NCBI GenBank assembly: GCA_030390025.1
Contig: CM059432.1
Location: 50,718,001 to 50,782,000, forward strand
DNA: 64,000 bases
Direction of reading: 5' to 3'
DNA from: Squalus acanthias
Lineage: Eukaryota
Every line of letters starts with the position of its first letter. The stretch's first letter is position 1. Under the pieces are notes generated by a model that saw nothing but the letters and a program-made list of their open reading frames with translations, made no database searches and was not told where the DNA came from. The position numbers were made by a program, and so were the translations under genes. Shown here one piece after another: positions 1 to 64,000 of the stretch.

Positions 1-59
1 AGGCAGACACTCGGGGCCATGAAATGTACTAAGTCTACATCAAGAATCAAGATGTATTT

Positions 60-312
60 ACACAAATTAAATCCCATCATGACAAGTTGTGAAACTGAAT
101 TGAATAAATCTGTTAATGTGTGGTTTGTTACCAGAATAAACATGACCATGAAAGCTTCTGGTTTTATCATAAAAATCCAAATAATCATTAACGCCCTTCA
201 GGGAAGAGAACCTGCCACCCCTATCTGCTCTGACCTACATGCTACTCCAGTCCCATGCTATGTGGTTGACTCTTTATGTCCTCAGAACAATTAGGGGTGG
301 GTAATAACTGCT
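60..312 (+). mobile_element. Diverged copy of the tRNA-type SINE also seen at 42409-42830
   Basis: Collinear motifs aataaatctg / tgaccatgaaa / cagggaag / tgtggttgactct / caattagg. Confidence 0.55.
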
Positions 313-379
313 GCCATACTGGTCTAGTCCAGAACAAATAGTACAAAAATACATTAGAAATAAGATGTAGGAACTGGAG

Positions 380-900
380 GCTATTGTGGCTGTAGGGAAC
401 TACAACATAATGGGAATATCTTGGCTAACTCTGGATGATAGTAACGAATATAACATACAGGCATATAGACAGAGTGGACAGAAAAGAAGGCAGTGTAGCC
501 CTATATATCAGGACACATGGGTGGTAAAAGAAGCTGATCCTGCAGAAGGTGGCAAGTTACACAATGAACTACTCTGGTTACACATCTCTATGTGAAAAAA
601 TTCAGCCTAAACCCTAGGGTTATGCTACAGGCTAACCAGATTACCATAAGGAAGAAGACAGCTTGCTCTATGAAGTGATAGGAAGAAAAGGGAAGTTATT
701 TTAATTGATAACTTCAATCAATCAAATATAAATAGGGAAGATGCAAGTGGTTTTCGAGTCAGGGTTGGTTGATGTAAAGCATGACTGCTTCATGATCAAG
801 TTCATCTCTGCACTAGAGGCAGTGCTCATCTTGACCTGGTATTCCTAAGTAATTCAGACAATATACAGGAAATAGAAGTTATGGCATCCTTGGGGGCAAG
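380..900 (+). mobile_element. Highly decayed CR1 LINE endonuclease region
   Basis: Fragmentary APE-like translation with many stops (YNIMGISWL..., gataacttcaatca, cttgacctggtattc). Confidence 0.5.
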
Positions 901-1039
901 GGCTCATTTACATAAAAAGAGACAGGAACCTATGCCATTTACAGGCATCCGCCCCACAGGAGGCTAGGAATATCAGAGCAGCACACTGCTGCTCCATTGG
1001 GGGATGGGCTCACCTTTCCAGCCGTAGAGTTCAACTTTC

Positions 1040-1630
1040 TAAAAAAGGTCAACCGAGTATGGCATCAAGAAGCCTTAAGCAAAACTGAGGTCAATGGAAA
1101 AACCCTGCAGTTATGCCTGACACAAAAGAAGATAGTTGTGGTTGTTGAAGGTCAATCATTGTAGTCCCAGATCATCCTCTCACCCTTCAGGTAAGTGCTC
1201 AATCATTTTTGGCTGTTTCATCAATGATCTTCCTTTCATCATAAGGTTAGGAGTGCTGACAATTCCACACTGTTCATCTCCATTTGCAATTCCTCTGATA
1301 ACAAAGCAGTCCATGCTTGCCTATAGCAGGACCTGGAGAATGTCCAGGTTTGGGCCGATAAGTGGCAGGTAATATTTAGGCTACATAAGTGCATGGTAAT
1401 GACCACCTCAAACAAGAGAAAGCCCACTGATCTCCCTTAGACCTTTTACGGCAGCATCATCGTCAAGTTCACCACCATCAACATCTGAGGGGTCACCACT
1501 GACCAGAAACTTAAATGGACCAGCCATATTAATATCATAAGTACTAAATCAGGGCAGAGGCTTTGTACTCTGCAATGAATTACTCACCTCCTGATCCCTC
1601 AAAGCCTTTCCACCATTTGCAAGGCTTAAG
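1040..1630 (+). mobile_element. Decayed CR1-clade LINE RT fragment
   Basis: VWH.., FINDLP.., tgctgac (xAD), W..KWQV remnants. Confidence 0.6.
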
Positions 1631-2094
1631 TCACAAGGAGGTGGACACAAGAAGTGTTCATGATACCTTGCAACTGAATTTTTGTTAGTGTAGGGAAAGG
1701 GCAAGATCTGGTGGAATCAGGTCCACTCTCAAATTCTGGTTCCCTTACTTTCGTATGCCCTGATACTGTCCTCCTAAGCCCAGGAACTTAATCTAGAATC
1801 AGCAAGTTGGCTCATACTGAACAATTATGACTCTAAATGCGTTAACAAACAAATCAAAAGTGAAAGAGGAAAAATAACCTCTACAAATCCCACCGGGAGA
1901 AAAGGGAAGGGGGATTCATTGGGGCGAATATTGAAACATGTAGAAACATGTTTAAAGCATAACGAGGGGCAAAGAGAGACCTAGAAAAAAGCATAGTTGC
2001 AGATTTCTTGCAAAATGGCAAGACATTATTTCAGTACTTCAACAGTCAGATGGCAAGCAGAGAAGGGGTGAAAACCATAAAAGATGCAAATAGA

Positions 2095-2386
2095 CCTCTA
2101 CCACCTAGAAGGACAAGGGCAGTAGGTGCATGGGAATACCACCACCTGCAAGTTCCCCTCCAAGTCATACACCATCCTTACTTGGAAATATATTGCTGTT
2201 CTTCATTGTCGCTGGATCAAAATCCTGGAACTCCCTCCCTAACAGCACTATAGGAGTACCTTCAACACACTGACTACAGTGGTTCAAGAAGGCGGCTCAC
2301 CGCCACCTTCTCAAGGGCAATTAGGAATGGGCAATAAATGCTGGCCTTGCCAGTGACGCCCACATCCCATGAATGAATAAAAAAAA
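2095..2386 (+). mobile_element. LINE 3' end whose tail is shared with the SINE at 42409-42830
   Basis: tcctggaactccct (WNSL)...ttcaagaaggcggctcac...gggcaataaatgctggccttgccagtga...catcccatgaatga plus A-tail. Confidence 0.7.
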
Positions 2387-2499
2387 TTGAAACAGAAGAT
2401 AAGCACAAAATAGTAAATATTCTTAATTATTACTTGCTCCCAAGTATTCACAGGAGTAGACATGAGTAATATACTGTCCCCAAACAGATATAACCTAGG

Positions 2500-5400
2500 C
2501 AAAATTAATGCCTAGACTTCCAAAAAGTATTTGACAAAGTTCCACATGAAAAGGTTAGTTAAGTAGAAAGCTGTCGGAATTCAAGGTGAATCTTCAGAAC
2601 AGACTAGAAACTGGGTGAAGGTTAGAAAACATTAGGTACTTGTTAGAGGAGCTATGTTGGGGCAGGGAAGTACTGAAAGGGGCACCTCAGCAATTGGTGT
2701 TGGGACCACTACTATTTTAATTTACATTAATGACTTGGATTCATATTCTCAAAAGCAAAGTGGTCTAATTTGCAGATGAAACCAAACTAGTTTGGGCAAT
2801 GGAATCAGCTCAGAAATTACAAAATAAGTTGGACAAAATATGTAAGTGAGCAAAAAAAAAGGCAATTAACGTTTAATGTGGACAAGTGTAAAGTATTGCA
2901 CATGGGAAGGAAAAATGGGCAACATGTATTCCATGAATGGTGTTGAAATAGCTAGGGATAAAGTTGAAAGCAACTTAGGAGTCTTAGTAGATTTGATGCT
3001 CAAAATGTCAAATAAATACAGAGCTGCAATCAATAAAGCCAACAGAATGTTGAACAGTACAATAGAAGAAGTTCAGATCAAACTGTACAGTGCTCTGGTC
3101 AGAACACATCTTGAATAACGTGTCCAGTTCTGGTCACCAAAACACAAAGATATATTAGTGCTGAAGTTCATACAAAAATGAGCCATGAGGATGTTCCTGG
3201 ACTCAAAGATATGAGCTAAGAGGAAAGACTGGAGAAGCTGGGGCGTTTCACCCTTGAAATTAAACATTGCAGGGTATAACATGTTTAGAAAGGATAGAGA
3301 GGGAAAAAGGGGAGGTGGAGTAGCTGTACTCATTAGGGATAACATAATGGCAGTAGAAAAAAGGGACGTAGATATCAGCAAGACAAAAATAGAATCCACA
3401 TGGATAGAGATAAAAGATAATAAAGGATCAATCACACTAATAGGTGTAATCAACAGACCACCTAATAGTGGAAGGGGGATGGAGGAAGAAATATACAGAC
3501 AAATAAGAGAAATGAGTAAAAAATATAGAATAATCATCATGGGGGATTTCAACTACCTCAATATTAAATTGGACAGAAGAGGTAGGTAAAGGGGATAAGG
3601 GAATGGAGTTCCTACAATGTCTACAGGACTCCTTTCTAACCCAATATGTAAAAAGCCCAACAAGGGAGGATTCGCTATTGGATCTAGTTATGGGGAATGA
3701 GCCAGAGCAGATAAGAGAAGTAAAAGTAGGGGAACATATAGGCAATAGTGACCAAAATATAATACGCTTTAAGATGATAATAGAGAAGGACATACGTATG
3801 ACAAAAAACAGGTTAATAGATTGGAGAAAAGTTGATTTTGAGGGGCTGAGAATAGAACTTGGGAAGATAAAATGGGCAACAATATTGGCAAACAACGATG
3901 TAGATCAACAATGGGAAACATTTAAAACGGTGTTCAACAGAGTGCAGGAAAAATATATTCCGCTAAAAGGAAAGAACAAACTAAACACTAATGAGACACC
4001 ATGGATAAATAAAGACATAAGGGAACAATTGAGGGTAAGGAAAGAGGTATACATTAAGTACATAGACAGCAGAGGATTGCATGATAAGAGAGAATACGAA
4101 GGGATGAGGAGAAAAGTAAAAAAAAAACAATTAGGAAGGCAAAGAGGAAGTATGAAATTAAATTATCAAGGAACATAAAACAAAATAGTAAAATATTTTA
4201 CGGGCACATCAATAAAAGAAGGAAGGTTAGGTTGGGAATAGGGCCATTAAGGGATAGACAGGACAATACCACACGATAGGAAGTTGGCAGAAATATTAAA
4301 TCATTATTTCGCTTCAGTATTTACCAGGGAGATAGAACAGGTGGACATGACATTGGATGATGAGATGAGTAATGAGATAAGTGCATTTAAAATAAAAAAG
4401 GGGATATATTAAATAAACTAATCAAACTCAAAGAGCAAAAACCCCTGGTCTGGATGGATTGCATCCAGGCATTTTTAAAGAATCTAGGGAAGAGATAGCA
4501 GAGGCGTTACTACACATATTTAATAATTCGTTAGAAAAAGGTGTAGTGCCAGAGGACTGGCGGATAGCTAACGTAATACCTATATTTAAGAAGGGGGATA
4601 GAACATGTCCAGGGAACTATAGGCCAGTCAGCTTAACATCGGTGGTAGGAAAAATAATGGAATCCCTACTAAAAGAGAGCATAGAAGAACATCTAGAAAT
4701 GAAAAGTGTAATAATGAACAGTCAGCATGGATTTCAAAAGGGAAAATCTTGCTTGACCAACCTTATTGAATTTTTTGAAGAGGTAACAGAGAGAGTAGAC
4801 AATGGTAATGCAGTAGATGTAATTTATCTAGATTTTCAAAAGGCCTTCGATAAGGTACCCCATAATAGACTCATTAATAAAGTCAGAGAATGCGGAGTCA
4901 GGGGGCAAGTAGCAGAATGGATTGCTAGCTGGCTTCAAGACAGAAAGCAGAGAGTGGGAATAAAGGGTAGCTATTCACAGTGGCAGAAGGTGAATCTTTT
5001 ATTCTTTTATTCCAGTGGCAGAAGGTGGGTAGTGGTGTTCCACAAGGATCAGTGCTGGGACCACTGCTGTTCACAATTTACATTAACAATTTAGACTTTG
5101 GAATCAAAAACACAATTTCTAAATTTGCAGATGATACCAAATTGGGGGGGGATAGTCAATACTGAGGAGGACTGCAACAAATTACAGGAGGACATTAATA
5201 AACTTGCAGAATGGGCATATAATTGGCAAATGAAGTTCAACACAGATAAATGTGAGGTATTACATTTTGGTAGAAAGAATAGGGAGGTCACTTATCACTT
5301 GGAGGGTGCGAGTCTAGGTGGGGTAGAGGAACAAAGGGATCTTGGAGTACAAATGCACAAATCACTAAATGTTGCGCCACAGGTTAGCAAGGCCATAAAA

Positions 5401-6330
5401 AAAAACAAGCACTAGGGTTTATTTCTAGAGGGATAGAATAAAAGTAGGGAAGTTATGCTAAACCTGTATCGAACCTTGGTTAGACCACACTTAGAGTACT
5501 GCGTACAGTTCTGGTCGCCATATTATAAAAAGGATATAAAGGCACTGGAGAGGGTGCAGAGAAGATTTACAAGGATGATACCAGAAATATCAGGAAAGGA
5601 TGAACAGGCTGGGTCTCTTTTCTCATGAAAAAAGGCTGAGGGGTGACCTAATAGAGGTCTTTAAAATTATGAAAGGTTTTGATAGAGTGGATAGAGAGAG
5701 AATGTTTCCACTTGTGTGGAAGAGCATAACTAGAGGCCATCAATATAAGATAGTCACCAAGAAATCCAATAGGGAATTCAGAAGAAGCTTCTTTACCCAA
5801 AGAGTGGTGAGAATGTGGAACTCGCTACCACAGGGAGTGGTTGAACCGAATAGTATAGATGCATTTAAGGGGAGGCTGGACAAGCATATGAGGGAGAAGG
5901 GAATAGAGGGTTATGCTGATAGATTTAGATGAGGAAAGACGGGAGGAGGCTTCGGTGGAGCATAAACGCCGGCATGGACTGGTTGGGCCGAATGGCTTGT
6001 TTCTGTGCCGTATATCCTATGTAATGTAATCCTATGAAATGAGGCATCTGCTCTTAAGAGGTATAGAAGATAGTAAACCGTATGGAAAAGGTAAATGTGG
6101 AAAATTACCAGAGACTAAGGCCAAGGGACTAGTAAACTAGTAAAAGGAAAATTTACGAATGATATCAGGAAGTCTTCAAAAAGTGATCAATAAATGGAAT
6201 GGACTCCTAGATACAAAAGTGAAAGCAAAAACCTTAGAATCAGTTAAGAAACAATTGGATGCTACAATGGGGGAGAGAGCTTTAGGGTTTTTCTGGATGG
6301 ATGAACTAACATGAGCCAAATGGCCTTTGT
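2500..6330 (+). mobile_element. Old CR1 LINE RT fragment (2500-3253 and 6036-6330), split by a younger CR1
   Basis: LDFQKVFDKVPH, tttgcagatga (FAD), LYSALVRTHLE; the 3' portion (KWNGL...) resumes after 6036. Confidence 0.75.
3254..6035 (+). mobile_element. CR1 LINE, 5'-truncated ORF2 (APE + RT), frameshifted, with 3' microsatellite tail
   Basis: ORFs 3254..5932: [54 protein letters not shown]; tail cctatgtaatgtaatcctat. Confidence 0.95.
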
Positions 6331-6615
6331 TACAATTCTGGGGTCTTGCCTTAGATATTCCCTTAGGTACAGCCGTGCTAGTCACTCCTGTAAGCGGTCG
6401 GAACGTCTTGTGTTTTGGCATGTGCCTGTACTGCCCCATATCTAACCATACAAAAGTGTAACTTAGTGGTGTGACAATAGTAACCCCTTGTGATCTGAAC
6501 TGGATACTCTTATCTTGCACAGGCATGCTTCTTCAATCTCGTCGAAGATGGACTAAGAAAATATTTTGTTGAGACCTGCTTTATTTCACAGTAAGTGAAC
6601 ATACATACCAGCAGC

Positions 6616-6655
6616 CATGATCAGATTTACTTAGTCATGATCAGATTTACTTAGT
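6616..6655. repeat. Perfect 20-bp tandem duplication (catgatcagatttacttagt)x2
   Basis: Read directly from the sequence. Confidence 0.85.
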
Positions 6656-7678
6656 TCAATCATTGCAAAATTTCTTTGCGTAATAATGCAAGATAATGAA
6701 CATGCTTTGCATCCCCACGTAAGTGTGTCATCTTACTTGACTTAACACAACCTCCCGTGTGCTAAACTTCTGAGCCAGGCCAAAGCTGGTCTTCACAGCT
6801 TTCTGTTTATAACCTGACTGACATTACAGCCTTTGCTGACCTGACTGACTGCCTATGTCCCTGTTTTTATAGCACGCAGTGTTCACAGCCAGAAAGGCCC
6901 AGAGACTTTCCAACACAAGGAGTGTGAAACAGGCTAATTAATTATTTATTGTTTACGATCTATAGGAAAGCAAAATCAAAGTTTAGCTCATTATGATTTT
7001 AATTACTTTTTGCCTTTTAAAAAAAACTTATGTGAATACACTTTGCTTTAAAAACTGACCTTTAAAAGTAACTATTTTTCTTTCCAAATCTTATTTGTAG
7101 GAAATGAGTCAATAAAGCTCTTAAAATGTGATAGCCTCCTGCATCTGTAATTATCTTATGGTTCTGTGATTATAAATTTTGAATTATAAGGGAGCAGAGC
7201 AAGTTGTTAATGTCAACTATCGGGACGGTACTGAGCAGAGGTCAGCATGTCCCCAACAGGGGGGAAGATGGGAGAGATAGAAAACAATGACAACGACATC
7301 CTGGGACATTTTGAAAACCTTTGAATGAGCACTTAAAGACTATATTAACAAAACAAAAGAGGTTAATAATTAATCTTCAGTGGAGATGATGCAAGACAGT
7401 TTGTTAGAGAAGAAAATGGGAGAGAGAAAAAAGGGAGAAGGAAGGGAACGGTTACAATAGGACAACATGAGTTGTGCATTACTTAAATACCAAATGTTCT
7501 TGAATAAACATGGTCTTCAAATAGGAATCCACAACTCAGTACCACAACTAGTAAATGTCCGGTGGTCCTGAAAACAACCACCTTTATATTATAGATAAAA
7601 GTGAAAAGCACAATAAAGACACAAATATATTTTGTGAATGAAAGGACATTCAAGGATCTGGAAACAGTAACAACTTAC

Positions 7679-7797
7679 CGATCCTAACTTAAAGGGTCTC
7701 TTACAGCCACCACAGAATTCATACTGACATTCTGAGCAAGTAAAATGAATACAACCCCCTCTGGACAGGTCAAATCGAACTCTGCAATTAGGGCACT
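7679..7797 (-). CDS. Exon, catalytic RING2 ([40 protein letters not shown])
   Basis: ctgctttag|AG...TCG|gtaagt; 119 nt, phase 1->0; GGCIHF corresponds to HOIP GGCMHF (catalytic Cys/His). Confidence 0.95.
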
Positions 7798-10700
7798 CTA
7801 AAGCAGACACAAAATATACAATGAAAGAGATTAGGAACCCACATTGCAGGCCAAAAATGTCTGCATATATATCAATTAGACATTACATCATTAACTCAAG
7901 AACACAGGTGTCACCACACAGAGGGAAGATTTCTGCTGTTCGCTATTTATAGAGAAAATGCATGTATACAGAACACATTTATGATTTCAATATAAATGGA
8001 AAAAAAAACAGAAATCTGCTGCCATAATGGTGAATAACTATAGCCAATTTTTTGCACCTAGGAAACTCAAAGCTAAAGGTACATGAGCAATGCAGTGTAG
8101 CGATAGCTGGAGCAAATAGGGTGTTGGGGTGTATCCATAGGACAATTGAGTACAAGACGAGGTACACTGTTTTGTCCTTGTACAAGACCTTAGTCATGCG
8201 CACTTGGAATACTGTGTCCAGTTTTGGTCTCCTCACATGGCGGGTGATATTGAGGCTTTGGAAAAGGCGCAGAGGAGGGTCACTAGACTAATTCTCAGAC
8301 TAAAGCATCTTAGTTATCAAGATGGGCTAAAAGAGTTGGGACTCTGTACCTTAGGGAAGTGTAGACTAAGGGGGGGGTGGATCTGATTGAGGTTTAGAAG
8401 AAGGGAATAGATTGTGTTCCAGCTGACAGTTTATTTCAATTAAATAGGTTAGGTAGGACCAGGGATCACAAATTTAAGTTGTATAAGGCCAGATCTAAGT
8501 TAGATGTCAGGAGGTGGTTCTTTTCCCAGAGAATAGTGGACCTCTGGAACAGGCTGCCGTCTCGTGCGGTGGTCGCGGACTCGCTGAATTCCTTCAAGCG
8601 AGAGCTGGATTTGTTTCTGGCTGGGGCATAGAACATAGAACAGTACAGCACAGTACAGGCCCTTCGGCCCTCGATGTTGTGCCGAGCATTGTCCGAGACC
8701 AAGATCAAGCTATCACACTCCCTGTCACTCTGGTGTGCTCCATGTGCTTATCCAATAACCGCTTGAAAGTTCCTAAAGTGTCCGACTCCACTATCACAGC
8801 AGGCAGTCCATTCCACACCCCAACCACTCTCTGAGTAAAGAATCTACCTCGGACATCCCTTCTATATCTCCCCCCATGCACCTTATAGCTATGCCCCCTT
8901 GTAACAGCTGCCTCTACCCGAGGAAATAGTCTCTGAACATCCACTCTATCTATCCCCCTCATCATCTTATAAACCTCTATTAAGTCGCCTCTCATCCTCC
9001 TCCGCTCTAAAGAGAAAAGCCCCAACTCCCTCAATCTTTCCTCATAAGACCTCCCCCCCAAACCAGGCAGCATCCTGGTAAATCTCCTTTGCACTCTTTC
9101 CAATGCTTCCACGTCCTTCCTATAGTGAGGTGACCAGAACTGCACACAATATTCCAAATGTGGTCTCACCAAGGTCCTGTACAGTTGCAGCATAACCTCA
9201 CGGTTCTTAAACTCAAACCCTCTGTTAATAAACGGCAACACACCATAGGCCTTCTTTACTGCTCTATCCACTTGAGTGGCAACCTTCAGAGATCTGTGGA
9301 TATGAACCCCCAGATCCCTCTGCTCCTCCACGTTCCTCAGAACCCTGCCGTTGACCCTGTAATCCTTATTCAAATTTGCCCTACCAAAATGAATCACCTC
9401 GCACTTATCAGGGTTAAATTCCATCTGCCATTTTTCGGCCCAGCTCTGCATCCTATCAATGTCTCTTTGCAGCCTACAACTGCCCTCCACCTCATCCACT
9501 ACTCCACCAATCTTGGTGTCATCAGCAAATTTACTGATCCACCCTTCAGTCCCCTCCTCCAAGTCATTGATAAAAATCACAAACAGCAGAGGACCCAGCA
9601 CCGACCCCTGTGGCACACCGCTGGTAACTGGTCTCCAGTCCGAAAATGTTCCATCCACCACCACCCTCTGCCTTCTATGAGATAGCCAGTTACTTATCCA
9701 ATCAGCCAAATTTCCCTCTATCCCACAACTCCTTACTTTCTTCATGAGCCGACCATGGGGAACCTTATCAAACGCCTTACTAAAATCCATGTATACGACA
9801 TCAACTGCTCTACCTTCATCTACACACTTAGTTACCTCCTCAAAGAATTCAATCAAATTTGTTAGGCAAGACTTACCCTTCACGAATCCGTGTTGACTAT
9901 CCCTGATTAAGTTGCCCCTTTCCAAATGGTCATAAATCCTATCCCTCAGGACCTTTTCCATTATCTTACCAACCACCGAAGTAAGACTAACCGGCCTATA
10001 ATTACCAGGGTCATTCCTATTTCCTTTCTTGAAGAGAGGAACAACATTCGCCACTCTCCAGTCCTCTGGCACCATCCCCGTGGACAGTGAGGACCCAAAG
10101 ATCAAAGCCAGAGGCTCTGCAATCTCCTCCCTTGCCTCCCAAAGAATCCTAGGATATATCCCATCTGGCCCAGGGGACTTATCGACCCTCAGGTTCTTCA
10201 AAATTGCTAAAACATCTTCCCTCAGAACATCTACCACCTCCAGCCTATCCACCTTTATCACACTCTCATCCTCAAGAACATGGCCCCTCTCCTCGGTGAA
10301 CACTGACGAAAAGTATTCATTCATCACCTCTCCTATCTCTTCTGACTCCATGCACAAGTTCCCACTACTGTCCTTGACCGGCCCTACCCTCACCCTGGTC
10401 ATTCTTTTATTTCTCACATAAGATCACCTCTTACAGAAGGTAGGTACTGCAGGGAATTCAGGGCCAGCGTGATCTCCTGGACTAGTTTCAGTCGTTGAGT
10501 ATATTCAAGAAAGAGATCGATAGATTTTTTAATATTAAGGGAATCAAGGGATATGGGGACAGTGCAGGAAAGTGGAGTTGAGGTAGAAGATCAGCCATGA
10601 TCTTATTGAATGGCGGAGCAGGCTCGAAGGGCCAAACAGTCTACTCCTGCTCCTATTTCTTATGTTCAAACGTTGACCCATGATTACATCGTAGTTGTGC

Positions 10701-13700
10701 ATTTATCGTATGTATTTTTTTCCGTCAAAACAGTAAAATTCTACCTGACAAGCAAATCTTGTCAGTAGCCCACAGAATAAGGGCGCAATTTGATGACTAC
10801 AGTTGTGTCTGTGGCATGCTAAAAAATTAAGTTAATCTATAATTATCAGCTGCTGTTAGGTGCAAATATAGTTACCTAATCCATTTTGGGTGAGGTAGAT
10901 GTCTAGTTTGCTTGCCTGATACTCAGGGTTATTCTGCTGCTTCCATATCTTAAACTTTTCGCAGCTGATCCCTTCATGCTGTTGCTCCCACTGAGGAAAA
11001 AAAACATGAAGCATCATTGGTCATAGTTCTGTGAAATCTCCACAACAGCTGGAATGCAGATCAATTAAATACAGATAATTATACAGTCCAACAGATTACT
11101 TACAGGAATCTTGCATTGGAAGCATGAGCTTTTTTCACAAGAAGGACAATCCATTCTCAATCTATCTATCTCATGCAACAGTCCAAAGGAACACTGAAAG
11201 AAACAATATAACATTTAGCATAGAAACCATGTTCAGTATAAAACTTAGCTTAATGCAATTTCAACTAATTCCAATTTGTATTCCAAACTTGATCAAATAA
11301 TTTTGCCTCAACCATATGGTTGCCATATGATGTTTGTTTCTTTGGTAGACAGGAAATTAAGGAAGTCAAGAACTGCGATCCACAGCCATTACTCACAGAC
11401 ATGCCTATCTACACAGTGGCTCATCGTTTGAAGCCACAATGGTTAAAGTGTTCAGACAGCCTCCATAGATTCGGTGCAGAGATCATGGAACAATTCTACA
11501 ACTAACAAATACAAATATCTAAGTTCTAATACAAACAATCAGTATAACTAATCTTGCAAATGAACTTAACTAAAAAGATGCAAGAGAGCCATGCTAGTCT
11601 TTTTAAAAATCTAATTCTGCCATTTTGAAACCATTATCTGCAAAACTGCAGCTGTGCATTTCCACGGCGTGGTGTGAGAGTTGGATAGGCACTCTATTAA
11701 ATCTGTAACTGTACGTAGCTCTGGAGTATTGTGGAGACAGTGGAATCTTATAGGCAGAAAGTGCTGAAATATAAAATGGAAATAAAGAATACATTTCAAT
11801 GTAGAAATGTAAATCCAGAGCTCCCCTGAGCTCAGCGGATAAATGGACCACCTAGTGTAGTACAGAGTCACATAAACCAGAAAGGTCCCTAGTCTGCGCA
11901 GAGTTATGTGAACTCAGCCAAGGCAGAAGTGGGGCACTATAAATGGTTTCTACACCCTAGACTAGGGAGGAAGAAATAAAACAGCCAGGATTCCCACCTC
12001 TGATGATTGCCCAGGTGTCTAGATATTGGGTATAGCCTGGATTAGCCTCAGCTGTGATGTCCCTACAGCCAAATAACTTACCAACACTCAGGGCTAGAAA
12101 TTCATCATAGCCCAGAATGGGCGGTATCATTAGAAAAGTTGGAGAATTAGCGCCAGGCGCTAATGCTTTAGACTGCATGCAAAATTCGCGCTCATTGCTC
12201 AAAAAAATGATTGGAGTCCTAATTCAAGTCTTTAAGCCCAAGCTCATTGGTGTTACACTCAAAGGCTGAGGGGGTCGTTCGGCCCGACTGCCTGCCTCTC
12301 TTCCACGGCCACGTTCGCGCCCAGGTGGTCCTGGAGATGGAACACGGGGTGTCCGCCGGCACGCTCGAGGCCTTCCGTGACCGGTGGGCACCGGAGGGAC
12401 TGGAGTGCATCATCACCCCCGGCAATAAAATTTTAATTTAAGTTGTTAAGTTTACTTTAATGTTTTTTGTTAAGTTACAGTTTTATTGTTTATTGTTCAA
12501 ACCAGAAGAGTACACTCAAAGGGTGGACCAATATCAGGTGCAGTCTAATCACAAGTCATGATTGTCACAGGCTTTTTTCAGTACTTAAAGGGGAGGTTCA
12601 TTGATGCTGCAGAATCTAATTTTCAGCATTGCTGGCTATGCAGCTGTCTCAGCAAGCAACAGCAGGTCAAGGAGAAGGAGCGGAGGACTGAAGCAACTGT
12701 ACGCATGGCAGATCCACGCCTCAGGGAGAGAGCCTGCAGATTCTGCGATTAAGCACTGTAGGCGTTGGTGTTCGCTGTGGAAAGACGGAGGGCAGTGCTC
12801 TACCCAGCAAGTGGCAGGAGGCCCTCGCCGCAAGTCTTCCGCACCATGTGGAGGGAGGCAGTGCAGCACGTCTTGGGCAACACTGTGGTGCCAAGGACCC
12901 ACACACAGTGCAGGAAGATATTTAACGACCTCACTCGGGTTGTCAGGGTGAGTGAATGCTTCAACAAATGCTACATAACACCATCTGAACCACAGTCTTC
13001 ACACACTGCCCAAAGCACCACACCCCCAGCACTCACCCACCAACAATCTCTACCTACCAACACACACACCCACATCTCAAACCTTGCACACAATGACAGC
13101 TATTCAACTACGGCAGGCACATCACCCAAACACATTGTTCCACGCTCACTCACACACTTTCCTTTCTCTTGCAGGCCAAGGTGGCTCACAACAGGAGGGA
13201 GCAGGAGCGCATAGGCAGGGGACAAGCCGACAGACAACAACTGTCTGCGCTGGAAAATAGAGTGCTGCAGATTATTGGGCGCCAGGTGGTGGGCGCCGTG
13301 GCCAATGGCGACATTGACCCCCTTAGGGACACTAACTGTATGTTCATCCCTACTCCTTCTTCTCACACCCAACTTCCCTCTGACCCCACAACCCTTTCAC
13401 ACTTTCCATCCAATCATGGTGTATGCATGCATTTCTCTCTTCCTGTCCCGCTCCCCTCACCTTAACCCGACTCTTGTGCCTTTATGCTTTCAGATAATGA
13501 GCAAGCACCTGAGCAGCCTGTCCCTGAGGGCACTGTAAAAAGCGAGGGAGGGGAGAAGAGGAGGAGGAACACACCGCGTCACTGCATGTTCTCACCTGCA
13601 GGCACCAGCTCAGATCCTGGCACTACGCGTTCTTTAGAGGCTAGTATAGTAGCGGGATCTGCACAGGGTAATGCACCGGGAACGAGCGGGCTGCAGCAAG

Positions 13701-16700
13701 GCAGGTGGAAAGGGTAGCTCGGGGGCCAGCTCCCTGGAGGGTGAGTTCATGCGTGAGTTCTGTTGCACAGAAATCAGATGAGGACCTCGATGGGGAGGCC
13801 TTTAGAAGAAGGGTGATGGGCATGCACATGGAGATGATAGGTGCAATGGAAAGGTGCCTGAGAGCCATTCGGCAATGATAAGGAGCGTGGAGGAGTCCGC
13901 CTCCAACATTGCACAAGGCTCTGCGCACACCATGGAGCCCATAATTTCCAGTCTGCAAAGGATGGTAGACTCCCAAAGAGACCGTGGCGACCCAGACCAG
14001 ATGCCGCGTGTGATGGGCAATCTGGCAGCTTCCATTGCAGCACAGGCGGAAGCGACGCAATGTCTTAGTGCTGTAATGCAGTCTCAGCTTGATGCCACGC
14101 AAGCTCTGACTGCTGCCATTTTGGCTTGGTCTACCACCATCGACTCAGGCTTTCACTGTGTCACAGCAGGCCAGCAATGGGACACCCGCTCAGCCGAGTA
14201 CTGAAGGGTCAAGGCAGTGGAATCATTGCTTGAGCACCCCGATGGTCTGCTCGATGATGTTCCTGGTGGCAGCATGGCTCTCATTATATGAGTGCTGGGC
14301 AGGTGTGGTGGGGTTGTGGAGGGGAGTCATGAGCCAGGTGGAGAGTGGATAGCCGTTGTCTCCGACCAGCCAGCCGCGAGCTTGACGTGGTGGCTGGAAG
14401 AGTGCTGGCACACCGGTCTGGCGCAGGATGAAGGCATCGTGGCTGCTGCCAGGATAGCGGACATTCACATTGAGGATTCGCTGTCTGTGGTCACACACCA
14501 ACTGCACATTAAGTGAGTAGTAGGCTTTGCGGTTACGGAAGATCTCAGGATTGTTATGCGGTGCCCGGAAAGCCACGTGGGTGCAGTCAGTGGCGCCCTG
14601 TACCATGGGGAATCCCGCTATCCTGGCAAAGCCACATGCATGCTCGTCCTGCTTCTCTCTGGTGATAGGGAAGGAAATGTAGTTCCTTCTCCTACTGTAG
14701 GGAGCCTCTGTGACCTCCTGGATGCAGCGATGGATGGCAAACTGCGAGATGATCCCTTTAAATAACGTCCCTGGAGCAGGCTTCTTGCTGCTTCACACCA
14801 GCTCTCCCTGTCGCGGTTGACTCTAGGCGCTAAGGTAGGTGGTGACAATCAATTTCGCAGATTGGGCGCTCAGTGGGCGTTGCACATTCACTGATGTTAC
14901 GATCCACCTGGTGTTGAGGCTCCTGGTGATAACTGTTAGCGGTGGCACTGTGGGGGCGGGATTTGGCGATAATGCTCTCGCGCCCCGTTAGCTCCATCTG
15001 CTGGCGCTAATGGGAGGCGCTAAGGTACCGAATTTTTCCCCCTCACTGTCTTGCCTCCAACATAAAGAATGGTCATGAGCAAGGTAGTTGAGGACTACTG
15101 ACACCCATGCAACTGAGTGCCAGCAAGAGTTATCGCTTTCGGGAGTGGAAGGAAGAACATAGGAACAGGAGTAGGCCATTCAACACCTCAAGCCTGTTCT
15201 GCCATTCAATTAGATCATGGCTGATCTGTATCTTAACTTCATCTACCTGCCTTGGTTCAATAACCTTTAATATCTTTGCCTAACAAAAATCTATCAATCT
15301 CAGCTTTGAAATTTTCAACTGACCTAGCCTCAACAACTTTTTGGAACATAGGATCATAGAAAAAATGTAAAAATCCAACACTGAAAAGTACAAATGATTA
15401 CAAAAATAAAATCTCTATTGGGTGTCTTGTTTGAGAAAAACCTTTCTAGATCGAAATGTAACAAGCACAAACATTCTTACATGTGCACACCATCTGAAGT
15501 TTGGCATTTCCATCAGAGTTCGGTCTCGAAGTTTTCTTTGAAACAACTCATGAGTTTCTTTGTCAAGATAATGGCGAATCTAATTGTTAAAAAAAACACA
15601 GATTTTTCAGTTCATCAAAATTTTCTTTAAAAAATGAAAAGATACACAGATAGGTACTTCATTATTAAAACTACAGAATTAAACTTTTCAAAATAAATTT
15701 TTTATGCAAGTTTAGTAGAATTGTCACACTTCAAATTTTCTTCCATTTCCATCCTGCAAAGTCACCTGGTTTGACATACATTGTTTTCGAACCACAAAAT
15801 AAATAATGTTTGTATTTAGGTTTTAAATCACTAGTCATGATGCGCGATCTGCCCGCGCCTGTTGAAAGTACTGCAGGCAGCACGCAAAATTTGTGCTGCC
15901 TGCTCATTAACATGATTAAAGTGCTGAGCCCAACACGTTGCTAGTTGGCTCAGCGCTCAGCAGGGGGCCCAATATCATGGGAGGTCTGCTCTGTATTTAA
16001 AGGTTGCCTGCAGAGTGAAAGGCTGTCTGCACTTCTTAAAGGGAAGGTGCTTTGTGTGAGAAGTACCTCATTCTGACTAGAGCGAAGCAAAGGGGAAGTT
16101 AGCAATGTCACAACACGGCAGAGAAAGGGCACCTCGGTTCTCATTGCAGGCCTTGGTGCAGGGGGTCGATAGGAGGAGACAGGTCCTCTTCTCGTGGTGG
16201 GCCAGAAGGCCTTTTAGACAGAGTGTACGAAGGCAGTGGGAGGAGATAGCTGAAGCAGTCAGTGTCATCAGTCTTTCCCCCAGGACCTGGATCCAGTGCC
16301 GGAAGAGGTTTAATGACTTCACACGAGTGGTCAAGGTGAGTGAATGCCATATCAAATGCCATATTCCACCAACTGCACCACTAGCCTCACACACTGCTCA
16401 ATGTACCACACCTCAATCACTCACCTACCAACAATCTCTATCAATCACCACTCATACCCCACAATCATAGCTTCACCTCACATACTTACCACTGTTGCAA
16501 GCCTCAGATGCACATCTCACACAATGCCAGCTATTCAACCATGACAGTGACATCACCCAAACACACTGCACCACACGCACTGACACACTTCACCCAAACA
16601 CATTGCACCACACGCACTGACACACTTCACCCAAACACACTGCACCACACTCACTGACACACTTCACCCAAACACACTGCACCACACGCACTGACACACT

Positions 16701-19700
16701 TCACCCAAACACACTGCACCACACTCACTGACACACTTCACCCAAACACATTGCACCACACGCACTGACACACTTCACCCAAACACATTGCACCACACGC
16801 ACTGACACACTTCACCCAAACACACTGCACCACACTCACTGACACACTTCACCCAAACACATTGCACCACACGCACTGACACACTTCACCCAAACACACT
16901 GCACCACACTCACTGACACACTTCACCCAAACACATTGCACCACACGCACTGACACACTTCACCCAAACACATTGCACCACACGCACTGACACACTTCAC
17001 CCAAACACACTGCACCACACTCACTGACACACTTCACCCAAACACATTGCACCACACGCACTGACACACTTCACCCAAACACACTGCACCACACTCACTG
17101 ACAGACTTTCCTTTCTCTTGCATAACCGGCGCCAGCAGGAGCTAACAAGCATGGCTGCAGAACCTGACCCAGCGGATATAATTGGAGGGGTCGTCACTGA
17201 GGCCGTGGCAATCGGCGAGGCTGAAAGCATTGATGATGACTGTATGCTCATACCTAATCCTTCTTCTCACATCCCACTTCCCCCTCATCCCACAATCTCT
17301 TCTCACTTACAAGCTGCTGATGGTGTAAGCATGCACATCTTGCTTTCTCCCCCACCTCACCACAACCCGACTCTTGCGCATTTCTCCTTTCAGATACCCA
17401 AGAACTACCACCAGCCCAGTCTGTGCAGGAAGAAGTAGAGGAGGAGAGTGATAGAGAAGAAGAGACACTGTTACTCGATCTGACACTCCCAGGCACCAGC
17501 TCAGAAAATGGCACTGCACAAACTTTAGAGGGTAGTATAGAGGCAGGATCTGCACGTGGTGAGTCACTGAGCACAAGTGACCTGAACTCAGATGAGGAGT
17601 TCGATGGGGCGGCCTTCAGAAGAAGGGTGATGGACATGCACATAGAAATGCTTGGTGCAATGGCAGGCCTGCCAGAGATCCTGTTGACACTATCAAGGAG
17701 CATGGAGGAGTCTGGCTCCAACCTTGCACGGGCCTTTGCACAGAGCTTTATTAGAGCGCTTGTGGACCCAACCATGATGCTGGGTGTGATGGGCGATGTC
17801 GCAGCTTCCATTGCAGCACAAGCGGAAGCGATCCAACATCTGAGTGCTGCAGTGGAAGCTCAGACTTCTGTCATACAGGCTCAGCTTGCTGCCACGCAAG
17901 CTCAGACTGCTGCCATCGTGGCTGGGTTAATGAGTGTGGAAAGGTATTGCAGCAGTCCAGCTAGAAATGCTGAGGGGCCCTTCCGGGGGAGTGGCAGTAG
18001 CTCCGTGGAGCTTGAACCTGCTGTCCTCTCCCAGGATGACAGCATTCGTACTTCCACCACTGCCACTCCCCCAGTACCATTGCAGTTGCCTGTCAGCCAG
18101 CCAGCCCAGACTGCCTCCACCCATGCTGAGGTGGTGCAGTCTAAGGCCGGGCCATCTAGACTCAGAGCTACTTGCGGTCGTAGGAGCACTAGAATAGGCA
18201 AAGGAACACGAAAGACAGACACTAAGGGAATGCACAAGGGTAATTATTTGACTTTGTAATAGAATATTGGAATTAATCATTTATAAATCATGTTTGGAAT
18301 GTTTGTTTTGTGGTGGCTTTCATTTTAGCATTGTGGCCAAGAGGCCGTTGTGATGTTCCGTGACAGAGGGATGGTAAGGTGGGGAAGTGTTGAGCAACGG
18401 GAATCTGGGGTTTCATTCAGGGGAACCGGAGTCTGATGGTGCATTCACAGATAGCCCATCCGAACGGGAACATTGCAGGCTGCCTCCTCCCCCTCCTCCT
18501 GAGGTGGTCGCGGAACCCGTGGTGGCAAGGGCTGCGCCCTCATGATGGCCAAGTTGTGGAGGATGCAGCACACCACCACAAATTGGGACACCCAATCCGT
18601 TGAGTACTGGAGAGCTCCTCCCGAGCAGTCAAGGCAGTGGTACCGTTGCTTGAGCACCCCGATGATCTGCTCAATGAGGTTCCTCGTGGCAGTATGACTG
18701 TCATTATATGTGGAGGGAAGTCATCAGCCAGGTGTACAGCGGACAGCCCTCGTCGCCGAGCAGCCACCCTCGGGTTCGACGTGTTGGCTGGAAGATTGCT
18801 GGGAGAGCGGACTGGCGCAGGATGAAGGCATCATGACCAATGTTCCCTTTAATTTTTTTTGGGTGCGCGGTTTTTCCCTCTTTAAATGCTGGTGAGCTTG
18901 ATGCGCGGGAGCTGCAGAGCACTGCGCAGCCACGCAGCTTAAAGGGAGCATTGATCATGACTGCTGCCAGGATAGCCGACACGTGCTGGGCGTGGCCGCA
19001 CACCAACTGCACATTAAGTGAGTGGCACCCTTTGCGGTTACGCATTGATATGCGGCATCTGCAAATCCACGTGAGTGCAGTTGATGATTCTCTGCACCAT
19101 GGGGTTGTTCGATATCCTGGCAAAGCCACATCAGCGTTCCTCCTGCTTCTCTCTGTTTAGAGAGAAGACAATGAAGTCCCTTTTCCTAGAGTACAGAACC
19201 TCTGTGGTCTCCTAGATGCAGGGGTGGATGGCGAACTGCGAGATCTTTGCTATATCGCCTGTTCCTGCCTGGAAGGATTCACTGGTGAAAAAAATTCAGG
19301 GCCACGGTCACCTTGAGGGCCACTGGCAGAGCCATCATCGCCCTGCTCTGAAGCTGCAGGTCTGGTTCCAAGAGGTGCAGAGTTCTGTGACCACCTCCTT
19401 GCTGAAGCGGAGCCACCGGAAACACTGGCTTAGGTGCAGGTAGGAGAAGTGCTGCCTGAAGACCCTAGGTGGATAAGGCCTCCTGCTGAGAGCCCTCCTC
19501 CTCCTCCTCCCTCTGCGAGCAGCTTGTCTTTTCTACCTCTGCTCCATCTCCCTGTCATGCTGCAGCGCGAGCGGGACTGCAAGTAGAGCCCCCATGACTG
19601 GGAGCAAGTGGTGTACGCAGAGGCCTTCCAGTAGCAGCCAACACTTTCCCAACGTCCAGCAGCACTCCCTGCTGTGCGGGTTTGGGAGAGGGCATTGTTT

Positions 19701-22700
19701 GGAACAACGACATCGAAAATGGCAGGTCATGCGTCAAATCAGCATTACACGCTGACTGACATCACGATCTGCCTACTTTACATTCTGTCGGCGCACGCAC
19801 GTCCCACCCATGCTATCGCCCTCACCAAGATGGTGACCGGCGGAAGCAAGACATCCGCCATTTTTTTTCTCCAAACTGGCCTTAACTGCCAACGCTAAGG
19901 TGCCAAATTTCATGGCCAATATGTTTTACAAGAATAAACTTTAAAAAAATGTCAATCAATATAATTCAAAGTTTTGCAGCTCGCAAAATATCTGACAAGT
20001 TTAAGTCAAGTGGATTGGTTACTTTAAAAAAAATAAATGTTACACAGACTGAACACTTCTGTCACTCTCTCACAAAAAATTCCCATTAACAAAAAAAGAG
20101 CGACCGTATTTATCAATTCTGCTACTATGTCTATCTGAAGTCTTTTACAGTTTGCCAAACCTCATACTTTTGAGTCTTCCATTGCTTACTCTTATTCACA
20201 TAGTTACACAACTTATTTCCTGAACTAAGCTTCTGATATAATCTACTCTCTGCTAACAACTTTTCTGGATTTTTCTTCTCAGATTTTAAAACTCCAACCT
20301 GAATATCCAATAAATTGAAGTACTCTGTGATATCCTCTTGGAGTTGGTGGCTTTTCAGATCAGGTGTACTACACATTGGGCAAACCACGCTAACAATATT
20401 TTTTTCCTTTATGACTGATGAAAAATACTTCTTAAAACAGTCTTCACAGAAAGAACAGCTACAGTGTACCATTTTGATAATCTACAAAAATAAAAGTATA
20501 AGGATTTTAATCAACATGTCATTTAAATAATAAACCACCAAAATAATTTATCTAGTTCAATGCAAGTCATTTAAGTTAAACAAACTATAGAAAGACAGCA
20601 CTCACACACTATACAATATATATCCACAATCAAGTTTTAAAAAAATGTGATCCAGATTTAAGAATTACATAATGCATAGATAACACACACATTTTATTAC
20701 ACAAGAATAACACTGATTGCAGTTCTAAAACATACACTGAACATGATTAATAGATGGAAGTGATTATTGGCCAGCAGTCTAACTTGGGATTCAGAGGATG
20801 TTTAGAAGCTGCTACAACCTTCGCTGAATATTCTTAATTTCCACTGTTCCATATGCAACTTTTTTTTTAATGTATTTGGAAAGCAGTGTGCATTTTAAAG
20901 CAATAGCAAATTACAACCTGTGCATCACATAATGAAAAACAGAATGCTTTACAAGCTGATTAATTAGGCTACTATATGAATAAGCAAGCAGAGGACCCAC
21001 AAGTTCAATGAGGGCCTGGAGGAAGTTTACTGATTAATTCCCCGAGAACCCCTTTAAATCATTTGGTGATTTTAAGTGCTAAGCAAGGCAACAAATGTCA
21101 GGACAATGAAGGAATCAGTATCCACATCAAGCAATTACAGCTTGGGTACAGCATGGTCAGGTGCAGAATGAAGCTCTTTCTACTCTGCCTCAACAGTTTA
21201 CCTTACGGCCAAGCTCAAAAGACCACCCCTTGTGCACCAGTGTCAATCTTTCCATTTCCCACACAAGCTTTATTTCACCTATGCCTACAAAGCACAATTG
21301 AGATACATAAACTGTAACAGTTTGTGACTGAACAAAATAATTAAATTTCCAAGTCAGTATTCTAATAACAGTGTACAACTTAACCAGTTAGAGCAGAAGA
21401 TGTGCTCTACTGTCTTAGTACTCTTGGATGATAGGAGTTTTGGGGCTTCCTAGCAAACAGGTAATTATATCAATATGCCTGGTCACAGGGTAGTGCAGCA
21501 TGGGGGAACATTGCTGTATCATGTCACAGAGCAGTCACACAAGGGTTCATGTCCAATGATGTGGTGGGTTAAAAGGGGAAGATGGATTTTTTTTTAAATT
21601 GCCTAAAGGACTGTAAACAACAGATGGCTTTAAATGGGGTAGTTTCCTAATAGGGGACAATCATGAATGGGCTTGCTCCAGGGTTCAGTACTGGGTCCCT
21701 TTCTGTTCATTATATTCATTAATGATCTGGAGGAGGACATAAGCAGCACAGTCATTAAATCTGCAATGACGCCAAATTGTTTGGAAGAGTCTAGGAAAGA
21801 GAAATAGACAACTGGATTTGGATAGATTGTGGAAGTGGGCCCAAGACTCGCAAATGTCCTTCAATATCACCAAGTGTGAAGATATGCACGTGCATATATG
21901 AGGGCATAGAACATAACATGAGTCAGGTAGAGGTAACTGAATGGGAGAAAAAGTTCAAGCTCAGTGTTGGAAAGTCATGACCAGAGCTAACAGAACCCTA
22001 AGCTGTATTAGCCAGACCATGAAAATAGGATTATTTAAAGCTTTTCAGCTTTAAAGGAATTTCAGGCAGAGGGCTGCTGAACTGGTCACATATTTTTCTC
22101 TATCAGGAGGGAAGGGAAGGGATGGTTGGTGCACAGGAATAAAATCAGCTGAATGATGTGGGCAAGCACGTATGGGTCTGAGGGCTTTTGTGTGCCCTGG
22201 ATACATAAATACATAAAACATAACATCAGAAGCTAACTACTTCATACTCAGCTCTGCACAAGGTACAAGTGTGCTGCATGGGTCATAGATTTTGCAAGAG
22301 CAAATTAGTGCTGCCTGATACTACACAGCAGAGCCAAGAATTCTATACATTATACCATACCTTGCTAAAAGATACTTGTTCACTGCAAATGGGACACTCA
22401 TGAGAAAGATACCGCACAGCTGTTTCGTAATTTAAACCAGACTGCACAACTTCCATCACATCCTCAACATTGAAATTCTGGTCTTGAAGGCTCAGTAAAC
22501 TCTGAAAAATTTCTGATTTTTCCTTTGACAGACCAACAGGAATCGATGACAAATTTAGCTGTGAATTGAAAAAACAAAAACCCCTCTGTGATTAAGAGGA
22601 AAAACTTCCTTTGTAACCTAAAAAAGTCTATTTCACAATGATCTAATACTTACCTTCGACATGGTATCTGCTATCACAGTAAATAAGTAGGTGTTAAAAC

Positions 22701-25700
22701 ACAATGAACTAAGGGAAACTAAAGTTCTAGTTCACAAGCACCAATATGTCAGTATTTAAAGTCACCTACCTGGGTTTGGCAGGTATGCACCATATCCACA
22801 GTGAGAATTTTAGCCCCAGCATCATCTTTAGCTAATACACCATCTTTTTCATTATACAACTTCACTTGCAGAGGGAAGTTTTTATTATTAATGGTGATTA
22901 CATGATGTTCCTGTTGGACAACTCTTTCTGCAACTGAATAAAAAATGTAATAAGTTTAATATACTTTGGGTCAGTGAATAGAGCACAAGTTTTCACATCT
23001 AGTATGACAATGGAAAATACTTGGTACCCATATTTTTGTTTAACCTTATTGTGTACGTTACATTTTATGCAATTTTTCTCAGTGACTGGAACCAAAGTCA
23101 ATTGGATTTCTTTGTTTGTTTTAAAAATCATAGTTTTCCAAGGCTATTAGAACAATTTCCCATTAACATTACCAGACTGCCATTTTGGTATCAGATTTTA
23201 TTCCAGTTTGCATGAGGCAATGCGACACAAACTTATTTTTCTTTTAAATCGTGATTATGAACTTGCTGGAAAAAATGCAGCCCCTTGCTGGAAAATATAT
23301 GGGGTAAACCTTATCTGTAATTTAAAAAGCCTTATTGGAAAGTCAAGGAGAAAGCATGACCATCAGCACTCCTTTTTAAACAGAATTACAGTAAATCATT
23401 TCTGTTGATTTTTTTCAAAATATTTTTGCTTAATATGACTGACAATATTACCATGTACACTGGAAGCACCTAAGATTGATCATATTCTTCCCATAATAGA
23501 TGTTAATTCAGTTCCCTCAGAATGTAGAATTATGGTGCTATTTTATGGCTCTGGGTACTTGAAAAGGTATAACTCTAGCATCAATCACAGCAGATATAAA
23601 AGTACAACACACATTAGTTTTGAACACAACTAATAAAGTCTTATTTTTTGATGACAAATAAAGATTTTAAAATAAAGTTATGTAGATGAGTGCACAAAAA
23701 TTAAAATCCTGCATTATTGTTTGAAACACATTGTACGAACTAAATCATACTTCAAGCATATTGTACCTTTGGCATCATCAAAGGTGATAACAGCAGATCC
23801 TGGAATTCGAGTTGGATACTGAAAATTGACTATTTCCCCACCACCGTTTCTAGCTCTTTGGAAAAATATGGTAAGCTTATCTTTTATCCTGTGCCCTGGA
23901 AACTCAACAGGAATTTTAAGTACGTGTACTCTCCGTTTATCCTTATACAAGCTTGAATTCTGAGTGTCATGTAAACTCAAAGGTTTTGCATCTTCTGATT
24001 CAATCCGATCCGAAAAAGACGTAAAATTAGCCACACCTTCAAGAAACAGAGAACATGTCATTCTAAAACCTGCATGTCACAGTATTATGAGATTTGACAC
24101 AGGTAAATCATATGGAAAATCTGTACACCTCTACATAAATAATAATTTTTCAAAGATCAGCTTTGTTTAAAAGAATATTTTACATCGATGGATGCACATC
24201 AATGCAAGATTGGCAGTACAACTGGCAGTCAGATCCCTATCTGACTCCAGTGCACACGACAGGAGGCGGCATTACGCAAGTTTTAGTTAGCAGCAGGTAT
24301 AGTATAACTCCAACCTGATACAAAGCCACATTTTAGAATTTCCCAGGACCCTTTGAGCACCTGGGCACTTGATAGAATTTTCATCATTAGGAGAAAGGGA
24401 TATTCGCAGCTGTACTGTCTTAATATTGAAAATGACCAGCCAGGGAGTAGTGCTCTGCGTGTGCATTCAAGTACACTTGCAGTAGAATTCCAACTGCGCA
24501 CTGCACTTCACGGATACTGGCCTGAGACTAGTAGCTGCAGTATAAAAGCAGCTAAATACTTTCTGCTAGTTTTTTCTAAGTTGATTTTCTCACTAATGGG
24601 GACTTTCTAAATATTAATTAGCACTCTTAATAATCTATTCTAAAAGACAGCAGTAGAACTACTTCAAATATTAAAAGATATTCATTCTCGAACAAATATT
24701 TTGTAAGGAAATAAGACACTAAGCAAGATAAGATAAAGACAAAGCAGTTATTCAATTTAAGCACTTCAAATTTCAGGTGTAATGTATAAGTGCTACCTTG
24801 TTTCTTTTGGGAAGATGTCACCAAGTTAAACGCATTAAGCACTTTGTCCAAATGCAAGTCTTTAAAGCAATCTACAGTTTCTTCGATAGAATCCATTTTC
24901 TTCTTCACTGCATGATCTATCAAATAAAGGAAACAAGAATACATTTCAACCAACTGATTAAAAATGCAGTAAAGAGTAACTACACAGACATATTGACAAT
25001 CTCATACTTGAAATTAAATACTTTTTTTTTACGGCAGTCTGGTGACACAAAGGCCAGGATTTTACTGAATTTAAATTCCCCAGATGATGTGGTGATATTT
25101 GACTCATGGGCTGGATTTTCTCAATGGGGAGCTTTTGGAGGCAGGACTCCCACTTGTCGGGTTTTAGTCCTGCCTCCATCGACTTGTGGCCAACCCACGC
25201 TATTTTCCCTTGATTGACCTTGTTAAGCCCACCCAGCGGGCTTAGCAGGCCAATTAAGGGAGAGCCGGTTACAGGTGACGTCAGCGAGTGACATTTCATC
25301 TGTCGAGAGCTTTTGACAGATGAAATGACAGTGTTTGACGGCTCTGTGAAGCTGTCAAACACTGACAATCTGTCCTCTAAGTTGAGCCCTTCCACTCAGG
25401 CTCAGTTAGAGATCTCTCCTGAGCAGAAAGCAGAAGGCTGCAGCTTTTGACAGTTCAGCGGCCATTCTGCTTTCTGTGCCGGTGAGATGAGGGACTCCCG
25501 AGAACTGAAGGGATGAAGCCTGCAGGAAGAAGTAAAGGTAAGTAAAACTTATTGAAACACTTTACACTCACCTCACACACTCACCTCTCCACACTTGCAC
25601 CATCGACCACTCCGTCCCCCGCAGACCGACGGCCCACCTCGCTGACCCTGGCAAGTTAATTGGCACTAATCCCCTTCCCGCCTCGAGGAGATGGGACCCG

Positions 25701-28700
25701 GCGTGGGTCGGGTACCTGCCTCCTGGGAAGATGGCACATAAGCGGGTTGGGGGCGGGATGGGTACCCGCCCCCAGATTCTGCCATTTTCCCAGCAGTCCC
25801 GCCTCCCCAGGGCTGGCAAAGTCGCCCCCATGTCTCCGGATCATTACAAAAGCAAAATACTGCGGATGCTGAAAATCTGAAATAAAAACAAAAAATGCTG
25901 GAATACTCAGCATGTCAGGCAGCATCTGTGGAGACAGAAACAGAGTTAACGTTCCAGGTTGATGTCCTTTCATCAGAACTGACGAATAGTCACCGACCTG
26001 AAACGTTAACTCTGTTTCTTCTCCACAGATGTTGCCTGACCTGCTGACTGTTTCCAGCATTTTGTTTTTATTTCAGATTTCCAGCATCTGCAGTATTTTC
26101 CTTTTGAATAGTTAAGGGAGTGAGAGGGGTAGGGAAAGGGTGATGAAATGAGATAGGGATGGAAAACAGCAAACCTGATGGTTAGGTTTGAAATTAAAAT
26201 GCAAGATGCTAGCAGAGTACAGTGGGCAATACATGAGAAATTGTTTCTCAACCTCGTGTTGAGCTGCATTGAAACAGTGCAAGAGGCTAAAGACTGACAG
26301 TCAGGTCAGAATGGGAATGTGGGGGGGGGGGGGGGTTCAAGTGGCAAGCCACAGAGAACTCAGGGCCACACTGGCAAATAGAACAGAGGTGTTCTGCAAA
26401 GTGGTCACTTAATGCGCTTTTGTTCCCCTCAATGTAAAGATGAACACACTGCGACAGCAAATATGAAATTATCTTTCAAGTTTTGTACCATCAGTACAAA
26501 GGTAGTATTACACATCAATGTAGTTCACCAAAGGATAATCTGAAAACCTCCATGTCTCTTTCCTGTAATTCTGAAGAGTTGATATTTATTCTTTGTGAAC
26601 AGGCCACAGTGTGTTTCTCTTAGTATTATGTACCTTTTGACTTTGTCCCCATGGGAGGAGAAGCTTCTGCAGGGCTTTGTGAAAATGAGATTCCCAGAGA
26701 CATCAGCTCTGTTACATAAGATGTTTTCTCAGATTTATTTGAAGTGTACTCTCCAGAATGCAAAGGTGCCCCTTTTGCAACGCAATGGACATCTGAAATA
26801 CAGAATAATGTATTGCTGCATTTGAGAGCGGAGTTAGAATAGAGTATTTTATATATAACAGATTACCAGTGGGGGATGTAGAACATATAACAATTGTGGG
26901 TTCTAAAAAGAACTGGATAAAGCCCAAGTAGGAAAAGGGATATAAGAATATTAGTTCCAGAATCCTGATAAGGAAATTGATGGGTGGCTTAGAAGGTTAG
27001 GCTAGATGGGTCAGTGGTCTTCTCCTGCCCAAAGCATTACTGTTACTATATAAAGGATTGCTAACAAAACTTACTGATTGAGCTGGTATGGTGATGCAGC
27101 ACATTGGGGTATTAATGTATCCATATTACTACCTATTTAACCTGAGCCACACCTCTTTTGAGGTGGGGGTGGGTGCAGAGCAGAGACTAGGCCCTTCCTC
27201 ACATAACAGGCGAGAAAGAACAGAGAAGCATCTAAAAAACATCTGGTTTCAGGATGGTATTAGGAAAGCATGGTTTCGAGTAATCTGCCCACGAAGAGGT
27301 TTCCTTTCCTGAAGGACATTAGTGAACTACTTGGGATTTTACAACAGCTTTAATGATCATTTTTCTTGGTGCCAGCCCATAAATTACCAGATTTATTGCA
27401 TTCAATTTCACAGTTTGCCATGATGAGATTTGAACACCATCTATCTATATCTAGTATATTAAAAAATCTTATGCCTGCACGTAGTTCCTGTCTGCATCAC
27501 TTGGTTTCCTGTAGTCACGTTCTTGTCACACTTTTGAGCCAACTTTTACTATTATAAATTCCTGGGATGGGGGAAAATTGGGATGGTGAAGGGATGTTGA
27601 AGAGAGAGGAAAAAGAAAAAGAGAAACAGCAACACAACTATAACAGAGACAAGGGATAAGAGAGACCATATTCTGACTTACCATTTGCAACTCCACAGGA
27701 GATCGACTAACAGTATCTTAAAAATCTTATGTCGGCACACACTTTCAACTTTTGCCATTATAAATTACTCTGTATATTTTTATAATGGAAACTGCCTATA
27801 TAAAACTTCTCCTCCCCAATTTGAAGTGCTGCAGTACCACCACTGGCAGGAGGGTATATTTACAGCATGACAAGTTGACATGGCAGTTTCCATTATAAAT
27901 TTCTATGTCCACATTTATAAAGGAAAATTCAAAAACAAGGACAGAATGTATGGCTTTAAAATGAGGACTAAATTAAGTCTGTGCACCCTGATCCAATTAT
28001 TTCCTGCCCTCCAACCATATTTCACCTGAAGACTACACTTGGTCTCGACTCCCCTTGTGCAACACCATGGGACTATTATCAGACTAAATTTTCCTTGCAA
28101 TGGAAGAATTTTTTAAATGTACCAGTTTCCAAACTTCAAACAAGTTGCACCTTCTACAAATTAAAACAACATCAACTTGTTGTTTCAAGATATTTTGACC
28201 ATTTACCATAGAAAGGATTTGGAAAAGAGTTACATTTAAGGGTTGTGTTTTAAAGCACGGAGATAAAAGGTGGCTAAATGGTAATTTTCCCCAAAGACCG
28301 TTGGTAATAAGCAATTTATTAGCCTGTTTCGTTAATCGATAAATATCTCATGCATTCTGTCGGGAGGTCCCTGATCCTGGGTGTTCGGCAGGGGTTATCT
28401 GACATAGGCCCCTCTCCTCCACTTGTGAACACAGGGAGTTAAACAATAGGGCAGAGACACATGTAGGCAGTCACCAGGTACAAGGGAGAATGCAGCAGGG
28501 TAGTTAGGAGTTATTTTGTTTAAGTCAAGCAAAATGATCCACGGATGTGGGAAAACGTAGCGTGTTCATTATTTTCACATTGTTACACAAAGCCAAGTTG
28601 TACTGTGAATTAAGTGAGTCTGATCATAACAATTGCTGGATTATAAAACAGGAATACATACCAGATTTTCCCTTGAGAACTTCATATAAAGATCTGGAAG

Positions 28701-31700
28701 GTAACAGACTGAACGACATAAGAAATAAAATAAAACAAAACATTTAGTGCTACTACTTCAACCCCATTATGCAACTACACCAACATTTTTAACAAACTAT
28801 GAACAAAAATGAATAAAACCACCTGTATTTCTTTTAACCTGTTGATGTTAATAATAGTTTTAAAACATTTTAAATTCATTTTTGTTTCATGAAATTGTCA
28901 GTCATGTAAGAGACACTTATAACGAAAGCATCAATAGGCTTACTTACTAATGTTCCCAGTTATTTTTTGTTGCAGAACTGTTGGAAAGGGTTTTCAAATG
29001 TCATCTGAATTTTTGTATTGTAGAAGGAAACTTTAAAACCCCAATACATCTTAGACACAAAACCAACTTTCTACAGAATACAAAAGCAAAATACTGCGGA
29101 TGCTGGAAATCTGAAATAAAAACAGAAAATGCTGGAAATACCTAGCAGGTCAGGCAGCATCTGTGGAGAGAGAGGAACAGAGTCAACGTTTCAGGTCGAT
29201 GACCTTTCAATCGACCCGAAACGTTGGCCTGGATATTAACGGGGCGAGGGGCGGAGTTTCGGATGGGAAACCTGGAAGTCTGGGTTACCCCGCATGCTCT
29301 GGAGTTTTAACTCCACAGCATGCGTCTTTTGTCATTGACAGGTTCCCCACCCAGAAGTCAGCCTGATTGACAGGCTTAGCTTCCAGTCGTGCGGGGAGGT
29401 CTCTGGAGCAGGCCTCAGGACCAGGTAGGTCCGATCCACAACCCCGGGGGGAGGTATCCAATCCCAGGGTAGGTCCAATTCCCAACCCCGGGGGGAGGTA
29501 TCCAATCCCAGGGTAGGTCCGATTCCCAACCCCGGGGGGAGGTATCCAATCCCGGGGTAGGTTCCCATTCCCAACCCCGGGGGGAGGTATCCAATCCCGG
29601 GGTAGGTCCGATTCCCAACCCCGGGGGGAGGTATCCAATCCCGGGGTAGGTCCGATCCACAACCCCGGGGGCAGGTATCCAATCCCGGGGTAGGTCCCAT
29701 TCCCAACCCCGGTGGGGGGAGGGGGAAGTCGGGGGGTTGTCTCATCCAATCTCCGACCCTGGGGGTCTTTTTATTGGGGGGTGGGTGGGTAGGTAGGATG
29801 CACTCCTGTTCCTCCTGGCCCACAAGCAGTGGTGTAAAGGCATTTACCTTCTCCCCGAAGCTGTCCTCACCTCCCTTCAGCCGCTGGGTTTCCTGAAGCT
29901 TGGGATACCCTGCTGGCCAGTTAAATCTGTAAAACAGTTTAAATCAGAGACTGCTAGCCTCATTAAAATATTTAAATTCCCAACTCACCTCCTGGGAGCA
30001 GGTTGGCTGCCTTCCCCTTGTCCCACCTCCGTTAAATCCAGAAGTGGGCGGGTTGAGATTTTTTTAAATTTTAACTTTTGACCCGACCCCAATGCACCCG
30101 TTTTTGGGTGTTACAATCCAGCCCGTTAACTCTGTTTCTCTCTCCACAGATGCTGCCTGACCCGCTGAGTATTTCCAGCATTTTCTGTTTTATTTCTACA
30201 GAATACGCAATATGAATCATACGAGTTTGCACAATACAATAAACGACAGCAGAGATCGCAATGTACTTATGCTTCTTTTCTAATGCAGTTTCAGTGACAT
30301 ATAGTCTGTTCCTTTTAACTCAATTTCCCTTGAAGGAAAAATCAAATTATCCAATAATTCAAATGAAGCAATTTAAATGAAACAACACAGGGCAGTTTAT
30401 GTACAATCTTAATTTGAATTAACAGGTAACAGGCAATTTCTTAGTATTGAGTATTACCTTGGAGAAATTCTTGTAGGAGACACAGAGTAACCACTGCCTA
30501 CTCTGCCTTGATGTTGGTAACTAAGGGCTGTAAAAGTTAAATGCAAATACAATTAACATATTTAAACATACAATGATCTTAACAAATTTGTGCACAGTTA
30601 AAAAGTTACAATATATATTTTTACATATAAAAAGATGTAAGTAGGCATCCTTGATGGCTGATGGGTAAATACCCTGTCTGGTGTAATACCTCGCCCCTCC
30701 CTATCTCTGTAATCTCCTCCAGTCCCACAACCCGATGAGATATCTGCGCTTCTCTAATTCTGGTGTCTTGCGTATCCACGATTTTAATCGCTCCACCATT
30801 GGTGGCTGTGCCTTCAGCTGCCAAGGCCCTAAGCTCTGGAAATCCCTCGCTAAACCTCTCTGCCTCTCTTTCCTCCTTTAAGATGCTCCTTAAAACCTAG
30901 CTCTTTAACCAAGCTTTTGGTCATCTGCCCTAATATCTCCTTATGTGGCTCGGTGTCAAATTTTGTCTGATAGCGCTCCTGTGAAGCACCTTGGGACGTT
31001 TTACTACATTAAAGGTGCTATATAAATGCAAGTTGTTGTTGTTGGAGCCTAAGAAGTAACTGAGTAGAGTGAGGACTGATGTACATCTCGCTTCACTCAG
31101 CTCACCTTGTGCCACTTTGGTTTAGCTGATAGCACTTTGGGTCAGTATTACTTCTTACGTTCTTATGACACTTCAGTGTAAGAGCAGGAGTAGGCCATAT
31201 GGCCCCTTCGAGCCTGCTTCACCATTCAGTAAGATCATGGCTGATCATCAACCTCAACCACACTTTCCCGCCCCATCTCCATATCCCTTGATTCCCCTAG
31301 AGTCCAAAAATCTATCTATCTCAGCCTTGAATATACTCAAAGACTCAGCATTCACAGCTCTCTGGGACAGAGAATTCCAAAGATTCACAACCCTCTGAGT
31401 GAAGAAATTCCTCCTCATCTCAGTCTTAAATGGCCTACCCCTTATCCTGAGACTATGCCCCCTAGTTCTAGACACTCCAGCCAGGGGAAACAACCTCTCA
31501 GCATCTACCCTGTCAATCCCCTTCAGAATCTTGTATGTTTCAATGAGATCACCTCTCATTCTTCTAAACTCCAGAGAGTATAGGCCCATTCTACACAATC
31601 TCTCATCATAGGACAGCCCTCTCATCTCAGGAATCAATCTAGTGAACCTTTGTTGCACCGCCTCCAAGGCAAGTATATCCTTACTTTAGATAAGGAGACC

Positions 31701-34700
31701 AAAACTGTGCACAGTACTCCAGGTGTGGTCTCACCAAGGCCCTGTACAATTGTAGCAAGACTTCCTTACTCTTATACTCCAACCCCCTTGCAATAAAGGC
31801 CAACATGCCATTTGCATTCCTTATTGCTTGCTGTACCTGCATGCTAGCTTTCTGTGTTTCTTGCACGAGGACACCCAAATCTCTCTGAACACCAACATTT
31901 GAAAGTTTCTCACCATGTAAAAAATATTGTTTTTCTATTCTTCCTACCAAAGTGAATAACCTTACATTTCCCTACATTATACTCCATCTGCCACCTTACT
32001 GACCACTCACTTAGTCTATCTATGTCCCTTTGCAGACTCTGTGTTCTCCTCACAGCTTACTATCCCACCTAGCTTTGTATCATCAGCAAACTTGGATACA
32101 TTACACTCGGTCCCTTCATCTAGGTCATTAATATAGATTGTAAATAGCTGAGGCCCCAACACTGATCCTTGCGGCACTCCACTAGTTACAGCCTGCCAAC
32201 CTGAAAAAGATCTGTTTATCCCTACTCTCTGTTTTCTGTCTGTTAACCAATCCTCTATCCATGCTACTGTATTACCCCCAACCCCATGAACCCTAATCTT
32301 GTGTAATAACCTTTTATGTGGCACCTTATCAAATGCCTTTTGGAAATCCAAATATACAACATCCCTTTATCTATCCTGCTAGTTACATCCTAAAAAAACT
32401 CTAATAAATTTGTCAAACTCGATTTCCCTTTCATAAAACCATGCTGACTCTGCCTAATCATGTGACTTGATACCACTTCCTTAACAATGGATTCCAGCAT
32501 TTTCCCGACAACTGATGTCAGTCTAACTGGCCTGTAGTTCCCCGTTTTTTCTCGCCATCCTCTCTTGAATAGCGGTGTTACATTTGCGACCTTCCAATCC
32601 GCTGGGACCTCTCCAGAATCTAGGGAATTTTGGAACATCAAAACCAATGCATCCACTATCTCTTCAGCCAACTCTTTTAGAACCCTAGGCCGTCAGGTCT
32701 AGGGGATTTGTCGGCTTTTAGTCCCATTAGTTTCTCTAGTACTTTTTCTCTACTTATATTAATTATGTTAAGTTCCTCACCCTCATTAGACCTTTGGTTT
32801 CCCACCATTTTTGGTATGCTTTTTGTGTCTTCTACTGTGAAGACAGATACAAAATATTTGTTTAACGTTTCTGCCATTTCCTTATTCCCCATAATTTCTC
32901 CTGTCTCAGCCTCTAAGGGGCCAACGTTTACTTTCACTACTCTTTCCCTTTTTACATACTTGTAGAAACTCTTACAATCTGCTTTTATATTTCTTGCTAG
33001 TTTTCTCTCATATTCTATTTTTTTCCCTTTTTATCAATTTTTTGATCAACCTTTGCTGGTTTCTGAAACTCTCCCAATCCTCAGGCTTACTATTATTCTT
33101 TGCAGCATTATAAGCTTCTTCTTTCAATCTAATGCTATCCTTAACTTCTTTAGTTAGCCACAGTTGGATCACTTTTCCTGTGGAGTTTTTGTTTCTCAAT
33201 GGAATGTATTTTTGTTGAGAATTATGAAATATTTCTTTAAATGCTAGCCACTGCTTATCTACCGCCATACCTTTTAATCTATTTTTCCAATCTACCTTAG
33301 CCAACTCGCCCCTCATACCTATGTAATTGGCTTTATTTAAGTTTAAGACTCTAGTTTTGGACTTAGGCAAGTCACTCTCAAAATTAATGTGAAATTCTAT
33401 CATATTATGATCACTCTGCCCCAGAGGATCCTTTACTATGAGATTGCTAATTAACCCTGTCTCATTACATAACACAAGATGTAAAATAGCCTGTTCCCTG
33501 GTTGATTCCATGACATACTGTTCTAGGAAACTGTCCCGAATGCATTCCATGAACTCGTCCTCCAGACTACCTTTGCCAATTTGATTTGTCCAGTCTATAT
33601 GAAGATTAAAGTCCCCCAAGATTATTGCATTACCTTTGTTGCAAGCTCCTACTATTTCTTGATTAATATTCTGTCCAACGGTATAGCTACTGTTAGGGGG
33701 CCTATATACTACTCCTACCAGTGTTTTCTGCCCTTTGTTATTCCTTATCTCCGCCCATACTGATTCTACTTCCTGATCTTCCGAGCCGAGATCCTTTCTC
33801 TCTACTGTCCTTATGTCATCCTTTATTATCAGGGCTACTCCCCCATCTTTTCCATTCTGCCTGTCTTTTCGAAACGTCAAGTACCCTGGAACATTTAGTT
33901 CCCAACCTTGGCCATCTTGCAACAATGTCTCTGTAATGGTTATTAGATCAAACCCATTTATCTCTTATTTGTGCCACTAGTTCGTCTAGCTTGTTACGAA
34001 TGCTACGTGCATTCAGATAAAGAGCCTTTAATTTAAATGTTTTACCATTATTCCCTGCTTTGACCTTATTCTCTGCTGCACTGCTACCATTAAACTCTGT
34101 CCCTTCCTGTCACACTCTGCTTATTTTTTTACCCAAATTGCTACACTGCTCTATTGCCTTGACCTTTCTCCTTAGATTTGTAAATTTCCGGTCACCTGAC
34201 CCCTCCCCCGCCTTTTTTAGTGTCAGCTTACCTTATGTGCTCAAGTGGGTTCAAGTCCCTTTCTAAGATTTGAACACGTAAGGTAGGCTGACAATTCAAT
34301 GCAATATTGAGGGAGTGCTGCACTGTCAGAGATAGCATGCTTCAGATGAGATGTTAAAATGAGGCCCGAATGCTCTTTCTGGTAAACACAACAAAGATCA
34401 CATGGCGCTATTTGAAGTGCAAGGAGTTCTGGCGATGTCCTGGTCAATTTTCCTCCCTCAAGCAACACCAGATTAACTAGTTATTCATCTCATTGCTATT
34501 TGTGGGACACCGTTGTGCACAAATGGTAGCTGCATTCACCTATTAAATGTGACTGAACTTTGAAGCAATTCTTTGCAAGTGAAGCACTTTGGGATATGTC
34601 TGAAATATTAAAGCAATTTAGGGTGATCAGCTAAAGAAAATATAAAGTTGGCTGAAGCTCTACTGAGATAGAAAGATTTTGCACACTCCAATAAAAGCTA

Positions 34701-37700
34701 CCTTTCCTTTATGTACTAACTTGCCTACAAGGTATTTTCAGGTGTTAATATTTGATAAAATTATTGAAAAACACATTTACTATTTAAAAATGACTCAGTA
34801 TGCAGTTATCTTAACCTGTTTACTTACGCCATTCAGTTGAATAGGCAGGCAGGACACAACCAGAAATCAGAGGCTGAGGAACGTTTTGGAGACTCTGACA
34901 ACTATTTCCAATGGAAGGTGCAATGGTACAACTGAAAAGCAACATACCTCATCAGATTTTATCTTTTAGAGATGATGTACTGTACTGCAAAGGCTTGTAT
35001 TTTCAGCCAGTGGTAAAGGTGGAAAACTCCACTCCCACTCAATTCTTTAATTTCACCCTATTGACAATATTTAAAAAATACTATTCTATTGATGGCTGCC
35101 TAATACTCAAAGTTAAATTGAGACAACTTATTTTCTCTGCAGAAGTGCAGAACATGCAAAATCCACTTAAGAAAATAATAACCTACTGTCCACACTCGGC
35201 TCTTTGTTTGGCCCCAGTAAGAGCTGTGCAAGCTAAAATAGGAGTTCTGATCCATTGTGGACAGGCCTCCAGCTTTCTCCAATGCAAGCTATCTATTTCG
35301 ATCAGTACAAAACTAAGCAGGAGAGTGGGGTTGACTCAGGGAAGTCACAGAGCAGTAGACAAATGTCCAGGACCATCAGATAGGAGGCTGGGTGGAGAAG
35401 CAGTAGGGAAGGTGGAGACCGAGGAGAAGTCCTCCCAGTGAGGCTGGTGACAATGAGGTTGAAAACACATTGGGCCGGATTTTCCGATCGGAGGCTTCCT
35501 GCGTGCGGATGCCTCCGATCGGGAAAAATCTACGCACTTACCTGCTGGCTCCATAGGTCCCGAGACTTCCGATCCTGGGCCTCTCCTGGTCCGCGTGCGC
35601 AGAGGCCCAGGTATCCCAGGGGCGCAGGCGGTTCGCAAACGTCCCTGGGATCACGTGGGCCATGGGGAACCAATCAACGAAGGGACTCCCCATTCATACT
35701 TTTGACAGGTCTCTCCGCATAGATCTGTCAAAAGTATGAATGGGGATCACATTTAAAAACAGAGTTAAACATTAAATAATTTTTTTTTAAATCACGTATT
35801 TAAAATTAGTTAAAATTACATTAAATTAAATATTTTAAACAAAAATTTAATTTTTTGAAAAAAATAATTAAAGTTTTTTACAGGGCTAAAAATAAACTTA
35901 CCTTTTTTAAAAAGTATTTTTAAATTATAAATGAGCGAAAAAAATAATTTTTTAAAACTCTTATGCTGGTAAAAGCAGGCCTTACGCATGCTTCTACCAG
36001 GCGTAAGATATTTAAAGGTTTTCAGCAGGCGGAGGTTGTGCAGAAAGCGGAACTCCCTGCCTGCGGAGGCCCTTCTCCCAGACAGATTGGAAGTGCCGGG
36101 TTTTAGCGCATGCGCTTCGCATACCTGAAACCGGCACTTGCGAGGCCCCTACGGGTGCTTACACACCTCGTACGTACCCGTGGAGGTCGAAGTATCTGGC
36201 CCAATAGTAGGCATTACAGCATTAAGTTACCAATAACTGCTGTTTTTTCATGTTTGGTGGGTTACTGTGTAGAGTTAAACAGCAAACTGTAATGGCAGTA
36301 GAAAGGGACCTCAATGTTTTTCCTAGTAACGCCAATTGGTTCACTATCTAGTGTAAAGAACAGATCAGAAAGGATAATTGAATTATTTCCTTAACACGTT
36401 ATTGGCTTATTGCTTTTACTGTAGAAAAACAGCCAATCGGAAAATTGGGAATAAAGCCTACATTGAATCAATCAGAATGCTCCTGTATGAGGCTTCAGAA
36501 AGACAAAAATTAAATTGATAAACTCCCTATGCATTTATTTAAGTTTAATGGCCGTTTAGCAGAGTACTCCTTCTGTTGGACGTTTTAACCAATTAATATA
36601 CGACCCCACATGAAAAATTTGATGAAGCTTTTTAGTTTTTAACATTTTACTCCAACTATTGTAGCCTGGAAACTAACCCTTAAAATACTATATAGATCAA
36701 ACTAACCTGTTCACAAACCTTAATATCCATTGTTACAATTTTTGAGCAATGCTTTTTATGTTAACATTTAAAATAGAAACACCCTATGTTAACATTTGAA
36801 GACTCAGTACGTAATATGTAAACATTTATAATGAGAATCTTCCTGTCATGCTGTAGTTGCAGATATCCCACCAGTGGTGGCGCTGTGGGCCAAGGCATCT
36901 CGCTCCATCGCCATTTTATTTTGTTTCTTTCCAAAACCAAGACGCAGCACATCATTGGGCTGGTACCTGCTGCCTTCTATATAGTAGTCCCGGCCTGCCA
37001 TTCGTCATCCCCACTCGCCTCCTGACCCATTATGGTGATCTAGCATTGGGCCCCAGCTTGCCTGCCCTCTTGTCCATCGCCTTCCACGATCCCAATCACG
37101 TGCTACCCGAGGCCAGCCCTGTCATTTTCACTGCTAAACCAGCACCTCAGTCCTCAAACTGTAATGCTGCTTATATATAAAACCTATAATATTAAAAACA
37201 TACATCTGCATAAACTTTGTCAACTTTTTCCATTATTAATTCTCATGTCCACATTTATAATGGAAACTACCTATCTAAACTTATCACACTGTAATTACAC
37301 CCTTCTGCCAATAGTGTCATCCTAGCACCTGTTTTGTATTTATCAGTTCTTCAGTCTGTACTCCAGAGAAACGCCTATGTTCCAACTAACTCTATGGCCG
37401 TGATTTTGCGTTCGGTGGCGGGATGGGTGCGTGTCAGCTGGTTTCCAGGTTCTGGTCACGCCCCCAGCTGCCTCCACTCCACAGATGTGAGTTTCCCTTG
37501 ATTGACCTTGTTAAGCGGGCTTAACGGCCAATTAACAGGAAGCGGGTCATAGAAACATAGAAGATAGGAGCAGGAGTAGGCCATTCGGCCCCTCGAGCCT
37601 GCTCCGCCATTCAATGCGATCATGGCTGATCATCCAAATTCAGTACCCTGTCCCTGCTTTCTCCCCATATCCCTTGGTCCCTTTAGCCTTAAGAAATATA

Positions 37701-40700
37701 TCTAACTCCTTCTTGAATATATTTAATGAATTGGCCTCAACTGCCTTCTGTGGTAGAGAATTCCACAGGTTCACCACTCTCTGGGTGAAGAAATTCCTCC
37801 TCATCTCAGTCCTAAATGGCTTACCCCTTATCCTTAGACTGTGACCTCTGGTTCTGGACTCCCCCGCCATCGGGAACATCCTTCCTGCATCTAGTCTGTC
37901 TAGTCCTGTTAGAATTTTATAAGTTTCAATGAGATCCCCTCTCATTCTTCTAAACTCTAGCGAATATAAGCCTAATCGACCCAATCTCTCTTCATACTTC
38001 ATTCCTGCCATCCCAGGTATCAGCCTGGTGAATCTTCGCTGCACTTCCTCCATGGCAAGAACATTCTTTCTCAGATAAGGCGACCAAAACTGCACACAAT
38101 ACTCAAGGTGTGGTCTCACCAAGGCCCTGTACAACTGCAGCAAGACATCCTTGCTCCTGTACTCGAATCCTCTCGCTATGAAGGCCAACATACCATTTGC
38201 CTTCTTCACCGCCTGCTGCACCTGCATACTTACCTTCAGCGACTGGTGCACAAGGACACCCAGGTCTCGTTGCACTTCCCCTTTTCCCAATCTATTGCCG
38301 TTCAGATAATAATCTGTCTTCCTGTTTTTGCCACCAAAGTGGATAACCTCGCATTTATCCACATTATACTGCATCTGCCATGCATCTGCCCAATCACCCA
38401 ACCTGTCCAAATCATACTGGAGTTTCTCTGCATCCTCCTCACAGCACACACGACACAGCTTTGTGTCGTCTGCAAACTTGGAGATATTACATCTAGTTCC
38501 CTCGTCTAGATCATTAATGGGTCTCATGACGTCATTTGATGATGCGTCATCTGCCAGTTTCCTTAAAGGGACCATGCACAATTTTATTTTGACAGTTGAT
38601 TTCTCAGTGTTTGACAGCATTGAGGTTCTGAAAACACTGACAATCACTGCACAAAGGTGAACTCTTGCACCCAGGCACTCCAATGACTCCCTCCATATGC
38701 TGGAATAGATGGCAGCTGCAGGTGAGATGACAGAAGCGATCTGTCACTGGCGAGAGAGGTTCTCCCAATGAGGTGACACTGGACATATAGTTGATTTAAA
38801 AACTTGTAAGATAAAGAAATCTGTTTATGTTTTAAAAATGCAGTAACCAACATTTTCTTTGCTCCAAAACTCACCATGTGCAACATTGCATCCTTCACAC
38901 CACTTCTGCAGCTGTCATGTTTTCACAAACATTACACCAGACTCACAACACGCCACACTTACCTGGCGTGGTGTCCGGACGTCATGAAACCCATCCTAGA
39001 AGCGGGAAAATTGAAAAACAGGCTGAACACTACTGACAAGTACCTGTTAATAGGCAGGTAATTGCCTTTAATCCGTTTCCTGCCGCTAGGTGTCGGGTCC
39101 ATTCGCAAATCGGGGACCCGACACTTGGGAAGGCTGTTTGGAGGCGGGTTGACAGCGGGTTCGTGGCCCGCCGTCAATCAATAGGACTTTAACCTCTGAC
39201 CCGCCTCTCTGAGCGCTGGCAAAATCACGGCCTACATCTCTACTTCCCAAACTGACTGTACCTTTTTTAAAGTAAAAGGACAATATCTATTTAAATAGAT
39301 TTACACAACAATGCCCTTGTTATTGGTGCATTGATATTTAATGTAGTGAGTTATTGCAATTCTGTAGTTAACTGCAATCTAGTGTACCATTAACATTTTT
39401 AAATATTCTCACTGCTTCACTTCTTGTTGAACAAAGTACACTGTATTTGCATCAATAAATCTACCACTGCAATAATTGACAAATTTACAGAGGAGTTACA
39501 AAGTATTTAACTTCTAAAAGTAATCACCCATAGGATAGGGATAATCACCAGCAACAGGGGCTTACCTTGGCTGAGGAGGTATAGCAAGAGAGTTGGGAGA
39601 AAGGTGTGCTAAAAGACACAATTCAAAGTAAAATTAAAACATGTTCTCCTAAAGCTCTATTTGCAAATATCACTTTTACAATTCTCTTCCAAGTCATGCC
39701 TTTTTTTTGTACTTTAACAGACTTTAAAGATTTTGCATTCCAAATTTTTTCCTCAACAAAATAAAGAAGTTGTAAGTTATTCAAATTAATTAAAGTGAAT
39801 GGGAAGCGATTTCCAGGCTTTAGCACATGAAAAGTGCCTGCTTACCAGCGCTTTATTCCAAGAAGTAGTCACTTCTTTCTTACTCAACATATCTATATTA
39901 AAAATCTTGTCTTTGCATGCACTCTCTCTCTCTCCAGAAAACCATACTTCATATTAAAAATCCTTATGTCCACATTTATATTAGAAACTGCCTATGTAAA
40001 CTAGTCATGCTATAATTGCACCCTCCTTGTCAGTGGTCTGCCAGCATAGGCAGTTTCCATTACAAATGTGGACAGCGGAATTTGTAATGGAAACATAAAA
40101 ATAAGGATGGGACGTATGATGTTAAAATGGGGTCTGAATTATGTCTGAACGCTTTGCTCCAATTATCCCACACCCTTTAACCTTGCTTCACCCGAAGATT
40201 ACACTTGGTCTTTATTCACTGTGTGCAATGGCACTGGAAAGCAACTAATTCCAATTATAAATACACTAAAAATGTTCCCCATTTCATTAAAGAAACTTGT
40301 GTTCCTGTTAGATATATCATTAATGACATAGTTACATCAAGAACAACAATCTATAAAAGTGAAATTCAAAATGGTGGCATGCCACAATGTGCAAAGTGGA
40401 GTTCCTGAACTTTGCACTGCCTTTGGGAAGGGGCTAAGTGGAAGTTTGGTGTTTTCCCACAGGGATGGGGGAAAAAAGATAAAAGGGAAAATTTATTCCT
40501 AGACTGGTCATATATCCTTTTTTCTTCAGAGAAGCAGTAAGGTCTGGGAGCAGACTGCCTTTCCTCTCAGCCATTGCTGGTGCAAAGTATGGGAAGACCA
40601 GTGAAGGGAAGAAAATAAACTAAAACAAAAAACTGAAATTTAAAAAAGGTGGAGACAATGGATTTTGCTAAATCTTTTAATATAAAAATGTAAAATGTAC

Positions 40701-43700
40701 CGACAGTAAATTGATACTTTACCTTGCGAAAGAGCAATTGGGGTTGGATTATTTAAGCAATTTATAAATGATGTTCTTATATCTTCAATAAGACCCACCA
40801 AATGCGATGCTGGCTAAAGAAAGCAGAACCATCCAGTAAACAATAAATAACAATGAAAACCCTTATTGCCTAGACCTTGAACTTTGAATTTTTACTTCAC
40901 AGCAATTACTTTACTGCACCTTTCCTCAACCCAAGTCAAAATTGTATTTTAAATTTTCCCATTTAAAAACACACTCTTAAACTATCCTCACACCACCTTT
41001 GGAATAAAATATTTATAAAATTCCATAATAATCCTATTCTACTACTGCTCTTGCATAGCACTTTCACTCTTGTATTCTATTGCACTTGGAGAAACTCAAA
41101 TATATCTTGAACAAAAAAGTATCTATTTGGTTGTCATTAAAACAGCTTTACAGTGAAAAAAAACAGTGGCAGACTTTTCTTTAACATCATTTGATATATA
41201 TTTGGTGGGACAAATTAGCTGGCCTGGTATTTTTATTGTACATGGAGATACACAAAGATTAAAAAACACCACTGTGTTCTGGGGAGGGTGAGAGGGAGAG
41301 ATTGATTCTGATTTAGCAAGTGTTTTCATCACAAATGAAATTACTGGATCATACCTTAAAACGTTTGCCACAACCCTTATAAAATATACTGATTAGGTTG
41401 TGAAGACATTTGAAAGTAGCTGCTATGAGGACCAGTGTAATGTATGTTCCTGCAGCAATCCCACAGCTATCAATATGTGTACAATTGAGAACTAAATCCA
41501 ATGTTACACCCACTGGGATGGGAAAAAATTCACTTCTACTCAATTTCTATGTTTAAAAACATTACAACAGGTGAATGTACAATTTAAAAAACCTGATACT
41601 TCATTATTTTAAACACATTCTTAAACTAGTATCACACCACCTTTGCAACGCAATGTTTATAATATAATTATAAATGTCACTTTGGCATAATTTGACATGG
41701 TCTGATCATTGAATAATATATCTGATATGTGCTTAGTGAGTATCCTCTACCAATTCTCATGTTCAAAAAGGACTAGGTTAGACATTCTACTAGAAACTTG
41801 GTTAAGTTAAATATACTATTGCTATATTCAATAACTTATGTGCTATTGTATTCAAGTTATCAAGTAACATACAGTCTCAGGTCAGAATTGTTGTGTTTAA
41901 ATTTGCCAAAACCAGAGCATTTCAAACATCCATCGATTCATCTCATTACTTTGAGAAGAATCGTCTTTACTGAGCTTTGGCTTTTGCTGTATGAACAAAA
42001 TTATAACATGTATTCTTGCTTACGTATTTCCAGTTGCATAAATAACTTGAAGACATCATGCCGGTGTTATCGATATGAATTCCAGGATTTCGGCACGGAA
42101 TTGGTAGCCCCTTCACAAAACATTTTGGTGGATTCAGGGGGTGTGCGTTATGCAACCAGATGCTTACTGGAACATTATAAATTAGGCCTGAATATAAACA
42201 CATTTGCACATTGTTAAAAAAAATAGTAAAATTTGTGAGATCCATCCATGCCTGGGGGTATCTGGTTTTATCTCTTTGGCTCTAAATTTAAAGGTTTTTT
42301 TAAACTTACATAAAACATTTGTTTTCCATTCTTTCTTGTTTATTCAACATGATTCACTAACCTGACCCACAGAGGAGCCACAAAACATAAGACTTGTGAG
42401 TTAATATTGGGTATGGTAGGATTGTGGTTATGTTACTGGACTAGTAATCCAGAGGCCTAGACTAATAAACCGGAGGCGCGAGTTCAAAATCCCACCACGG
42501 CAGCTGGGGAATTTAAATTCAATTAAATAAATCTGGAATTAAAATGTTTGTATCAGTAATGGTGACCACGAAACTACCGGATTGTTGTAAAACCCATCTG
42601 GTTCACTAATGTCCACAGGGAAGGAAATCTGCCGTCCTTACCTGGTCTGGCCTATATGTGACTCCAGACCCACAGCAATGTGGTTGACTCTTAACTGCCC
42701 TCTGAAATGGCCGAGCAAACCACTCAGTTGTATTCAAGAAAGATGGCCCACCACCACCTTCTCGAGGGCAATTAGGGATGGGCAATAAATGCTGGCCTTG
42801 CCAGTGAGGTCCACATCCCATGAATGAAAAAAAAATTTTATTAAAGTTAATAGACTGTTTCTTGAATTGTTAATCTAGGGGGAAGGAACTGGGTGGTACA
42901 GTGGATTAGATATTAACCTTTCAACAGGGTTTGAATCCTGGCCAGATGAGTTGTGATAGAAAAGTCTCCCCAGACTGATGTCTGTACAGGGCATTTCACA
43001 ATTTGTCTTATTATACTTTTGTGAAGTGCCTTGGTACGTTTTCCTACATTAAACATGGTACATAAATGCAATTTTTGTTATTGTTGACATTAGTTTAGGG
43101 AATCTTAATTCAATTCCTTGTGGCACGCGCACAAACACAAAACTGCCCAAATAAAGAGGTAATTGGCACTAACTACATTAGCAATCTCACTTAGAGGGAC
43201 TGGTGTGGGGAGTCGATAGCTGACCTTAGCATGTTTGATCTTCACACTGAATACCCAAAACTTAAAGGGGGAAAAATTTGGTTCCTTAGCGCCTCCCGTT
43301 AGCGCCCACGGGGCACAAAGCAACTAACGCCCGGGCACGGCGATATTTGCGGCACTCGCAAAATTGACCAGACATTTTGCGGCGGCGCTAAACACTACTG
43401 CTACGATCTCCTGCGCCCGCAGAGCGTGACGTCAGTCGAGTGTGCAACGCCCCGGTAGGGCCCCGGACCGGATATTGAGTGGCGCTCCCTGCCTTTCCGC
43501 CTGCCGCTAGCAACGACAGGTTGAGGGGAACGTTTTGCAGTCGGGAAAGGACTGGGGGAGCGCTATTTAAAGGCGGCCGCTCCCTGCCTTTTTTTGTCGG
43601 CGACATTTTTGCACCACGGATTCTGAGAGAGAGACTTCTGGAGAGGTTCAACGCTGTGTGAAGGAGTTTTGGGTACTGAGCAGCATGTTGCAGGTTCATT

Positions 43701-46700
43701 TTGATTTGACCTTCCTTGCATCGATTTAGAAGAGACTATGGGGGCTGCACGATGAGCACTTTCCCTGGGCCTCTCCATTGTTCTTTCCAGCAGAATTGAT
43801 GTACAGGTCTCTCCAGGCCGGGATTCAAGGCTGCAATGAGCAGGGTATGGCTGGAGAGCAAGGTCGACCCTCCCCTTTAAGAACTGGTTGGCGCCAGTGT
43901 GTCTGTGTTCCATTGCTAACTGACATCACATGAGCTTCGCCAGCGCTCTGAGGTAGCGCCTCGCTCCTCGGCGTTAGCGCCTCAAGAGAGGTGTGTAGCG
44001 CCTGATTTAGCGCTCCAATCACCTCCAGGGGCGATAGAAGCCAAGTTTGCAGTCGGAGGTGATAATTAGCGCCAGGCACTAAACTTTGCACCCGGCTGAT
44101 AATTGCGCCCCAAACAGGGCAATACCGAATTTCTCCCCCAAAGTGTTCCATTGTGTTCCATTCTCTACCAATAACAAAAAAAATTATACAGAAATCATTA
44201 ATAAGTAACTTTGTCAGCTTACTTCAATTGCACTGTACATTACTAAGGAGTTAGCAATCAACTACACAATTAAAGACTGGGGTTTATAGATTACTTCACA
44301 GCATATTGCTCTGGAGAAATTCCTCACCATCTCAATTTAATTACTGTTGAATATTAATGGTGAAAAAGGGAAATTTCTGAGAAAACAATTTGAGTAAGTT
44401 CTTGTTGAAATAGCCTACTTGTTCTTAAGAATCAAGTTGTTAAACCATCAATGAACTGTTCTTGTATTATAAGTAACTGTTCTAAAATCAATATTGCTTT
44501 GAAGGTTTTTCCTCGCACAAAACCTTTTCAGCCCCTCATCTGCACTGCCCTTTCTCGATAGGAAGGATAGAATCTCACCCACAAATAGCTCCATCGACAC
44601 CATGGCCAGAATTTTCCCGTTGCCAAGCGTGTGGGTTTGGGGGCGGGTTGGCAATAAAAATCCCAGAAATTGCGAGCGCGTCGGGAACCCACCGTCATCC
44701 CGCCACCTCACGCATTTAACTGAGGCGCGACACGGACCCGATCGGCAGAGGCGGGCGACCTCATTCAAGTCATTAACTGCTTATTGAGAGACCCTTAAGA
44801 GGGTTTTTAATGCCAGCTTTTGACCTTTACTGCAGGAGCACGGGATTCACGCAGCTCGGGTACCTCGCCTGTGAAGGGGAGTCGGTAGCTCAGTGCCCAT
44901 TGGCAAGTCCATTTATTGAGAGCTGGGAAAAGCACATAAATACTCCAACATTACACCTCATTACCTGCCTCATGGAAAGGCTCTTGCTCACTCCATTATG
45001 TCCACAGATTTAGGTGTCAGCAGTTTGCAGGTCATTTCTGAAACCTTGGAAGCCACTCTCACCACATTGCTACTCAGTATCATAACATTGAGGGATTGGC
45101 CCTCTGATCTCCAATTTACCTGCCATCTACTACATCAGCATGGGAGCCGTATATACTGTTTCACCTTGATCCTCAGAATCGGACCAAGCGGAGTCGCACC
45201 ACCAGCAGCAGCAGCAACCACAACAGCCTTCTCCTCACTGACCTGAGGAGGGGGGCACCACAGGGCTGCAGCGCGCCGGAGGAGATACCCCCAACACAGG
45301 GTATACAGGCAGAGGATGAGCTTCCTCAACATGACTGAGCAGCAGTGCGTCAGGAGGCTCAGGCTATGGCGTCAGGTTGTCGCAGACATTTGTAGCTTGC
45401 TGGAACAAGACCTGCTGCCCAGAGGTCCTGGTGGACACTCCTTACCAGTGACTTCAAAGTCACCACCGCCCTCAACTTCTTCGCCTCAGGCTCCTTCCAG
45501 GGATCTGCAGCAGACACTTGCGGGATCTCGCAGTCAGCCGCCCACAGATGCATCACCCAGGTGACCGATGCCATGTTTCACAAGTCAGCCAATTATATCA
45601 ACTTTGCCACTGATGAAGCCAGTGTTACTGAGCGGGCGCTCGGCTTTGCGGCTCTGGCTGACTTCCCACAGGTGCAGGCATCATCGACTGCACACATGTG
45701 GCCATGAAGCCACCTCCTCATCACCCAGGAGTGTTTGTGAACTGCAAGGGCTTCCACTACCTCAATTTGCAGCTCGTCTGCAACCATAAAAAGATAATCA
45801 TGCATGTGTGCGCCAGATTCCCTGGCAGTTGTCATAACTCTTTGGTGCTGCACTAGTCCACCCTCCCTCAGCTCTTCGCACCTCCAAACAGACTTACCGG
45901 CTGGCTGCTTGGAGACAAGGGCTATCCACTGAAGACGTGGCTGATGACTCACTTGAGGATGCCAAGTACTGAGGCTGAGAAGCATTATTATGACAGCCAC
46001 ATGTCCACCAGATGTGTCATAGAGCAGAAAATAGGCATGCTGAAGATGCGCTTCAGATGCCTTGACAGATCTGGAGTATCCCTTCAGTATGCACCAGCCA
46101 GGGTCTCCAGAATTATCATCGTTTGCTGCGCACTGCACAACAGAGCGCAGCAGCGAGGATTAGAGCTGCAGGATGAGCAAGGCACAAAGCACGCAGCCTC
46201 TTCAGAGGAGGAGGAGGAACCTGAGGTGGAGATGGCACCAGCAGTGGCGCACATTGCTGCCTGGGATGGCATCATCATGGCTAGATTTACTTATGGCTGC
46301 CACAATAAGTTACCACCCCCGCCCCCGCAACAACACCATAAAGCATCCCTACAACGAACAAGCCATTTTTCTCATCCAAACCCCCAGTGCTCGAGGTTAA
46401 GTAATGTCTCACCTTTCACTCCAAGTGACAAAGGTAGCAGGCAAAAATGGACAAGACCGGAAAATGGTGCAAAGAAATACATTTATCTATGTCATCAAAA
46501 GAACTGAAACTTAACACTAACATTTTTTCATACATCTACTTTTGCGTCTTTTTTCTTTTCAGAGTGCTTCTACGAGGTGCAATCCCTGTGGCTTCAGCAG
46601 AGGTAGAGACAGGCTGCTCACTATCCTTCTGTGACTGGTTAGACACTTTTGGCGGACTTCCTCTGGGCTTTGGAGCCTGTGATGGCCCCGCCAAAGTCTG

Positions 46701-49700
46701 CTGCTCCTGCAACTGTGCAGGGGCAGACTCGGCCATCGGGATCCGATGAAGAATGTGGGGCTCTGACTGAGGGGGAGGCAACGGGGGAGAAGTGGGAGAG
46801 CTTTGAGAAGAGTCCCCACTTCCATGTCCCCTCTCACCATCATCCCTCTCATGGGCCACCCGCACTTCCCTGCTAGCAAGGAGCTGGAGAGCACCTTGCT
46901 GCACAGCAGTGGGGCGATGGAGGCCCAAGTCTACATTTATATCCCTCCTAGAGATGAGGTCTATGAGCATCTGCCATCTATTGTCCACAGCTAACATGTG
47001 CTCATGTGACTGGCGCATTGGCTGCTCCATGGGAATTGGATAAGTACCCGAAGGAAAAAAGTTTGCAGGGCTATGGGGAAAGGGCAGGGGAGTGGGACTA
47101 GCTGAAGTGTTCTTGCAGTGAGCTGGCACGGGCTCGACAGGCCGAATGGCCTCCTTCTGTGCTGTAACCATTCTATGCAGGTGACCATCCTTTCCATGGA
47201 ACAGCACATCGTCGCCATCGCCTGCGAGATGGTGGTGCTCATTGTAGAGATGGGCTCCTCCATTCTTACACATTTGCAGACATCACAGCTGCAAAGGCTG
47301 CCAGAGCCTCTTGCAAATGTTGCTGCTTCTCCAAGATCACCCTCTTTCTCGATGGCCCCCGAGGCTCAGTGTCTGCATGCAGCTCAGCTGAGTTTGTTGC
47401 GTCCTGTGCTCTCCGGCGATGAGTCTCCACTGCTGTTCCTGTTAACACCATCTGCTCTTGCTTACTTGTGAAGTGTGAGACACCAGGTGACAACACTACT
47501 CTATCTCGCACAGGACCCACCGAGGTGTTCGTATCTGCGCTGGTGCTGGGTGCGCTTGGGGCTGCTGATGGTGCAGCCTCAGAGGCTGGAGGTTCCTCTG
47601 AGGAGTCATCTTCCTCCTCCAGCCGGATAGCTGGGGGGGGGTGGGGGGGGGGGGAGGCATTTTATGGACCTGTGGGAGAGTACAGAGATGAATTGGTAGC
47701 GCTTTAATAAGAATGGGTAATTTTTACCATTACGTACATGATGGCATTTCACTGGCTGCTGACATCAGTCACCATGAGTGAGCCCTGCGTGCTCTCACTG
47801 CCTCCACTGGAATATGCAGGGATGCATCAGAAAATCGGGGTGCCGCCCTCTGCCTTTGACTAGCCATCATTTATGGATTAGAGCAGTACTCAGACCTTTG
47901 TATTTCACCTTCCACACTCCTCTAGCAATCTTCAAATGAGGGCAAGGCTGCTTTAAATACTGGCGCTGGAAACGAGTCATTGATTACATCGTCAGACCCG
48001 CTCCATTTAATTGGGCCGGGAAACGCGCATGACTGCTTTAAGTGGGGCCATTAAGTTAAAGTCGCCCCGAAGAACGCACTGAGCAGAACATCGCGTTCCC
48101 GACCCGCACACACCTGACCCGACTCCACGGTAAAGATTCTGGCCCAGCAGTTCACCAGGAGGCTCAGTCCAGTGAAAGATAAAATCCAACTTCAACCTCA
48201 GCAGTGTTTCTCAGATAAAGTTTCCCAAGACTGGAAAAGCACATCCACGGAGGGAAGCCCGAATTTAACTCTTAGTCCAAATTGCCATCTATTACAGATC
48301 TAACACTCTAATGTAGCTACCATATTATGCTGTCTTACCACTGCATGGCACAGGAATAGTACCATTCAAATTAACCAGTTTATTTTTAACACCAGTTCCA
48401 TAACCTGGAAGGAAAAGGAAAATATATTTTCATTAAGTGGATTAAAGAAATTTATCAATCTACAATGATTTGACTCAGCTACTTTCACTCAGGCATATAG
48501 GGCCGGATTTTAACACCCAAAAACGAGTGGGTTGGGGTCGGGTCAGAGGTTAAAGTTTTAAAAATCTCAAAACCTGACCCCAACCCCCGCCCACTTCTGG
48601 GTTTAACGGAGGTGGGACAAGGGGCGGGCAGTCAACCTGCTCCCAGGAGGCGGGTTGGCAATTTAAATATTTTAATCAGGCTGGCAGCCTCTGATTTAAC
48701 CTGTTTTCAAGGTTTATCCCTGGCCTGCCAGATTTTGCAGGCCTCGGGGAACCCGGCAGCTAAAGGGAGGCGAGGACTGCTTCAGGGAGAAGGTAAGTGC
48801 CTTTACAGCACTGCTTATGGGCCAGGAGGAGCAGGATTGCTTCCTCCCGGCCCCCCAAGTCCACCTCCCATACAAAGACCCCCGGGGTCAGGGATCTGAC
48901 CCCCCGGGGTCATGGATCGGATCTACCTGGACTTGCTGCTTACTCCAGAGTCCTCCCCGTCCGAATGGAAGCCAAGTCTGTCAATCAGGCTGACTTCCAG
49001 GTGGGGAACCAGTCAAGGACAAAAGACACACGCTAACCTGGACTTCCGGGTTTACCGTTCGAAACACTGCGCCCCCGCCTACATAACCCGCCCCTGTTAA
49101 TATCCAGGCCATATACTCTAATATCAGAGAATTATATATAACAATGTTAGAGGATAAACTGTTTTACATAGGATTACATAGGATATACGGCACAGAAACA
49201 TATCCCTTGTAAAATGGAATATATCAGGGCCACTGATTTATGATTGTGATGTCAAATTGTATTTTCATTATAGAGTACTGTCAGTGTGTTTGTGGTATTT
49301 TCAGGCTCAAATGTCGTGATTGTGCACATATTTACTCAATCTGCAGTTTGATAAGGAGTGGATTATATGGTGTAATGGAGATGGCGATGGTTTAATTACA
49401 TTAGGGCTCACATTTTTGAATGCTCTGCTAGCCAGCCTCTCTGCCTCAAAAGCTTCAACTTCCTCAAAACAGTGTAGCTTGCAACTTCACCCAAGCAAAG
49501 TTCTGCACTCGTATTACATAGAACATACGGCACAGAAACAGGCCATTCGGCCCAACCAGTCTATGCCGGCGTTTAAGCTCCACTCGAGCCTCCTCCCGTC
49601 TTTCCTCATATAACTCTATCAGCATAACCCTCTATTCCCTTCTCCCTCATATGTTTGTCTAATTGCCCCTTAAATGCATCTATACTATTTGCTTCAACCA

Positions 49701-52700
49701 CTCCCCGTGGGAGCGAGTTCCACATTCTCACCACTCTCTGGGTAAAGAAGTTTCTTCTGAATTCTCTATTTGATTTTCTAGTGACTATCTTATATTGATG
49801 GCCTCTAGTTTTGCTCTTCCCCACAAGTGGAAACACTCTCTCTGTATCTACTCTTTCATGATTTTTAAGACCTCTATTAGGTCACCCCTCAGCCTTCTCT
49901 TTTCAAGAGAAAAGAGACCCAGCCTGTTCATCCTTTCTTAATAGGTATACCCTCGCATTTCTGGTATCATCCTTGTAAATCTTCTCTGCACCCTCTCTAG
50001 TGCCTCCACATCCTTTTTAGAATATGGTGACCAGAATTGCAGACAGTACTTCAAGTGTAGTCTAACAAGGGTTTGATACAAGTTTAGCATAACTTCACTA
50101 CTTTTCAATTCTATCCCTCTAGAAATAAACCTTAGTGCTTGGTTTGCTTTTTTTATGGCCTTGTTAACCTGTGTCGATACTTTTAGTGATTTGTGTATTT
50201 GTACTCCTAGATCCCTTTGTTCCTCTACCCCATTTAGATTCTTATTTTCCAAGTAATATGTGACCTCCCTATTTTTCTTACCAAAATGTAATACCTCGTA
50301 TTTATCTGTGTTGAATTTCATTTGCCAATTATATGCCCATTCTGCAAGTTTATTAATGTCTTCTTGTAATTTGTTGCAGTCCTCCTCAGTATTGGCTTTC
50401 CCCTCCAATTTGGTGTCGTCCGCAAATTTAGAAATTGTGTTTTTGATTCCAAGGTCGAAATCATTAATATAAATCGTGAACAAGAGTGGTCCCAGCACTG
50501 ATCCTTGTGGAACACCACTTCCCACCTTCTGCCACTCTGAATAGCTACCCTTTACTCCTACTCTCTGCTTTCTGTCTTGAATTGAGAGGTCGCACAACAC
50601 CAGGTTATAGTCCAACAGTTTTATTTGAAATCACAAGCTTTCGGAGCTGTCGATCGCCCCTTCCTCAGATCGACAGCTCCGAAAGCTTGTGATTTCAAAT
50701 AAAACTGTTGGACTATAACCTGGTGTTGTGCGACCTCTCAATTTTGTCCACCCCAGTCCAACACCGGCATCTCCGCATTCTGTCTTGAAGCCAGCTAGCT
50801 ATCCATTCAGCTACTTGTCCCGACTCCGCATTACCTGACCTTATTCATTAGTCTATTATGTGGAACCTTATCGAAGGCCTTTTGAAAATCTAGAAAAATT
50901 ACTGCATTACCCTTGTCTACTCTCTGTTAGCTCTTCAAAAAATTCAATTAGGTTGGTCAAGCAAGACTTTCCCTTTTGAAATCCATGCTGACTATTTTTT
51001 ATTATATTTTTTGTTTCTAGATGTTCTTCTATTTTCTCCTTTAGTAGGGATTCCATTATTTTTCCTACCATCGATGTTAAGATGACTGGCCTATAGTTCC
51101 CAGGACATGTTCTATCTCCCTTCATAAAGATAGGTATTACGTTAGCTATCCGCCAGTCCTCTGTCACTACACCTTTTTCTAACGAATTACTAAATATGTA
51201 TAGTAATGCCTCTGCTATTTCTTCCCTAGAATCTTTTAAAATGCACGGATGTAATCCATCTGGATCAGGGGTTTTATCCTCTTTGAGTTTCATTAGTTTA
51301 TTTAGTATATCTCCTCGTTTTATTTTAAATGCAGTTAACTCATTACTAATCTCATCATCCAATGTCATCTCCACCTGTTCTATCTCCCTGGTAAATACTG
51401 AAGCAAAATAATTATTTAATATTTCTGCCATCTCTCTATTGCTGCCTGTGGTATTATCCTCTCCATCCCGACCTTTCTTTTTTTTATTGATGTGCCTGTA
51501 AATTATTTTACTATTTTGTTTGATGTTCCTTGATAATTTAATTTCATAGTTCCTCTTTGCCTTCCTAATTGTTTTTTGACTTCTCTCCTAATCCCTTCAT
51601 ATTCTCCCTTATCATGCTGCTGTCCATGTACTTAATGTATACCTCTTTCCTTACCCTCAATTTTTCCCTTATGGCTTTATTCATCCATGGTGTCTCATTA
51701 GTGTTTAGCTTGTTCTTGTTTATTAGCGGAATATATTTTTCCTGGACTCTGTTGAACATCATTTTAAATGTTTCCCATTGCTGTTCTACATCATTGTTTG
51801 ACAATACTGTTGTCTATTTTATTTTCCCCAAGTTCTATTCTCAGCCCCATAAAATCAGCTTTTCTCCAATCTATTACCCTGGTCTTTGTCATACCTATGT
51901 CCTTCTCAATTATTATCTTAAAGCGTATTATATTATGGTCTCTATTGCCTAGATGTTCCCCTACTTTTACTTCTCTTATCTGCTCTAGTTCATTCCCCAT
52001 TACTAGATCCAATAGCGAATCCTCCCTTGTTGGGCTTTTTACATATTGGATTCACACTATCCTTTCCAAGATTCACTGGCACCCCATGACCTGGCAAGTT
52101 GACTCATCTTACATGTCCTCATCCCCACCCTACCTTAGTGATCTCCTCCTGCCTTACATGCTCACATACTTCACTTCTCCAACACTGTGCTTCTCCTTGT
52201 CTCCCATTCCTCCATCAGTGCCTACTCATTCAGTCATTATGCTCTTGCACTCTGAAACACTCTGCCCAGTTTCCTCCACCTTATCACTGTCCTTCCTGTT
52301 TTCAAAACTTCAAAACTCACTTTTACCATGTTTTTAATTCCTCCCAAATCTCCTTTTTCCCTTTGAAAGTAAAATGAAAGACTTGCATTGATATAGTGAC
52401 CTCAGGATGTCCCAAAGCGCATTACAGCCAATGAAGTCCTTTTTGACGTCTAGTCACTGTTGTAATGTAGGAAAGCAAATTTGTGCACAGCAAGGTCCCA
52501 CAAGCAGCAATGTGGTAATGACCAGTGATGTCTTCCTGCAACTGAGGAGTGCTACTGAAATGTAAGTTGTTGTTTTTGCCTCACCATACAGTATTGTATT
52601 TTCTTTTTAAACTCTCCAAAATTTGCACTCAGGAAAAAAACCCTGTATTTTACGCTAATGTTTTGAAACTTTTGAAACTAAATAAATATGGAGTTATGCA

Positions 52701-54599
52701 TTTTAATCATGTATAGGAGAACAATTAAATGTAATTTATCCATCTCTATGTAAACAGTAAACCATTACTTACAATAAAAGTCAAAACACACAGAGAGGTC
52801 TCTGTACATTGCATGTACATTGTTAAGTTCTTTCGCAACCTCTGCTGGATAAAGATATGAATACTGTGAAAGAAAAAGAGAGATCATTTGCAACATTGCA
52901 TATCATTACAAGGTCAAAACATAATTTCCTCTTACTGTTTAGTTTATCATTCCTAAATTTTTGAAAATCTACAAAAACAAACCTTATATAGTATATAATG
53001 TAAAATTTCATTCCAGAGGTTTTTTTTTTAAAATGGTGCTGGGAAGTGAAGCAGGTAAGGATGCTGCTCTTTGTCTTCTGGGAGGTGATGCTGAAATAAC
53101 CCAGACTGCTGAGATAAGCTTCCTCTCCCAGCTTCAAGGATCTGTTGTGAATGATATGGATAGCCTCAACCTTATTCCTAATGCATGTCAGTCCCCAACA
53201 TAAAACTGGTCATTATTACAAATGCTATGTTTGAAGCTGTGTCACTTTTAGGAATCTATTTGGTGCCCGAGAACAGCGTGGCCTGTTCCTCCTTTGATTG
53301 GTCTGTGGCAATCATATATTGAGGATTCCATTACTTTTCCAGTAACACGACTGGGCTGTGGGAACCACAGGGCAGGAACTTGCTGGATTTATTTATTTTT
53401 TCTAAATATAGGCAGCCACTCCTAATCCTAATCCAATCTATACTGAGTAACAGGTTCCCCTTTGCCTGGCATGATTCTCCATTTTCTAACTAGCCTACCT
53501 TCCTACTCAATCGCTTCCTCCCATCAGTGGTTGCAAGTCCCAATCTCCTTTTCTCCAAGTCTTGTTGCCAAAGTGAGCTCTTGTGCCACTGCCAGCCCAG
53601 ATATACCCTTACGCTGAAGTGCTACAGCTAAGTAATAGCTTCAGAGCACAGGATCTCTTATTTTCCCTTTAGCACTGGCTGGCTGTGCCACCTCCATGGA
53701 GGTGATTTTGCCAATGGGGAGCTTTTGGAGGCGGGACTCCCACTTGTCGGGTTTCAGTCCCGCCTCCATCAACTTCTGGCCAACCCACGCCATTTTCCCT
53801 TGATTGAGCTTGTTAAGCCCGCTCAGCGGGCTTAGCAGGCCAATTAAGGGAAAGCCAGTTGCAGAAAATGTCAACGTATGACGTTTCATCTGTCAAACAT
53901 TTTTGACAGATGAATTGTCATCGTTTGACAGCTCTGTGAAGCTGTCAAACAGTGACATTCTCTGTAGTTTGATGAGGTCTTGAATTCAAGACCTCATCAA
54001 CCTTCTTTCTTTTGCAGAAATGAGATGGTTGTTGCATCTGAGAATGCAACAGCCATCTCTCATCTCTACCGCGGAGGTGCGAGACTCTCCGCATACCCAC
54101 CGACTGAAGCCTGCAGGAAGAAACAAAGGTAAGTATACTTTTTCTAACGCTGTACACTTACCTCAGATACTCACCTCTCCACACTTGCACCCATCACTCA
54201 CCTCCACAGCACACTTTTGGACCCCTCTGACCCCCGCAGACCCACTATTTGCCTCGGTGACCCTGGCAGGTTTCGGAGCCTTCAGGAAGCCCGCACTTGT
54301 GTGGGCAAAATGGAGATAAGCCTATTTTCTGCCTGTTAACAGGCAGTTAAGTGGCTTTAATCCCTTCCCGCCTCCAAGGAGATGGGACCCGGCGCGGGAC
54401 GGCTACCCACCTCCTGGCAAGATAGCATGGAGGCGGGTTGGGCACCCGCCCCCAATTTCTGTCATTTCCCCCGACAATCCCGCCTCCAAACCCGCCTCCC
54501 CAGGGCTGGCAAAATCCAGCCCCATATTTCCTTCCATAAGAGGTGCCAAAGAGCCAAGCCTTGTCCTTACCTCGGTCAATAACATCTCCACAAATTTGT
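7679..54599 (-). CDS. Multi-exon gene span (partial): UEV + Ser/Pro linker + NID/RRM-like + HOIP(RNF31)-type RBR E3 ubiquitin ligase
   Basis: About 20 minus-strand exons with AG/GT boundaries and compatible phases; translations match, by eye and from memory, TSG101 UEV, RBM43/NMI-type RRM and RNF31 RBR. The join across the linker is inferred. Confidence 0.75.
8063..10495 (+). mobile_element. CR1 LINE 3' portion (8063-8627, tail resumes 10420-10495), interrupted by an antisense CR1
   Basis: [34 protein letters not shown]; non-coding tail continues after 10420. Confidence 0.8.
8628..10419 (-). mobile_element. Young 5'-truncated CR1 LINE with uninterrupted 570-aa RT ORF2 fragment
   Basis: ORF 8705..10417 with all RT motifs, FADDTK; (ctatgtt)n tail at 8628-8640. 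Confidence 0.97.
10496..10666 (+). mobile_element. CR1 LINE 3' tail fragment
   Basis: gggaatcaagggatatgggga...ggcggagcaggctcgaagggcc...cctgctcctatttcttatgtt. Confidence 0.8.
10876..10990 (-). CDS. Exon, IBR end and linker ([38 protein letters not shown])
   Basis: tttcctcag|TGG...TTAG|gtaact; 115 nt, phase 0->1; resembles HOIP WEEQHRGRSCEDFQNWKRMNDPEYQAQGLAMYLQENG. Confidence 0.95.
11104..11193 (-). CDS. Exon, IBR ([30 protein letters not shown])
   Basis: tctttcag|TGT...CCT|gtaagt; 90 nt; resembles HOIP CSFGFIYEREQLEATCPQCHQTFCVRCKRQ. Confidence 0.95.
12091..15042. mobile_element. Harbinger/PIF DNA transposon, internally deleted (Myb/SANT gene +, DDE transposase remnant -)
   Basis: 3-bp TSD TCA; TIRs GGGCTAGAAATTC / [27 protein letters not shown] (Myb/SANT); [36 protein letters not shown] (DDE_Tnp_4 type). 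Confidence 0.92.
12266..12510 (+). mobile_element. 5'-truncated Tx1/L1-type LINE 3' end inserted in the Harbinger
   Basis: 12-bp TSD tacactcaaagg (12254-12265, 12511-12522); peptide [17 protein letters not shown]...[12 protein letters not shown] resembles the Tx1 ORF2 C-terminus. Confidence 0.7.
15155..15352 (-). mobile_element. CR1 LINE 3' tail fragment
   Basis: ggaacaggagtaggccattc...gatcatggctgatc...aaaaatctatcaatctcag, shared with the other minus-strand CR1 tails. Confidence 0.75.
15481..15579 (-). CDS. Exon, RING1-IBR linker and IBR start ([33 protein letters not shown])
   Basis: acaattag|ATT...CAT|gtaaga; 99 nt, phase 0->0; resembles HOIP LFHKKLTEGVLMRDPKFLWCAQ. Confidence 0.93.
16552..17103. 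repeat. 37-bp minisatellite, about 15 copies (cacccaaacacaYtgcaccacacKcactgacacactt)
   Basis: Read directly; lies in the first intron of the Harbinger Myb gene. Confidence 0.95.
18838..18953. mobile_element. 116-bp hAT-type MITE inserted in the Harbinger transposase
   Basis: 8-bp TSD atcatgac; TIRs caatgttcccttta / taaagggagcattg. Confidence 0.85.
20299..20481 (-). CDS. Exon, RING1 of HOIP-type RBR
   Basis: tttttgtag|ATT...CAG|gttgga; 183 nt; [31 protein letters not shown] resembles HOIP CECTICPDCFRQHFTIALKEKHITDMVCPAC. Confidence 0.95.
21620..22020 (+). mobile_element. Decayed CR1 RT fragment
   Basis: cagggttcagtactgggtccc (QGSVLGP), attaatgatctgg (INDL), tctgcaatgac remnants. Confidence 0.65.
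22361..22558 (-). CDS. Exon, HOIP-like pre-RING helical (UBA-like) segment and start of RING1 (ECPIC)
   Basis: aattcacag|CTA...AAG|gtatgg; 198 nt, phase 0->0; [11 protein letters not shown]...YLSHECPIC resembles HOIP YELGDVVEAVR...LLAQECAVC. Confidence 0.92.
22770..22933 (-). CDS. Exon, NID/RRM-like domain second part ([27 protein letters not shown]...CQTQ)
   Basis: tttattcag|TT...CAG|gtaggt; 164 nt, phase 1->0; completes the RRM-like fold (VAxxVxxxxxH...L.V). Confidence 0.88.
23767..24036 (-). CDS. Exon, NID/RRM-like domain of RBM43/NMI/IFI35/PARP14 type, first part
   Basis: ttcttgaag|GT...AAAG|gtacaa; 270 nt, phase 1->1; RRVHVLKIP...[25 protein letters not shown]...GSAVITFDD is the family signature (DKLxIxFQxxxNGGGEV). 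Confidence 0.9.
24797..24916 (-). CDS. Exon ([40 protein letters not shown])
   Basis: ttatttgatag|AT...CAAG|gtagca; 120 nt, phase 1->1; inside ORF 24627..24953. Confidence 0.72.
25108..25828. mobile_element. Non-autonomous Harbinger-type MITE (same family as 53698-54522)
   Basis: TSD CAT; TIRs gggctggatttt / aaagtcgcccc; collinear with 53698-54522. Confidence 0.85.
25846..26106. mobile_element. Penelope-like inverted pseudo-LTR hairpin with degenerate minimal hammerhead ribozyme cores
   Basis: About 130-bp imperfect inverted arms; centre CTGACGA-(stem II gtc/gac)-GAAACGTT on + and CTGATGA...GGAACGTT on -. Confidence 0.75.
26634..26792 (-). CDS. Linker exon ([16 protein letters not shown]...[10 protein letters not shown])
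   Basis: gtatttcag|AT...AAAG|gtacat; 159 nt, open only in phase 1->1. Confidence 0.7.
26867..26912 (-). CDS. Candidate linker exon ((FFL)[12 protein letters not shown])
   Basis: Donor ACTG|gtaatc; two possible acceptors (exon start 26912, phase 0, or 26902, phase 1); 74-nt intron to the next exon. Confidence 0.4.
27682..27706 (-). CDS. Candidate 25-nt linker micro-exon (RSPVELQM)
   Basis: Strong donor ATG|gtaagt; acceptor tactgttag is weak; phase 2->0. Confidence 0.3.
28948..28977 (-). CDS. Candidate 30-nt linker micro-exon
   Basis: ccctttccaacag|TTCTG...CATTA|gtaagt; open in phase 2 ([10 protein letters not shown]) and in phase 1; no homology support. Confidence 0.4.
29226..30124. mobile_element. 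Harbinger-type MITE with an internal minisatellite
   Basis: TSD GTT; TIRs ggcctggatattaac / gttacaatccagccc; inverted homologue at 48500-49110. Confidence 0.85.
29424..29712. repeat. G-rich minisatellite, about 44-45-bp unit, about 6.5 copies (ggtaggtccgattcccaaccccggggggaggtatccaatcccgg)
   Basis: Read directly; gives repetitive translations in the ORF track. Confidence 0.85.
30458..30527 (-). CDS. Candidate linker exon ([23 protein letters not shown])
   Basis: cttttacag|CC...CCAAG|gtaata; 70 nt, phase 1->2, open. Confidence 0.55.
30685..31045 (+). mobile_element. L2-type LINE 3' end
   Basis: gccttcagc...cctaagctctggaa (AFS...PKLW), cttaaaacc...ctcttt, tgtgaagcaccttggg...aggtgctatataaatgcaagttgttgtt tail. 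Confidence 0.7.
31181..34210 (-). mobile_element. CR1 LINE, near-complete ORF2 (APE + RT), frameshifted
   Basis: ORFs 33008..33925 (YRPP, GDFN, SDH), 32016..32937, 31254..31950 (FADDTK, WNSL). Confidence 0.95.
34240..34605 (+). mobile_element. Deu-domain SINE (SacSINE1/AmnSINE-like)
   Basis: B-box-like gggttcaagtccc; ttcagatgagatgttaaa...aaagatcacatggcgctatttgaag...gtcctggtcaatt core recalled for DeuSINEs. Confidence 0.7.
34828..34931 (-). CDS. Candidate linker exon ([35 protein letters not shown])
   Basis: gcttttcag|T...TGGC|gtaagt; 104 nt, open in phase 2->1, compatible with its neighbours. Confidence 0.6.
35472..36202. mobile_element. Harbinger-type MITE with an AT-rich core and internal hairpin
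   Basis: TIRs gggccggatttt / agtatctggccc; flanks att/aat; hairpin at 35687-35746. Confidence 0.7.
37396..39232. mobile_element. Harbinger-type MITE split by a CR1 insertion
   Basis: TIRs ggccgtgattttgc / gcaaaatcacggcc; flanks tat/tac; shares blocks with 25108-25828. Confidence 0.8.
37548..38517 (-). mobile_element. Young 5'-truncated CR1 LINE (near-identical to 62110-64000)
   Basis: ORF 37640..38683 from INDLDEG to EKAGTGY; same 3' UTR as the 62110 copy. Confidence 0.95.
39566..39608 (-). CDS. Candidate linker exon ([14 protein letters not shown])
   Basis: gtcttttag|CA...CCAAG|gtaagc; 43 nt, phase 1->2, open, Pro/Ser-rich. Confidence 0.55.
40723..40813 (-). CDS. Exon, UEV C-terminal helix ([30 protein letters not shown])
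   Basis: ttctttag|CCA...CAAG|gtaaag; 91 nt, phase 0->1; matches TSG101 PQSDLLGLIQVM. Confidence 0.88.
42024..42187 (-). CDS. Exon, UEV core ([55 protein letters not shown])
   Basis: atattcag|GC...TAC|gtaagc; 164 nt, phase 1->0; inside ORF 41967..42245; matches TSG101 [23 protein letters not shown]...HVDANGKIYLPYLHEWKH. Confidence 0.95.
42409..42835 (+). mobile_element. tRNA-derived SINE with a LINE-derived 3' tail
   Basis: A/B-box-like tgtggttatgtt...gagttcaaaatccc; tail gggcaattagggatgggcaataaatgctggccttgccagtga...catcccatgaatgaaaaaaa as at 2290-2386. Confidence 0.78.
43267..44139. mobile_element. Non-autonomous Harbinger element related to 12091-15042
   Basis: TSD AAA; TIRs gggggaaaaattt / gaatttctccccc; tagcgcc subterminal repeats shared with 12091-15042. 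Confidence 0.85.
44604..48144. mobile_element. Harbinger/PIF transposon, decayed (transposase + about 45140-46290; Myb-gene remnant - about 46530-47870)
   Basis: TIRs ggccagaatttt / aagattctggcc; flanks cat/cag; [33 protein letters not shown] in shifted frames. Confidence 0.9.
47040..47178 (+). mobile_element. Short CR1 3' tail inserted in the Harbinger
   Basis: gcagggctatggggaaagggcagg...ggccgaatggcctccttctgtgctgtaaccattctatg. Confidence 0.65.
48339..48404 (-). CDS. Exon, UEV domain ([22 protein letters not shown])
   Basis: ccttccag|GT...AGTG|gtaaga; 66 nt, phase 1->1; matches TSG101 RELMNLTGTIPVPYRG. Confidence 0.92.
48500..49110. mobile_element. Harbinger-type MITE (inverted relative of 29226-30124, no minisatellite expansion)
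   Basis: TSD ATA; TIRs gggccggattttaac / gttaatatccaggcc. Confidence 0.85.
49514..52050 (-). mobile_element. CR1 LINE, 5'-truncated, same subfamily as 3254-6035
   Basis: ORFs 49606..52012; RT motifs; same 3' UTR. Confidence 0.95.
50582..50777. mobile_element. Penelope-like insertion: perfect 75-bp inverted repeat with a hammerhead core
   Basis: 12-bp TSD ttctgtcttgaa; arms 50581-50655 and 50668-50742; minus strand CTGAGGA-A-GGGGC..GCTCC-GAAAGCTT. Confidence 0.8.
52372..52525 (-). mobile_element. Deu-type SINE 3' fragment
   Basis: Reverse complement matches the 3' half of 34240-34605 (cattgctg..tgtgggacc..gctgtgcacaaat...gctttgggacatcctgag). Confidence 0.6.
52773..52863 (-). CDS. Exon, UEV domain ([30 protein letters not shown])
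   Basis: ctttcacag|TAT...TATT|gtaagt; 91 nt, phase 0->1; resembles TSG101 YKYRDLTVRETVNVITLYKDLKPVLDSY. Confidence 0.88.
53698..54522. mobile_element. Harbinger-type MITE (family of 25108-25828)
   Basis: TSD CAT; TIRs ggaggtgattttgcc / ggcaaaatccagccc. Confidence 0.85.
54571..54599 (-). CDS. Exon, UEV N-terminal helix ((D)KFVEMLLTE)
   Basis: tattttcag|ACAAA...GAG|gtaagg; 29 nt, phase 1->0, joins the next exon in frame; positioned like TSG101 ...LKKMVSK|. Confidence 0.6.
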
Positions 54600-54621
54600 C
54601 TGAAAATATAGGTGTAGAGCA

Positions 54622-54815
54622 TGGTCCCACAAAGAGCAATGACTTATGACCAGGTAACCTGTTTTAGTGATGTTGGTTGAGGGATAAATACCAGTCAGGA
54701 CATCAGAACTTTCCTGCTCTTCTTTGAGATGTGCCATGGATTCTTTTATGTCCACCTTAGATGCAGAAGGAGCCTTGGTTTAACATCATAACTGAAATAT
54801 GGCACCACTGACACT
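54622..54815 (-). mobile_element. Deu-type SINE core fragment just upstream of the 54571-54599 exon
   Basis: Reverse complement gatgttaaaccaaggc...aaagaatccatggcac...tttatccctcaacc matches the Deu core. Confidence 0.6.
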
Positions 54816-55002
54816 ATCAGCAGGGATACTTTGAAAGCAGCTCCGATAACTATTAGTCAAGTGGTGTAGAAATAAGCAATTTTAAGTTCACAATTGGTAT
54901 TTAGTTCAAAATGGTATTTAGAAGACCGTTCTCAAAAAGTTAACAGCTCCAAGAGTGCAGTATACACCACTCCTCACTGTAACCCCAGATCCCATTGCAG
55001 TA

Positions 55003-57816
55003 CAGGTTGAGCATCCAAAATCCGGAGTTCCAGAATCCGGACTCCGGGACGATTGGTGGCAGGGTCGTCCGGGATCCGTAAAATGTTCCAGAATCCGGAC
55101 ACCCTGTCAAACCGTTTCCGCCGCCAGCCGGGCCCAGTGAAAAGTCAAAAAATGAAATCCAACTACTGTACAGTGACAAAAATTGCAAGAATAAAAACGC
55201 CAATCCTACCAGTTCCAGGCTAGGTCTTCACAGTCACCACACCGCTGCTCTGGGGTCCGCAGCAACTCTGCACAGCACACAAGTCGCTTCGGCCAGAATC
55301 AACTCTGCACAGCACACAAGTCCTTCGGCCAGAATCAACTCTGCACAGCACACAAGTCGCTTCGGCCAGAATCAACTCTGCACAGCACACAAGTCCTTCG
55401 GCCAGAATCAACTCTGCACAGCACACAAGTCCCTTCGGCGAGAATCAACTCTGCACAGCACACAAGTCCCTTCGGCCAGAATCAACTCTGCACAGCACAC
55501 AAGTCCTTCGGCCAGAATCAACTCTGCACAGCACACAAGTCCCTTCGGCGAGAATCAACTCTGCACAGCACACAAGTCCCTTCGGCCAGAATCAACTCTG
55601 CACAGCACACAAGTCCTTCGGCCAGAATCAACTCTGCACAGCACACAAGTTGCACAGCACACAAGTCCCTTCGGCCAGAATCAACTCTGCACAGCACACA
55701 AGTCCCTTTGGCCAGAATCAACTCTGCACAGCACACAAGTCCCTTTGGTCAGACCCAACCCCAGGTGACTCACCTACACCCCATGATCAGACCCCACCCA
55801 ACCTGACTCCATTGCGGTGATGTTTTTCCCGATTTAAAGATCTGCACAGGTAAAGATTGTGAATTTGTGTTGTCATTGCAAACATGTCAAAAGGCCAACA
55901 GATACCCCAATGGGTTCAGATAAAGGAAAGAGGAAGCATAGTTCACTTTCAATTGCCAAGAAGGTTGAGTTACTTCAGAGATTAGATAGAGGTGCTTCAG
56001 TGAGAAGATTGAGTGAGGAGTATGGTGTTGGACTCTCCAATTCTATGATATTAGAAAACAGAAAGAACAGCTCATGAAGTTTTATGCGGAAAGTGATGTT
56101 CATAAGGAAATGAGGAAGAGAAAAAGTATGCATAAGCCGAAATGTGATGATTTGGATCGAGCAGTGATGGAATGGTGGCGACAGAGGCGAAGTGAAAAGG
56201 TTTCTTTGTCTGGCCCAATGGTGGTGCAACAAGCTAAAATATTCCATGCACAACTGGGGATTGAAACTCCATGCGAGTACTCTTCTGGTTGGCTAGCCAA
56301 ATTTAAAAGGCGTCATGGCATCAGGCAACTGAAAGTATGTGGTGAGAAAGCCTGAGCAGATCATGAGGCAGCTGAAAATTATATTGATGAGTTCATCAAA
56401 CTAATTGCTGATATGAAAACCTTTCACCTGAGCAAATGTACAATGCTGACGAGACAGCACTGTTTTGGCGCTACGTACCGCGAAAGACATTAGCAGCAGC
56501 AGAAGAAACACAGCCAGCAGGTATTAAAGACATCAAGGCTAGGTTGACTGTGCTTGCTGCTGCAAATGCAGCTGGGACACATAAGTATAAGCTTATGGTC
56601 ATTGGGAGAAGCCAGCGTCCAAGATGTTTCAAGGGTTTGAGAGTATTGCCAGTGCATTATTATGCCAATAGGAAAGCATGGGTAAACAGGGTAATCTTTC
56701 TGAACTGGTTTGAGAAGAATTTTGTCCCTCAGGCGCGTGCTCATCGCACGGAAGCTGGCCTTGAGGAAAACTGCAAAATATACTTGCTGCTAGACCATTG
56801 CTCAGCACATCCCAATGCTGAGCTTTTGGTAAAGGATAATGTCCATGGAATCTACTTACCTCCAAATGTTACATCACTGATACAGCCAATGGACCAAGGA
56901 ATTTTGAGATCGATGAAGTGTCTGTACAAAAACGAGTTTATGAGGTGTTTACTTAATGCTGTGAACACAGGCATGGGAATAAAAGCATTCTCAAAAGCTT
57001 TCTCTATCAAGGACGCCATATGGACAGCTGCGGATGCATGGAACTTGGTAACTGCAGACACCTTGGTCAATGCTTGGCATAACCTCTGGCCATCAACTAT
57101 GTTTGCTGACGATGATGCTGATGATGCTCCTCAGGACTTTCAAGGCTTTCGTGTGTCCAGGGAGAAAGCAATGATTGCTCAACTTTTAGATTATGCAAGA
57201 GGGCTGACTTGCAAAGCTGCACAGGAATTGAATGAGGACGATGTCGCAGAAGTCATGGACATAGACAACGATGCTCCCATTGTGCATGCAGTGACAGATG
57301 AAGAAATCATGCAGAGGGTTTTGCATCCAGAAGAAAAGGATGAAAGCAGTGAGGATGATGATGATGCCTGTGATCAAGTCGAAAAAGTGCCGTTTGACAA
57401 AGCAATCAATCTTTGTCATTATATTTCATGCTTTGAGTACTGTACATTCCTTTTCAAATTTGAAGATGGTAGCAAAAGACACAGGCCGGGAAGCTCACAT
57501 TAAGTACAGTTACAGAGTACTGCGTTGCAAAAACAAGAGAGGGAGGCTTACCATGCGTTGCGAAGAAGCGAGGACTACAAGGCCTGCGAGGAGAAGAACT
57601 ACAAGGTGACGTCCAAAAACCAGAAATATCGCAACCTGGGCCCAGGCATTTCCGGACTCAGAACGTGTTTCTGATGGCTGAAGTCCGGAAACGCCCGAGC
57701 CCAGGTTGCGATATTTCTGGACTTCGGACATCAGAAACACGTTCCGAAGTCCGGAAAAACACGAAAACTGGCTCGGCCTCGGTCCCAAGGTTGCCGGATT
57801 CAGGACGCTCAACCTG
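55003..57816 (+). mobile_element. Full-length pogo/Tigger (JRKL/CENP-B-like) DNA transposon with a disrupted transposase
   Basis: TA TSD; about 23-bp TIRs caggttgagcatcc...tccgg / ccgga...ggacgctcaacctg; ORFs 55859..57503 with HTH_psq, SSGWLAKFKRRHGI, YNADETALFW, LLLDHCSAH, IQPMDQG; frameshifts and a stop. Confidence 0.95.
55263..55748. repeat. 36-37-bp minisatellite, about 13 copies (caactctgcacagcacacaagtcccttcggccagaat)
   Basis: Read directly; lies in the 5' non-coding part of the Tigger element. Confidence 0.95.
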
Positions 57817-57818
57817 TA

Positions 57819-58681
57819 TAAGAACATAAGAAATAGGAGCAGGAGTAGGCCATTCGGCCCCTCGAGCCTGTTCCGCCATTCAATAAGATCATGGCTGATC
57901 TGATCTTGGCCTCAACTCCACTTCCCTGCCTGCTCCCCATAACCCTTGACTCCCCTGTAGTTCAAAAATCTGTCTATCTCAGCCTTGAATTTTTTCAACG
58001 ACTCAGCCTCCACAGCTCTCTGGGGTAGAGAATTCCAAAGATTCACGACCCTCTGAGAGAAGAAATTCCTCCTCATCTCCGTCTTAAATGGGCAACCCTT
58101 ATTTTTAAACTATGCCCCTTAGTTCTAGATTCCCCCACGAGGGGAAACATCCTCTCAGCATCTACCCTGTCAAGCCCCCTCAGAATCTTATATGTTTCAA
58201 TAAGATCACCTCTCATTCTTCTAAACTCCAACGAGTATAGGCCCAACCTTTCCTCATAAGACAACCCCTTCATCCCAGAAATCAACCTAGTGAATCGTCT
58301 CTGAACAGCCTCCAATGCAAGTATATCCCTCCTTAAATAAGGAGACCAAAACTGTACGCAGTACTCCAGGTGTGGTCTCACCAGAGCCCTGTACAGTTGT
58401 AGCAAGACTTCCCTACTTTTATACTCCATCCCCCTTGCAATAAGGGCCAACATTCCATTTGCCTTCCTAATTACTTGCTGTACCTGCATGCTTTTTGTGT
58501 TTCATGTACGAGGACACCCAGATCCCTCTGTACCATTCTGTAGTCTCTCTCCATTTAAATAATATTTTGCTTTTCTATTCTTCCTACCAAAGTGGATAAC
58601 CTCACATTTTCCCACATTATACTCCATCTGCCAAATTTTTGCCCACTCACTTAACCTATCTGTATCCTTTGCAGACTCTTT
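57819..58681 (-). mobile_element. CR1 LINE 3' portion, interrupted by the Harbinger at 58682
   Basis: ORFs 58073..58489 and part of 58502..58783 ([20 protein letters not shown]); tail (cttatgtt). Confidence 0.92.
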
Positions 58682-58952
58682 GGGCTCGATTTTAATGGAG
58701 GAGGCGGGATGGAGTTGAGTAGCCTGGTGGGCGGGTTTTGGACCCGCTGCCGGTTTCAGCCGCTCCTGGTGTCCCATTTTCACTTAATTGGTCCACTTAG
58801 CCCCGTCGTGCGCGCTGCCTGCTGCAATGAGGTGCAGTGGGTCTGTTGGTCTGCACTGATGAGGTCTTTGCTGCACTTGTTTTTAAGGGCTCCATGTAGC
58901 CTCAGCCTCTCATTTCTCGTTGCTGCTGCTGCTGGAAAGGGCCAGGATCACC

Positions 58953-60830
58953 ATGAGTGCTGCCACAGGCAAGAAGGCTGCTCTTACATTCAATGACGAC
59001 TCCCTGCAAGCTCTTGTAGAGGGAGTAAGAGGGCGCAGGGACATTCTGTTCCCTGCCAATGGCCGCAGGAAGCCTCCTCAACAGACGAAAGCAGCCTGGC
59101 TGGAGATAGCTGAGGAGGTCAGTGCAAGGTCGCTGTGTGGACGCACCTGGCTCCAGTGCCGCAAACGCTTCAATGATCTTGTCCGAACATCAAAAGTGAG
59201 TTTCACATCACACTTACCTTCACCCTGCTTCCCTTCTCTTCTCATCACCAGCACACTGCATTGTCAGCCTGCTCCTCCACATCCCACCTTACCCTTACTT
59301 CTCTTGCACCCTTACCTTTCTATCTCTCTCTCTGTACTGAATCACTTCACTATCCTGCTCTGCAGCCCTCACACTCGCTCTCACTGTTATGCAATGACAA
59401 CAACTAACAACGCACAGGGAGGCTCCTTCCTCTTGCCACCTCACTCCATTCTGGCCTCCCTCTAAGATTCTACCTTGTGGATTCTTCACACTCACTCCAT
59501 CACTCTCGCTGAAACTCCACTTGTGTCCCTCATTGCAGGAAAAGATAGCCCACAATAAGGAGAGAGCCAAGACAGGAGGAGGCACACCATCACTCGCCAC
59601 ATTAACTGATGCTGAGGAGGCTGCTTGCGACATCATGGGAGGTGGAGAGGAGCTGGAAGTGGGGGATGGAGAGACAGATGCACTAGAGGAAGCTGGTGAC
59701 AGAATACATTTTCATCCCTCGCTTTTGCAATTCCTCATTGACTGCAATGGCATATGTTGCTTATAGAGATTGACTTCTGATGATCTGCACAATAGGATGT
59801 GTCTGCTACCTCCAAATCTGATGTCTAACTCATGCCTTTACTCTCCTACAGGACCATCGAAAGCCCCGCTCCCCACTGTCCAGGAGGAAGAGCCAGACGA
59901 ATCCTCAGAGGAACCTGGAGCCTCTGAGGGAGCAGCGTCACCAGGACTCAGCGCACCCAGCACCAGCGCAGATACGCACACCTCGGTGGGTCGTTCGCGA
60001 CATAGATTAGTGTTGTCACCTGGTGTACCACAGCTCACAAGTGAGCATCAGCAGATGCTGGAGACAGCGACAGCAGTGGAGAGTCCTCGTCGGAGGTCGC
60101 AGGACTCTCCTAGCTCTGCTCAGCTGCATGTAGACGCTGTGCCTCTGGGACCATCCAGAAAGAGAGCGGTGCTGGAACTCCAGGAACAAGTGCAGGAGTC
60201 TCTGACAGGGTTTGCATCCAGGGTAACTGCGAGTGTGGAGAGAATGGAGGAGTCCATCTCTAACATGAGCACTGCCTTTGTGGAGGCAATGGCGCATGAA
60301 TGTGCCGCCATGGAGAGGGTGGCAACCTCTTTGGAGGACATAAGTCAACAGAGCATGGTGACTCTTCTAAATAGATGGTCCGCTATGGAGGATAGATGGG
60401 CAGCTATTGAGGAGAGACACCAGAGGTACATGGACGTCCCAGTTATGAGGACTGTCAGTACTGAGGTGCAGTAGGTTGCTCTCCAGCCTCTTGCTAGCAG
60501 TGAAGTGCGGGTGACCCATGAGAGGGATGTTGGTGGCAGACAACAAGGAAGTGTGGGCTCCTCTCCAAGCGCTCACACTCCCATGCCACTGCGGAGCCCT
60601 CAGTCAGAGCCACAGGTTCCTCACCCAACTGAGATGGCCGTCTCAGCCCCTGCACAGCCGCAGGAAGAGCAGACTGTGGAGGAGCCCTCACAGGCTCCCA
60701 AACCCAGAGGACGCCCGCCAAAGGCGTCTATGTAGGCGCAGCACCAAAGTGAGCAAGGTGCCTCTACATCTGCTGAAGCCACAGGGGAAACACCACGTAG
60801 GAACATGCGTAAGAGGAAGTTAAAGCACTA
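58953..60830 (+). pseudogene. Harbinger Myb/SANT DNA-binding protein gene, 3 exons (58953-59195, 59539-59695, 59852-about 60830), premature stops
   Basis: MSAATGKKAALTF...AWLEIAEEV...[32 protein letters not shown] junctions; TAG at 60472 and 60733. Confidence 0.82.
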
Positions 60831-60984
60831 ATAGTCACAAGGGTAGTCACTTGGATGTCTTATAGTGTTATTTAATATCGAGTGTCATCCTTTTGTGATG
60901 TAATTAAACAAAAGTGATGGCAAAGAGTTGATGTTCTGGCCTATGTGTTCTGGGAAATGGAAGTTCAAGAGTGAGGGCTCAGGG

Positions 60985-61998
60985 CTAATTCCATTTATAA
61001 TGATAGTGGTGAGAGTGAGCGTACTGCTGGGCTCCACCAGATCTGTCCAGGCATTGGAAGCGCATTTTGAGCAAGTTGATGGTTTGCTCTATGATGCTTC
61101 TGGTGGAAAGGTAGCACACATTGTAGCGCTCCTCAGCCTCGTTTGTTGGCCTTCTCATCGGTGTCATAAGCCACTTTTTCAGGGGATAGCCCTTGTCGCC
61201 AAGAAGCCATCCGCAAAGTTGGGTTGGCAGATGGAAGAGCTGAGGCACACTAGACTGCCGCAGGATGAAGGAGTCATGGCAACTGCCAGGGTACTTTGCG
61301 CCAACATGCATGATGATCGTCCTGTGGTTACACACCAGCTGGACGTTCAGGGAGTGGAATCCCTTGCGGTTGACAAATACAGCTGGGTTGTGATGGGGTG
61401 CCCTAATGGCTACATGTGTGCAGTCTATGACTGCCCTGCACCATTGGCAAGCCTGCCACACTGGCAAAGCCAACCGCATGAGCGGTCACACTTGGGCCAT
61501 CCGTGGAGAAGTGGATGTAATTGTGGGCCTTTGCAAAGAGGGCATCGGTGACCTGTGTGATGCAGGTGTGTGTGGCCGACTGGGAAATGCCGCTGATGTG
61601 TGCAGCTGATCCCTGGAAGGAGCCCGAAGCAAAGAGGTTGAGTGCGGTGGTGACTTTGACAGCCACTGGTAAGGAGTGTCCACACACTCCTCTGGGCTCC
61701 AGGTGTTGGTGCAGGTGTCAGCGACTACGTCTCTCGAAAGTCTCAGCCTCCTTTGGCACTGCTGCTCAGTCATGCTGAGGAAGTTGGTCCTCGGCCTATA
61801 AACCCTGTGTTGGGGGTATCTCCTGCGGCAAGGTGCAGCACTGCGCTGACGCCCTCTGCCCTGTGCAACATCAGGTGGGTGAGGAGGAGATAGGCGCTCC
61901 TGGTGCTGGTGCTGCTGTTGTGGCTGGTTGTGGTGCTGCCGCGGCTGCTCTTCCTCCGAATCTGACGACCAGGATGAGAGGATATAAATGGTTTCCAT
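60985..61998 (-). pseudogene. Harbinger DDE transposase (HARBI1-like), frameshifted
   Basis: [63 protein letters not shown] split across ORFs. Confidence 0.9.
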
Positions 61999-62109
61999 AC
62001 GATTGCTATAGATTTCAGTTGAGGCAGGAAGCTTGCAAGTACACAGTCAAAGTGGCCTGAGATTATTCCAATCAGGTCACACTGCAGATGGCTGTCAGCT
62101 TGAACAGTC

Positions 62110-64000
62110 ACATAGAAATATAGAAAAATAGAAGATAGGAGCAGGAGTAGGCCATTCAGCCCCACGAGCCTGCTCCGCCATTCAATGCGATCATGGCTGA
62201 TCATCCAAATTCAGTACCCTGTCCCTGCTTTCTCCCCATATCCCTTGATCCCTTTAGCCTTAAGAAATATATCTAACTCCTTCTTGAATATATTTAATGA
62301 ATTGGCCTCAACTGCCTTCTGTGGTAGAGAATTCCACAGGTTCACCACTCTCTGGGTGAAGAAATTCCTCCTCATCTCAGTCCTAAATGGCTTACCCCTT
62401 ATCCTTAGACTGTGACCCCTGGTTCTGGACTCCCCCGCCATCGGGAATAGCCTTCCTGCATCTAGTCTGTCTAGTCCTGTTAGAATTTTATAAGCTTCAA
62501 TGAGATCCCCTCTCATTCTTCTAAACTCTGGCGAATATAAACCTAATCGACCCAATCTCTCTTCATACGTTATTCCTGCCATCCCAGGTATCAGTCTGGT
62601 GAATCTTCGCTGCACTTCCTCCATGGCAAGAACATCCTTCCTCAGATAAGGCGACCAAAACTGCACACAATACTCAAGGTGTGGTCTCACCAAGGCCCTG
62701 TACAACTGCAGCAAGACATCCTTGCTCCTGTACTCGAATCCTCTCACTATAAAAGCCAACATACCATTTGCCTTCTTAACCGCCTGCTGCACCTGCATGC
62801 TTACCTTCAGCGACTGGTGCACAAGGACACCCAGGTCTCGTTGCACTTCCCCTTTTCCCAATCTATTGCCGTTCAGATAATAATCTGCCTTCCTGTTTTT
62901 GCCACCAAAGTGGATAACCTTGCATTTATCCACATTATACTGCATCTGCCATGCATCTGCCCAATCACCCAACCTGTCCAAATCATACTGGAGTTTCTCT
63001 GCATCCTCCTCACAGCACACACGCCCACCCAGCTTTGTGTCGTCTGCAAACCTGGAGATATTACATCTAGTTCCCTCGTCTAGATCATTAATATATATTG
63101 TGAATAACTGGGGTTCTCGCACCGATCCCTGCGGTACCCCACTAGTCACTGCCTGCCACTCGGAAAAAGACCCGTTTATTCCAACTCTTTGCTTCCTGTC
63201 TGCCAACCAGTTTTCTATCCAAGTCAGTACCTTACCCCCAATCCCATGTGCTTTAACTTTGCACGCTAATCTCTTATGCGGGACCTTATCGAAAGCCTTC
63301 TGAAAGTCCAAATACACCACATCCACTGGTTCTCCCTTATCTATTCTACCAGTTACATCCTCAAAAAATTCCAGTAGATTAGTCAAGCATGATTTACCTT
63401 TTGTAAATCCATGTCGACTTTGTCCGATCCTGTCACTGTTTTCCAAGTGCTCTGCTATTACATCTTTTAAAATGGACTCTAGCATTTCCCCCACTACCGA
63501 TGTCAGGCTTACCGGTCTATAATTCCCCGTTTTCTCTCTACCACCTTTTTTAAATAGTGAGGTTACGCTAGCTACCCTCCAATCCATGGGAACTGTTCCA
63601 GAGTCTATAGAACTTTGGAAGATGACCAGCAATGCATCTACTATTTCTAGGGCCACTTCCTTAAGTACCCTAGGATGTAGATTATCAGGCCCTGGGGATT
63701 TATCAGCCTTCAATCCCGTCAATTTCCCTAACACCATTTCCCTACAAATACTGATTTCTTTCAGTTCCTCCCTCTCATTAGACCCTATGTTCCCCGACAT
63801 CTCTGGGAGGTTATTTGTGTCCTCCTTTGTGAAGACAGAACCAAAGTATGTATTTAATTGGTCTGCCATTTCTTTGTTCCCCATTATAAATTCCCCTGAT
63901 TCTGACTGCAAGGGACCTATGCTTGACTTCACCAATCTTTTTCTCTTCACATATCTATAGAAGCTTTTACAGTCAGTTTTTATGTTCCTCGCAAGCTTAC
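62110..64000 (-). mobile_element. Young CR1 LINE, 579-aa RT ORF2 fragment, continues beyond the window
   Basis: ORF 62211..63950 with RT motifs; near-identical to 37548-38517. Confidence 0.97.

Follow-up and report, generated by a model that had tools for sequence, protein, structure and literature searches.

HOIP, encoded by RNF31, is the catalytic subunit of LUBAC and has been described as the sole known linear-ubiquitin ligase (PMC5090701). The protein carries PUB, B-box and ZF/NZF domains and a UBA pair upstream of its RING1-IBR-RING2 (RBR) unit, which is followed by an LDD extension reported as exclusive to HOIP (PMC3463842). C885 is given as the catalytic residue (PMC6963773), and R935 and D936 are described as presenting the acceptor ubiquitin, their fly equivalents being needed (PMC5090701). 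Full-length HOIP is reported to be inactive until partners bind, and the RBR-LDD without the UBA to form linear chains without HOIL-1L or SHARPIN (PMC3463842). Drosophila LUBEL, which has a HOIP-type RBR-LDD and no PUB, is likewise reported to make linear chains at full length without HOIL-1L or SHARPIN (PMC5090701).

Here, a gene is described from a 64,000-nucleotide stretch of Squalus acanthias DNA (the window) that encodes, in order, a UEV, a Ser/Pro linker, an RRM of the RBM43/NID type, a HOIP-derived three-helix bundle and a RING1-IBR-RING2-LDD. With HOIP it shares the RBR-LDD, all zinc ligands, the equivalents of C885, H887, R935 and D936, the helical segment ahead of RING1 and the two intron positions that were tested, but where HOIP has PUB, B-box, ZF/NZF and a UBA pair this gene has a UEV and an RRM, and it falls in a separate clade and on a separate chromosome. 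It differs from LUBEL, a sole orthologue that keeps B-box, NZF and UBA domains, and no UEV was found in arthropod or other invertebrate representatives. An N-terminal UEV encoded by exons of equal lengths and phases is shared with TSG101 and UEVLD; those proteins, however, have a coiled-coil/steadiness box or an LDH-like domain, and both genes are found separately on contig C10 of the same genome. As the product has neither a coiled-coil/steadiness box nor an LDH-like domain, it is not an ESCRT-I subunit. A single RRM fold and an intron position are shared with RBM43, NMI and IFI35, but there is one module here rather than tandem NIDs. To judge from these features, the protein would work like HOIP but lacks what marks a protein as an RNF31 orthologue or a LUBAC subunit. 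The gene is best read, with a probability of roughly 0.6, as a copy of RNF31/HOIP that arose in early vertebrates and had its N-terminal half swapped by exon shuffling, and its product would be a LUBAC-independent linear-ubiquitin ligase.

Structure of the gene

The exon at window positions 20481-20299 (-), used as the starting query, retrieved 23 proteins, shark and ray models first, several of which are named si:dkey-181m9.8. The exon chain was obtained by tblastn of six of these proteins onto the window, and the borders were then fixed with the flanking DNA. The result is a minus-strand gene of 24 coding exons (2754 nt, 917 aa) with one terminal stop, no internal stop and AG/GT borders at 23/23 introns, which bears out the ordered, phase-compatible path of same-strand exons with GT-AG sites that the initial annotation of this DNA had proposed. 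Exons 2-19 lie inside the window (52863-7679, minus strand), and exon 1 and exons 20-24 lie outside it. In the following list the coordinates are those of the window, except where the prefix C8 denotes the contig from which the window was taken.

Exon 1: C8:50793844-50793800 (45 nt, ATG), minus strand; placed by homology to orthologue N-termini, in a GC/CpG-rich stretch
Intron 1, part: 52864..64000, minus strand
Exon 2: 52773..52863 (91 nt), minus strand; UEV N-terminal helix, phases as in exon 2 (85 nt) of the UEVLD-like gene
Exon 3: 48339..48404 (66 nt), minus strand; UEV, length as in the TSG101-like and UEVLD-like genes of the same genome
Exon 4: 42024..42187 (164 nt), minus strand; UEV core, length as in the TSG101-like and UEVLD-like genes; on spliced contigs
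Exon 5: 40723..40813 (91 nt), minus strand; UEV C-terminal helix
Exon 6: 39566..39608 (43 nt), minus strand; Ser/Pro linker, length sum agrees with contig
Exon 7: 34828..34931 (104 nt), minus strand; linker
Exon 8: 30458..30527 (70 nt), minus strand; linker
Exon 9: 28662..28708 (47 nt), minus strand; linker
Exon 10: 26634..26792 (159 nt), minus strand; linker with short conserved motif, missing in several orthologue models; on spliced contig
Exon 11: 24797..24916 (120 nt), minus strand; linker, short conserved helical stretch
Exon 12: 23767..24036 (270 nt, phase 1-1), minus strand; initial two thirds of the RRM (RBM43/NID-type), cassette exon that models of other species skip
Exon 13: 22770..22933 (164 nt), minus strand; RRM end and spacer
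Exon 14: 22361..22558 (198 nt), minus strand; three-helix bundle (homologue of the HOIP pre-RING1 segment) and first Cys pair of RING1
Exon 15: 20299..20481 (183 nt), minus strand; RING1
Exon 16: 15481..15579 (99 nt), minus strand; RING1-IBR helices and start of IBR
Exon 17: 11104..11193 (90 nt), minus strand; IBR
Exon 18: 10876..10990 (115 nt), minus strand; IBR end and linker to RING2
Exon 19: 7679..7797 (119 nt), minus strand; RING2 with catalytic Cys722 and His724 (HOIP C885 and H887)
Intron 19, part: 1..7678, minus strand
Exons 20-24: C8:50717711-50711782, left of the window, minus strand; LDD with Arg772/Asp773, stop codon

Exon 1 lies 11.8 kb past the right end of the window and scored 132, against 79 for the runner-up. 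The bounds first given for the gene were 7679 and 54599; the former is the exact end of the RING2 exon, though the gene does not end there, five LDD exons lying further left outside the window, and the latter belongs to a 29-nt stretch that orthologues do not support. This AG..GT stretch (window 54571-54599, minus strand), situated in intron 1 between two repeats, has good splice sites and an ATG with five codons, and matches no orthologue N-terminus; it could be a minor alternative 5′ exon or a poison exon. Neither AATAAA nor ATTAAA occurs within 1.28 kb after the stop codon. Compared with the six shark proteins that match it best, the product shows 73-83% identity. The proposed domain order of UEV, Ser/Pro linker, NID/RRM and RBR agrees both with the tblastn exons and with Pfam matches over the cut-off in seven orthologues (IBR, IBR_1, LDD and RRM_PARP14_1 in 7/7; UEV in 6/7; NID in 6/7), the orthologue without a UEV match being a 5′-truncated model.

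The introns contain several kinds of repeats, of which the families here called LINE and Harbinger-like are presumptive names. LINE reverse-transcriptase remnants are located at window 4417-5929, 31257-33030, 37976-38506, 49609-51813 and 62214-63998, the one at the right window end having a 595-codon open frame. Harbinger-like transposon remnants, with Myb/SANT-like and nuclease-like frames, are present in at least three introns (14226-18830, 45247-47704 and 59298-61548), and tandem arrays occur at 16553-17108 and 55263-55753 (both of 37-bp units) and at 29424-29717 (44-bp units).

The UEV, linker and RRM modules

The lengths and phases of exons 3 and 4 (66 and 164 nt) equal those of the TSG101-like and UEVLD-like genes on C10. 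Exon 2 of the genome's TSG101-like gene was not found, and identities were therefore computed over exons 3-5, across which 86 of 97 family UEVs are nearer the TSG101-like gene and 10 nearer the UEVLD-like gene. The UEV is confirmed by sequence and by fold, with a TM of 0.74-0.86 between the AlphaFold-modelled domain and TSG101 chains. M95 of TSG101 is reported to be required for PTAP binding (PMC2172688). In a numbering that presumes exon 3 to begin at residue 43, the M95 equivalent is found in 80/81 bony fish and 0/13 chondrichthyans, this gene included, and the Y63 equivalent is missing, with Cys instead, in 13/13 chondrichthyans; the ubiquitin-binding position N45 of TSG101 is not kept, being Pro in 61/81 bony fish. 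By the M95 and Y63 pattern, bony fish could plausibly have an ESCRT-type peptide pocket, but for sharks this is doubtful, and the endosomal link raised by the initial annotation is thus weakest in this very lineage. The missing coiled coil and steadiness box of TSG101, also part of the first description, are absent from the orthologues by Pfam, and the ORF runs on into RRM and RBR.

The middle module is a single RRM fold whose best Atlas match, to be taken as a lead, is an RBM43 fragment cluster (0.90, 172 features). The RRM of exons 12-13 was compared with seven NID-type exons elsewhere in the genome. It is nearest to that of a single-RRM gene 16 Mb off on the same chromosome (mean identity 46%), followed by one beside an NMI-like tandem (43%), tandem NIDs being at 26-31%; a tree of these 55 residues is weakly supported. 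The names RBM43, NMI and IFI35 for the shark loci are ones that we assume from layout. No short RRM relatives came to light in a search for them. The NID/RRM-like domain first reported therefore stands as regards the NID match in Pfam (6/7), but it is nearer RBM43-type genes than the NIDs of NMI/IFI35, and a single RRM/NID is present where NMI and IFI35 feature two in tandem.

The nearest genomic relative, a single-RRM RBM43-like gene at C8:34.75-34.76 Mb (-), has a phospholipase A2 exon on one side and a myosin-head gene on the other, and possibly represents the donor lineage of the RRM. An RRM-FIIND-CARD fusion was considered for the RRM gene at C8:34.76 Mb and rejected, there being no FIIND on C8. 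The loci C3:63.39-63.43 Mb and C13:24.05-24.08 Mb each contain an NMI-like or IFI35-like gene with tandem NIDs and, after it, an RBM43-like gene with a single RRM, which suggests that sharks have extra RBM43 paralogues.

The stretch of exon 12 is gone, to the same junction, from models of Hemiscyllium, Amia, Scleropages, Anguilla, Conger, gar and Pristis (7/7 species with a gap), and there is no internal gap between the models of a Pristis pair and of a salmonid pair. The RRM is missing from 53/109 UEV-bearing proteins, and no RRM match was seen in the spiny-rayed fish and frog members among those listed; sharks retain it. Given this and the loss of the PTAP pocket in sharks, neither module is universal, and targeting to endosomal or interferon pathways is thus conjectural. 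Any specific route, whether ESCRT/endosome or an NMI-IFI35-type complex, is less likely than not, and the listed omics papers on RBM43, NMI and interferon gave no evidence for interferon induction.

Short conserved motifs sit in the otherwise disordered linker. An NPF motif is present outside the domains in 78/125 proteins, a basic-SYT-EL linker motif in 72/125 and a leucine-rich C-terminal end in 33/125; these are possible EH-domain or trafficking signals.

The catalytic core

The RING1-IBR-RING2-LDD is 44-46% identical to HOIP, which is also its best solved-structure match, both by sequence (E 1e-101) and by fold. Residues were numbered from an alignment to PDB 5EDV and counted over 116 sequences, that is this gene and 115 of the 124 family proteins, nine partial ones being left out. 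The equivalents of C885 (aligned to Cys722 of RING2), H887, R935, D936 and D766 are invariant (116/116), the 33 Cys/His columns of canonical HOIPs are all kept in this gene and at 0.96 or more across the family, and the LDD extension (PF18091) is encoded by exons 20-24. In HOIP, roles have been assigned to H887, Q974, E976 and D983, and D766, R770, I807 and E809 form an allosteric site. The Q974 equivalent is Gln in only 26/116 family sequences, that of D983 is Glu in 88/116 and that of Y933 is His in 102/116, against positions that are invariant or aromatic in 10/10 canonical HOIPs; this shark keeps the equivalents of Q974, E976 and D983.

Upstream of the core, no UBA pair (PF16678) was detected in any of 13 family proteins scanned, versus 9/11 non-family HOIPs, and five canonical HOIP N-termini used as queries detected no PUB, B-box, NZF or UBA in the 114 kb around the gene, in line with the initial annotation; the scanned family proteins gave no PUB, B-box or NZF matches either. 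The exon 14 bundle and the stretch that precedes RING1 in HOIP are homologous (hhalign 96.9%, E 2e-10); in a structure comparison its three helices gave a best Z of 5.5 (rmsd 2.9, 53 aligned), with many UBA bundles and unrelated ones among the matches. In the AlphaFold model of a shark orthologue each domain is folded (RING1 TM 0.87 to HOIP) without inter-domain packing, the pTM of 0.31 making the model uninformative on autoinhibition.

The protein is very probably an active RBR ligase, likely to have Met1 specificity and fairly likely to be independent of LUBAC. The RBR-LDD of HOIP without its UBA is active partner-free and this protein amounts to that fragment with a new front end, from which we infer a LUBAC-independent Met1 ligase. 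It is possible, though unlikely, that the Met1 chemistry is kept while the new N-terminus (UEV, linker helices or RRM) holds the enzyme inactive, or that a partner is needed, possibly through indirect contact with LUBAC, the protein then being a conditional module. Full-length HOIP itself is reported as inactive until partners bind (PMC3463842), an unrestrained ligase uncoupled from OTULIN would presumably be costly, and the conserved motifs of the disordered linker and the retained helical bundle ahead of RING1 are consistent with such restraint. Nevertheless, the UBA pair, which is the activation route of HOIP, is absent from the locus and from all family members scanned, and LUBEL is a natural precedent for a partner-free enzyme.

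A further possibility, quite improbable on present evidence, is an active RBR ligase whose choice of linkage or substrate has drifted, so that it primes substrates or makes non-Met1 chains and the LDD is mainly structural. The variation at Q974, D983 and Y933, set against its absence from the ten canonical HOIPs, and a long paralogue stem branch (0.55) both speak for drift; R935 and D936, the residues with demonstrated importance for linkage, are on the other hand found in 116/116 sequences, and this shark also has Q974, E976 and D983.

Relation to RNF31 and origin of the gene

Contig C242 of the same genome has open PUB, B-box, NZF, UBA and RING1 exons, with up to 83% identity to ray RNF31. 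The IBR, RING2 and LDD exons of canonical RNF31 were not found in this assembly, search results setting a floor, and the only LDD matches in the genome are those of the gene described here. An assembly gap is the likelier cause, as C242 is short (107 kb), unplaced and GC-rich, and contains an N gap as well as 5-kb blocks in duplicate; RING1 lies 18 kb from its end. One duplication, of an NZF-UBA block (about 4.8 kb), straddles the 200-N gap, and a second, of 5.1 kb, lies at 70-79 kb; both are probably mis-assembly. A ray has a complete canonical RNF31. It is accordingly very improbable that this gene is the shark's only working RNF31, in place of a truncated canonical gene: the end of the C242 gene after RING1, without detected IBR, RING2 and LDD exons, and the sole LDD matches would fit, but C242 is gapped and duplicated, its exons are open, and the tree sets this gene outside the RNF31 clade, so that this counter-case, foreseen in the initial annotation, fails.

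The tree of the RBR-LDD (IQ-TREE, 27 sequences) included 11 paralogue rows, four of jawed-vertebrate RNF31 and three of cyclostome HOIP. The paralogue clade and the RNF31 clade were each recovered at 100/100, cyclostome HOIP also forms one side of a starred branch, and the split of vertebrates from invertebrates (93/92) is not starred. AU tests rejected no placement of cyclostome HOIP (p 0.18, 0.38), and FastTree with 143 rows set the cyclostomes with the paralogue at 0.89. Whichever order the three groups take, the duplication would date to early vertebrates, on either side of the split from cyclostomes; tree and neighbouring genes together point to an early-vertebrate copy that persists in cartilaginous fish, bony fish, coelacanth and frogs. 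The stem branch of the paralogue is long, and exons 14 and 15 have counterparts in RNF31 exons (207 and 174 nt) that are followed by introns at the same positions, also in phase 0.

To the left of the gene are Inositol_P (inositol monophosphatase), single-exon SBF (bile-acid symporter), ZFAND1-type and Snf7/CHMP4-type neighbours, and an FABP-like exon, of the lipocalin family, lies 243 kb to its right; no RNF31 neighbours were found on C242. We take this neighbourhood to be the FABP-IMPA1-SLC10A5-ZFAND1-CHMP4C block of human 8q21, which is paralogous to the RNF31-CHMP4A block of 14q12, in which case the gene would be an ohnologue of RNF31.

Transcription and unity of the gene

When the words of a three-exon stretch, about 37% of it exonic, were looked up, 5-38% of them occurred in each of fifteen runs from five studies; the runs are presumed to be RNA but are not recorded as such, and four of them (X1, X2, X10 and X13) were compared with the locus. 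Contig pieces from X1 and X2 stop at exon borders. Runs X10 and X13 were rejected as transcripts, since they cover introns and differ by several percent, like DNA of related species. Contig 3 of X1 contains part of exon 12 and exon 4 at a distance of 636 nt, the predicted sum of the exons between. Contig 24 of X2 (2309 nt) carries exons 14, 13, 12 and 10 consecutively, with 1044 nt ahead of exon 14 that correspond by length only to exons 15-23, and 354 nt past exon 10 that correspond, again by length only, to exons 9-6 and 90 nt of exon 5. The reach of the contigs to exon 5 and to the LDD is thus a matter of lengths, and a contig alone proves no single transcript; this evidence agrees with the open frame and with five proteins known only from Logan, in which UEV and RBR-LDD form a single ORF on contigs of 2.5-3.0 kb. 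UEV and RBR parts occur together in 109/124 family proteins (UEV and RRM in 56, UEV only in 53, RRM only in 3, neither in 12).

This is an intact, transcribed gene with a conserved architecture, and almost certainly one functional gene and a paralogue of RNF31. The initial annotation's proposal of an exon-shuffled HOIP paralogue with a replaced N-terminus is upheld by contigs that cross from UEV through RRM to RING1 and by the separate clade. That a UEV gene and an RBR gene stand here in tandem and were fused by annotation or rare read-through, the other counter-case of the initial annotation, is scarcely credible: the linker is long and poorly conserved, the introns are large and 15/124 database proteins have no UEV match, but contigs from two studies (presumed RNA) span the junctions at exact lengths, single-ORF contigs exist in other species, and the fusion is identical from chimaera to frogs.

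Range, annotation and literature

By name, the 120 matches listed of 267 comprise 16 cartilaginous fish, one coelacanth, five frogs, 92 ray-finned fish and six unnamed entries. No amniotes are among these 120, which suggests loss in amniotes, and does no more than suggest it because 120 of the 267 matches are listed. Among 144 further representatives at 50% identity six have a UEV, all named as fish or chimaera models, and no UEV was found in the HOIPs of lamprey, hagfish, amphioxus, tunicate and sea anemone, most of which keep PUB and/or UBA. A family member from the frog Mantella has repeated RBR parts and no UEV match; the copy may be rearranged, or its model faulty.

The gene is the orthologue of si:dkey-181m9.8 of the NCBI/UniRef models, with the same architecture and no difference in kind. 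These models are labelled uncharacterised and often auto-named RNF31, RNF31-like or lubel. The gene is therefore real and conserved over the jawed-vertebrate span, and already in databases as an uncharacterised model; the initial annotation was right that 'RNF31-like' fish models may exist, and its term 'hidden' was an overstatement. A 2009 survey of animal RBR ligases reportedly may mention a fish duplicate. The openly searchable literature, exclusive of subscription papers and most supplements, yielded, among the matches listed and by title or start of abstract, no study on si:dkey-181m9.8 or a fish HOIP paralogue. A salmon 'RNF31-like' protein, A0A1S3QA49, is reported to change on virus infection (PMC12575339); it does not appear in the 15 entries listed for the salmonid cluster, which has 56 members, and may belong to either gene.

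Proposed mode of action

As an exon-shuffled, LUBAC-independent ligase, the gene would have acquired exons 1-5 from a TSG101/UEVLD-type gene and exons 12-13 from an RBM43/NID-type gene, with exons 14-24 deriving from RNF31. RING1 would bind the E2~ubiquitin, from which ubiquitin would pass to Cys722 of RING2, and Arg772/Asp773 of the LDD would present the Met1 amine of the acceptor ubiquitin, yielding linear chains. Without the UBA pair of HOIP the enzyme would neither need nor bind HOIL-1L/SHARPIN; without a PUB it would not dock OTULIN, and without an NZF it would not be aimed at NEMO in the usual manner. Its site of action would be set by the UEV, through a pocket for P(S/T)AP-type peptides kept by bony fish and lost by sharks, and also by the RRM/NID interaction module, which could be switched by splicing.

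A wider form of this proposal, which we regard as doubtful, is that the gene provides jawed non-amniotes with a second Met1 writer outside LUBAC and OTULIN, that its UEV aims it at P(S/T)AP proteins on endosomal, damaged or budding membranes and its RBM43/NID module at interferon-type complexes, and that amniotes lost it.

Biological implications

With this gene, the animals that carry it may have another path to the immune signal of linear ubiquitin. That zebrafish-type fish, salmonids, sharks and frogs conserve a further HOIP-type core, one lacking the parts for LUBAC assembly and OTULIN docking, raises the question of whether vertebrates can form Met1 chains independently of LUBAC; if the gene does encode a writer outside LUBAC, HOIP mutants of fish and frogs would still form linear chains. 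The protein would be a natural, re-targeted Met1 ligase, as predicted from sequence, for which the question becomes that of its target. Many models of the paralogue being auto-named RNF31, 'RNF31' hits in fish omics and 'RNF31' knock-downs in fish may concern the wrong gene.

Follow-up and report, generated by a model that had tools for sequence, protein, structure and literature searches.

A spliced HOIP paralog of Squalus acanthias that combines UEV and NID modules with an RBR-LDD core and is likely independent of LUBAC

In HOIP (RNF31), a pair of UBA domains is the route by which HOIL-1L and SHARPIN release autoinhibition, and the PUB domain recruits OTULIN and SPATA2. Passages of reviews call HOIP the sole E3 that assembles Met1-linked ubiquitin (PMC6966713; PMC5413910), and excerpts of the literature describe its RBR-LDD as active alone, without partners, autoinhibition being released via the UBA (PMC6966713, PMC3814767), and place the UBL-binding region at HOIP residues 466-630, i.e. 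PF16678 (PMC11322871). Drosophila LUBEL, also an RBR-LDD ligase, is described in part of one of these reviews as functioning without HOIL-1L or SHARPIN, with linear chains reported in the absence of either (PMC5413910). The NID, an RRM-like domain, is said to exist only in NMI and IFP35 and dimerises via alpha1, where the NMI dimer interface comprises the salt-bridge pairs D175-K176 and E178-K183 and also L179 (PMC13196095).

The 64,000-nucleotide stretch of Squalus acanthias DNA analysed here (the window) is crossed on the minus strand by a gene of 24 exons that encodes 917 aa in the order UEV–linker–NID–UBA-like–RBR–LDD (Table 1). The frame of this model is open, AG and GT flank every junction, and the product is 77-83% identical to four shark orthologs and 47% identical to the coelacanth ortholog. 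The preliminary description did not mention the front of the protein, where the gene runs upstream of the NID through the linker into the UEV.

Table 1. Exons of the paralog gene (window positions unless a genomic position is given)
Feature	Position	Strand	Remark
Exon 1	G000:C8:50793800-50793844, beyond window	(-)	
Exon 2, UEV start	52773..52863	(-)	UEV PF05743 in orthologs
Exon 3, UEV	48339..48404	(-)	
Exon 4, UEV	42024..42187	(-)	
Exon 5, UEV end	40723..40813	(-)	
Exon 6, low-complexity linker	39566..39608	(-)	linker pLDDT<50 in ortholog model
Exon 7, linker	34828..34931	(-)	
Exon 8, linker	30458..30527	(-)	
Exon 9, linker	28662..28708	(-)	
Exon 10, linker, phase 1-1	26634..26792	(-)	missing in some shark database isoforms
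Exon 11, linker with short conserved helical motif	24797..24916	(-)	
Exon 12, NID/RRM core (beta1-alpha1-beta2-beta3), symmetric phase 1-1	23767..24036	(-)	
Exon 13, NID remainder (alpha2-beta4-beta5) and flexible spacer	22770..22933	(-)	
Exon 14, UBA/CUE-like three-helix pre-RING bundle and first RING1 cysteines	22361..22558	(-)	
Exon 15, RING1	20299..20481	(-)	
Exon 16, RING1-IBR linker	15481..15579	(-)	joint 11193/15481 in 4/4 runs
Exon 17, IBR	11104..11193	(-)	
Exon 18, IBR-RING2 linker	10876..10990	(-)	
Exon 19, RING2 with catalytic Cys/His (GGCIHF)	7679..7797	(-)	
Exons 20-24, LDD and stop	G000:C8:50711782-50717711, beyond window	(-)	

The phases that the preliminary description had assigned to the three exons joining the NID to the pre-RING segment were confirmed from the sequence: exon 12 (270 nt, AG|...AAAG|GT) ends in phase 1, exon 13 (164 nt) begins with TT, giving Val (G|TT), and ends in phase 0, exon 14 (198 nt) is in phase 0 at both ends, and no stop interrupts the frame across the joined exons. 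The two junctions that it had singled out for a search for spanning reads, 22933/23767 (833 letters skipped, CT..AC) and 22558/22770 (211 skipped), were each found in all of contigs X3 and X8 of study P1 and X5 of study P2, as were the joints 20481/22361 and 24034/24795; that these runs are RNA is a tool's guess (RNA?), none being recorded as such, but their long contigs cover exons only. Contigs X4 and X7 place the exons flanking the middle exon exactly 164 letters apart, its own length, and 861 contig letters lie 3' of exon 15, the total of exons 16-23. The 3' end of exon 10 corresponds to loose ends of the X3, X8 and X5 contigs at 24918, and run X9, from a related organism (27 differences over 1.3 kb), is unspliced through 21714-23024. 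A joint from 24797 to 22933, which would skip the NID core, was found in none of the three RNA-type runs, whose contigs drop rare forms.

The gene is a paralog of HOIP, found in sharks, coelacanth, ray-finned fishes and frogs. Because canonical HOIP sits at a separate locus of this genome, on contig C242, we ruled out a rearranged canonical HOIP; the direct joining of the NID to a HOIP-type pre-RING segment, as first described, is thus real at the level of its exon joints but belongs to a separate gene rather than to an altered HOIP. In a quick RBR tree of 51 rows chosen from about 270 proteins, in which cyclostome HOIPs were unresolved, the paralogs form one group (18/18 rows, SH-aLRT 99) apart from the jawed-vertebrate HOIPs. 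The RBR-LDD matches the HOIP structure 5EDV at E 9e-105 and is 44-45% identical to jawed-vertebrate HOIP cores. RING1, IBR and RING2 are present with the catalytic residues, the equivalent of Cys885 being kept in 89/89 and that of His887 in 88/89 aligned orthologs, and the LDD (PF18091) scores 89-93 bits in orthologs, with in-genome matches at the paralog locus. The LDD zinc ligands and the LRDW motif, whose R935/D936-equivalents we take to bind the acceptor, are found in 87-88 of 89 orthologs, the remainder being gaps. Orthologs with equal domain order are the si:dkey-181m9.8 or 'RNF31-like' genes (Heptranchias P0006, Latimeria P0017, Salmo salar XP_013994681.2), whose entries are automatic annotations often misnamed RNF31 or lubel; si:dkey-181m9.8 is thus already annotated yet uncharacterised, and our literature search found no functional paper on it. 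The salmon 'RNF31-like' protein of PMC12575339 was considered as a further instance and rejected, its accession, A0A1S3QA49, being unlike that of the paralog (15 of 56 members listed).

Next to this shared catalytic half, the paralog differs from HOIP in lacking PUB, B-box, NZF and UBA pair and in possessing a UEV and a NID. No NZF motif was found in the 94-kb gene span by a test that was positive on C242, and tblastn with the N-terminal halves of four canonical HOIPs returned no match at E<0.01 in the same span while detecting C242. UBA_HOIP (PF16678) was missing in 3/3 orthologs scanned at E<=0.1 and in this genome matches contig C242 only. PUB had no match in the orthologs or the 94-kb span, a search for which the C242 stretch gave no PUB positive control. 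These profile, motif and tblastn negatives bear out the initial claim that the NZF is missing. The companion claim that most of the UBA region is gone holds for the HOIL-1L/SHARPIN-binding pair and is qualified by the pre-RING exon, a probable remnant of the third UBA: this segment has no Pfam match to PF25163, but a profile built from the paralogs aligns with canonical HOIPs where their third UBA lies (best E about 0.004), and its modelled bundle is UBA/CUE-like with a Z of only 4-5. Between NID and bundle lie 35-45 residues in sharks, against about 10 in bony fish. Since the NZF and the UBA pair that binds HOIL-1L and SHARPIN have been lost, the ligase is likely LUBAC-independent, so that the proposal of independence made at the outset survives as a probability, alongside a persisting UBA-like remnant. 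Unlike the paralog, LUBEL has retained a B-box, an NZF and UBAs, and it is the sole copy in a genome without the partners, whereas the shark paralog coexists with HOIP and SHARPIN.

Assignment of the inserted domain to the NID/RBM43 type, also made in the preliminary description, was upheld by a Pfam match above cut-off, an RRM fold in an ortholog model and an RBM43-type nearest relative. The window exon matches NID PF07292 at 34.6 bits (cut-off 25) and the NMI NID structure 21NH at E 2.3e-7, and full orthologs reach 50-57 bits. The AlphaFold model of ortholog P0002 shows the RRM-type order beta1-alpha1-beta2-beta3-alpha2-beta4-beta5 at residues 308-388 (pLDDT 91-96), and VIA aligned the region with the PARP10 RRM 2dhx at Z 10.8 (rmsd 3.2, 83 aligned). 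Among the matches listed, a wide VIA search returned RRMs and no 21NH, 21NG or 21OT row, and Foldseek with the whole ortholog model returned no NID row; in the ESM Atlas all scores were below 0.9 (RBM43 fragment 0.88), which serves as a lead only. Within this genome the window NID scores 62-82 bits against RBM43-type genes and 30-36 bits against NMI/IFI35 units, and a NID tree of 58 columns places an RBM43-like sister next to it with support 86. In the window NID a phase-1 intron follows the last beta3 Phe by four residues; it lies at the same place in 5/6 other in-genome NID exons listed, the sixth being a last exon. Because this intron position is common to the RBM43-like gene, a retrocopy was ruled out; the NID likely derives from an RBM43-like gene through exon duplication at the DNA level, before the split of sharks and bony fish.

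The paralog NID shares sequence family, RRM topology, the KL-x-I-x-F...GGE motif and the phase-1 intron with the NMI/IFI35/RBM43-type NIDs (PF07292; PDB 21NH, 21NG, 21OT), but is present as one unit, joined to an E3 ligase. In the 56 rows that bear a NID, core residues are well kept (K in 55, Q in 55, GGE in 52-56). In the same rows the equivalents of the NMI dimer interface retain K, Ile and R/K, whereas Thr stands in for Glu in 52/56, leaving the paralog alpha1 without this residue of the NMI salt bridge, and Asn stands in for Asp in 41/56. The alpha1 window has a mean net charge of +4.2 (n=54), compared to 0 to -2 in 13 shark/ray NMI. As judged from these alignments, the salt-bridge residues of NMI are partly kept and the dimer helix of the paralog is basic, unlike that of NMI.

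The most constant N-terminal module of the family is the UEV, which belongs to the same sequence family and fold as that of TSG101 (E 9e-22; VIA Z 20.6, rmsd 2.1, 137 residues), although Asn45 of the ubiquitin site (PMC7073217) is not kept. The equivalent of TSG101 Met95 is found in 72/89 orthologs and that of Tyr63 in 62/89, and both of these PTAP-pocket residues are lost in this shark. The NID is less constant. Among the 120 matches listed of 252, both NID halves are present in 64, the core exon alone is missing in 8 and both halves are missing in 48, namely 41 proteins named as spiny-rayed fishes, 3 frogs, 1 gar model and 3 without a name. As every named spiny-rayed fish protein (41/41) and frog protein (3/3) listed lacks it, these groups appear to have lost the NID, and the 8 core-less cases are database isoforms of 8 other species in which exon 12 is skipped. 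Given this absence and skipping, the NID is not the general recruiting device of the family and looks, from its distribution, like an accessory module. No amniote name occurs among the 120 listed of 252 matches, where names were looked up for 20 proteins.

We consider it about an even call that this spliced paralog makes Met1 chains without HOIL-1L and SHARPIN and uses its NID as an optional protein-docking module. RING1 would load E2~Ub and pass ubiquitin via the RING2 cysteine to Met1 of an acceptor held by the LDD, an activity predicted from conserved residues. Since it lacks the UBA pair and PUB, we propose that the enzyme may be active, or otherwise regulated, outside LUBAC. By default, targeting would fall to the UEV, with P(S/T)AP proteins as plausible targets in bony fish. 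The basic alpha1 could dock the ligase onto an acidic partner, most simply a NID protein of the NMI/IFI35/RBM43 type, and exon skipping could turn this docking off; these are the steps we hold most loosely. In the papers covered by our literature search, no data on interferon induction could be assigned to the gene.

An unlikely, though not negligible, alternative is that a LUBAC-independent Met1 ligase is targeted by its UEV, and the NID acts within the molecule as a replacement autoinhibitory lid or is a dispensable passenger that binds neither NMI nor IFI35. That UEV, pre-RING bundle and RBR-LDD persist where spiny-rayed fishes and frogs lost the NID, that the NID sits in place of the inhibitory UBA pair of HOIP and that the NMI salt-bridge residues are incompletely kept all agree with this account, but K, T, Q and R of alpha1 persist from sharks as far as carp, as would suit a binding surface, and the ortholog model packs the domains with no confidence in either direction (pTM 0.34). 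Recruitment of the ligase to ribonucleoprotein, e.g. viral RNA, through binding of RNA or another polyanion by the basic helix and loop strikes us as improbable: the fold resembles RNA-binding RRMs (Z 10-12.5), the alpha1 window carries a net charge of +1 to +6 and the RBM43-like nearest relatives have a weak KH-like match, yet the positions we take to be RNP2 and RNP1 have no conserved aromatics in the 56 paralog NIDs (beta1 L/V/H/E; beta3 Q/S, mostly V), and EMSA was negative for the NMI and IFI35 NIDs (data not shown in PMC13196095).

A partnership with HOIL-1L and SHARPIN could also have been retained, with the paralog serving as an alternative catalytic subunit through its UBA/CUE-like bundle or through substrate priming by HOIL-1L. 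Conservation of the bundle is strong (E, A and L each in 88 of 89 orthologs), SHARPIN is encoded in this genome, and part of one report describes how the RBR-LDD of HOIP works together with HOIL-1L on NEMO without the UBA, HOIL-1L still being needed for this modification (PMC3814767). However, the paralog has no UBL-binding region and its bundle aligns with the third UBA, PF25163, which is separate from that region; we give this arrangement little credence. A mis-joined prediction, assembly artefact or pseudogene has next to no probability. The guessed library type and the restriction of the read comparison to exons downstream of the UEV leave it some room, but canonical joints occur in two studies, the 917-aa frame is open, the architecture is equal in 64/120 listed database proteins and, for the part from NID to RING1, the joints in RNA-type contigs refute a mis-join. 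We continue to favour the Met1 ligase with an optional docking NID.

If this reading is true, a second intact RBR-LDD enzyme with other targeting modules would overturn the status of HOIP as sole Met1 ligase for fishes and frogs and would make rnf31 knock-outs in fish models, and omics rows labelled 'RNF31-like', harder to interpret. The fusion would link NMI/IFI35-type domains directly to a ubiquitin ligase, and the natural NID-plus, NID-skipped and NID-lost forms offer a built-in comparison for the role of the NID. A bolder extension, which we regard as rather doubtful, is that fishes and frogs possess a second LUBAC-independent Met1 ligase whose splice-switchable NID links it to interferon-induced NMI/IFI35 assemblies in sharks, coelacanth and non-spiny-rayed fishes, and whose TSG101-type UEV reads the P(S/T)AP motifs of, among others, budding viruses. 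If so, antiviral immunity would have a linear-ubiquitin arm to which OTULIN is not recruited and which HOIP-centred work has overlooked.

The preliminary description proposed that an NMI/IFI35-type RRM-like domain (NID) is spliced directly in frame onto the pre-RING segment of a HOIP/RNF31-like gene. The three minus-strand exons concerned agree with the proposal in size and phase and are bounded by AG and GT; once joined they read through without a stop. Assembled contigs from all three sequencing runs that we guess to be RNA-derived join 22933 to 23767 (833 nt skipped) and 22558 to 22770 (211 nt skipped), and the joints 20481/22361 and 24034/24795 likewise occur in all three, which come from two studies. 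In two further runs the flanking exons lie exactly 164 letters apart, and a contig from a fourth run, of a related organism, is unspliced through 21714-23024. We conclude that the NID-to-pre-RING fusion is real and spliced. Low-depth contigs (runs X1, X3 and X7) also cover the intron right after the NID exon, from either unspliced RNA or retention at the NID-exon donor.

Searched with the NID exon, the database yielded 10 shark proteins (797-943 aa), each with UEV, NID, IBR and LDD families and four of them named si:dkey-181m9.8. Aligning shark proteins to the window and to adjoining genomic sequence gave a model of 24 coding exons, in which every junction is canonical and a single frame is open; its 917-aa product shares 77-83% identity with four shark orthologs and 47% with the coelacanth protein. 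The 861 contig letters 3' of exon 15 equal the summed length of exons 16-23, the loose ends of contigs fit exons 10 and 16, and a contig reaching 881 letters upstream is compatible with the UEV exons, where the model comes from protein mapping. A second symmetric linker exon is present in the runs compared and missing from several of the shark isoforms in databases.

In its catalytic core the protein matches HOIP with E 9e-105. With numbering counted off the HOIP alignment, the Cys885 equivalent is kept in 89/89 orthologs and the His887 equivalent in 88/89; the LDD zinc ligands and the LRDW motif, whose R935 and D936 are presumably acceptor-binding, are kept in 87-88 of 89. A quick tree gathered 18 paralog rows (sharks, rays, coelacanth, bowfin, teleosts, frogs) into one group (SH-aLRT 99), with ray, pipefish and caecilian HOIPs set apart (98), and lamprey and hagfish proteins have the canonical HOIP architecture. 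We conclude that the gene is a HOIP paralog predating the shark/bony fish split. The sponge protein P0123 (Ephydatia muelleri), with several HOIP-like RING1-IBR units, also ranks high against the paralog.

In agreement with the NID/RBM43-type assignment made earlier, the window exon scores 34.6 bits against Pfam NID (PF07292; cut-off 25); PARP14 RRM models match more weakly, and the solved NMI and IFI35 NIDs match at E 2.3e-7 and 0.005. There are eight NID matches in the whole genome. With a paralog-NID profile, a gene at 34.76 Mb on the same chromosome, 16 Mb from the paralog and with the NID closest in this genome to the window NID, reached 82 bits, two others 62-63, and NMI/IFI35-type units 30-36, the unit on contig C3 being identified as NMI. 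We read the 82-bit gene and the two at 62-63 bits as RBM43-like, on the basis of layout, their place beside NMI and an IFI35-like gene, and an Atlas lead. A short tree places the 82-bit gene as sister to the paralog NIDs (support 86). The window exon and 5/6 other NID exons listed are interrupted at one and the same codon by a phase-1 intron, and this common position points to a NID that would have arisen by DNA-level exon duplication. The NMI/IFI35 and RBM43 pairs suggest blocks from old duplications.

Features of the gene and of related loci (window positions unless a contig of this shark genome, G000, is named)
Feature	Position	Remark
NID core exon	23767-24036	
NID remaining exon	22770-22933	
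Pre-RING exon	22361-22558	
RING1 exon (exon 15)	20299-20481	
Second linker exon	26634-26792	phase 1-1
Contig cover after NID exon	23409-23796	
Intronic LINE-type reverse transcriptase/endonuclease remnants	8708-10423; 31257-33964; 37800-38715; 50900-51387	presumably CR1/L2-like; 572-aa open frame in the first
Intronic ORF remnants	12200-19900; 43500-48100; 58900-62000	Harbinger-like transposase and Myb/SANT-like
RBM43-like gene (82 bits)	G000:C8:34753187-34758984 (L016, L022)	NID exon, a small one and one of 499 aa that weakly matches KH_DTX3L (KH-like)
NMI	G000:C3:63396044-63424489 (with next row, L012-L015, L017, L019)	RBM43-type NID exon follows
IFI35-like gene	C13:24059354-24077138	RBM43-type NID exon follows
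Canonical HOIP UBA exon, two copies	C242:26561-26836; 31536-31811	equal scores, ~5 kb apart, 107-kb contig

Counted on database protein models, both NID halves are present in 64 of the 120 matches listed, the core exon alone is missing in 8 and both halves in 48. The 8 are isoforms of bamboo shark, sawfish (upstream linker exons missing too), gar, bowfin, two eels, arowana and conger, and the 48 comprise 41 named spiny-rayed fishes, three frogs, one gar model and three unnamed proteins. The core exon is of phase 1-1 and its removal from this gene leaves the frame intact; no joint skipping it was found in the RNA-type runs with NID joints. The NID thus appears not to be universal in the paralog family. 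Among individual models, frog P0018 (Mantella aurantiaca) has the pre-RING/RING1 unit three times and no UEV, and in frog proteins P0074, P0122 and P0130 the LDD hairpin region is shortened or the LDD scores low. The Myxocyprinus asiaticus P0249 cluster, a truncated second copy with a partial UEV and without the NID core, is probably a duplicate undergoing decay, the fish being tetraploid.

An AlphaFold model made on one ortholog with an 89-row alignment comprises a UEV and an NID, both confidently predicted and separated by a ~150-residue disordered linker; a short spacer then leads to a three-helix bundle and the RBR-LDD. By VIA, residues 301-398 fall with RRMs (Z 10-12.5), as the proposed NID/RRM fold predicted, and other parts match the TSG101 UEV (Z 20.6) and HOIP RING2-LDD (Z 14.4). 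The pre-RING exon may correspond to the third UBA of HOIP (PF25163): it draws no Pfam hit to that family, a paralog profile lands there in canonical HOIPs at E about 0.004 at best, and its predicted UBA/CUE-like bundle matches weakly (Z 4-5).

In this genome the HOIL-1L- and SHARPIN-binding UBA pair is found only on C242, the contig with canonical HOIP, where the NZF motif and canonical HOIP exons also lie; none of these is in the 94-kb gene span, which bears out the absences noted earlier. The doubled UBA exon of C242 reflects a duplication in place or else an error of assembly. Two reports state that isolated HOIP RBR-LDD makes linear chains and that autoinhibition is relieved via the UBA pair (PMC6966713, PMC3814767), and a third describes LUBEL activity without partners (PMC5413910). 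The paralog is probably a Met1 ligase. Of the LUBAC-independent ligase proposed at the outset, the lack of a partner-binding UBA pair holds; independence itself is likely. An unlikely rival reading is continued dependence on HOIL-1L/SHARPIN; that lack speaks against it, and the SHARPIN PH domain present on contig C4 is in its favour.

That the NID docks on NMI/IFI35/RBM43-type proteins is a tentative proposal. It might instead bind RNA, its fold being RRM-like; one study reports that NIDs dimerise via alpha1 salt bridges and, which counts against RNA binding, give no nucleic-acid shift (PMC13196095). Or it might act only inside its own molecule, a reading to be weighed with the ortholog model, in which no domain packing is confident (pTM 0.34). 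In alpha1 the paralogs keep Lys, Ile and Arg and have Thr for Glu in 52/56 rows, and the charge of the helix window is +4.2 in paralogs (n=54) versus 0 to -2 in 13 NMIs. This loss of Glu and the basic helix make an NMI-like self-dimer doubtful and docking on an acidic partner plausible. The PTAP-site Met95 equivalent of TSG101 is kept in 72/89 UEV orthologs, this shark not among them, whereas the ubiquitin-site Asn45 (PMC7073217) is lost; the UEV is a more constant targeting candidate than the NID.

Public annotation gives the paralog a clone name or 'RNF31-like'; the literature searched, outside which most subscription journals lie, holds no study of it, and the mentions of RNF31 or RNF31-like in fish infection papers are not assignable to it. 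What this analysis newly contributes is support from reads for the NID junctions, a probable RBM43-like origin of the NID together with the intron in common, its apparent losses in some lineages, the repeated skipping of its exon in database isoforms and the basic charge of its dimer helix. The paralog is a real variant of the HOIP family, with a predicted function.

Follow-up and report, generated by a model that had tools for sequence, protein, structure and literature searches.

A HOIP-type RBR gene opening with a TSG101-like UEV domain in Squalus acanthias, and its relatives in fish and frogs

The locus and its gene model

The window, by which we mean the whole stretch of DNA analyzed, comprises 64,000 nt of the Squalus acanthias genome (GCA_030390025.1 CM059432.1:50718001-50782000); positions are counted from its first letter, and those outside it are given as G000:C8 coordinates. 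On the minus strand, a tblastn search of the window and flanking sequence, with orthologues as queries, yields a gene of 24 exons, with 23 AG/GT introns and an open frame of 917 amino acids. The domain order of the protein, as obtained from Pfam, AlphaFold, and structure matches, is UEV–disordered linker–NID–helices–RING1-IBR-RING2–LDD. The features are listed below from the 5′ end of the gene.

G000:C8:50793800-50793844 (11.8 kb past the window end), minus: exon 1, 45 nt; tblastn to residues 1-15 of the sawshark orthologue P0002 (80% identity), GT donor
52773..52863, minus: exon 2, 91 nt, UEV helices and strand 1; AG/GT ends, in frame, joint to exon 3 in a contig of run X4
48339..48404, minus: exon 3, 66 nt, beta-tongue CYGTG and C66 (= Y63); same length as exon 3 of TSG101 and UEVLD, joints in X4
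42024..42187, minus: exon 4, 164 nt, UEV core with P98 (= M95) and S113 (= Y110); Pfam UEV at E 1.6e-10 from this exon alone, same length as exon 4 of TSG101 and UEVLD
40723..40813, minus: exon 5, 91 nt, last UEV helix, with CLNNP in place of EPPVF; joints in X1, X2, and X4, the helix continuing in the shark model
24797..39608, minus: exons 6-11, disordered linker holding two short conserved motifs (SYxxELxxxGIxF in exon 10, an amphipathic helix in exon 11)
22770..24036, minus: exons 12-13, NMI/IFP35-type NID (RRM-like); Pfam NID in orthologues, NMI structure 21nh at E 1.1e-7
22361..22558, minus: exon 14, HOIP-like pre-RING1 helices and start of RING1; hhalign probability 98% to the HOIP pre-RING1 segment
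7679..20481, minus: exons 15-19, RING1, IBR, and RING2 with catalytic C722/H724
Below window position 1, to about G000:C8:50711780, minus: exons 20-24, remainder of RING2 and LDD
54571..54599, minus: 29-nt segment bounded by AG and GT and containing an in-frame ATG, probably no regular exon; no contig joint listed in four runs

The four UEV exons within the window (91, 66, 164, and 91 nt) had been recognized in a first-pass annotation made from the window alone; all have AG/GT ends, and the frame is kept across them. That annotation let the feature end at 54599, which does not stand, the segment at 54571-54599 being without a contig joint and the homologous first exon lying beyond the window. 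Splice joints were read in contigs of runs presumed to be RNA (a guess as to their nature), from two studies, at 100% likeness. The joints between exons 7 and 6 and between 6 and 5 are present in X1, X2, and X4, that between 5 and 4 in X1 and X4, and those between 4 and 3 and between 3 and 2 in X4. One X4 contig holds all five joints predicted for exons 2-7, with intron ends at every joint. Exon 4 is an exact piece within longer contigs of X1, X2, X7, and X4; in the X7 contigs none of the five exon 2-7 joints was seen at 100% likeness. The shark gene is intact and spliced. The open frame, the spliced contigs, and the invariance of the UEV relative to the linker in 10 sharks (see below) speak against an unexpressed pseudogene, which the first-pass annotation had kept in view.

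In one X1 contig, exon 4 is joined to a donor within a high-copy intronic repeat (window 42186 to 42641, minus). This joint would represent a cryptic or alternative 5′ exon and would remove the first half of the UEV. The introns are filled with transposon copies bearing nuclease and Myb-like frames, which we take to be Harbinger-like, and with CR1-like LINE fragments (about 45250-47700, 12000-19000, and 59300-61900).

Kinship and exon structure of the UEV domain

Residues 17-134 of P0002, whose UEV is 86% identical to that of the window, align gap-free to residues 14-131 of human TSG101 (E 3e-27, offset 3). In four full-length shark and ray orthologues, Pfam gives a TSG101-type UEV (E 1e-22 to 6e-28), and Foldseek superposes the UEV on 1s1q (TSG101) with a TM of 0.88. 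A UEV of the acceptor-orienting MMS2/UBE2V type was rejected (E 0.8 vs. 3e-27 for TSG101), as was identity with the ESCRT-I subunit TSG101 itself: the coiled coil and steadiness box have no Pfam match, and the protein runs on into the NID and RBR.

Three UEV loci were found in the shark genome, this gene and a UEVLD/TSG101 pair on C10. There the UEVLD exons measure 42/85/66/164/136 nt and those of TSG101 42/not found/66/164/127 nt, with a 500-N gap in the intron expected to hold TSG101 exon 2. The exons of 66 and 164 nt are equal in order to those of TSG101/UEVLD, and the positions of the three introns that border exons 3 and 4 match exactly; the first intron is two codons off the TSG101/UEVLD position. 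Since the intron phases (0,1,1,0,1) are all those of the genome's own TSG101 and UEVLD, and exon lengths are common as well, the UEV exons go back to a genomic duplication rather than to a retrocopy, as had been proposed from the TSG101 breakpoints. At sites diagnostic for TSG101 vs. UEVLD, the window sequence counts 10 vs. 3 and the coelacanth 11 vs. 11, and TSG101 is favored in most rows; in this unrooted comparison, the donor may be either gene. Among the 76 candidates returned, TSG101 itself does not occur, and no shorter UEV protein for rooting a TSG101/UEVLD tree was found at E 1e-10.

The gap-free alignment to human TSG101 bears out most substitutions first read by eye. In the tongue, V43-F44-N45-D46 is C46-Y47-G48-T49 (VFND to CYGT), and in the PTAP groove Y63 is C66 and M95 is P98. 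The binding residues are nevertheless not all changed: T58, V61, Y68, N69, P71, W75, and F88 are kept, next to the altered tongue, Y63, and M95. The EPPVF end has indeed lost its original letters, but it is not cut off, being replaced by CLNNP in the same exon. The E2 catalytic position is Ser, as stated (Y110 = S113), but the missing Cys is inherited, because TSG101 itself has Tyr there.

With TSG101 and UEVLD, the family shares the fold, the exon lengths, the phases, and the absence of the catalytic Cys, and its bony-fish members keep the groove residues. In contrast to TSG101 it has no ESCRT-I coiled coil or steadiness box, and in contrast to UEVLD no LDH domain; it departs from both in a tongue altered in all family orthologues and in a groove lost in cartilaginous fish and frogs.

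A HOIP-type catalytic core

The UEV exons begin a 24-exon gene that encodes an RBR, so that the UEV does lie in cis to an RBR, as first supposed. The larger point, absent from the first-pass annotation, is that this RBR is a HOIP-type RBR-LDD. Its closest PDB match is the HOIP RBR (5edv, E 5e-86; Foldseek E 4e-29), and Pfam matches the IBR and the LDD that follows (PF18091). The AlphaFold model of the Heterodontus orthologue has confident separate domains (pTM 0.36), in which Foldseek recovers the HOIP RBR and the TSG101 UEV.

Every elasmobranch row (13/13) and every ray-finned row (78/78) has C722, H724, and R765, and D766 (= D936) is D in 78 of the 91 rows and N in 13. The HOIP residues concerned are presumably numbered H887, R935, and D936. 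The LDD motifs of frogs and coelacanth are altered; given these changes and D936N in 13 of the 91 rows, linkage specificity may drift. The catalytic Cys of HOIP is C885 (PMC3814767, accessible part).

PUB, UBA_HOIP/UBA_RNF31, and the RanBP-type zinc finger (NZF) have no match in the 10 family proteins scanned; among HOIP-type proteins taken for contrast, UBA_HOIP matches in 5/5 and PUB in 4/5. Of the HOIP UBA region, the last helices alone, just before RING1, are retained (hhalign probability 98%). The exon-10 motif was considered as a UBA remnant and rejected (hhalign probability 1.2%). According to the accessible part of PMC3814767, the HOIP RBR-LDD can form free linear chains in isolation and by itself targets the N terminus of the acceptor ubiquitin, full-length HOIP requires UBA-UBL binding, and the RBR-LDD alone does not prime NEMO; substrates of the paralogue may therefore differ. 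Because PUB, NZF, and UBA are absent while the catalytic Cys/His and the LDD Arg are kept, the family protein is likely to be a LUBAC-independent ligase, with M1 chains as its predicted product. The retained pre-RING1 helices or the linker helix could still autoinhibit.

The family and its genomic setting

By sequence, the shark gene is the orthologue of zebrafish si:dkey-181m9.8, a HOIP paralogue that is already in the databases but uncharacterised. The family occurs in sharks, chimaera, bony fish, coelacanth, and frogs, its matches (the best 120 of 255, and the best 150 of 194 at E 1e-30) being named si:dkey-181m9.8, "RNF31," "lubel," or uncharacterised by automatic annotation. To our knowledge, the gene is absent from amniotes. 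A quick ML tree was built from 43 RBR-LDD rows chosen among the matches, with SH-aLRT as its sole support measure. In it, 19 family rows (elasmobranchs, chimaera, coelacanth, ray-finned fish, frogs) form one clade (SH-aLRT 100) and three gnathostome HOIPs a separate one (100); the vertebrate node is weak (80). Thirteen of 146 new representatives are nearer to the family than to HOIP, 12 of them from fish or frogs and one a borderline cephalopod. Frogs and most spiny-rayed fish have lost the NID. The UEV is incomplete or missing in several database isoforms, and 14 of the 121 proteins listed have no UEV match.

The canonical HOIP of the shark genome lies on a partly assembled 107-kb scaffold (C242), with UBA, NZF, and B-box present, and has two phase-0 introns in common with the window gene. 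The UBA exon occurs there twice around a gap, likely an assembly duplication. The IBR, RING2, and LDD exons were not found in 60 kb of C242, nor RING2/LDD elsewhere in the assembly. With HOIP/RNF31 the family has in common RING1-IBR-RING2-LDD, the catalytic Cys/His, the LDD Arg, the pre-RING1 helices, and the two intron positions; it differs in having no PUB, B-box, NZF, or UBA, in its N-terminal UEV and NID, and in its separate clade and locus. The 3′ end of the window gene is flanked by two genes, between 21 and 77 kb below window position 1: IMPA1, which is convergent, and a CHMP4 gene. In human, we take IMPA1/CHMP4C to be at 8q21 and RNF31/CHMP4A at 14q12; the IMPA1/CHMP4 neighborhood would fit an ohnologue pair with RNF31.

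A full-text literature search, thin on subscription journals, returned no description of a UEV-RBR-LDD protein or of a second HOIP, and one short supplement of PMC11768566 held no match. Mentions of fish "RNF31-like" (PMC12575339, PMC6723134; accessible parts) could concern either paralogue.

UEV surfaces across lineages

Residues were counted in 91 rows (13 elasmobranch, 78 ray-finned) of the 107 with a UEV match among the 121 listed; these rows are related by descent and not independent. Partial, aberrant, or duplicate-isoform rows were dropped (P0004, P0009, P0012, P0021, P0022, P0026, P0031, P0053, P0057, P0088, P0089, P0094, P0100, and P0106), and coelacanth and frogs were read apart. At position Y63, ray-finned fish have Y or F in 74/78 rows (Y 67, F 7), whereas all 13 elasmobranchs have C. 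Position M95 is M in 77/78 ray-finned rows vs. none of 13 elasmobranchs (P/H/L/V/A/G), and position P140 is P in 78/78 vs. 0/13 (N/I/R/S). At V141 there is L in 74/78 ray-finned rows and N/D in elasmobranchs, and at F142 F or Y in 78/78 (F 40, Y 38) vs. P/S/L. The coelacanth keeps M95, P140, V141, and Y142, with H at 63. In chimaera and two frogs the groove is also changed, each in its own way. Because ray-finned orthologues keep it, the groove was lost in cartilaginous fish; judged from these residues, it happened in chondrichthyans and, as a separate event, in frogs.

All elasmobranch rows (13/13) have S at the E2 catalytic position, where ray-finned fish have L, S, R, H, or others, so that the position carries no family-wide function. 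A Cys occupies it in one of the 78 ray-finned rows (P0082, Embiotoca). For ubiquitin we take the binding residues to be those of the tongue (V43-D46), W75, and F88. In the shark UEV, the tongue is replaced and variable, and W75 (invariant) and F88 are kept. The bony-fish tongue is also changed, N45 being mostly P and D46 mostly N, so that ubiquitin binding is doubtful in all lineages. The PTAP contacts are T58, Y63, Y68, N69, I70, T92, M95, V141, F142, and S143 (PMC7650771, accessible part). By that list, elasmobranchs have lost 5 of the 10 contacts that ray-finned fish retain, a share not significantly above the 12 of 45 at other sites (Fisher p 0.25). Grouped post hoc, Y63, 91-97, and 138-142 account for 11 of the 17 losses.

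At 10 positions, elasmobranchs alone have a fixed or near-fixed residue (C66, I70, S114, N140, and L142 among them); C66, I70, N140, and L142 are near old groove residues in sequence. In 10 sharks, 59/132 UEV sites are invariant (45%) vs. 17/88 in the linker (19%), that is, 2.4 times the linker's share, with 1/6 in the tongue and 3/9 in the groove loop. On a fixed topology, the UEV/RBR stem lengths are 0.43/0.15 in chondrichthyans, 0.94/0.20 in frogs, and 0.26/0.20 in ray-finned fish, so that the UEV stem is about three times, five times, and 1.3 times the RBR stem, respectively. In the gar model, the groove loop has a pLDDT of 87-90 and a C-terminal strand forms at 146-147. The shark (Heterodontus) model gives 70 and 47 there, low values that may reflect scarce shark rows in the alignment, and a longer helix in place of the strand; its UEV core is near or above 90.

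Since variation in the shark tongue is as high as in the disordered linker, the change of tongue and groove in the shark UEV is likely to be decay rather than rewiring. The proposal of rewired surfaces with a new specificity is not supported: the ray-finned orthologues retain the PTAP groove, and the shark tongue is variable. The shark UEV body is constrained where the tongue is not, and the 10 elasmobranch-specific sites may mark a new role.

Linker motifs and an upstream element

NPF is a ligand of EH domains. It occurs in the linker in 65/78 ray-finned rows (vs. a mean of 1.65 and a maximum of 6 in shuffles) and in 0/15 chondrichthyan proteins; gar and bowfin are also without it. SYxxELL-like motifs are present in the linker of 70/78 ray-finned rows. 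Exon 10 of the shark gene (window 26634-26792) holds the conserved SYxxELxxxGIxF, presumably clathrin-box-like in spiny-rayed fish, and exon 11 (window 24797-24916) an amphipathic helix, FxxLxLxxV, whose conservation extends from chimaera to frogs.

An ISRE-like element, GAAACCGAAA, lies 45 nt upstream of the ATG (G000:C8:50793889-50793898) in a CpG-rich stretch; noticed post hoc, it is one of two strict matches in 284 kb, with 28 under a looser pattern. Together with the NID, it hints at interferon control of the gene. None of 18 IRF matches is on C8, and the accessible main text of 10.1101/693333, on interferon-stimulated genes, does not mention the gene.

Discussion

We favor, with a probability of about 0.6, an intact HOIP paralogue that makes linear M1 chains without HOIL-1L/SHARPIN, and in which the UEV is a targeting module with a groove decayed in sharks. 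By exon shuffling, a HOIP duplicate, probably from the early vertebrate genome doubling, would have gained a TSG101/UEVLD UEV and an NMI-type NID in place of its original N-terminus. Because it has no UBA, autoinhibition and activation of the LUBAC type would both be absent; having no PUB, it would recruit neither OTULIN nor SPATA2-CYLD. The ancestral UEV would have been a tethered targeting module, with PTAP-groove residues that bony fish retain and sharks have lost, probably through decay. In bony fish, the groove and the linker NPF may place the ligase on P[TS]AP-bearing or endocytic membrane proteins. With both groove and NPF absent in sharks, the NID or the UEV body, which is still constrained, would have to provide the targeting there. 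A bolder version, which we think doubtful, makes the family a second linear-ubiquitin ligase of jawed vertebrates, LUBAC-independent, OTULIN-uncoupled, and interferon-inducible. The captured TSG101 UEV would serve it as bait, drawing in P[TS]AP late-domain proteins of host (ESCRT-0) or viral origin to be M1-marked at endosomal membranes; sharks and frogs would independently have dropped or re-aimed the bait, and amniotes would have lost the gene.

Decay is not the sole way to read the shark UEV. It could have been remodeled to a new binding surface on the chondrichthyan stem and then fixed, with which the long UEV stem followed by constraint, the 10 elasmobranch-specific sites, and the invariance of 45% vs. 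19% all agree. However, key substituted sites vary among sharks (six residues at the M95 position, a single invariant site in the tongue), chimaera and frogs altered the same region differently, and the fixed sites may merely repack the fold after the C-terminal strand loss seen in the model; on balance we find such a surface somewhat unlikely. The converse view, that the UEV exons are vestigial or unexpressed and often skipped, the ligase working without them, could draw on the X1 contig that joins exon 4 to the intronic repeat instead of exon 3 and on the proteins and isoforms without all or part of the UEV. It is hard to reconcile with exons 2-7 spliced in one X4 contig, a UEV that is whole in 13 elasmobranch rows and 2.4 times as invariant as the linker, and a core modeled at a pLDDT near or above 90, and we give it very little credence.

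The first-pass annotation had placed the UEV as a pseudo-E2 on RING1, as an autoinhibitor or orienting acceptor ubiquitin. An E2-type fold in cis to an RBR, the absent UBA autoinhibition module, which leaves room for another brake, and the retention of W75 and F88 in sharks are in keeping with this. But about 380 residues of disordered linker and NID separate the UEV from RING1, a long tether in the model (pTM 0.36); the position that we equate with the RING-binding Phe of E2s is unconserved (Q/L/K in sharks, Q/V/K/A in ray-finned fish); and the UEV resembles TSG101, not MMS2. Human TSG101 does bind and stimulate HOIP in cells, but the HOIP-binding part is 217-390 and not the UEV-containing 1-216 (PMC10336271, accessible part); a Rosetta-stone argument from this binding was rejected for that reason. 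Acceptor orientation is already provided for in HOIP, where the RBR-LDD alone targets the acceptor N terminus (PMC3814767, accessible part). Docking of this kind is improbable.

We know of no linear-chain maker in mammals other than LUBAC. If the favored reading, a paralogue making M1 chains by itself, is true, fish and frogs own a second source of such chains, without the docking domains for HOIL-1L/SHARPIN and OTULIN. Zebrafish LUBAC knockouts and fish "RNF31" expression data would then read differently, because databases often name the paralogue RNF31. The family would be a natural test of which HOIP parts govern regulation and targeting; the UEVs of bony fish, with the groove, and of sharks, without it, would make a convenient pair. 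Taken alone, the shark residue changes are of moderate interest and mark the loss of an ancestral groove more than a new specificity. In mammals, linear chains are credited to the LUBAC complex (PMC10336271, accessible part).

Several other proteins combine related parts. RNF14 (RWD-RBR) likewise couples an E2-like fold, to which its RWD is akin, to an RBR (atlas rows at 0.77), but has no LDD. Drosophila LUBEL makes M1 chains and does so without HOIL-1L/SHARPIN; it is orthologous to HOIP, has a UBA, and is not known to contain a UEV. NMI and IFP35 have one NID in common with the family, where it is single copy within a ligase. A further NID exon is present at G000:C8:34758637-34758795, 16 Mb away, and looks by eye nearer to the NID of this gene than do the other NID loci listed; it is a possible donor. 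Among frogs, the family member of Mantella (P0016) has repeated helix-RING1 units and no UEV match, and in the sponge Ephydatia (P0123) five RBR-like stretches occur in one protein.
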